A stretch of 35,383 nucleotides of DNA, taken from assembly GCA_041678125.1 (NCBI GenBank), contig JBAYOS010000001.1, forward strand, positions 1 through 35,383, written 5' to 3'. The DNA is from Monoglobales bacterium (GTDB taxonomy: Bacteria; Bacillota; Clostridia; RUG12999). Shown piece by piece: positions 1 to 35,383 of this stretch; position 1 is the first letter of the stretch; every line of letters begins with the position of its first letter. The translations under genes were made by a program, and so were the position numbers. The notes below the pieces were generated by a model. That model had not been told where the DNA came from and ran no database searches. It saw only the letters and a program-made list of their open reading frames with translations.

Positions 1-3000
1 GGTCGTATAATTTCATCGCTTTTGGGGTCTTGTTCTATTAGTTCCTTTCTTTTCGCTCCATTTACGATAAATGCATCATTGAAACCTGTTTTTATTCCAT
101 AATTTATTTGGATATTCCAATCTTTGAGAGGTATTCCTGCTAGTTCTATTTTTTTCTTTATACGTTGTTCGATAGGGGATAAAACAATCCAACTGTTTGA
201 GGAATTAAAATTAATTTCAGAAGCATTTTGTCTAATGAAAACGCTCAAATTTTTTATACCATCATTTTTGACAACGCAAGCTTGTGTTTTTTCAGCATTT
301 TTTTCTTTCGAAAAAAGTAAAATATTGACATCAACAGTTGCGGAATCGAAAATTTTTGTCCCTGCAAAATCAATTAATTGAATTGGATTTGTTTTTTCTG
401 CAAAAAATCTCCTAGTTTCTTCACCATATCCCGCCCTGAGCCATTTGTTTGAAGTTATAAAACATAAAATACCTTTCGGATTCAATAGATTATAACCCAA
501 TTCATAAAACAAACAGTATATATCTCCCGTCCGGACAAAAGTTTGGTAATTCATCAGAGCTAATGCGTCGGTAGCTTTTCCCATTTTTTGAAGCTGTATA
601 TATGGTGGATTTCCAATAATACAATCGAATCCCATAAAATTACCTACATTATCTAATACTTCAGGAAACTCGAATCGCCATTCAAACGCTCCTAAATAGA
701 TTTTATTTGTTTCTATTTCCTTGAAATAATCTTCAAATTTTTTGACTTCAATTTTTAATTTTTCTATTTCCTTAGTTTTGGCTTTCTTTTCTTTTGCTGT
801 CAATTCAAATAATTCAGGTGCTTCCAAATTAATAATTTGACCTCTCTTCTTACTTAATTGAATATACTTTGTGTCGTTTTTGGCAATTTCTGTTTTTAAT
901 GTTGATTTTATAGAATCAATCAACTGATTAATTTTCTTTTTACTTTCTTTGTCGGGTGCATTTTTATATTCTGCAACCGCATTTTTGTATTCAGCTATAT
1001 TAACATCTGATTGTTTCAGCACTTGCTTCAAATCTGTATTAACATCGAAGCGAGAAAGTAATGAATTTCCGCATTTGATATTTATATCAATATTCGGCAA
1101 TGTTTCTAAATCTGTATAATCACTCTCTTTGGTATAATATGCATTTTTTAGAAGTTCAATCCATAATCGCAAACGACAAATATTTACTGAGTTCGGATTA
1201 ATATCAACCCCGAATAAGCAATTTTCAATAATTGTTTGCTTTTCATGAAACAGAGTTTCCTGTATCCGTTGGCTTTCCTGATTTTTGGGAATATACGAAA
1301 ATTGGTCTCCTTCATCATCAGAAATAATCAATTCATCATTTATAATTTCAAAACTATAATTCTGCCTTATTCGTTTTCCGTTTTTATCTACCAATATTCC
1401 TAATTCGTATTTGATTTGGATAATCTCATTCAACGCCGAAACCAAAAAATGTCCTGAACCAACGGCTGGGTCGCAAATTTTTAAACTATTAATGATTTCA
1501 TTAGCTTCGACAATATTGTCTATTTTGTTGTAAAGGTCAACCAACGATTCGCAGTTCCAACTGTATTTTGTATTAAACTTCTGTATAATGGTGCGTTCTA
1601 TTGCTTGGCGACACATATACATGGTTACAAATCCGGGGGTAAAAACAGCTCCATCTTTATGACCATTGATTTTTTCAAAAATAAGTCCTAAAACCGAAGC
1701 ACTTATCAATGTCTTCGCTTCAACTTGCACTTCCTCACTTCCCTCACTTGAAAAATCGTATGCTTCCAAGAACTCAAATAAATAATGAAGTGTTGATAAT
1801 TGCTTATATCTTGGCTTGTTCTTTTTATCTTTTAATACACTTCCCGAGAACAGTGACAATTCTAAATTTGGAGAAAGATTGCTTATAACAATAGTAATGT
1901 ATTCCAAATCGCTTATTTCAAATAATGAACTATTGAGATAAGGAACATGTTTGTATTTGCTTTGTACCGATTGTGTTCGATCTTTATGTTGACGTGCAAG
2001 AACCTGAAAAAATAGCCGGTTCAACTCATCATAATCATTTATAGCATTGACATTTAAAAATCCTAATTTTTTATTTCCTTTATGATATTTGATTAATTGG
2101 CTTTCGAGTAATTTCAAGAACAGAATTCTGTTAATCCATGTAATATTTAATTGCAGGGCAACGTTGAATAATTGTTCTTGCCTATTTTCACCAAAAGATG
2201 ATAAATTCGAAATTTTATCAAGCCTATCTTCGGCATCCAAGATATTTATTGTATTTTCAATTAATGAAGCATCTTCTCTGTTTTTTTCTGATTTTCTCTT
2301 GATGATTTTTTTATTCTCGATTGAAACTTCTTCCAATCCAATAATATGCAATAATTCATTGTAGAAATTCTTATTTAACGAGTTGCTGTCATTTTGAAAA
2401 GAGAGTTTTAGTAAATGTGTCGGGCTAAAAATTTTATATAACTCAATCAGTTTTTTATTTGACTCTGAATTAGGAGTGTTAAGCCATTTTTCATACGTCC
2501 GTATATCAAAATATGTAAATTCAATCTGCTCTTTTACATCTTCGATATATTTACCGGCAATTTCTTTATAAAAAAAATCGGTATTGGAACTTACTTTTCT
2601 ATCTGTTGAAAAATCCTTGTACTCTTTTATCAGTTTTGAATTGGAGTAAAACAATCGTTCAAATTCTTGAGCATCAAAAATATAAAATTCATAGATATTT
2701 GTTACAACCAGATATTTTAAATCGGTATTTTTATCATCTACTCGCTCTCGCAAATAATAAAGCAAGAGTTCCTGTAATGCTTTTTTATTCAAATTGTTTA
2801 CAGAAATCATTTCTGATGTATTGTTAGGCTTTTTTACTTCAAATAACAATGCAACAGGCGATTTTGCTTCGTGTCCCGAATGAATAACAAAGTCGATCCG
2901 TCCTTTCTGAGCAACTAAGTATTCAGGAAAGAAATAAGTATTTTTCAGGAAATCCATTAAATGGGTTTTCGTATTTTCTTCTGATTCGTTTTCATCGATA

Positions 3001-3104
3001 ACATGAAATAAATTTGTCAAATTATTTTGAAATTTCGAAAACTCTTCTGTTGTTACTTTAATTTGGCGATAAGTTTTGTTTATTGACAGAGACGGTTTAA
3101 ACAT
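1..3104 (-). CDS. Type IIG restriction-modification enzyme: fused PD-(D/E)xK nuclease, gamma-class N6-adenine DNA methyltransferase and TaqI/Eco57I-like specificity domain. The 3' end runs off the window (>1034 aa).
   Basis: Hand translation of the minus strand from ATG 3104-3102 stays open to position 1; the ORF track misses it because no stop lies in the window. N-terminal motif GRIDFVIHSG..ALLFEVKKP is D..ExK nuclease-like. SAM motif I ICDPAVGSGHFL sits near 1450-1480. Motif IV IIGNPPYIQLQ has NPPY at 600-611. The TRD motif NYGIKTGFNDAFIV lies near the left edge. Confidence 0.8.
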   Translation of the reverse strand, partial: MFKPSLSINKTYRQIKVTTEEFSKFQNNLTNLFHVIDENESEENTKTHLMDFLKNTYFFPEYLVAQKGRIDFVIHSGHEAKSPVALLFEVKKPNNTSEMISVNNLNKKALQELLLYYLRERVDDKNTDLKYLVVTNIYEFYIFDAQEFERLFYSNSKLIKEYKDFSTDRKVSSNTDFFYKEIAGKYIEDVKEQIEFTYFDIRTYEKWLNTPNSESNKKLIELYKIFSPTHLLKLSFQNDSNSLNKNFYNELLHIIGLEEVSIENKKIIKRKSEKNREDASLIENTINILDAEDRLDKISNLSSFGENRQEQLFNVALQLNITWINRILFLKLLESQLIKYHKGNKKLGFLNVNAINDYDELNRLFFQVLARQHKDRTQSVQSKYKHVPYLNSSLFEISDLEYITIVISNLSPNLELSLFSGSVLKDKKNKPRYKQLSTLHYLFEFLEAYDFSSEGSEEVQVEAKTLISASVLGLIFEKINGHKDGAVFTPGFVTMYMCRQAIERTIIQKFNTKYSWNCESLVDLYNKIDNIVEANEIINSLKICDPAVGSGHFLVSALNEIIQIKYELGILVDKNGKRIRQNYSFEIINDELIISDDEGDQFSYIPKNQESQRIQETLFHEKQTIIENCLFGVDINPNSVNICRLRLWIELLKNAYYTKESDYTDLETLPNIDINIKCGNSLLSRFDVNTDLKQVLKQSDVNIAEYKNAVAEYKNAPDKESKKKINQLIDSIKSTLKTEIAKNDTKYIQLSKKRGQIINLEAPELFELTAKEKKAKTKEIEKLKIEVKKFEDYFKEIETNKIYLGAFEWRFEFPEVLDNVGNFMGFDCIIGNPPYIQLQKMGKATDALALMNYQTFVRTGDIYCLFYELGYNLLNPKGILCFITSNKWLRAGYGEETRRFFAEKTNPIQLIDFAGTKIFDSATVDVNILLFSKEKNAEKTQACVVKNDGIKNLSVFIRQNASEINFNSSNSWIVLSPIEQRIKKKIELAGIPLKDWNIQINYGIKTGFNDAFIVNGAKRKELIEQDPKSDEIIR

Positions 3105-3230
3105 GATTGATTAAATTATTGTACGAATTATAGGTGTATATAATTTAGGCAAAAATACCAATATATTTTAACAAAAAACTGTTTGAAAAAACTTTTTTCA
3201 CTGTTTTGTTCGACAATTATCAAATTCAAT

Positions 3231-3845
3231 TCATTTTCTTTTGTCTTTAATACTGGGATCAAACGAAATCAGATTAAACATTTCTCTCATTCGGGAACGG
3301 ACGCGGTTGCCGTAGTAGTCTTCGAGTTCGGAAGCGGAAAGATTGGTGGTAGCGTGGGTAATCATGTGATTGGATATGAAGTGGTCGTAACGAGAAAGAA
3401 GGATTTCACCCATGACGTTACACTCGTTACCGTAGTATTTGAGGGCGCTCTCGGAACCTAAATCGTCGAAGCAGGTTTTGTAGGGTTGGTTGTTGGTGTT
3501 ATAGGCGCTGGTGCTGTAGCGCTGAATGATTTCGTAGCCGTGTTTTATGAAGTCGAAGGTTATTTCGCGGCAGGACTTTATGCCAAAGCGTTGTTCGTGT
3601 GGCAGGGTTGCACGCATTAAGGTTATTAAACTGGTTTTACCACAACCGACAGGACCTGTCAGAAGGATTCCTTTGTTGAGGTTTATGTTGTGGTGTGCTG
3701 CCATTTGTTCGTGTTTCAGGAAGTAAGCTAAGAGTTTGGTTATTATTTCATGGTCTTCGGGATAGATTTTGAAATGAAGCCCGAAAAGGTTTTTGCCGAC
3801 TGTTTCTATGTGTGATATGTAAGTTTCATTTACCATTCTGTTCAT
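3231..3845 (-). CDS. P-loop ATPase, DnaC/IstB-like helicase-loader type
   Basis: Walker A LLTGPVGCGKTS and Walker B-like CFDDLGSE. It lies immediately downstream of the DnaD-like protein gene. Confidence 0.65.
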   Translation of the reverse strand: MNRMVNETYISHIETVGKNLFGLHFKIYPEDHEIITKLLAYFLKHEQMAAHHNINLNKGILLTGPVGCGKTSLITLMRATLPHEQRFGIKSCREITFDFIKHGYEIIQRYSTSAYNTNNQPYKTCFDDLGSESALKYYGNECNVMGEILLSRYDHFISNHMITHATTNLSASELEDYYGNRVRSRMREMFNLISFDPSIKDKRK

Positions 3846-3862
3846 TTACTATTTTGAAGATA

Positions 3863-3895
3863 ATAAAGACCGTAAGGATTGTAAAGTCGATAAAG
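3863..3895. repeat. Four RTAARG units phased at exactly 9 bp (ATAAAG 3863, GTAAGG 3872, GTAAAG 3881, ATAAAG 3890)
   Basis: Read directly from the sequence. The same 4 x 9-bp array recurs at 5508-5540 and 6126-6158. Confidence 0.8.
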
Positions 3896-3916
3896 ATTTA
3901 ATTCTCTATGATCATT

Positions 3917-4849
3917 TTAGAGTGGTTCTGAATAGTTTTTGTTGGCTTGGGTGTGAAGTTGGCTTGCGCTTGGTGTTTGTTTCGTTGGTGCAAATTCAGG
4001 GATTTTGAGAATCCAGTTGCGGGCGGCAGCCTGCCAGTCTTTCATGGGTGTGCGTCCACCGACTTTCCAACCGTTGCTTTGGAAGTAATTGAAAAACTTT
4101 TGCGCTTCGCGTTCGGTACTGTTTTCTTTGAGAAAAAATTGCTTGATTTCGGCAAGCGTAGCGGGCGGAACTTTTTGGCCGTTGATTTCAACGATTTTTG
4201 CTTTGTTCTTGCTTACTTTCACAACCACTTCATTTTTTGAACCTGTACCATTTTCAGTACTGCTCCCTCTCTCTATATTATCTAGAATATTTATAATATT
4301 ATTAATATTAGAGAGAGGGGATTTTGCCTGTTCATTTTTTGACCTGCCTGTTTGTTGGTCGGGTGTAGTGTTTTTTCCTTGTTCTACGGCTTCTGTCGCA
4401 TTCAGCGGATTGTTATTTGTCCCGCCTGAATTTTGAACGGGTTCAGTATTCGGCTGGGATAGATTTTGAACAGGTTCAGCATTTGAACTGCTTTCAGGGA
4501 TAAGTGGTTCATTATTTGGTGTGGTTTGTGTCGATACTTGTTCGGATTTTAGCCTGCCTAACTGAAAGTCAATCATAAAAATACTGCTTCCCGTAACGGG
4601 ATTGAATGAGGGTTGGTAATCGAGATAGCCGAGATTATGCAGGTCTTTTATGCACTTATGATAGGTGGCTTTAGCAGCTATTTTACTGAGCCGCATTAAA
4701 TCCTGTCGTGAAACGGAAATCGGATTTCGGAAATGATTGGCGTTCCAGTATTGGAAGATAGCCATATAAAGGCTGATATGTGTTGGGTTTAATCGAGTGT
4801 CGGAAGCGACGCGATTGAAGAAATTGGATAGGTGGCGAATGTAGTTCAT
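3917..4849 (-). CDS. Putative replication-initiation / DnaD-like DNA-binding protein with a low-complexity Q/N/P/T linker
   Basis: The N-terminal block MNYIRHLSNFF..LNPTHISLYMAIFQYWN..ISVSRQDLMRLSKI is winged-helix-like. The C-terminal block FFNYFQSNGWKVGG..MKDWQAAARNWI is typical of Bacteroides element/phage replisome-organizer-like proteins. It is paired with a DnaC-like ATPase. Confidence 0.45.
   Translation of the reverse strand: MNYIRHLSNFFNRVASDTRLNPTHISLYMAIFQYWNANHFRNPISVSRQDLMRLSKIAAKATYHKCIKDLHNLGYLDYQPSFNPVTGSSIFMIDFQLGRLKSEQVSTQTTPNNEPLIPESSSNAEPVQNLSQPNTEPVQNSGGTNNNPLNATEAVEQGKNTTPDQQTGRSKNEQAKSPLSNINNIINILDNIERGSSTENGTGSKNEVVVKVSKNKAKIVEINGQKVPPATLAEIKQFFLKENSTEREAQKFFNYFQSNGWKVGGRTPMKDWQAAARNWILKIPEFAPTKQTPSASQLHTQANKNYSEPL
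4265..4319. repeat. 11-bp perfect inverted repeat (ccctctctcta / tagagagaggg) enclosing a 33-bp pure A/T stretch, inside the linker of the replication-like gene
   Basis: Arms at 4265-4275 and 4309-4319, read directly. TTTGAAC-containing repeats flank it at about 4237, 4431, 4464 and 4485. Confidence 0.7.
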
Positions 4850-4940
4850 GGGTTATATTTACTATTTGTTCATTTACGATTTACTATTTTTTTGAACACG
4901 GATTACGCGGATTACACAGATTTTGATAGTTTATCTAGCC

Positions 4941-5128
4941 TCCCTTTTGTCTTGATACAAAAGGGACAAAAAATCAAGACTGCGCCCGCTTCGCTCAAAA
5001 AATTAGTCGCTTACAGGCTAAAATCCTTAAACTCGTTTCTCCCTCCGGTCGAAACTCAAACAGTAAGTCTTTTTACGCCTGTTTCACTCCATTTTTCGGC
5101 TCACCGGACGAGGTCAGAGGAAGAGAGC
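4941..5128 (+). repeat. Repeat family A, copy 1. It lacks the 5' GGGGC..GCCCC hairpin present in the other copies.
   Basis: Aligns with 25674-25886 and 27927-28140. Shared blocks are AAAAAATCAAGnCTnCGCCCGCTTCGCTC.AAAAATT and ATTTTTCGGCTCACCGGACGAGG, plus two hairpins with compensatory changes. Confidence 0.85.
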
Positions 5129-5161
5129 GTTCATTACGGTTGTTCTCATTTTTCGTGATTG

Positions 5162-5437
5162 TTAAGTTACTTTTTGTTTGTTTTTGTTGAGTAATTTTTC
5201 TATGTCGTTGAGGTTGTAGTACATAGTTCCGCCGATTTTGGTGTAGGGCAAAGTGCCGTTTATCCGCAGGGTTTGAAGTGTACCGGGAGAAATGTTGAGT
5301 AGTTTTCGGACTTCGGCGGATTTGAGCCATTTTTTAGTGGTTATATCCTTTTGATTGTTTAGGATGGTACGAATGTCTTCGAGTAGTTGTGTTTTGAATT
5401 CGTACAGGTCGTCGAGGGTAATGATTTGTGCTGACAT
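5162..5437 (-). CDS. Excisionase/MerR-type helix-turn-helix DNA-binding protein
   Basis: WLKSAEVRKLLNISPGTLQTLRINGTLPYTKIGGTMYYNLNDIEKLL is the HTH_17-type motif common in Bacteroides Xis-like proteins. Confidence 0.7.
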   Translation of the reverse strand: MSAQIITLDDLYEFKTQLLEDIRTILNNQKDITTKKWLKSAEVRKLLNISPGTLQTLRINGTLPYTKIGGTMYYNLNDIEKLLNKNKQKVT

Positions 5438-5507
5438 AATGATATTTACGATTTTAAAATTTACGATTTACTATTTTTTTAGAACACGGATTAACACGGA
5501 TTTTTTG

Positions 5508-5540
5508 ATAAAGCCAATAAGGACTGTAAAGTCGGTAAGG
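5508..5540. repeat. Four RTAARG units phased at 9 bp (5508, 5517, 5526, 5535)
   Basis: Read directly from the sequence. Confidence 0.8.
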
Positions 5541-5558
5541 TCTTTTGGTTGTTGTTGT

Positions 5559-6092
5559 TTATTGATAATCTAAGGCTCGGTTGAACCAACCGTAGAGGTA
5601 TTTTTGATTGCTTGGCCGTTTTTTGATAATGGAGAGGTAGTGCGATATTTTGGCAAGGGTAAAGGCTGACAAAAAGTGGTTTGGATTGAAGACGTTGAGT
5701 TTTTCGAGCGTTTGTGGGCCTATAATTCCATCGACATCTGCTCCAATAATGTTTTGGGCTAAACGGACACTGGTTTTGATTCCGGCGTTTATAGCAAAAT
5801 CGAAAACGGAATCCGCAACAGCTTGGGTTTCTATTTTATCGGCGTTGAGTGGTTGCCAATAATTGGCATAATAGAATTGTTCGATTTGTTGTTGTAGTTC
5901 GGTGTTTTGGTCGAGTGTTTTGGGGAAATTTTCTTTGGTTTTGTAATTGTCGATTGTTGCCCAGCCTGACCAAGTGGGATGTGCTGCGCGGGAAATGCCT
6001 TTGTAGGTTTCGCCGCCTGAATCATCGGGGTCGTGAACGTAGCCACCTTCGTGAAGTAAGGTTTTGTGAAGTGCGAATTTAAAGTTTGCCAT
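5559..6092 (-). CDS. GH108 N-acetylmuramidase with C-terminal peptidoglycan-binding domain
   Basis: LHEGGYVHDPDDSGGETYKGISR matches the GH108 signature. DGIIGPQTLEKL matches the PG_binding_3-type segment. Confidence 0.8.
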   Translation of the reverse strand: MANFKFALHKTLLHEGGYVHDPDDSGGETYKGISRAAHPTWSGWATIDNYKTKENFPKTLDQNTELQQQIEQFYYANYWQPLNADKIETQAVADSVFDFAINAGIKTSVRLAQNIIGADVDGIIGPQTLEKLNVFNPNHFLSAFTLAKISHYLSIIKKRPSNQKYLYGWFNRALDYQ

Positions 6093-6125
6093 GATTTTTT
6101 GATTTGCTATTATAAGTTTACCATT

Positions 6126-6158
6126 TTAAAGACCGTAAGGTCTGTAAAGCCTATAAGG
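6126..6158. repeat. Four (R/T)TAARG units phased at 9 bp (6126, 6135, 6144, 6153)
   Basis: Read directly from the sequence. Confidence 0.8.
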
Positions 6159-6220
6159 TTATTGTATTGACTTATGTTTTTGTTTGCATGACAAAGTTGG
6201 TGGGTTTATTCGGAATATTT

Positions 6221-6245
6221 TCCCAATGTGTTCCACATGTGGAAT
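6221..6245. promoter_or_regulatory. 25-bp box with a perfect 14-bp palindrome core TTCCACATGTGGAA (6231-6244). A second copy lies at 6546-6570.
   Basis: tcccaatgtgttccacatgtggaat versus tcccaaggtgttccacatgtggaat, 24 of 25 identical. Confidence 0.6.
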
Positions 6246-6269
6246 GAGTTTTTTGAGTTAAAAATTGTA

Positions 6270-6307
6270 AATAGAAAAAACATACTTATTTGTATGTTTT
6301 TTCTATT
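6270..6307 (-). terminator. 16-bp hairpin spanning the rteC stop codon
   Basis: aatagaaaaaacatac (6270-6285) pairs with gtatgttttttctatt (6292-6307). The loop contains the TAA stop. There is no strong T-tract. Confidence 0.45.
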
Positions 6308-7125
6308 CTTCGAAGAAGCGATTTTTTCAAATCATCCAAAAATTGAGTTGGATTCTTACGCCTTTTAATATCTTGCAAATCACGATATATGCTGTCTTTG
6401 ATTTCTATGTCGAATAAAATACCCAAGGCTTCGGAAAGTTCGTTTATTTCGCATTTTCCGTTGTTGATTGCTCCCGAATCGGCAAGCGAATAAGTAAGTT
6501 CTTCCAGCTCAATTTTAGTTCCCGTCCACTTGAATTTACCCAAAATCCCAAGGTGTTCCACATGTGGAATTCGGGATTTCAACGCAATTTTTTCAATTTC
6601 GAAATTCAGATAGGTTTCCAATTGGTCGTAAGCAATTATTTTTGCGATGGTATAATCGTGAATTGTTGAGAAATCTTCATCGAAATCCGTACTATCTATT
6701 TTCTGAGTCAAATCCAGCCTCCTGCGAACAAAATATTTGTCGTCCAAATGAGTTGAGCGCATTCGATAATATTGATAAAACTCTTTATGCTCGTTAAAGA
6801 AGAATGTCAGTTTTTTCAAACGCTGCCTCAAGTATTTTTCTTGTTCCTCATGGCAACCAACCGGACGGAGGCTTTCGATTTTCGTCATCTTTCTGTGATA
6901 GATATGCTTGCTCTGCAAATCGGGCTTCAACTTTTTGAAAAAAAGGATTTCCTCTTCTTCATTTTCAAAGGTGTATTCCAAAAGAAATGCCTTGAGTTCG
7001 TTCAAGGCATTTTTCACATAAGCTAAAGATTCCAATGATTTATCTATAATGTTGTGTGTTTGTAATTCAACGGTTTGTAATTGAGCCGCTAATTTATTGT
7101 TTAGGTCAGCAATAAAATTTTGCAT
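6286..7125 (-). CDS. rteC: RteC-family regulator
   Basis: Family-typical blocks LFFKKLKPDL.SK.IY, FYQYYR and DDKYFVRRR, at about 280 aa. Confidence 0.8.
   Translation of the reverse strand: MQNFIADLNNKLAAQLQTVELQTHNIIDKSLESLAYVKNALNELKAFLLEYTFENEEEEILFFKKLKPDLQSKHIYHRKMTKIESLRPVGCHEEQEKYLRQRLKKLTFFFNEHKEFYQYYRMRSTHLDDKYFVRRRLDLTQKIDSTDFDEDFSTIHDYTIAKIIAYDQLETYLNFEIEKIALKSRIPHVEHLGILGKFKWTGTKIELEELTYSLADSGAINNGKCEINELSEALGILFDIEIKDSIYRDLQDIKRRKNPTQFLDDLKKSLLRRIEKTYK
6546..6570. promoter_or_regulatory. Second copy of the TTCCACATGTGGAA box, inside the rteC coding sequence (it encodes ..IPHVEHLGILG..)
   Basis: Same 25-mer as at 6221-6245. It is additionally nested in the outer arms aaatccc/gggattt. 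Confidence 0.6.
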
Positions 7126-7265
7126 TCGGACTTCAGGTTATTATGGCAATTATTTTTGTTTAAGTAAGTTTCTTAGTAATATTCAAAAAATAAGTTTCCT
7201 ATTTTTGAACGCAAAGGCTCGAAGTCGCGAAGGCTTTTTCTTGATTATTTTTAATTTAAGAACGC

Positions 7266-7294
7266 GAAGAAAAAATTCCGATAAATCGGAATTT
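7266..7294 (-). terminator. Intrinsic terminator-like hairpin followed by a T-tract on the minus strand
   Basis: The stem attccga/tcggaat can be extended by A:T pairs. The minus strand then reads TTTTTTC after the stem. It lies between the PUL and rteC. Confidence 0.5.
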
Positions 7295-7542
7295 CCCTTT
7301 CCGTCTTAGTTTATAATTATTGTTTTCTTCGTGTTTTAAATTCGATAACTTATTTTTTAAACGTTACTTAGTTTATTATTTCGACACATGGGTTCTCATA
7401 AAAAATCAATGAATTTAGTCGTTTTGCACGATTCGGCAGTTATCATACTGAACTTGATTCAATACAAAACAAGTTTTAGTTCTCTTCTTGCTGCTTAGTC
7501 ATAGAATTCACACTATAATTTTAGGTATCTATGAGTAAAACT

Positions 7543-7567
7543 AAGGCGGGATTAAACATCCCGCCTT
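7543..7567 (-). terminator. Intrinsic terminator-like hairpin downstream of the T9SS-sorted protein gene
   Basis: aaggcggga/tcccgcctt forms a 9-bp GC-rich stem with a 7-nt loop. The minus strand continues AGTTTTAC. Confidence 0.55.
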
Positions 7568-7599
7568 ATACAAAAAAGCGACCGTCTTTCGACCTGCTT

Positions 7600-9051
7600 T
7601 TATTTACAGAGAACTATTGAAGTCGTTTTTTCTCCGGCTTGTTTTACCGATATAATATAACTTCCTGCTGTAGGCAATGTCGTTGTAAATGTATTGGTAG
7701 GACTGGTTTCTGATGCTATTAAACGACCTGCAATATCGAACACCGAAATTTCGGCATTTATTTCCAAATCGACAATATTCAACTCGCGTCCGAATACAAA
7801 TAGAGTGTAATTTTTATCTGTCGGATTGCAACATACCGTAGAAATAGAAGTTACTTTTTCAATTCTAAAATAGCGGACATCTTTATTGAAATACATTTTT
7901 GCATTATCTTCAGAATCTATGCTCAACTTTCGCCCGGCAGAGGCGCCGTTCACATAAATATTAAAATTGAAATAATGTGTGTCGTCTATGGTGGTTGCAT
8001 ATTCAGCTACGATAGTTGTATAATCATTGTCAGTTAATTCAACCCAATCGCTTAAATACAATCCCGAACCTGCATTTTTAAGTCTGTATTCATCCACAGC
8101 TCCTCCTTCTTTCGGCTCCAGGTTCCATTTTTCATAATTACTGCCGCTTACCGCATCAACTCTTTCCAACCTACGTCCTTCTTGTGCATCTTTCAGATAC
8201 TGCAATCCGGTTCCATCTTCTTTTATCAACCTGACATAATATAATTCACCCTCTTCCGCGTTTAACTTTGGAATTAATACCGCAGCTAAATAGTTTTTGA
8301 TTGCAGTATCTAAGGCGCTAATTGCAGCTTCATCAACATTGCCATTGGCAAGTATGTCTTTTGCATTCGTTATCGCGTCATGTAAATCAGCCTTGGCGCT
8401 TGGGGGATATTTTCCCGGATTACTATTCGCCATATCCTCCTCGGTCGCCGTGTTGTTTTCGTCGTAATAGGCTTTGGCGGACCGGATTAATTGTTCCAAA
8501 TTATCAGAAAGAGTAAAGACCGCCTCAATTCTAAAGTAACGGACTCCTTTGTTGAAATACATATCTGCATTATCTTCAGAATCTATGCTCAGCTTTCGCC
8601 CGGCAGAGGAGCCGTTCACATAAATATTAAAATTGAAATAATGTGTGTCGTCTATGGTGGTTGCATATTCAGCTACGATAGTTGTTACATTGTTATCAGA
8701 CAATCCAACCCAATCGTGCAAATACAATTCAGAACCGACATTTTTAAGCCTGTATTCATCGACAGCACCTCCTTCTTTCGGCTCTAAGTACCACATCTCA
8801 TAATCGTTTTTGGGGTCGGCGCTTACCTCATCGACCCGTTTTAACCTGCGTCCTTCCTTTCCGTCTATCAAATACTGCAAGCCGGTTCCATCTTCTTTTA
8901 TCAATCTGACATAATACTTTATTCCGGATTCCGCGTTTAATATCGGATTAGGATCTTCTGCCATTGCTTTAGCACATAAATCTTCCGCCATCACATTGGC
9001 ACATAACAATACGCATAGCGCACATACTAAAAAAGAATAAATACGTTTCAT
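7600..9051 (-). CDS. Secreted protein with two about 140-aa repeated modules, a helical linker and a T9SS (Por) C-terminal sorting domain. Possibly glycan-binding.
   Basis: It has a signal peptide. Modules at aa 39-178 and aa 264-400 are near-identical. The C-terminal ..ISVFDIAGRLIA....LPTAGSYIISVKQAGEKTTSIVLCK resembles the T9SS type A CTD. Confidence 0.6.
   Translation of the reverse strand: MKRIYSFLVCALCVLLCANVMAEDLCAKAMAEDPNPILNAESGIKYYVRLIKEDGTGLQYLIDGKEGRRLKRVDEVSADPKNDYEMWYLEPKEGGAVDEYRLKNVGSELYLHDWVGLSDNNVTTIVAEYATTIDDTHYFNFNIYVNGSSAGRKLSIDSEDNADMYFNKGVRYFRIEAVFTLSDNLEQLIRSAKAYYDENNTATEEDMANSNPGKYPPSAKADLHDAITNAKDILANGNVDEAAISALDTAIKNYLAAVLIPKLNAEEGELYYVRLIKEDGTGLQYLKDAQEGRRLERVDAVSGSNYEKWNLEPKEGGAVDEYRLKNAGSGLYLSDWVELTDNDYTTIVAEYATTIDDTHYFNFNIYVNGASAGRKLSIDSEDNAKMYFNKDVRYFRIEKVTSISTVCCNPTDKNYTLFVFGRELNIVDLEINAEISVFDIAGRLIASETSPTNTFTTTLPTAGSYIISVKQAGEKTTSIVLCK
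7852..8937. repeat. Intragenic tandem duplication (units 7852-8262 and 8518-8937, period 666-675 bp) with a block of about 110 bp that is almost identical at the DNA level
   Basis: For example, cgcccggcag occurs at 7931 and 8597, and gccgttcacataaatattaaaattgaaataatgtgtgtcgtctatggtggttgcatattcagctacgatagttgt is shared by both units. Confidence 0.85.
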
Positions 9052-9127
9052 AATAATAAAAATTAAATTGTTAATAATAAAAAAGAATTAAAAAATTGAA
9101 GTTGTTGTTGTTAGATTAATACTCTTG

Positions 9128-11113
9128 TTATATTTTGTATATTTTCATCACATATCCACCACCGGACACCATAACGATTTTCAGTTTTTTATCCGCCGGA
9201 ATATCTATTGTTTCTTTTTTGTAATCTTTTGCCGCTTTACCGGCATTAATCCCATCTTTAAAAACTTCGGCTTTAAAATTACCCTCGCCCAAAAACGACA
9301 AATCTATTTCCAGTTCCCGTGCATCCCAATTCGTCAGCGAGCCTACATACCAGTCGCTTCCGCTTTTACGGGCTATAGTAATGTATTCGCCTACTTTTCC
9401 ATTCAAGGATCTACTTTCATCCCAAACAGTCGGGACATCTGCGATAAAACGGGTACATTCTTCTTCCGATTCGTAATTCGACGGGCTGTCGCATAACATA
9501 TTCAACGGCGATTCGAAAATAATGTATTGAGCCAACTGACGACAGCGCGTTCCCTGACTCATAGCTTCGTTGTAAACAGGGCGATAATTGCCTTTTGCCG
9601 CGTTGCGCATGGCTCCTTGCGTGTAATCTATCGGGCCTGCGACTTGGCGAATAAATGGAATCATCACATCGTAAGTTACCTGATCGATATCGGCGCCTAC
9701 CCATTTCATTTGCTCTAATCCGTGTACACCTTCGAAATTGATTACATTCGGATATGTACGCTGCAATCCGGTTGGTTTATATGTTCCGTGATAATCAATC
9801 AGCATTTTGTATTTGGCTCCTATTTCGGCGCCACGATGGTGGAAATCGACCATTATTTGATCATCCCTGTCCATGAAATCGACTTTGAAACCTTTTATCC
9901 CCATTTCGCTGTAATGTTTGCAGACTGCCTCCAAATCTCTGTCGAAAGCCCAATATCCTGCCCAAAGAATTAAACCGACATTCTTTTTCTCCGCGTAAGC
10001 AACCAAGCCGGGTAAGTCGATTTCAGGTATGACCTGAAATAAATCGGCTTTTTTGTTTACCGCCCAACCTTCGTCCAAAATCACGTATTCGATTCCGTAT
10101 TTCGAAGCAAAATCAATGTAATATTTATAGGTTTCATTATTAATTCCTGTTTTGAAATCCACATTGTACAGATTCCAGTCGTTCCACCAATCCCACGCCA
10201 CTTTGCCCGGCTTTACCCACGAATAATCTCCTTCGGCCGGCGCCGCCAGTTTGTAAACCATATCGTTGTCGGCTAATTCCGCATCATTTTCAACTACGAT
10301 AACCGCACGCCAAGGAAAAGCGATTCCTTTTTCGAATTTGGCGATATAATCCTCACGCGATTTCACGAGCATCTGCAGATTGTTGTGCCCACCCTGCTCC
10401 ATGTCTTTCGGATATGTGGCAAAAACGCCTTTCAGCGCGGTATTCCCGTCTCCGTTGTACAGATACATGCCGGGATAATCCAACAAGTCGGCTTCTGCCA
10501 GACAAACTTTTTTGCCGTTCGGTCTTTCCACCAGCAAGGGGGTAAAAGCCAACCTGCTTTTGTCCCAATCGGATAATTTCAAGTAAGCGTATGTGTTTTC
10601 AAAAGAATTGAAAAATTGAGCGGTCAAACTTTGTGTGTTCTGGCACACATACGGCACATATATTTTCGGGTTATCCGGAAAATTGAATTCCGCTTGTTCC
10701 GATTTTACCCGGAACGGTTTTTTCTGTGTGGAAACAAAACGATAAGCAATTCCATCGTCGTAAGCGCGGAAAATAATGTTGTAATTGCCTTTGAACTTCA
10801 GTATTAATTCGTTGTAGCAGTTATTAACAATGTTTCTTTTATAAATTTGCGTTTTGATCTGCTCATCAACGGAGTTTTTTGCCACACTTGTCAGGCGGGG
10901 ATCGACACCCCATTGCGTACCATCGGACAATGTCATGGATATAGGCGATTTTCCCAACATTAAATCTCCTGCGTGCGTTATCTGATATTCAATGGTTTTA
11001 TCAACCGAAATTTCAACTTTCAATTTACCGCTTGGAGCAGTCAATGAATAGTCTTTTTGTGCGAACAATCCGATTGGAAGTAAAATAAATGCGATTAGTT
11101 TAATAAGTTTCAT
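9128..11113 (-). CDS. GH97 glycoside hydrolase (alpha-glucosidase/alpha-galactosidase family, SusB-like)
   Basis: Blocks GIEYVILDEGW and GIKGFKVDFMDRDDQ. The start is moved to MKLIKLIAFILLPIGLFAQ (signal peptide); the track's extra 13 codons come from repeat B. Confidence 0.85.
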   Translation of the reverse strand: MKLIKLIAFILLPIGLFAQKDYSLTAPSGKLKVEISVDKTIEYQITHAGDLMLGKSPISMTLSDGTQWGVDPRLTSVAKNSVDEQIKTQIYKRNIVNNCYNELILKFKGNYNIIFRAYDDGIAYRFVSTQKKPFRVKSEQAEFNFPDNPKIYVPYVCQNTQSLTAQFFNSFENTYAYLKLSDWDKSRLAFTPLLVERPNGKKVCLAEADLLDYPGMYLYNGDGNTALKGVFATYPKDMEQGGHNNLQMLVKSREDYIAKFEKGIAFPWRAVIVVENDAELADNDMVYKLAAPAEGDYSWVKPGKVAWDWWNDWNLYNVDFKTGINNETYKYYIDFASKYGIEYVILDEGWAVNKKADLFQVIPEIDLPGLVAYAEKKNVGLILWAGYWAFDRDLEAVCKHYSEMGIKGFKVDFMDRDDQIMVDFHHRGAEIGAKYKMLIDYHGTYKPTGLQRTYPNVINFEGVHGLEQMKWVGADIDQVTYDVMIPFIRQVAGPIDYTQGAMRNAAKGNYRPVYNEAMSQGTRCRQLAQYIIFESPLNMLCDSPSNYESEEECTRFIADVPTVWDESRSLNGKVGEYITIARKSGSDWYVGSLTNWDARELEIDLSFLGEGNFKAEVFKDGINAGKAAKDYKKETIDIPADKKLKIVMVSGGGYVMKIYKI

Positions 11114-11132
11114 GTGTTTAAAAATTATAATA

Positions 11133-11237
11133 GCCTCCCTAAATCCCCCCAACCCCTATCCCCTTCGGGACTTCCCCCACAAGAGGGAAGAAAAAGGAAT
11201 AAAAGTTTTTGGGGACTTGCAAACTTGCTAAGGCTTC
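11133..11237 (+). repeat. Repeat family B, copy 1 (C/G-tract palindromic unit)
   Basis: Aligns with 27029-27128 and more loosely with 25287-25395. The outer stem is ccccaa/ttgggg and the inner stem is cttccc..gggaag. Confidence 0.75.
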
Positions 11238-11284
11238 AATTACTATTGTTTTTTTATCTTTTTATTTAATCATTAATTAGAAAG

Positions 11285-15885
<4,601 letters not shown>

Positions 15886-15934
15886 TGTTGTTTTTATGTT
15901 TAAAAATTCCTATTTGATACCTATCACGGAACGA

Positions 15935-16780
15935 TTAAAATTTACGAATCCAATCCAGCATCAAGGTTTTCATTTGCTCGTGATATTCAAACCAGCCGGC
16001 AAAACCCCAACCGTGTCCTCCTGTTGGAAATATGTATATTGCCGATTGCACTTTATTCTGTTTCAGCGCATCATAAAACATAATTCCGTTATGAGGATCG
16101 ACGCAAGTATCATCATCGCTGAAAAGAAGCATGGTTGGAGGAGTATCGGTTGTTACCTGTAATTCGTTGGAATAAAACCGAATGGTTTTATTTGTTGGTT
16201 TTTCACCCAATAAATTTTTACGCGAATCATCGTGCGTAAATTCTCCCATTGAAATTACAGGGTAAACCAACAAGCCGAAATCAGGACGTGAATCTTCATC
16301 GTAATGCGTCAGGAGGGTGGAAGCAAGATGCCCTCCTGCAGAAAATCCCATTACGCCTATTTTCTCCGAATTAATGTTCCATTCTTTTGCTTTAGCACGT
16401 ATTGTTTTTATGGCTTGCTTGGCATCAGCCAACGGTATTTCCGAATGTCCGTTTGGCAAACGGTATTTCAATACGATTCCTGTAATTCCGTTCTTTGCCA
16501 ACCAATCGGCAAACAAACTGCCTTCATGTTCCGCAGCTTCTACCACATAACTTCCTCCGGGGCATATCAATACCGCCTTATCCGCTTTGCCATTTTCAGC
16601 CGGCCATATTTTTATGCTTGCTTTCGAGATATTGGATATAAGCCCGTCTTTTGTTTCTTCCGGTTCTGCGATGCCATTATTCTGAACTGCTTCATTCGTC
16701 CACAAAAGAACTTCATGCGTTTGAGCCACAGTGTTTAACGTGAATATTGTAAATAAAATTGAAAGGACGGTATGCTGCAT
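15935..16780 (-). CDS. Secreted alpha/beta-hydrolase esterase (acetyl-esterase/Aes-like)
   Basis: It has a signal peptide, the nucleophile elbow GFSAGGH, an SDDD acid region and GGHGW histidine. Confidence 0.75.
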   Translation of the reverse strand: MQHTVLSILFTIFTLNTVAQTHEVLLWTNEAVQNNGIAEPEETKDGLISNISKASIKIWPAENGKADKAVLICPGGSYVVEAAEHEGSLFADWLAKNGITGIVLKYRLPNGHSEIPLADAKQAIKTIRAKAKEWNINSEKIGVMGFSAGGHLASTLLTHYDEDSRPDFGLLVYPVISMGEFTHDDSRKNLLGEKPTNKTIRFYSNELQVTTDTPPTMLLFSDDDTCVDPHNGIMFYDALKQNKVQSAIYIFPTGGHGWGFAGWFEYHEQMKTLMLDWIRKF

Positions 16781-16808
16781 ATCCCATTAATTTCAGGTTT
16801 ATAGATTG

Positions 16809-18362
16809 TTACAATTTAGCGCATACCTTATCGCCCGCCTTTACTTTTACTTCAACATAAGAGATTTTGTTACCTATCCTGTCGGTTTCCTGTGAAGTGG
16901 TTTCGTATTTTCCGTTAACATTAATCCGGTTGTGGACACCAGTGAAAGCCGCTTTCCAGATTAATTCATTTTTTGTATTATTGGTAAATTCGGTGTAGGT
17001 GTTTCCTTCGTGGCGCACCGTTACATGACCTCCCAATACAGCCACATCTTCCATTTCGGCATAATCTTTATTTGTGGGAAGCTGCGGCATGGTAGTAAGA
17101 GTATTTTTTGAAGCACTTGGGACAATGCCCATAAGACCGCTTACAAGCGCCTCGATGGCTGCGTATGATACTTCAGGATATTCATTTCGGTACATGGTCA
17201 AGAAACTGTACAAATCATCATAAGCCTTCTCCGACCATTGGCAGCGGTATCTCATCAGCGGCAAGTATGAACATCCTTCGGCATTCATCCACGATATTGC
17301 CTCAAGGCATCTCTTAGCTCGGTCGGGCTCATGAACGGCGTCCACCCATAAAACAGCCGAGCGAGCAGTTACCGGGCGTTTGCCGTCATCGCTTATAAAT
17401 CCGGTTCCATTCAATCCGTCTTCGTCTCGGTAATACTTCCCAAGCATATACATGTTTATATCGGTATTCCACCATTCGTCATGCAGCAAGTCATAATATT
17501 CCCGGGCTTTTTTTGTTGCTTCTTCTGCTTTTTTTGTCTCTCCGTTGTGACGCAGGATATTGCTGTATGCCGTAAAACCGGCATAGGCGTAAGCTACCAA
17601 GTCGCTGCCGACCCCAATAGATTTTGCTCCATAATCATCTTCATGAGAACCTTTAAGTTCATCGTACGAAGGTAATCCTCGCGCCGACTTGAACCAATCT
17701 CTCGTTTCAGGATGGTTGTTCAGATATTGGGTGCGATTCATAATTCTGTCCGGCTCAAGCTGCCATTTTTTGATATATTCATCAAACGATCTGTCGAAGA
17801 AATACAGCATTGTGGGATCTTCTATGTATCTTTTGTCGCCTGTCCATTCGTACAGACGCCAACTGGAAAAAGCCATATCAAAGTTGGCGGGAAGATTGTA
17901 CCAAAAATTCGCGTCACTTTTATAATCTGCAGGACAAGCGCCCCCTGTTTTGTCTATTTCCCAGTAGGTACACCAATCTTTCGATTCCGAAATATTCTCG
18001 GCGAAGCGGTATGTCATATTCCAGTTATGTTTCGAAAGGCCAAGCGGTTCTGCACCAAGAGCTTGATGCAACATGTCGCGTACGGCAAAAGCATCCCGGC
18101 CGGGGAGAGCGGCCTCTATCCAATAACCTACTGGGTCGGTACCATCATGGGCATAACTCAACGCCATTCTCCGCGCCCAATGAAACACTCGCTCAAGATT
18201 TTTATCTGAAGAGCTAAAAGCTATATTTCGGGAAGTTTCTTCAGTCCCGGAACCGGATTGTTCTTGCTCTAATTCTCCAGAAGGAGAACAAGCAAGAGAA
18301 ATAGAAAAAAACAAAGCAATTGCAATTACCATTTTACTCATATTTTTATTATTAATTGTCAT
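16809..18362 (-). CDS. Lipoprotein of unassigned family, paralogue of 14386..15885
   Basis: Lipobox ..SLACS (the true start may be the internal MSKMV at 18341). Shared blocks are ALSYAH.G.DPVGYW.EAALPGRDAFA.RD, NFWYNLPANF, WRLYEWTGD.RYI, FDEYIKKWQLEP, YPEVSY and GNKISYVEVKV. Confidence 0.5.
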   Translation of the reverse strand: MTINNKNMSKMVIAIALFFSISLACSPSGELEQEQSGSGTEETSRNIAFSSSDKNLERVFHWARRMALSYAHDGTDPVGYWIEAALPGRDAFAVRDMLHQALGAEPLGLSKHNWNMTYRFAENISESKDWCTYWEIDKTGGACPADYKSDANFWYNLPANFDMAFSSWRLYEWTGDKRYIEDPTMLYFFDRSFDEYIKKWQLEPDRIMNRTQYLNNHPETRDWFKSARGLPSYDELKGSHEDDYGAKSIGVGSDLVAYAYAGFTAYSNILRHNGETKKAEEATKKAREYYDLLHDEWWNTDINMYMLGKYYRDEDGLNGTGFISDDGKRPVTARSAVLWVDAVHEPDRAKRCLEAISWMNAEGCSYLPLMRYRCQWSEKAYDDLYSFLTMYRNEYPEVSYAAIEALVSGLMGIVPSASKNTLTTMPQLPTNKDYAEMEDVAVLGGHVTVRHEGNTYTEFTNNTKNELIWKAAFTGVHNRINVNGKYETTSQETDRIGNKISYVEVKVKAGDKVCAKL

Positions 18363-18458
18363 TATATTGTATTTTTGTTAAATTTTGATGTTGACTTAAT
18401 TCAGAAAGGGAACTTTCTACTTTATCCGAAGATTTCCATTCGGATAAACATTATTATT

Positions 18459-19916
18459 TTATTTGCCATATAATTTAATTTCTGCCAGACTGACATTTTT
18501 TGGAATGCTCCAATCAGTATTTCCGGATTGTTCGGTCAAGCTTACTCCCTTGCAGTTTTTTACGATTGCCAAGCGTATCATGTCCGGTTTCCCGGAAACC
18601 ATCAGTCCTGTAGTCGCCAGATGATTATCGTCATAATTTATATTTCGCAGTTTTTTTATGCATTTCAAGTTATTTTCATCGGCTCCAACATAAATATGGA
18701 TTTCTCCTGCTTCGTTGTGTTCCGGGTCGCTTGCACTCCTGAACAATTCCAATTCCATGTACTTGTCAATTCCACTGACGTTCTTAATGTCTATATAAAT
18801 ACCATATTGAGGATCGGGTACCGGGAGAGGAGACCATGCCGACTGCCAAAGGCCTGTGTTGAAACTAAGATCTCCGTCGATCAGTCTGGCGACAGAAAAA
18901 CCGCCGGCTTCATTACTGGCAGACAACTGTTCAGGAATCAATGTGATTTGCGGCATTGACTCGTACACTTCTACCTGAATAAAGCAAATTGCATCCTCGT
19001 CTGTTTCAAGCATCATTCCTTCTGCGCCTTTAAGGATTATTGGCAACATGTATATTCCTATTTCAAGATTTTTCCGCTCTAAACTAACGGAGAATTCTTT
19101 CATCGTTTCATTGCCCGCAAAACTAATTTTATCATCGAAACGATAGTGTCCTGCCGGAAGCAGCTCGTATTCTCCCTCTGATTCGGAGTTCTCTGCATTG
19201 TATTCTTCAATGACGGCCGCCAACTTATCCGTATCGGCTTCGAATACGGCATCGAATGTCCACCCCTCGTTTTCGGCATTAAGTTTTACGGGTAAGGTAA
19301 ATGTAGCATTGTTCTCCGAACCGGAAAGACGAATTTTCGGTTGAATACCTGTTTTACCTAACTCAAGTTTAAATGAGGTTATATTCAGACGCAGAACAAG
19401 TGTCGCGACTTCATTATTTACAGCACCATCGGAACTTGTTAATTTTAAAGGCAGGACATAATTGTTTTGATCAACATCAATATCAATATCTATTTCTTTT
19501 TTTAATATAATGGATACTGCTTTGCTTATATCTTGCATTCCAAACTCATAGGTTGTTTGGGAAAGCTCGTAGTATTCATCGGGAAGCAATTGATAATCCG
19601 TATTGCAAGTCTTGTTATATGCTTCGATTTCTTCTGCCGTAAACACTTTAAGTTCAGCATTAGCTGTTGCTTTCGTATCTATACCTCCTTTATGAATGGC
19701 TGTGTTATAAACTACATCCGTTCCTTTTCTTACAAAATCCAAAGTTTTTTCGCCGGAATCTTTCAAATAAAGCACGCAGGAATATTCTTCATATCCGTTT
19801 CCATCTATGATTTCTTCTCCTTTGTCGCACGAAGTCAAAAGCAAGGAGGCTGCGCATAATAACTGTATTAAAATATATACTCTTGTTTTCATGTTTCTGT
19901 GTTTTTTAAGTTTCAT
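18459..19916 (-). CDS. Surface glycan-binding-type lipoprotein in the SusE/F position, with DUF1735-like N-terminal repeats and a discoidin (F5/8 type C)-like C-terminus
   Basis: Lipobox LLLTSCDKG. It lies immediately after susD-like with no gap. The C-terminal ..ARLIDGD..WQSAW.. block is discoidin-like. The start may be the internal MKTRVY at 19892. Confidence 0.55.
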   Translation of the reverse strand: MKLKKHRNMKTRVYILIQLLCAASLLLTSCDKGEEIIDGNGYEEYSCVLYLKDSGEKTLDFVRKGTDVVYNTAIHKGGIDTKATANAELKVFTAEEIEAYNKTCNTDYQLLPDEYYELSQTTYEFGMQDISKAVSIILKKEIDIDIDVDQNNYVLPLKLTSSDGAVNNEVATLVLRLNITSFKLELGKTGIQPKIRLSGSENNATFTLPVKLNAENEGWTFDAVFEADTDKLAAVIEEYNAENSESEGEYELLPAGHYRFDDKISFAGNETMKEFSVSLERKNLEIGIYMLPIILKGAEGMMLETDEDAICFIQVEVYESMPQITLIPEQLSASNEAGGFSVARLIDGDLSFNTGLWQSAWSPLPVPDPQYGIYIDIKNVSGIDKYMELELFRSASDPEHNEAGEIHIYVGADENNLKCIKKLRNINYDDNHLATTGLMVSGKPDMIRLAIVKNCKGVSLTEQSGNTDWSIPKNVSLAEIKLYGK

Positions 19917-21839
19917 TTAATAGCCGGGAGCTTGAACCAACTGTCTGTTTTTTCCTATCTCCGAATAAAAAATGGGAGCAATATACATTCGGTCGGACCA
20001 TTTGTACGGTTGATCCACTACCACTCGTGTATTAAATTCCTCAAAGGTAGGAGCCACTATTTTTTCCGCGTTTAATCCTTCTCTTTTGCCCGAACTCAGA
20101 TATTCCATTCCCATACCCCAACGGCGTATATCGAAGTGGCGGTGTCCTTCGCCCCAAAGTTCGACGAAGCGTTCGTTGCGTATCCATTCCATCAACGGAT
20201 AATCGGCAATAAGGTCGGATTCGGTAACTGCCCGCAAGCCTGCCCGCTGATGTACCTTATTTAGATTTTCTAATGCTTTAGCTGTATTGCCTTCCATTGC
20301 ATAGCATTCGGCGAGGTTGAGGTACAACTCTGCCATCCGGATAAGTGGACGAGGGTATTTTTTTTGATTGTTATTCCCCGAAGTATTGAACGTAAAATTT
20401 GGACGAATCCATTTCTGAGATAAAAATCCGGTTACACAATAATTTCGCGCATAACGATCCGGCCAATAACCTTGTTTTTCCTTATCTTTCAATTCGATCT
20501 GGAGCGGGCTTCCATTTGCAACCATTGTCCCCCAATCACCCTGATCGAAGGCCATCCATGCATAGAAACGCGGTTCGCGTCCAACTACCAGATTAATGAG
20601 ATCGGGGCGTCCTGCGTCAACACCTGCCCTTTCCAGTAAGTCCGTCCGGTTCTTATCAAGTGGAGCTCCATCATTCATATAAAAACGTTCGATGCTGTTT
20701 AAGAATGGAGATAATCCTTGCCAGCCTTCTACCCATTCGCTATTATTTGTTTGGAGTAACCGATGTGGCATTTGAGCATTCAACATCTGGTCATCGGCAT
20801 TTAATCCCCAGATAATTTCAGTATTTCCTTCGCCAACATGCGTCGATGTCATATAACGGAAAAGCAATACTCTTTTTTTAAAGTCATCGGACGCACCACC
20901 GGGAATGTAAACATTATTAAGACTTACTCCCTCCTGCGTGTAGAAATTAAGGTCGGTCGGCCCTTCTCCGTAGAGGCGGTGCCCTGCAGAGAGCGCTTCT
21001 TGGAGCGCCTCTTCGCAAGCAATGCGAGCACGTTCCCATTTTTTCGAATCGTATGTTCTGCTTACAAGCTCTTTGCCATAATCAACCCCTTTGTAGGAAC
21101 TTTCCACTTTATTTTGCCACGAAGGATAAGGAAATGACCCGTTCCAAAGTGGAGATGCCGCGTATAATAATGCCCGTGCTTTGAGCGATAATGCAATAAC
21201 ATGCGTAGCTCGTCCACGATCGTTGACATCGCGGGTCATTGGCAGCCTGTAGCCTTTCAATACCTTTTCGTCAAGTATATCTACAATCCAATTTGTTACC
21301 ATATCGTAATGTGAGCGTCCGGCATATTCTTCAGGTAAAATATCGTGTGAAACAAGCTTGTCGGTAATAGGACAAGGACCATAGTAACGCAATATTTCGA
21401 AATGATAGTGGGCTAAAAGAAAATAAGCTTCAGCCTCCCATTCTTCACGTTGAACCAGTGTGAGGTCGGGTGCGTTTTCAAGTTCTCTCAGGAATTGAAG
21501 TATTTGTCCTATTCCATCGTACAATTGATTCCAACGTTGTTCTTGCCAGCTTTGCGGTGTAAACAAATCAAAAGCCACCTCGTGAGGTGCATGATTCCAT
21601 TCCACAGGCATCGCATATTCATCCGCCCCATGTACAGACCCCCAATAAACTATTGGGTTATGTACTCCACTGTAACAAGAATACAAGAATCCGAGGGTAG
21701 CTTCAGGTGTCCGGGTGGCATCACCCAAGGTGGCTTGCTCCGGCGGTATCACATCCAAAAAATTACAAGAAGTAAGCATGACTGCAAACAAAACGGTCGT
21801 TATAAGATGTTTTCGTTTTATGTTATTTATCTTTTTCAT
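19917..21839 (-). CDS. SusD/RagB-family outer-membrane nutrient-binding lipoprotein
   Basis: Lipobox MLTSCNF, 640 aa, directly downstream of the SusC-like gene, with family-typical TPR-like helical blocks and a C-terminal ..RQLVQAPGY. Confidence 0.85.
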   Translation of the reverse strand: MKKINNIKRKHLITTVLFAVMLTSCNFLDVIPPEQATLGDATRTPEATLGFLYSCYSGVHNPIVYWGSVHGADEYAMPVEWNHAPHEVAFDLFTPQSWQEQRWNQLYDGIGQILQFLRELENAPDLTLVQREEWEAEAYFLLAHYHFEILRYYGPCPITDKLVSHDILPEEYAGRSHYDMVTNWIVDILDEKVLKGYRLPMTRDVNDRGRATHVIALSLKARALLYAASPLWNGSFPYPSWQNKVESSYKGVDYGKELVSRTYDSKKWERARIACEEALQEALSAGHRLYGEGPTDLNFYTQEGVSLNNVYIPGGASDDFKKRVLLFRYMTSTHVGEGNTEIIWGLNADDQMLNAQMPHRLLQTNNSEWVEGWQGLSPFLNSIERFYMNDGAPLDKNRTDLLERAGVDAGRPDLINLVVGREPRFYAWMAFDQGDWGTMVANGSPLQIELKDKEKQGYWPDRYARNYCVTGFLSQKWIRPNFTFNTSGNNNQKKYPRPLIRMAELYLNLAECYAMEGNTAKALENLNKVHQRAGLRAVTESDLIADYPLMEWIRNERFVELWGEGHRHFDIRRWGMGMEYLSSGKREGLNAEKIVAPTFEEFNTRVVVDQPYKWSDRMYIAPIFYSEIGKNRQLVQAPGY

Positions 21840-21851
21840 AAGTTGTAATTG

Positions 21852-24800
21852 TTAGAAATTTAATTGTACACCAAGATTAAATGTTCGTTGCAAAGGATAC
21901 GAATTCCAGCTGAGTTCAGGATCCCAATGTTTGAATGGACTGAATACGAATAGATTGTCTCCGTTGAGAAATACGCGTCCATATTTAAACCTATATCCGA
22001 TTTCAAGTGTTTTGAAACGGAGAAAATTTCCATTTCTCATCCAATATGTACTTGCAACCTGATTGTTTTTGGTATCGGTATCGTTCAGCCCGAGCCTTGG
22101 ATATTGAGCATTTGCATTTTGGTTCGACTCAGCCCAATGATCATCCGCAATGAATTGGAAAATATTATGGTCATGTTGTCCGAAGGGATGAATATTTTGA
22201 ATCATAATCCTGCGCATGGCTGAACCATTGAAAAAGACTCCAACATCAAATTTTTTCCATGTGAGAGTTGTGCCGAACCCGTATTGTATGCGCGGTTGTG
22301 TACCGAGATTGGAAATATAAGCTTGATCGTATTCGTTGATAACCCCATCACCGTTTAGATCGCGGTATTTGATGTCGCCTACCATGGGTGTGCTTCCGAG
22401 TTCCTGCCGTGCATGGTTGTCAATCTCGTCCTGATTAGTAAAAAGTCCTTCGGCGACATAGCCATACATTGTACTAAGAGGACGTCCTGTTTCCACCAAC
22501 CAAGGGTACGGATGTTCTATTTCATCTTTAAACACATATTTGTTTTGCGTGTAGGTAAAGTTACCACGTATATCCAAGGTCAGGTCTTTTGCCAGTCGCG
22601 CCGTATAGTTGGAGCTTACTTCATATCCCCAATTATTTACCTTGCCTATGTTGCTCCAAGGCATCGCGCTTCTGTAACCAAAGGAATTAGGCCATGTAGC
22701 ACGTTCCATAAGTATATTGTAACGATGTTCATGAAAATAGTCGAATGTAAGATGCCAATCCTTGAATAAAAAAATATCCAAACCAATATCGAGTTTTCTG
22801 GAACGTTCCCAGCCCGCTCCGGAAACCGGATAACGATTAATAGTCGGTCCGCCTTTCCATACATTCCATTCGTCGCCTGTTGTAAAACCGCGGTTTGCCA
22901 AGGTTACATTTTCTATGTATAAGAAGCGCGATGGATATGTAAGGTCGTCGCTTCCTATCAATCCATACGAAGCTCGCAACTTCAAATGCGTTACCATTTC
23001 ATTGATTGGAACGAAGAAATTTTCGTTGCTGACTACCCAACCCAACGATACTGCCGGAAAGAGTTCAAACCTGTTGTCTTTGTCAAGGCGTTCCGTTCCA
23101 TTGTAACCGAAGTTGACTTCGGCGAGATAACGCTGATCATAGTCGTAGGTAAAACGGCCGGAAATTCCTTGATTGCGTTCGGGAAGTACATTGCTTTTGT
23201 AATCACGCTGCATATACATCAACATACCACCTACATTGTGCAGTCCGAAGCGACGGTCGTACGCCAATTGAAACTGCATCATTATGGTGCGGTCGCCCGT
23301 TTTGGATATATTCGATTGAGAGATATAGTCTGTTCCTTCTTTCAGCAATTCGGTTTCAAATGTATTTTTATCGGGGTCGTAGCTTCCGCTTCTTACCCGG
23401 TAATAATAGGGTTCTATCGTTTGATTATATGAACTGTGAGAATAATTCTTAAAGTTGATTAATGCGTTGATGCTTAATCCAGAGGTTATGAATTTTAAAT
23501 CTTGGTCTATTTTAAGCGATGTGTTGATTGTGTTGATATCAGCTTGCTTAAATGAAGAAGCCATGTATGCATAAGGATTTGTACGCAAGTTTTGATTAGA
23601 AGTAAATGGCGCGCTTCCGAAACGCCTGTAAGTATCTCCCTCCGCCGCCGGGAAATAAGCCGGAAAATATACGGGATTAGTCGTCAACATCATACCGAAA
23701 AGTTCGCTTGTTGAATAGTTAGGCCCTTTGTTGTCGCGCACCTGCGCATTCATATTTAGGCGTATCTTGGTTGTAGGCGTGACTGTAATCTGAATATTAT
23801 TTTGGAAATTGTACGACATATTGTTGATGTTGTTATTCCAAGAATACAATTTTGGGGAATTGAGCAAACCCGCATCGTGGCTAACGTTAAGGCTTGTGTA
23901 ATAGGTAACTTTTGAGCCACCACCCTGTATATTGATATTGGCGCGTTGGCTCATAGCCATGTTTTTAAAAATGAGGCTGCGCCAATCAACATCCGGATAA
24001 ACATAAGGATTTATCCCATCGCGTGTAGCTAGAATATCATCTGTCGTATATTTAGGAACAGCATTGGGGTTGCGTGTGGTTTGTGCTTCCACATACATCC
24101 CCATCCAAGTAGCTCCGTCCGTAAATTCAGGAAAATTTACCGGTTTACTGAACGAATTTTCCAATGTAATATTGATATTTGTTTTGGTATTTTCCCTTCC
24201 TCTTTTGGTCGTAACCAACATCACTCCGTTGGCGCCACGCGCACCATAAATAGCTGTAGCCGAAGCGTCTTTCAATACAGAGAACGATTCTATGGTTTCT
24301 GCCGGAATATTATTCAGGTCTTCAGCCGAAATTTCTACATCATCCAGAATAATAAGCGGAGTAGTACGTCCTCCAAAAGTAGAAATACCGCGAATATAAA
24401 ACTGTGATGCCGATCCAGGCTCTCCACTGGTAGTATTGGCTATTACTCCCGCCAAACGCCCCGCGATGTTGTTGGTCAGCGAAGAGCTGGGATAACTCAA
24501 ACTCGAACCTTTTATCGTAGCGATTGAACCAGTAACGGAAACTTTCTTTTGAGTTCCTGCACCAACAACCACAAGTTCTTCCAACGCATTTTCGGATTTC
24601 AGTTTGATTTCGATAAATCCAAGGTCGCCAACCAATATTTCCCTGGTTTTGTATCCAATATAAGATATTTGCAGGATAGAGGAGCTTTCTACTTGTAATG
24701 AAAAATTACCTTCCAAATCGGTTGATACACCTGTATCTTCACCTTTTATCATTACATTGGCACCGATTAATGGGGTATTGTCTGAAATGTCTATTACTTT

Positions 24801-25160
24801 TCCTTTTAATCCCCGTTTTTGTTGCGGAGAAGCGTTTTCTTTAGAAGCAGGAGGTGTAGGAGCAGATATGATTACGTGCGATTTGTTAAATTTATAAGTA
24901 TATCCTGTTTCTTTAAATAACAAATCAAAGACTTTACTTACTTTGTTTGATTTTGGAAGAGATTTTATTTTATGATTTACATCAACACTGGAATCATAAT
25001 CAATCGATAAGCCTGTTTGTTTTTCGATTTGTTCAAATGCCGTCTTTAATGTAATGTTATCGCCTATTAATGTTACCATTTGCTCCTGTGCCATCAGGTT
25101 TAAAGGAGATAACATTACGGACAAAATAAATAGTAATGTGTAAATGATTTTTTTGTTCAT
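21852..25160 (-). CDS. SusC/RagA-family TonB-dependent transporter with an N-terminal STN signalling domain and a carboxypeptidase-regulatory-like domain
   Basis: The STN-like block is ITLKTAFEQIEKQTGLSIDYD..KVFDLLFKETGYTYKF. The CarbopepD_reg-like block is LKGKVIDISDNTPLIGANVMIKG..TDLEGNFSL. It is 1102 aa with the terminal ..FNLGVQLNF. Confidence 0.9.
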   Translation of the reverse strand: MNKKIIYTLLFILSVMLSPLNLMAQEQMVTLIGDNITLKTAFEQIEKQTGLSIDYDSSVDVNHKIKSLPKSNKVSKVFDLLFKETGYTYKFNKSHVIISAPTPPASKENASPQQKRGLKGKVIDISDNTPLIGANVMIKGEDTGVSTDLEGNFSLQVESSSILQISYIGYKTREILVGDLGFIEIKLKSENALEELVVVGAGTQKKVSVTGSIATIKGSSLSYPSSSLTNNIAGRLAGVIANTTSGEPGSASQFYIRGISTFGGRTTPLIILDDVEISAEDLNNIPAETIESFSVLKDASATAIYGARGANGVMLVTTKRGRENTKTNINITLENSFSKPVNFPEFTDGATWMGMYVEAQTTRNPNAVPKYTTDDILATRDGINPYVYPDVDWRSLIFKNMAMSQRANINIQGGGSKVTYYTSLNVSHDAGLLNSPKLYSWNNNINNMSYNFQNNIQITVTPTTKIRLNMNAQVRDNKGPNYSTSELFGMMLTTNPVYFPAYFPAAEGDTYRRFGSAPFTSNQNLRTNPYAYMASSFKQADINTINTSLKIDQDLKFITSGLSINALINFKNYSHSSYNQTIEPYYYRVRSGSYDPDKNTFETELLKEGTDYISQSNISKTGDRTIMMQFQLAYDRRFGLHNVGGMLMYMQRDYKSNVLPERNQGISGRFTYDYDQRYLAEVNFGYNGTERLDKDNRFELFPAVSLGWVVSNENFFVPINEMVTHLKLRASYGLIGSDDLTYPSRFLYIENVTLANRGFTTGDEWNVWKGGPTINRYPVSGAGWERSRKLDIGLDIFLFKDWHLTFDYFHEHRYNILMERATWPNSFGYRSAMPWSNIGKVNNWGYEVSSNYTARLAKDLTLDIRGNFTYTQNKYVFKDEIEHPYPWLVETGRPLSTMYGYVAEGLFTNQDEIDNHARQELGSTPMVGDIKYRDLNGDGVINEYDQAYISNLGTQPRIQYGFGTTLTWKKFDVGVFFNGSAMRRIMIQNIHPFGQHDHNIFQFIADDHWAESNQNANAQYPRLGLNDTDTKNNQVASTYWMRNGNFLRFKTLEIGYRFKYGRVFLNGDNLFVFSPFKHWDPELSWNSYPLQRTFNLGVQLNF

Positions 25161-25286
25161 GATATAAGAATTATATTATTAAAAAGTCAATACAATTTTG
25201 TTTGATTTATTCAGAAATTCCTATAAATCAAAAGCTCATTGTTTTTTATCCATCCCTGATATTTTCCATATTCGTTTCAATTAAGA

Positions 25287-25395
25287 AGCCCCTCCAAACC
25301 TCAAGCCCCCTCTAATTCTTGGCTTTGCCAAGCGCGTAGCGTTACCTCCACAAGGGGAGAACTCGAAGTTTCTGAAATTTTCTGAGGCTTTTGTT
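25287..25395 (+). repeat. Repeat family B, copy 2 (divergent)
   Basis: It shares cccc..caaacc..cccc, ..ctccacaaggggag.. and ..ctgaggctttt with B1 and B3. The central cttcggg is replaced by the hairpin cttggctttgccaag. Confidence 0.55.
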
Positions 25396-25673
25396 AGACT
25401 TAATACAATTAACTAAACAACACCTTTTTTATACCTTTTAATATAGAATGATAGTTTGATTTTTATCCTTCATATTATAAAGTAAGTTTAAACGCAATTT
25501 ACACACAGTCCAATCATTCATTTTTTTCATTTTTATTTGATTTTGTATTCTTGAATAGTTTCAAAAAGGATAATTTTGCATTGATTTTGAATGATTTGGT
25601 TGTTTTTTCTGCAAAATAAAAAATATTTGATTTGGATATAAAAATCTAATAAAGATTTCTATAATCATTTTAA

Positions 25674-25886
25674 GGGGCTTTGCCCCTGTAACCCCACTTC
25701 ATTTTTTGCCTTGACGCAAAAAACGAAGCAAAAAAAGTCAAGACTACGCCCGCTTCGCTCGAAAAATTGGCGTTCGTTGGCTAAAATTCTCAAACTCGCT
25801 CCTTTGTCGCTCAAACAGTGAGTATTTTTTACGCCAACTTCACTGATTTTTCGGCTCACCGGACGAGGTCGGTCGCTAAAGAGGGA
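25674..25886 (+). repeat. Repeat family A, copy 2 (full length)
   Basis: See 4941-5128. Hairpin 1 spans 25697-25728. The basal helix of hairpin 2 is gttggc (25776-81) pairing with gccaac (25833-38). Confidence 0.85.
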
Positions 25887-25986
25887 CATCACAATGAAAC
25901 CGAGTCAAGAATATCAGATATTTATAAATAAAAAACCGCCGGACTTCTTAGCCTGACGGTTCGTTAAAATCAAATTAATCAACTTC

Positions 25987-26964
25987 TTATCTGAAGTGGA
26001 AATACACTTTCGAATTTTCTATTTGGTAGTCCGATTTGTCAATTAATATGGTCAAGACATCCATCGCATCCTGTAACGATTCATCGGGGTTGAATTTTAC
26101 ATAATAAGCCTGCTGGTTGATTTTTCCATCGTAATTAATTTCAACATTGTATTTCCGCTCAAGTGTTTGCACAATTTCATCGAAGCTCGCACCTTGGAAA
26201 ATCAGATAGCCATCTTCCCAAGAGGCCAACCTAACCGCATCGACATCAATAACGGATACTTCATTATTGCTATGCAAATAAACAAGCTGGTTGTTGGGTT
26301 TCAAAATGTACGCCTCATTCTCGGCCAAATTTATATCCACCTTTATACTGCCTTCTATCAACGTGGCTTTTGTGTATTGCGTGTTTGGATACGATTGCAC
26401 ATAAAATTTCGTTCCCAATGCCTCTATGTCGATATGTTGCGTTTTTACAATGAACGGTTTGTCGGGGTTTTTCGCTACGCTGAAATTGGCTTCGCCTGTG
26501 AGGAAAACGGTTCGGGTGTCGGCTGTGAATTTTTCGGGATAAATGAGTGTTGATCCCGCATTCACCGCAACGACCGTTCCATCCGAAAGCGTGATTTTTT
26601 TACTTTCGCCATACGAAACAGAAACCTGTGTGTATTCCAACGGCGCGGGAACAGCGACTTTGTAAGTTATATAAACCGTGCTTGCAATGAGCAGTGCAAG
26701 AATGGCGGCATAAGACGCGATTTTGAGAAAAACATTTTTCTTTTTCGGTTTGTCGCCGATACGGTGTTCTATTTTCTCCAAATCGTCCCAAGTTTGTTCG
26801 CTTACCACAGACGGACTATTTTCCCAAATATCTTTCATAGCTTCATCTTTTTCAGCCTGATTTTCGTCCAATCGAAACCATTTGGCGAAAAGAGACTGGG
26901 TTTTCCCCGAAGCTTCTTTTTCGAAAAAAGTCCGTACCGTATTTTTTACTTCATTATTGTTCAT
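25987..26964 (-). CDS. FecR-family anti-sigma factor (transmembrane sensor)
   Basis: 325 aa with a single TM segment (ASYAAILALLIASTVYITY). It has FecR-like and C-terminal DUF4974-like blocks and is paired with the ECF sigma and the STN-SusC. Confidence 0.8.
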   Translation of the reverse strand: MNNNEVKNTVRTFFEKEASGKTQSLFAKWFRLDENQAEKDEAMKDIWENSPSVVSEQTWDDLEKIEHRIGDKPKKKNVFLKIASYAAILALLIASTVYITYKVAVPAPLEYTQVSVSYGESKKITLSDGTVVAVNAGSTLIYPEKFTADTRTVFLTGEANFSVAKNPDKPFIVKTQHIDIEALGTKFYVQSYPNTQYTKATLIEGSIKVDINLAENEAYILKPNNQLVYLHSNNEVSVIDVDAVRLASWEDGYLIFQGASFDEIVQTLERKYNVEINYDGKINQQAYYVKFNPDESLQDAMDVLTILIDKSDYQIENSKVYFHFR

Positions 26965-27028
26965 AAATACCTATTTATAATATAGTAAGCAAACGCGCCG
27001 TTTACACACAAATAAAATTTTAAAAAAC

Positions 27029-27128
27029 ACCCCAAACCCCGACCTCTATCCCCCTTCGGGTACTTTCTCCAAAGGAGAAAGGAAAAGGAAAATAGATTTT
27101 GGGGCTTACAAACTATCTGAGGATTTTG
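27029..27128 (+). repeat. Repeat family B, copy 3, inserted between the sigma and anti-sigma genes
   Basis: The outer stem is ccccaaa (27030-36) pairing with ttttgggg (27097-104). The inner 8-bp stem is ctttctcc/ggagaaag (27063-81). Confidence 0.75.
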
Positions 27129-27185
27129 TTTGCATTCTTTTAATCATCTTCCTGTGTGAGAATTGTTTATCACGGGTGTTTCATA

Positions 27186-27740
27186 TTAATAAAAAAACAT
27201 GATAAATATTTTTACCACTTTCCTGAGTTCGGCCAATGCCGAGGTCAAATGATTTTCGACCGTGCGTTTGTTTATATTTAATTTTTCGGCTATTTCTGCA
27301 TTCGAAAGTCCTTCGACACGGCTCATCATATATACTTGTTTGCGTTGAGGTGGCATTTGGCTTACCGCAATGTCAATCATACATTGAAGCTGATTTGCAA
27401 AAACAAGTTCTTCCGTGCTTTCCGTGTGCGACGGCTTTTTCAGTTGTTCGGCTACAAATTTCTCATTTACAATCAAATGGTCGTAATAATTGCACACGGA
27501 ATTTTTCGCCATTTTGAAAATGTAGGCTTGAAAAGATTTGACTTCGGATAGTTTATTCCTGTCGTTCCAAATGCTTAGAAAAATATCCTGCGCCATGTCC
27601 CGCGCCAATTCATCGTTTTTAATGAATCCCTTCAGAAAATGCACCAATTTGGGCTGGTAATACAGAAAAAGCAACTCAAAGGCCTTCTGGTCGCCCCGAC
27701 TCAATGCTTTTATATATGTTATTTCAATTGTATTATCCAT
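27186..27740 (-). CDS. ECF-type RNA polymerase sigma-70 factor (Bacteroides expansion type)
   Basis: 184 aa, with a region 2 block (DMAQDIFLSIW) and a region 4 HTH (LSNAEIAEKLNINKRTVENHL). Confidence 0.85.
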   Translation of the reverse strand: MDNTIEITYIKALSRGDQKAFELLFLYYQPKLVHFLKGFIKNDELARDMAQDIFLSIWNDRNKLSEVKSFQAYIFKMAKNSVCNYYDHLIVNEKFVAEQLKKPSHTESTEELVFANQLQCMIDIAVSQMPPQRKQVYMMSRVEGLSNAEIAEKLNINKRTVENHLTSALAELRKVVKIFIMFFY

Positions 27741-27926
27741 TTGTTTATTAAAGTTTTATGATATACTCAAAAACTTTGTTTGGCGAAAGATTAAATCGTG
27801 AAAAAGGGAATTTCAAAAATACAATAAATTGTCTTTCCGTCAAGCAAAGATAGTTGATATATTTTTTAGAATAAAAATTTGTGGGGGCATTTCAAGTTGG
27901 CGTTTATTTGAAAACGTTTTTCCAAA

Positions 27927-28140
27927 GGGGCTGTCCGCCCCTGTAACCCCGACTTACTTTTTTCCTTGGATGAAAAAAGTAAGCAAAAAAATCAAGGCTA
28001 CGCCCGCTTCGCTCGAAAAATTGGCGTTCGCCGACTGAAATCCTCAAACTCGCTCCTTACGTCGCTCAAACAGTGAGGATTTCTTACGTCGGCTTTACTG
28101 ATTTTTCGGCTCACCGGACGAGGCCGTCCGATTAAGAGAG
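27927..28140 (+). repeat. Repeat family A, copy 3 (full length), ending 10 bp from the integrase stop codon
   Basis: Hairpin 1 spans 27953-27983. The basal helix of hairpin 2 is gccgac (28030-35) pairing with gtcggc (28088-93). Confidence 0.85.
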
Positions 28141-28149
28141 CCGGTTGGG

Positions 28150-29394
28150 TTATACAGGAATTTGTTTTTGAGAGGCATTACTGTTCCCAAATTTTTCTCG
28201 TAATATCCGCATATCATTTCCAATTTTCTTATCCAAAATCTTGGCATAATGCTGGGTGGTTTTCAAATTTGTATGTCCGAGCATCTTGGAAACGCTTTCA
28301 ATCGGAACGCCATTCGTGAGCGTAACGGTCGTAGCAAACGTGTGGCGGGCAATATGGAATGTCAATTCTTTGTTAATTTCGCAGACATCGGCGATTTCTT
28401 TGAGATAGGCGTTCATCTTCTGATTGCTCAAAATCGGCAACAAACGTTCCTGATTGTCGGCTTGCGGGTGGTCGCTGTATTTTTCAATGATAGCTTCCGC
28501 AATCGGCAACAACGGAATGCTGGAACGTGTGTCGGTTTTGGTACGGTTTACGAAAATCCATTTTCCGCCATCAACGCCAATGCTGACGTTTTTCTTAGTC
28601 AGCTTTTTAACATCAGCGTATGCAAGGCCCGTAAAACAGCTGAAAATGAAAATATCTTTCACTTGATTTAAGCGTTCGACGAAAAAACGCTTATCATATA
28701 AAACTTGAATTTCTTCTTCGCTAAGGAAAACACGCTCTACTTCTTTTATTTTTGGTCGGTAATTGATAAATGGGTCGCGAACAATCCAACCATTACCCAA
28801 ACAAATGCGAATTATCTTCCCAAAGTTTTTAATGTATTTCGCGGCGGTGTTCATATTGCAATTGCGAACCGTTTTCAAATAAAATTCGTAATTGGTTATA
28901 AATTCCAAATCGATTTTTCGAATATCAATATCGGAAATATTGTATTGGTGTTTCAAAAAATCAACGGTATGTTTCAAAGAAGTATTGTAGCGTTCGAGCG
29001 TGGCGGGAGAGTATTCTTTGCCGATTAGCGCTTTCACTTCGTCGTTATGTTTTTGGAAAATAGGTATCAACATATTGCTGCGTTTCTCAACCCCAAGAAT
29101 TTTATTCCGCATATTTTCGGCATTAATCGGTTCATCTTCCCGAATAAGCTGTTGCTGATAATCGTAAACTTTGGCTTTCAGCGCATCCAAATAACTGTTG
29201 GTTGCTTTCGATTCTGCCGAAGTACCTTTCATACAGCTTCCTTCGACCGACCATTTTTCAGGTGTCGTATAACGCTTGGTGGTAAACTCAATGCGTTCGC
29301 CATCGATTGTTACTCGAATGTAAATAGGAATTAATCCGTCTTTGGTGGTTTTTGCTCTTTTTGCGTAAAAAAGAATGGAAAGTTTTGTGTTCAT
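28150..29394 (-). CDS. Tyrosine site-specific integrase (IntDOT/NBU-type, with an N-terminal arm-binding domain)
   Basis: The N-terminus LSILFYAKRAKTTKDGLIPIYIRVTIDGERIEF is typical. The catalytic region is HIARHTFATT..LGHTNLKTTQHYAKI. Confidence 0.9.
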   Translation of the reverse strand: MNTKLSILFYAKRAKTTKDGLIPIYIRVTIDGERIEFTTKRYTTPEKWSVEGSCMKGTSAESKATNSYLDALKAKVYDYQQQLIREDEPINAENMRNKILGVEKRSNMLIPIFQKHNDEVKALIGKEYSPATLERYNTSLKHTVDFLKHQYNISDIDIRKIDLEFITNYEFYLKTVRNCNMNTAAKYIKNFGKIIRICLGNGWIVRDPFINYRPKIKEVERVFLSEEEIQVLYDKRFFVERLNQVKDIFIFSCFTGLAYADVKKLTKKNVSIGVDGGKWIFVNRTKTDTRSSIPLLPIAEAIIEKYSDHPQADNQERLLPILSNQKMNAYLKEIADVCEINKELTFHIARHTFATTVTLTNGVPIESVSKMLGHTNLKTTQHYAKILDKKIGNDMRILREKFGNSNASQKQIPV

Positions 29395-29587
29395 AAGTGG
29401 TAACCTTTTATGTGTTCAAAAATAAGTTTTCTTTGATTTTCTCACAAGATGTTCAATAATTGAACTGCTTGTGAATGAACACTTTTTGATAAAAATCGGT
29501 TAACTGAACTTTCGAAATCTTTTGGTAACCGAATTGGTCACCTACGGATTGACTTTAATTGAATATTTTGGTTTTTCTATAAAAACA

Positions 29588-29621
29588 AAAAACTCACAAA
29601 ATCAACGATTTGCGAGTTTTT
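29588..29621. terminator. A-tract / hairpin / T-tract, a bidirectional terminator-like structure upstream of the integrase
   Basis: aaaaactcaca..tgcgagttttt forms about 10 pairs with one mismatch and a 12-nt loop. Confidence 0.3.
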
Positions 29622-29854
29622 AACTTGTTTTGAATTACTGTTTGCGGAGAGAGAGGTCGGTGAACCTTTCCTCTTATATGCTTAAAAGTCAATGCTTTTA
29701 TTTTTCCAAACTTGTTATCGGTAACGATTTAGGCACAAAATTTAACACCTAATTGTCCACCTTTGACCTATGCTTGTCTGCATATATCTTGGGTTCAAAG
29801 ATACAACATATTTCTTAATAAACAATCATTCTGAATAAGAATAACTTAGCTCAG

Positions 29855-29900
29855 GTGCAAGGTGCAAGTCTATCTATATATAGATACTTGCACCTTGCAC
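29855..29900. repeat. 46-bp near-perfect palindrome in which each arm carries the tandem heptamer GGTGCAA GGTGCAA
   Basis: Positions 55-69 pair with 86-100 (15 bp) and 72-78 pair with 79-85 (7 bp), with a 2-nt bulge. Read directly from the sequence. Confidence 0.8.
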
Positions 29901-30015
29901 TTGTTTCTGACTTGTTTTGAAAAAATGCAGTATTTTATGTCATTAATGTAATCTCTTGCTATTAATAAGTTTAAAACTCATACTCCTTGCTTACTCGTAT
30001 TCTGAACGAAATCAC

Positions 30016-30023
30016 TATCTTTG
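30016..30023 (+). promoter_or_regulatory. Bacteroides -7 promoter box TAtcTTTG
   Basis: It matches the TAnnTTTG consensus exactly and sits about 255 nt upstream of the reductase-family gene. Confidence 0.5.
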
Positions 30024-30086
30024 CATCAGGTAAATAGATTTTTTACGGATTCGTCCGTTTTATATAACATAACGTTCGCTGAACGT

Positions 30087-30236
30087 CTCACCACGAAAAC
30101 TGGCACTTTTCATACAGACGAGACAACAGTCGCAATGTTCATACTATACGAAAGTATGGCGTGGGCTTGCCTGTTTCGTCTGTGGGTATGCCAGTACCTC
30201 GTGGTGGAATAGTGTGAGTTCCACGCTTTTTCTTTT
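30087..30236 (+). promoter_or_regulatory. Structured 5' leader: a roughly 120-nt nested hairpin followed by an overlapping terminator-like stem and a T-tract. Riboswitch/attenuator candidate of unknown class.
   Basis: Helices are 30089-96:30199-206 (8 bp), 30099-105:30189-195 (7 bp), 30114-125:30172-183 (12 bp), 30132-135:30167-170 and 30140-145:30153-158. The terminator-like stem gtggaa (30204-09) / ttccac (30219-24) is followed by gctttttctttt and shares 3 nt with the basal helix. Confidence 0.5.
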
Positions 30237-30278
30237 GAGGTACAGCGAGCAACAGTATAAACACTAAAATCAAGAAAC

Positions 30279-30809
30279 ATGGGAAAGATTAAAGTTTACA
30301 TTGCCGCTTCACTCGATGGATACATCGCTCGACCTGACGGAGATTTAGATTGGCTAACCGAATTTCCAAACCCCACAAAAGAAGACTATGGGTATAATGA
30401 AATGCTAACTTCTGTAGATACTGTTATCATGGGAGGAAGAACTTATCATGAATTATCATGCATGGATATTTTATGGCCATACAAGGATAAGAAAACTTTT
30501 GTGGTATCTCATAAAGCGATAGATACAAAAGAAAACATAGAGTTTATAACAGATAATATTATCGAACGAATATCTGATCTCAAAAATAGAAGCAGTCAGG
30601 ATATTTGGCTAGCTGGTGGTGGAGAATTAATCACCATGTGCATAAATGCAGGCTTGGTTGATGAGATGCAAATCTGCTACATCCCCGTAATTTTAGGTTC
30701 AGGCATTCCATTGTTTCCCAGCAACCCCAAAGAATCTAATTGGGAATTGAGAGAAAATATTGCCTACGCTTCCGGCATTATAAAATTGAGTTATAGACTA
30801 TTGAGATAA
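30279..30809 (+). CDS. Dihydrofolate-reductase-family protein (RibD C-terminal domain type, YwjB/YyaP-like)
   Basis: IKVYIAASLDGYIARPDGDLDWL, VIMGGRTY and IWLAGGGEL are blocks typical of the RibD_C family. Confidence 0.75.
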   Translation: MGKIKVYIAASLDGYIARPDGDLDWLTEFPNPTKEDYGYNEMLTSVDTVIMGGRTYHELSCMDILWPYKDKKTFVVSHKAIDTKENIEFITDNIIERISDLKNRSSQDIWLAGGGELITMCINAGLVDEMQICYIPVILGSGIPLFPSNPKESNWELRENIAYASGIIKLSYRLLR

Positions 30810-30861
30810 TCACGTATGTAGCATTTTGAAGAAATGGTTAGGTTTATTCGACTATTATTCA

Positions 30862-30869
30862 TACATTTG
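30862..30869 (+). promoter_or_regulatory. Bacteroides -7 promoter box TAcaTTTG
   Basis: It matches the TAnnTTTG consensus exactly and sits 133 nt upstream of the ABC-F start codon. Confidence 0.5.
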
Positions 30870-30892
30870 CAATCGAATTTAAAAATACTCTG

Positions 30893-30983
30893 ATGAAAAT
30901 AAACAATTAATAGTTGGTTTTAATTAAACCGACACCATAGAGTTCTACATACCTTCGGTTTAATCCGATTCCTCTTTGGAATC
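30893..30983 (+). promoter_or_regulatory. Candidate attenuator: a 5-codon leader ORF (MKINN, 30893-30910) followed by mutually exclusive hairpins
   Basis: Arm 1 (30913-20) pairs with arm 2 (30926-33). Arm 2 (ttaaaccga, 30924-32) can alternatively pair with arm 3 (tcggtttaa, 30955-63). A further hairpin gattcc/ggaatc lies at 30967-83. Confidence 0.4.
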
Positions 30984-31001
30984 ACTATTAATTGTTGCAA
31001 A

Positions 31002-32591
31002 ATGAGTATTATCGTCAGTGATGTTTCTTATCACTATTTCAATCAACATACACTATTCGAGTCTGTAAGTTTTTCTGTTTCACGTGGCGGGAAAGTATCT
31101 CTTATTGGCAATAACGGAGTAGGAAAATCAACCCTACTAAAGTTGTTGGCAGGAGAACTTATGCCTTCTTTCGGTAATATCCGAACAGAATCCAAGCCTT
31201 ACTATGTTCCCCAGCAGATAAACATCAAAGAGCAGACTATTGCCGAAGCTCTCGGAGTATCAGAAAAACTAAATGCTCTCAACGCAATTTTTGGAGGAGC
31301 TTCTGAACAGGTTTACTATGACACTCTAAACGATGATTGGGAGGTAGAAAACAGATGTCGTCAAGCTTTAGAATACTGGGGATTAGAAGGCATCGAACTT
31401 GATTCATCTATCTCATTATTAAGCGGAGGAGAAAAAACGAAAGTTCTATTGGCGGGATTGGCTCTGCATAAGCCGGAGATTGTTTTACTCGATGAACCAA
31501 CCAACCATCTTGACCTGTCTGCTCGGAAAATATTATATGAATACATCCAGAACACAAAAACTACAGTTGTAGTTGTCAGTCATGATGTTAGCCTGTTAAA
31601 TCTTTTAGATACAACATACGAGTTGTCTCCAAAAGGAATTAGGCTATATGGAGGGAATTATGATTTTTACAGAGAACAAAAAGAGATAGAAGATCGGTCT
31701 TTAGAACAGCAAATTGATGCAGAACAAACTGCCCTTCGGGTAGCTCGAAAAAAAGCACAGGAAGTTCGAGAACGACAAGAAAAACGTACCTCGCAAGGTG
31801 AACGAAGCAAACAAAAAGGTGGTATTGCTCGAATCGTTATGAATGCTCGTGGTAATTTAGCAGAAAACAGTTCTGCCAAATTGAGAGAAAAGCATTCAAA
31901 TATTATTGACAATACCAGACAACGCCTATCTGCATTACGGGATCGCCAGCTACAAAACACAGAATTGAAAATAGATTTTGAGGACACGAAACTACATAAC
32001 GGGAAAATTCTAATCTCTGCCCACGAACTCAATTTCGGATATGTGAAAGATAAATTTCTTTGGCAATCTCCTATCGATATTGAAATAAGGAGTGGTGATC
32101 GAATTCACATTCGAGGGAATAACGGCTGTGGTAAAACAACTTTTCTGAAATTATTGCTTGGAGAATTATCTCCAATACAAGGCAAAGTTATCAGATCTGA
32201 TTTTTCGTATGTCTATCTCGATCAAGAATATGAGCAGGTAAACCAACCTCTCACTGTATTGGAATTAGCAGAGCAGTATAATAAAGACAATTTGGCAGAC
32301 TATGAAATTAAAATCCGATTAAACCGAGCTTTATTTCCACTGGAATCGTGGAATAAAAATTGTCAAACGTTAAGCGGAGGCGAACGTATGCGGCTTTATC
32401 TCTGTTGTTTAATGATATCAAATCACATTCCTGACATTTTTGTTTTAGATGAGCCTACAAATAATCTTGATTTATCAAGCTTGTCGATTTTGATGGAAAC
32501 AATCAAGAATTATCGGGGAACAGTCTTGATTATTTCACACGATGAATATTTCATCAACGAAATAGGAGTAACAAATAGTATTCAACTATAA
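31002..32591 (+). CDS. ABC-F family ATPase: two NBDs, no transmembrane domain, and a long inter-domain linker. Candidate antibiotic-resistance (ARE) ribosomal protection protein.
   Basis: NBD1 has GNNGVGKST, LSGGEKTKV and LLDEPTNHLD. NBD2 has GNNGCGKTT, LSGGERMRL and VLDEPTNNLD. The charged linker between them is about 100 aa. Confidence 0.8.
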   Translation: MSIIVSDVSYHYFNQHTLFESVSFSVSRGGKVSLIGNNGVGKSTLLKLLAGELMPSFGNIRTESKPYYVPQQINIKEQTIAEALGVSEKLNALNAIFGGASEQVYYDTLNDDWEVENRCRQALEYWGLEGIELDSSISLLSGGEKTKVLLAGLALHKPEIVLLDEPTNHLDLSARKILYEYIQNTKTTVVVVSHDVSLLNLLDTTYELSPKGIRLYGGNYDFYREQKEIEDRSLEQQIDAEQTALRVARKKAQEVRERQEKRTSQGERSKQKGGIARIVMNARGNLAENSSAKLREKHSNIIDNTRQRLSALRDRQLQNTELKIDFEDTKLHNGKILISAHELNFGYVKDKFLWQSPIDIEIRSGDRIHIRGNNGCGKTTFLKLLLGELSPIQGKVIRSDFSYVYLDQEYEQVNQPLTVLELAEQYNKDNLADYEIKIRLNRALFPLESWNKNCQTLSGGERMRLYLCCLMISNHIPDIFVLDEPTNNLDLSSLSILMETIKNYRGTVLIISHDEYFINEIGVTNSIQL

Positions 32592-32790
32592 TTAAATTGA
32601 AAGGATCATGGGTATAAACGTAGATTTAGATTCGATTATCTATCACTAATTACTTTTAAGATAGAGATTTACAGGGTGTGTTTGACAAGGGTTTATCATT
32701 CTTGTTCTAAATACTCTATGCCTTTTTTAAGTTATTAGTCTGTAAAATCAACAATTTACAGAGATAGTCTTATCATTAAAAACTACTGAA

Positions 32791-33636
32791 ATGATTAGAA
32801 AAATAGAAAATATATCAAAACAGATAGAAGATCAGATACAAATAAAGGAACTGGAAGTATCCAATATAATACGTGATGTACCTCCTATAATTCTGATATT
32901 AGAGAGAGGATTCGTGGAAATGAAGTCTTTAGTTTTAAGTGAAAACTTCAAAACTAATTCTGATGAAATCCATTTTTTCAAAGAAACAAAACCAAAGTTA
33001 TTCTCCAAATTAATTTACTACAAAAAGATACACAATATCGAATTAAACAAGCCTGTATGTGGTTTTGATACAATCAAAGAATATTTGGAAAAGGAACAAG
33101 AGAACATTAACTTCTTTTACCACAAAAACAATGATTTTATTCAATACTACCGACTTGGGAAAACAATTTTGGATGAATATTACTTTGTAAGGAATCGGCG
33201 GGAAATGGGTTTAAATTTGGAATCTTTTTATTTTGAAAGAGATCCCAATTTTTCCACTAATTACGATTTCAAAGTCGCTAAACTTCTTGCGAATGATATG
33301 TTGGCAGCCTATCTGGAATCAGAGTTGACAAGATTGAAACAAAGAGAAGAACTCTTTGACAAAAATTCGCTTACTAACACCAAACATACTTGGACAGACA
33401 CAAAATCTGCTCTGGTTGAATTAATTTATGCTGTTCATGCCGAACAGAGTGTCAATTCCGGGAATATTGACTTGAAAGTTTTAGCCTTAGTATTTGAAAA
33501 AATATTCAATATTGAATTAGGCGATATTTACCGGATATTTCTGGAGATTAGAGGACGAAAAGGAGAAAGAACGACTTATTTAAACCGTTTGGTAGTTGCT
33601 CTTAATAAACGAATGAATGATGCAGATAGCAGGTGA
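32791..33636 (+). CDS. rteC: RteC-family regulator (second, divergent copy)
   Basis: HFFKETKPKLFSKLIYYKK, FIQYYR and DEYYFVRNR are colinear with the copy at 6286..7125. Confidence 0.8.
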   Translation: MIRKIENISKQIEDQIQIKELEVSNIIRDVPPIILILERGFVEMKSLVLSENFKTNSDEIHFFKETKPKLFSKLIYYKKIHNIELNKPVCGFDTIKEYLEKEQENINFFYHKNNDFIQYYRLGKTILDEYYFVRNRREMGLNLESFYFERDPNFSTNYDFKVAKLLANDMLAAYLESELTRLKQREELFDKNSLTNTKHTWTDTKSALVELIYAVHAEQSVNSGNIDLKVLALVFEKIFNIELGDIYRIFLEIRGRKGERTTYLNRLVVALNKRMNDADSR

Positions 33637-33709
33637 TTTCAAGTTGAGTGAATTAAATAAAATAAGAAACACGCAGAATATATAATTTCTGCTTATTAAT
33701 AATCTGAAT

Positions 33710-34519
33710 ATGAAACAATTATATTTAATTAACGAATTTAAGAAAAAATCTATTGAGGACTGTACTATTTCTGCTGTCTTAATGTATGGTTCTTTTATAA
33801 AAGGAGAAGGCGATAAGTTTTCGGATATTGAATTTTATATTTTTCTTCGAGATGATTGCCATATAGATAAATACAAGTGGATATCTTCTGTTAATCCAAT
33901 AGCGTTGATGTTTGTAAATGAATTTGGTACAGATGTAGTTATATTTGATAATCTCATTAGAGGAGAATTTCATTTTTTGCCATTAAAAGAGATTTCAATA
34001 ATCAAAAGTTGGCAAGGACACACTTCATTTGAGTTTAAAGAGAAGATGAATTTAGTAGATAAGGACGGTTTACTTACAGATGTATTAAATGACATTGAGC
34101 CTCCTTATGAACCAATTCGTAATACTCCAGCTCAAATTGAGTGGCTTGCTGATTCATTAATAAACAATTTACTTTTTGCATCCAATCTTTTCCAAAGGGG
34201 AGAATATGCACATCTACATAATATCTTTCAATATATTCAAAAACACACATTGTGGTTGATAAGGATATATGAACAATCAGAAAAACATTGGGAGAGTCCA
34301 ACAAAAAAACTGGAAGTCGATATTTCTTCTTATTGGTACAATAAATATCAGACCATTGTTCCTATAATCACAAGAAAAAGTCTAAACAAAGCTCTCTTAA
34401 ATGCTTTTGTCCTATCTAAAGATATATTCAAGAAAACAAATGTGTCATCCTCTAAATTAGAACTTATTTACAGAATAGAAAACACGTTTGAAATAAACCA
34501 CAGAAATGAAGAAACCTAA
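33710..34519 (+). CDS. Nucleotidyltransferase of the LnuB/LinB-like lincosamide nucleotidyltransferase type
   Basis: The Pol-beta-type NTase motif is MYGSFIKGEGDKFSDIEFYIFL. The blocks FGTDVVIFDNLIRGEFHFL and RGEYAH resemble LnuB as I recall it. The length of 269 aa also fits. Confidence 0.7.
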   Translation: MKQLYLINEFKKKSIEDCTISAVLMYGSFIKGEGDKFSDIEFYIFLRDDCHIDKYKWISSVNPIALMFVNEFGTDVVIFDNLIRGEFHFLPLKEISIIKSWQGHTSFEFKEKMNLVDKDGLLTDVLNDIEPPYEPIRNTPAQIEWLADSLINNLLFASNLFQRGEYAHLHNIFQYIQKHTLWLIRIYEQSEKHWESPTKKLEVDISSYWYNKYQTIVPIITRKSLNKALLNAFVLSKDIFKKTNVSSSKLELIYRIENTFEINHRNEET

Positions 34520-34571
34520 TAATTGACAATTATTGATATTTCATCCTGCTGATAAATAGTAGCAGAGATAA

Positions 34572-34613
34572 AACAGATAAACCCAAGTTGTACCCAGCTT
34601 GGGTTTATCTGTT
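34572..34613. repeat. 16-bp perfect inverted repeat aacagataaacccaag / cttgggtttatctgtt with a 10-nt spacer
   Basis: Arms at 34572-87 and 34598-613. A third arm copy, cttgggtttatcttgt, lies at 34741-56. Confidence 0.8.
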
Positions 34614-34740
34614 AAACTACGCTCAGAACATCGTTCCAATTTTCATCAAAATTAGACCTTTTATAGCTTGTAAAACACCCCATAAACACATTTCATTCAT
34701 AACCAACAACATATAGGCTATTTAAAAAAAACTCACCCAA

Positions 34741-34756
34741 CTTGGGTTTATCTTGT
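34741..34756. promoter_or_regulatory. Third copy of the CTTGGGTTTATCT(T)GT motif, about 25 bp upstream of a -7-like box (gAccTTTG, 34780-87) for the HTH/primase genes
   Basis: Read directly. The extended match is acccaRcttgggtttatct. Confidence 0.45.
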
Positions 34757-34810
34757 GAAATCAGCATTTTATTCTTTCTGACCTTTGCAACAAATCAATA
34801 AGTTACAATT

Positions 34811-35170
34811 ATGGATGTCATAACAGTTGAATCAAAAGCCTTTAAGGAATTGGAGGCTAAGATTAATGCTATTGCAGATTATGTTCTTAATAAGCAAGAA
34901 GCGGATAATATAAATGAAGATGAAATCTGGGTGGATAGTTATGAGGTCTGTACATTCTTAAAAATCAGCGACAAAACATTGCAAAGACTTCGGGTATCAG
35001 GAACAATTGCTTATTCTAATATTCGAGGACGCTATTTTTATAAAATCGGCGAGATAAAACGAATGCTGGAAGAAAGGCTGATTAAAAGTAATTCGGAATG
35101 TCTAAATGACTTGGTAACAAATCACAGGCTATATGTTAAGGAAAGAAGAAATCTTAGAAAGAACAAATAA
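34811..35170 (+). CDS. Excisionase/MerR-type helix-turn-helix protein
   Basis: WVDSYEVCTFLKISDKTLQRLRVSGTIAYSNIRGRYFYKIGEIKRMLEE is an HTH_17-type motif. Confidence 0.7.
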   Translation: MDVITVESKAFKELEAKINAIADYVLNKQEADNINEDEIWVDSYEVCTFLKISDKTLQRLRVSGTIAYSNIRGRYFYKIGEIKRMLEERLIKSNSECLNDLVTNHRLYVKERRNLRKNK

Positions 35171-35383
35171 CGGGTTGAATGTTTTCAAGCATTATATCAC
35201 CTGTCAATGGCGTGTCGGGCGTAATTTCTTTAATCCTTTATATGAAGACAAAAAGGCTTCATGTAATATATATTTCGACCGGAAAAACGGAGTATACAAC
35301 CTGAAAGATTTCGGAAATGATGAGTACAGCGGGGATTGTTTCTACTTTGTCGGTAAACTGAAAGGATTAAACTGCAACAATAC
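35133..35383 (+). CDS. N-terminus of a CTn/NBU-type DNA primase (toprim-family protein), truncated by the window edge
   Basis: Hand translation gives MLRKEEILERTNNGLNVFKHYITCQWRVGRNFFNPLYEDKKASCNIYFDRKNGVYNLKDFGNDEYSGDCFYFVGKL.., the block typical of Bacteroides mobilizable-element primases. It overlaps the HTH gene by 38 nt in another frame and is absent from the ORF track because no stop lies in the window. Confidence 0.65.
   Translation, partial: MLRKEEILERTNNGLNVFKHYITCQWRVGRNFFNPLYEDKKASCNIYFDRKNGVYNLKDFGNDEYSGDCFYFVGKLKGLNCNN

Follow-up and report, generated by a model that had tools for sequence, protein, structure and literature searches.

A dispersed non-coding module of environmental Bacteroidia with a conserved, covarying fold and a possible role at transcript 3' ends

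The window analysed here, a DNA stretch of 35,383 nucleotides, contains three copies of a non-coding module of about 200-235 nt, all of them intergenic, as a sequence-only reading had stated, and each directly downstream of a co-directional gene. Copy 1, in the RteC/HTH_17 region of the window, starts 26 nt past the stop of an HTH_17 gene (5162-5437) and is flanked by this gene and a 310-aa open reading frame. The label of 'replication gene' for the 310-aa frame is unverified, because this frame has no Pfam match. Copy 2 occupies the susC upstream region, as proposed: it lies between a FecR anti-sigma gene and a SusC-like open reading frame, about 100 nt past the stop of the former and its terminator-like hairpin (25933-25965) and about 500 nt upstream of the SusC-like start (25160). 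Copy 3 is the one described as lying just beyond an integrase, 5-10 nt past the stop (28150) of a tyrosine integrase (28150-29394; Arm-DNA-bind_5, SAM_5 and Phage_integrase domains) and about 185 nt upstream of an ECF sigma start (27740). One window copy lies inside a PUL, and the placements in the window include both a PUL and an integrative element.

In the window, each of the two conserved blocks of the module has exactly three occurrences, every one on the plus strand; shuffled sequences are expected to contain none. A repeat finder returned the same three copies (its families D3, D5, D7 and D11), and the covariance-model matches agree within a few bases with the three co-oriented copies delimited in the sequence-only reading. 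The copies and their parts are:

4938-5135, minus strand: copy 1 (covariance-model match 4921-5135, 158 bits, E 8.6e-38)
4941-4966, minus strand: hairpin 1 of copy 1, 10 bp; loop 4951-4956 complementary to 4973-4980 (GUCUUGAU)
4984-5109, minus strand: rod of copy 1 (P1 5091-5109/4984-5003; P2 5077-5083/5012-5018; P3 5064-5072/5021-5029)
about 5036-5054, minus strand: P4 apical hairpin of copy 1
25671-25890, minus strand: copy 2, complete (covariance-model match, 207 bits)
25674-25686, minus strand: terminal hairpin of copy 2, GGGGC-AAA-GCCCC, a separable module
25697-25728, minus strand: hairpin 1 of copy 2, 13 bp including one G.U; loop 25710-25715 complementary to CUUGAC within 25737-25744
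25730-25736, minus strand: U7 linker of copy 2
25748-25864, minus strand: rod P1-P4 of copy 2 (P1 25846-25864/25748-25767; P2 25833-25839/25775-25781; P3 25819-25827/25784-25792)
27924-28145, minus strand: copy 3, complete (covariance-model match, 176 bits; model span as given)
27927-27941, minus strand: terminal hairpin of copy 3, GGGGC-GGACA-GCCCC
27952-27984, minus strand: hairpin 1 of copy 3; loop AUCCAAGG complementary, with one bulge, to GCCUUGAU at 27991-27998
28002-28119, minus strand: rod P1-P4 of copy 3 (P1 28101-28119/28002-28021; P2 28088-28094/28029-28035; P3 28074-28082/28038-28046)

We found that these copies belong to an extensive non-coding family, so far undescribed, that is dispersed through environmental Bacteroidia. 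Exact 19-mer matches place the family in at least 118 genome stretches, and a covariance model built from relatives gave 100 matches in 704 kb; the sample studied comprises 100 stretches (the window and 99 further loci) with at least 100 copies. Carriers include Paludibacter, Prolixibacteraceae, Maribellus and related genomes, with dozens of copies per genome at non-orthologous sites, and loop and junction sequences stay conserved from one order of Bacteroidia to another. Truncation and internal deletion of copies are common in the family, as are insertions of foreign repeats and tandem duplication of one module. The earlier statement that no known RNA family could be named agrees with Rfam 15, in which no family matched any part of the window at gathering thresholds; an E-value threshold of 10 yielded only chance-level matches, the best on the element reaching 18.9 bits where the gathering score is 45. 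Searches of plasmids, phages and the literature revealed no counterpart of the module, and we found no description of a REP/ERIC-type system in Bacteroidota in the literature searched.

The module folds on the minus strand of the window, whereas the sequence-only reading had written it on the other one. From 5' to 3', the fold comprises a short 5' hairpin, a rod of about 125 nt (P1-P4), a U-tract, an A/U-rich hairpin of 13 bp (hairpin 1) and often a GGGGC hairpin, which is unrelated to the 5' hairpin. Copies 2 and 3 carry this additional GGGGC...GCCCC hairpin; it is absent from copy 1, which consists of the 5' extension, the rod, the U-tract and hairpin 1. Within the rod, conserved strands pair across two internal loops, each with tandem G-A/A-G juxtapositions. 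The stems quoted earlier are all present, both those of hairpin 1 (tcccttttg/caaaaggga in copy 1 and the two other versions) and the basal helix (acaggc/gcctgt, gttggc/gccaac and gccgac/gtcggc in copies 1, 2 and 3). Other elements required reinterpretation: the conserved blocks taken for unpaired pair with each other and constitute helix P1, the supposed conserved loop (aactcg/ctcaaacag) surrounds the further, variable hairpin P4 as an internal loop, and the 'bulged C' is a junction residue that never varies and reads G on the folding strand.

Covariation across the larger alignment is strong. Paired cells amount to 94.3% in the structure-fitted alignment compared with 80.2% in shuffles, controls with slid partners drop to 38-49% (38-50% over both alignments), and 56 of the 64 pairs show double changes. 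None of 500 shuffles reached the observed value on any of five measures in two alignments made differently; a MAFFT-only alignment gave the same picture, and RNAalifold recovered P1, hairpin 1 and the terminal hairpin unaided. Even the conserved blocks compensate in divergent copies (GUCCG/CGGGC to GCCUG/CAGGC; G-C to A-U). The folding strand is evident from the asymmetry of wobble pairs (371 G.U versus 33 A.C cells) and from model scores, which are about 40 bits on the reverse strand as opposed to 115-230 bits. Selection on a folded single strand, as suggested from three copies, is thereby upheld in both types of alignment, and neutrally decaying duplicates with compensatory changes arising by chance are refuted by the shuffle and slid-partner controls; nothing beyond the small sample of the first reading spoke for them, and their probability is negligible.

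The loop of hairpin 1 pairs with a CUUGAN motif just upstream of the U-tract, forming either a pseudoknot or an alternative helix, and this contact covaries: among 61 copies, the position is C:G in 32, U:A in 12, A:U in 11, U.G in three and mismatched in three. The U-tract sits 5' of the A/U-rich stem, and the U-run of the linker equals the stem run plus one in four length classes; in the Maribellus subfamily the linker is UUUUGUG. Downstream of the GGGGC hairpin, the sequence is a mixture of A and U without a clear U-tract. We rejected an intrinsic (Rho-independent) terminator, given the A/U-rich hairpin 1 with its U-tract on the 5' side and the lack of a clear U-tract at the GGGGC hairpin.

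In other genomes, the module often resides inside small transposons, namely two unrelated MITE shells termed type A and type B. One shell type has terminal inverted repeats of 22-24 bp and a 9-bp target duplication; of about 13 genuine type A elements there, 10 have flanks that agree in at least 7 of 9 bases, compared with 2% of random pairs, and type B shows a probable TA duplication. The module itself is a discrete unit: its ends are sharp, and neither terminal inverted repeats nor a target-site duplication belong to it. Copies from different shells cease to be similar at the module ends, split or partial model matches were confined to locus ends, and inverted repeats of many different sequences flank the module. 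In relatives, these repeats lie 10-60 nt outside the module, so that its ends do not coincide with them, contrary to the boundaries expected of a known MITE. The link to MITEs raised earlier is real but indirect: it concerns the shells elsewhere, whereas the window copies are naked, and allowing 3 mismatches revealed neither a type A nor a type B inverted repeat beside them. A DDE-type MITE was rejected for these copies, as their ends carry no terminal inverted repeats and target duplications surround only the shells elsewhere. REP/REPIN-RAYT elements were likewise dismissed: apart from CGAAAAA, the two P1 strands do not represent one unit and its reverse complement, and no Y1/HUH protein is among the matches listed for the neighbours. 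We identified no mobilising enzyme, protein partner or promoter for the module.

One copy could be followed into RNA. In metatranscriptome run X21, a contig of 100% identity covers 4940-5539 and is continuous from the upstream HTH gene through copy 1; precisely at 4940, the base that follows the foot of hairpin 1, it passes into Illumina adapter sequence. RNA coverage in this run is absent at 4902-4939 and a new contig begins at 4901, whereas DNA depth in the same sample is flat. Since this evidence comes from one copy in one unstranded contig set, position 4940 could also be the 5' end of an antisense RNA, although the minus strand is probably the one transcribed. In RNA runs, the k-mer depth of the element lies far above that of its flanks, a value confounded by the multicopy nature of these k-mers. 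By copy number, covariation, strand asymmetry and the co-transcription of one copy, the module is a transcribed, structured intergenic repeat of the ERIC/BOX kind. Among the options left by the sequence-only reading, a role in RNA gains support from this transcript and its discrete end at hairpin 1. This RNA end lies at the foot of a hairpin that does not have the make-up of an intrinsic terminator.

Our preferred reading, to which we assign a probability of roughly 0.45, is that of a dispersed folded module that spreads as a unit, is transcribed as 3' UTR and forms or protects mRNA 3' ends. The module would spread partly as cargo in at least two unrelated MITE shells. Wherever it lies downstream of a co-directional gene, as do the three window copies, it would be transcribed as the 3' UTR of this gene, and it may then set or protect the 3' end of the transcript at the base of the A/U-rich hairpin. 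REP/BIME, ERIC, BOX and Correia repeats act on transcript 3' ends in the same mode, and 3'-end formation or protection would be the function under selection. Against this reading stand the single unstranded RNA record, two hairpins without the make-up of a canonical terminator, the negative result for promoter, protein partner and mobilising enzyme, and two further aspects. A third of the copies oppose their neighbours (17, versus 33 co-directional with both), so that a purely cis-acting 3'-UTR role cannot account for every copy, and a simple exonuclease barrier would need nothing like the elaboration of the 125-nt rod with its conserved loops and pseudoknot.

Such elaboration, together with loop and junction sequences conserved across orders and the occurrence in both orientations, would suit a multicopy family of trans-acting sRNAs, in which each copy is an sRNA gene (about 220 nt) driven by a separate promoter within the AT-rich 5' flank and acts through conserved single-stranded segments or protein binding, like FopS and GibS in Bacteroides. 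Multicopy sRNA families do occur in this genus (PMC11697453), and the high k-mer depth of the element points in the same direction, confounded as it is. This alternative predicts primary 5' ends upstream of CCUCGUCCGG and a discrete RNA of about 220 nt; yet no TAnnTTTG-type promoter lies at a fixed distance from the module, the only informative RNA contig runs on from the upstream gene, and truncated, internally deleted, repeat-interrupted and tandem copies are common. We consider it unlikely. A selfish element whose fold acts only as single-stranded DNA, needed by a hairpin-recognising enzyme (IS200/IS605 TnpA, a RAYT-like HUH protein or a hairpin-targeting recombinase) to copy it into palindromes such as MITE centres, is similarly improbable. 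It would explain the sharp ends without repeats or duplications, the strand-specific folding with G.T tolerated, the non-orthologous sites and the varied flanking inverted repeats, as expected for insertion into pre-existing palindromes, and the gene-orientation bias would fit exposure on the lagging-strand template. However, the 70 upstream neighbours scanned include no transposase, TnpB, RAYT or reverse transcriptase among the matches listed, the hairpins at the two ends do not resemble one another, neither an empty shell nor an empty site turned up, and the Rfam IS605-orfB families do not match. Moreover, the fold is a constrained 200 nt with a loop-to-strand tertiary pair, where known single-stranded DNA transposons need hairpins of only 20-30 nt.

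The recombination or integration target considered earlier, that is, att/attC-like sites for the integrase at 28150-29394 or for the RteC/Xis-type element of the window, derives its appeal from the co-oriented copies, of which copy 3 adjoins the integrase stop and copy 1 lies in the RteC/HTH_17 region. At about 70 other loci, the neighbours are random housekeeping genes, with no integrase among the families listed, and this gene context effectively refutes the proposal. Dozens of copies per genome, a window without a tRNA gene or att-like context and the RNA-like pseudoknot also speak against it, and it is very improbable.

The preferred reading places the module beside several known systems. 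ERIC/IRU, REP-BIME, BOX and RUP, simple imperfect palindromes 35-127 nt long, are intergenic repeats that are transcribed in Enterobacteria and Streptococcus. The module resembles them as a multicopy, intergenic, modular or mosaic repeat that is transcribed with its neighbours and forms RNA hairpins, and it may similarly affect mRNA 3' ends or stability; it differs in its multi-helix architecture of about 200-235 nt, in which a loop-to-strand contact covaries and the internal loops are conserved, and it comes from a different phylum without any sequence relation. The Correia/NEMIS elements of Neisseria are MITEs co-transcribed with genes, whose terminal inverted repeats form a hairpin that is processed in RNA. 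The type B shell resembles them by its probable TA duplication, but the module is an interior cargo, independent of inverted repeats and common to two unrelated shells. IS200/IS605 PATEs and TnpB omega-RNAs also lack terminal inverted repeats and target duplications of their own and fold on one strand, and omega-RNA scaffolds contain pseudoknots. The module shares these traits, but we rejected this class because no transposase family (tnpA or tnpB) is among the matches listed for its neighbours, its end hairpins are dissimilar and unrelated, and Rfam gave no match (IS605-orfB-I, -II).

Pseudoknots with U.A-U triples occur in telomerase RNA and SAM-II, and ENE/MALAT1 elements are 3'-end triple helices. 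Like these structures, the module has a U-tract beside a U-run/A-run stem, an A-rich strand at the observed RNA 3' end and a linker that tracks the stem run. In a conceivable but quite unlikely reading, the A-rich 3' end is capped by a pseudoknot with major-groove U.A-U triples, built from the U-tract, the A/U-rich hairpin and the covarying loop contact. This bacterial counterpart of ENE/MALAT1 would be seated on a conserved rod that binds protein and would travel as cargo of unrelated MITEs. The triplex is a candidate whose geometry works only if the stem top opens, and the UUUUGUG linker is better explained by alternative Watson-Crick pairing. In a variant of this idea, the end at the hairpin foot may be made by self-cleavage of a new ribozyme.

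In Bacteroidota, MITEPgRS of Porphyromonas gingivalis is a MITE with the BrickBuilt internal repeat as its distinct cargo (PMC4596501). That cargo is a tandem minisatellite, in contrast to the folded and structurally selected module. The FopS/GibS sRNAs of Bacteroides thetaiotaomicron are a further multicopy non-coding family of this phylum and are tied to PUL (SusC) regulation, which recalls the window copy within a PUL (PMC11697453). FopS RNAs measure 65-70 nt and have sigma-ABfr promoters and a conserved 5' seed (R1') (PMC11697453); the module differs in length (about 220 nt) and architecture, has no fixed promoter and occurs at many more sites.

If the preferred reading is correct, a mobile RNA module whose tertiary fold is defined is present in environmental Bacteroidia at dozens of copies per genome and would rewire mRNA 3' ends wherever it inserts, here including a PUL and an integrative element. 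With about 60 covarying pairs and a pseudoknot, the family offers Rfam a new and well-supported RNA motif, as well as a case of one structured cargo in two unrelated MITE shells, and cultured carriers (Maribellus luteus XSD2, Maribellus sp. CM-23 and Paludibacter spp.) allow direct testing. For annotation, the family also accounts for recurrent spurious open reading frames and for assembly breaks, since contigs from the landfill and wastewater metagenomes end inside the module.

We find that the non-coding repeat of about 200-235 nt present in three copies in the window (~4938-5135, 25671-25890 and 27924-28145) is a new structured interspersed module, whose fold is conserved on the minus strand together with a covarying tertiary or alternative contact. 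The three copies claimed by the sequence-only reading are present: the conserved blocks TTTTTCGGCTCACCGGACGAGG and CGCCCGCTTCGCTCRAAAAATT each occur three times, on the plus strand and at no other site (0 occurrences are expected in shuffled sequence), a repeat finder run on the window recovers the identical three copies, and the stems quoted in that reading are found in the sequence. Copies 2 and 3 have in common an extra GGGGC...GCCCC hairpin at the left. No tRNA genes were found in the window; the annotated genes around the copies are as follows.

Genes in the vicinity of the three copies
3917-4849, minus strand: 310-aa ORF without a Pfam hit
5162-5437, minus strand: HTH_17 protein
5559-6092, minus strand: GH108 lysozyme
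6286-7125, minus strand: RteC
21852-25160, minus strand: SusC-like ORF
25987-26964, minus strand: FecR anti-sigma factor
27186-27740, minus strand: ECF sigma factor
28150-29394, minus strand: tyrosine integrase

A canonical terminator-like hairpin with a U-tract (25933-25965, minus strand) directly follows the FecR gene, upstream of copy 2, so that copy 2 is located past an ordinary terminator.

Selection on a folded strand, the main inference of the sequence-only reading, stands on covariation in two alignments, which we read on the reverse complement of its text. Helix P1, which closes a long rod, is formed by the two conserved blocks (GUCCG.U..GC.CGAAAAAY with RUUUUUCG.GC..A.CGGGC), which had been described as unpaired and in fact pair with each other. 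P2 corresponds to the basal helix of the earlier description and P3 to AAAUCGUCC/GGACGAUUU and variants; the loop placed there earlier needs correction, as UGUUUGAG/(C)GAGUUU is an internal loop next after P3, followed by P4, a variable apical hairpin ranging from nearly absent to about 60 nt. Standard pairs fill 94.3% of cells in the model-fitted alignment of 97 distinct copies versus 80.2% in 500 shuffles, sliding the partners by 1-3 columns lowers pairing to 38-49%, and both sides have changed in 56 of 64 pairs. A MAFFT alignment of 36 sequences without structure fitting gives 93.8% versus 85.9% shuffled, and 39-50% with slid partners, and RNAalifold alone independently recovers P1, hairpin 1 (the A/U-rich hairpin 3' of the U-tract) and the terminal GGGGC hairpin. 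In divergent copies, compensation extends even to the conserved blocks (GUCCG/CGGGC to GCCUG/CAGGC, and G-C to A-U in GCCGAAAAA). The strand had been taken the wrong way round: the folding strand is the minus strand, with 371 G.U cells versus 33 A.C cells, an A.C here being a G.U on the other strand. Covariance-model scores are 115-230 bits for the proper strand and about 40 bits for the opposite one, and the window copies are 12-16 kcal/mol more stable when folded on the minus strand. A 5' hairpin, P0, using CCUCGUCCGG in differing registers, is hinted at by a slightly lower mean folding energy (-5.9 versus -5.1 kcal/mol, p = 4e-4). In one copy from another genome (L007, 4656-4888), the internal loop carries on its 3' side the reverse complement of its 5' side (CTCAAACAAGG) in place of the usual sequence; its rod is a perfect palindrome at the altered loop, and its opposite strand also scores a model hit.

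Hairpin 1 carries the loop sequence xUCAAG, the complement of CUUGAx just 3' of P1, and because the variable pair of this contact covaries (C:G 32, U:A 12, A:U 11, U.G 3 and mismatches 3 in 61 parseable copies), the alignments support a putative pseudoknot or alternative helix; the contact is also recovered as helix 7 in the MAFFT alignment. The U-run between CUUGAx and hairpin 1 equals the U/A run of the stem plus 1 in all 4 of 4 length classes (4, 5, 6 and 7), a match that could reflect major-groove U.A-U triples. Triple-helix geometry demands partial opening at the top of the hairpin 1 stem, and the linker of the Maribellus subfamily, UUUUGUG, is a better fit to alternative Watson-Crick pairing than to triples. 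Six loci (L037, L056, L060, L098, L104 and L109) carry a foreign repeat of ~70 nt between P1 and hairpin 1, consisting of CCCTCTCC..GGAGAGGG followed by GTCCG..CGGAC and GGGTGAGG; it belongs to another small repeat and deletes CUUGAC, the pseudoknot partner. Another locus, L043, shows tandem repetition of the hairpin 1 module.

The module belongs to a new and large family. The exact block-B 19-mer matched at least 118 stretches in a species-representative genome set, mostly in Paludibacter and other Paludibacteraceae, Prolixibacteraceae, Maribellus (isolates XSD2 and CM-23), Draconibacterium, Sunxiuqinia, Lentimicrobiaceae and unclassified Bacteroidales MAGs; the few matches in G+C-rich genomes are due to chance. 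From these loci, 72 full distinct copies were extracted, and the covariance model gave 100 hits in the window and 99 further loci, often several per 8 kb. In landfill and wastewater DNA metagenomes containing the window, k-mer depth over the conserved block exceeds that of single-copy flanks by factors of tens to hundreds, and contigs break within the element. The sequence-only reading could name no known RNA family, and Rfam 15 likewise yielded none at gathering thresholds, with chance-level matches only at E up to 10. Conserved sequence strings had no relevant match in full-text literature, and a phage or plasmid origin was rejected on 0 matches in IMG/VR, INPHARED and PLSDB. In Bacteroides thetaiotaomicron, the FopS sRNAs measure 65-70 nt and have promoters of their own (PMC11697453); the module differs from them in size and build, and on length and architecture a FopS identity is a poor fit.

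Copies of one core subfamily occur in varied surroundings, with similarity ending ~10-25 nt before CCUCG and directly past the GGGGC hairpin or, in one genome group, after hairpin 1. The module has discrete ends and a modular build, and is carried both naked and in two unrelated MITE shells, which recur among the many copies flanked by inverted repeats of unrelated sequence. The type A shell has 22-24-bp inverted repeats, ATGATTATCCGCAAAGCGACCTA and TAGGTCGCTTTGCGGATAATCAT (also written ATGATTATCCGCAAAGCGACC), and an AT-rich target duplication of ~9 bp: at least 7 of 9 flanking bases are identical in 10 of ~13 genuine elements versus 2% of random pairs. This shell also holds quite different interiors and an internally deleted core. 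The type B shell, about 345 bp long, has the inverted repeats (TTA)GTACATGACAAAAA and TTTTTGTCATGTAC(TAA) (also written TTAGTACATGACAAAAA) and a probable TA duplication; GTACATGAC, tried as a gene start, is a terminal inverted repeat of this shell. The MITE option of the sequence-only reading holds indirectly in other genomes, where the shells enclose the module; neither shell was found around the window copies, and copy 3 leaves no space for one because it starts 5 nt past the integrase stop. No empty sites or empty shells were found in four DNA metagenomes over the copy 2-3 region or in the fetched loci. Four type A shells with other interiors (L090 7201-7460, L113 1493-1644, L039 1208-1437 and L116 3972-4342) have the same 22-24-bp inverted repeats and target duplications of 8-9 bp, some interiors being hairpin-rich and one nested; several distinct cargos seem to travel in this shell family.

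The gene context of the module is random. A Pfam scan of 70 upstream neighbours matched 106 families, none common to more than 3 members; a link to genes for integrase, transposase, TnpB or reverse transcriptase was rejected, as none appeared among the 25 of 106 families listed. Orthologous loci amounted to four pairs or triplets only, and neighbours were both co-directional with the folding sense in 33 cases, both opposed in 17, convergent in 9 and divergent in 5. A small ORF that would stop at the conserved UGA of CCGGUGAGCC was rejected, since 10 of 72 copies have an ATG ORF of 10 aa or more in that frame, equal to other frames, and so was a fixed Bacteroidetes promoter upstream of the module, TAnnTTTG showing no positional peak.

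Among the possibilities raised earlier, that of an RNA gained support from a single transcript whose discrete end falls at hairpin 1 of copy 1, seen in unstranded contigs, as in all RNA runs. X21, a run labelled metatranscriptomic from the same sample as the DNA run X2, contains a 619-nt contig that is 100% identical to 4940-5539, spans copy 1, the HTH gene and further, and is joined at 4940 to TACACGACGCTCTTCCGAT, an Illumina adapter sequence. Read in the folding sense, position 4940 is one base past the foot of hairpin 1 on its 3' side. Between this contig and a second one spanning 4389-4901, positions 4902-4939 have no RNA coverage, and X2 DNA depth is flat over the same region (15-18). X21 shows zero depth across most of the unique sigma/anti-sigma interval (25948-27948), so its signal does not come from uniform carry-over of DNA. 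Read most simply, the transcript is a minus-strand operon mRNA that runs from GH108 through the HTH gene and ends at the hairpin 1 foot, with the next gene starting at ~4901; a rival reading places the start of an antisense RNA, instead of an mRNA end, at 4940. Sludge metatranscriptomes hold a related genome in which element depth exceeds that of the flanks, a difference confounded by shared k-mers, as is copy-level expression at locus L041. Contigs from digester metatranscriptomes share about 92-95% identity with the window within 27022-27797; they span the ECF sigma gene, skip 27120-27175 and end at 27776-27797, short of copy 3. If present in the digester relative, this copy is not part of the sigma 5' UTR.

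We infer a selected function at the RNA level. By analogy with REP/BIME, ERIC, BOX or Correia repeats, the module would set or protect mRNA 3' ends, and MITEs that carry it may be better tolerated. Its closest analogues are transcribed intergenic repeats of other phyla, from which it differs in being more elaborate and in moving as MITE cargo. A family of trans-acting sRNAs and a purely selfish element that requires its fold as single-stranded DNA are rival explanations to this role at mRNA 3' ends. That the copies act as att or attC-like sites of the nearby integrase is effectively excluded by the random gene context elsewhere and the absence of integrases among the listed upstream-neighbour families. 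Neutral decay of duplicates is effectively excluded as well: 0 of 500 shuffles reached the observed pairing in the model-fitted alignment, and 0 did so in the MAFFT alignment.

Several other repeats lie in the window. Short CGGATT/CGCAGATT-type repeats (cacggattacgcggattacacagatt) adjoin copy 1 at 4900-4935, and similar ones, in opposite relative orientation, adjoin family members upstream in L012, L041, L050 and L068; they look like a separate small repeat family. A 30-nt motif, TAAAGACCGTAAGGATTGTAAAGTCGATAA, is found in three copies, 83-87% identical (3864-3893, 5509-5538 and 6127-6156), each 19-70 nt upstream of a minus-strand gene start in the RteC region (a 204-aa AAA_23 ORF, HTH_17 and GH108), and may serve them as a common operator or promoter element. 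The 310-aa ORF and the HTH_17 gene have a 39-nt direct repeat, ATATTTACGATTT...TTTACGATTTACTATTTTTTT, directly before their start codons, 87% identical between 4855-4893 and 5442-5480. About 460 bp past the integrase start, a 52-bp palindrome (29852-29903; 26-nt arms, 85% complementary, without spacer) could mark the end of an element, an att site or a site of regulation. The 483-aa ORF at 7600-9051 contains internal duplications (7840-8138 with 8506-8804, and 8145-8272 with 8820-8947), and the PUL ORFs at 14386-15885 and 16809-18362 are paralogous, 15098-15574 matching 17530-18033.
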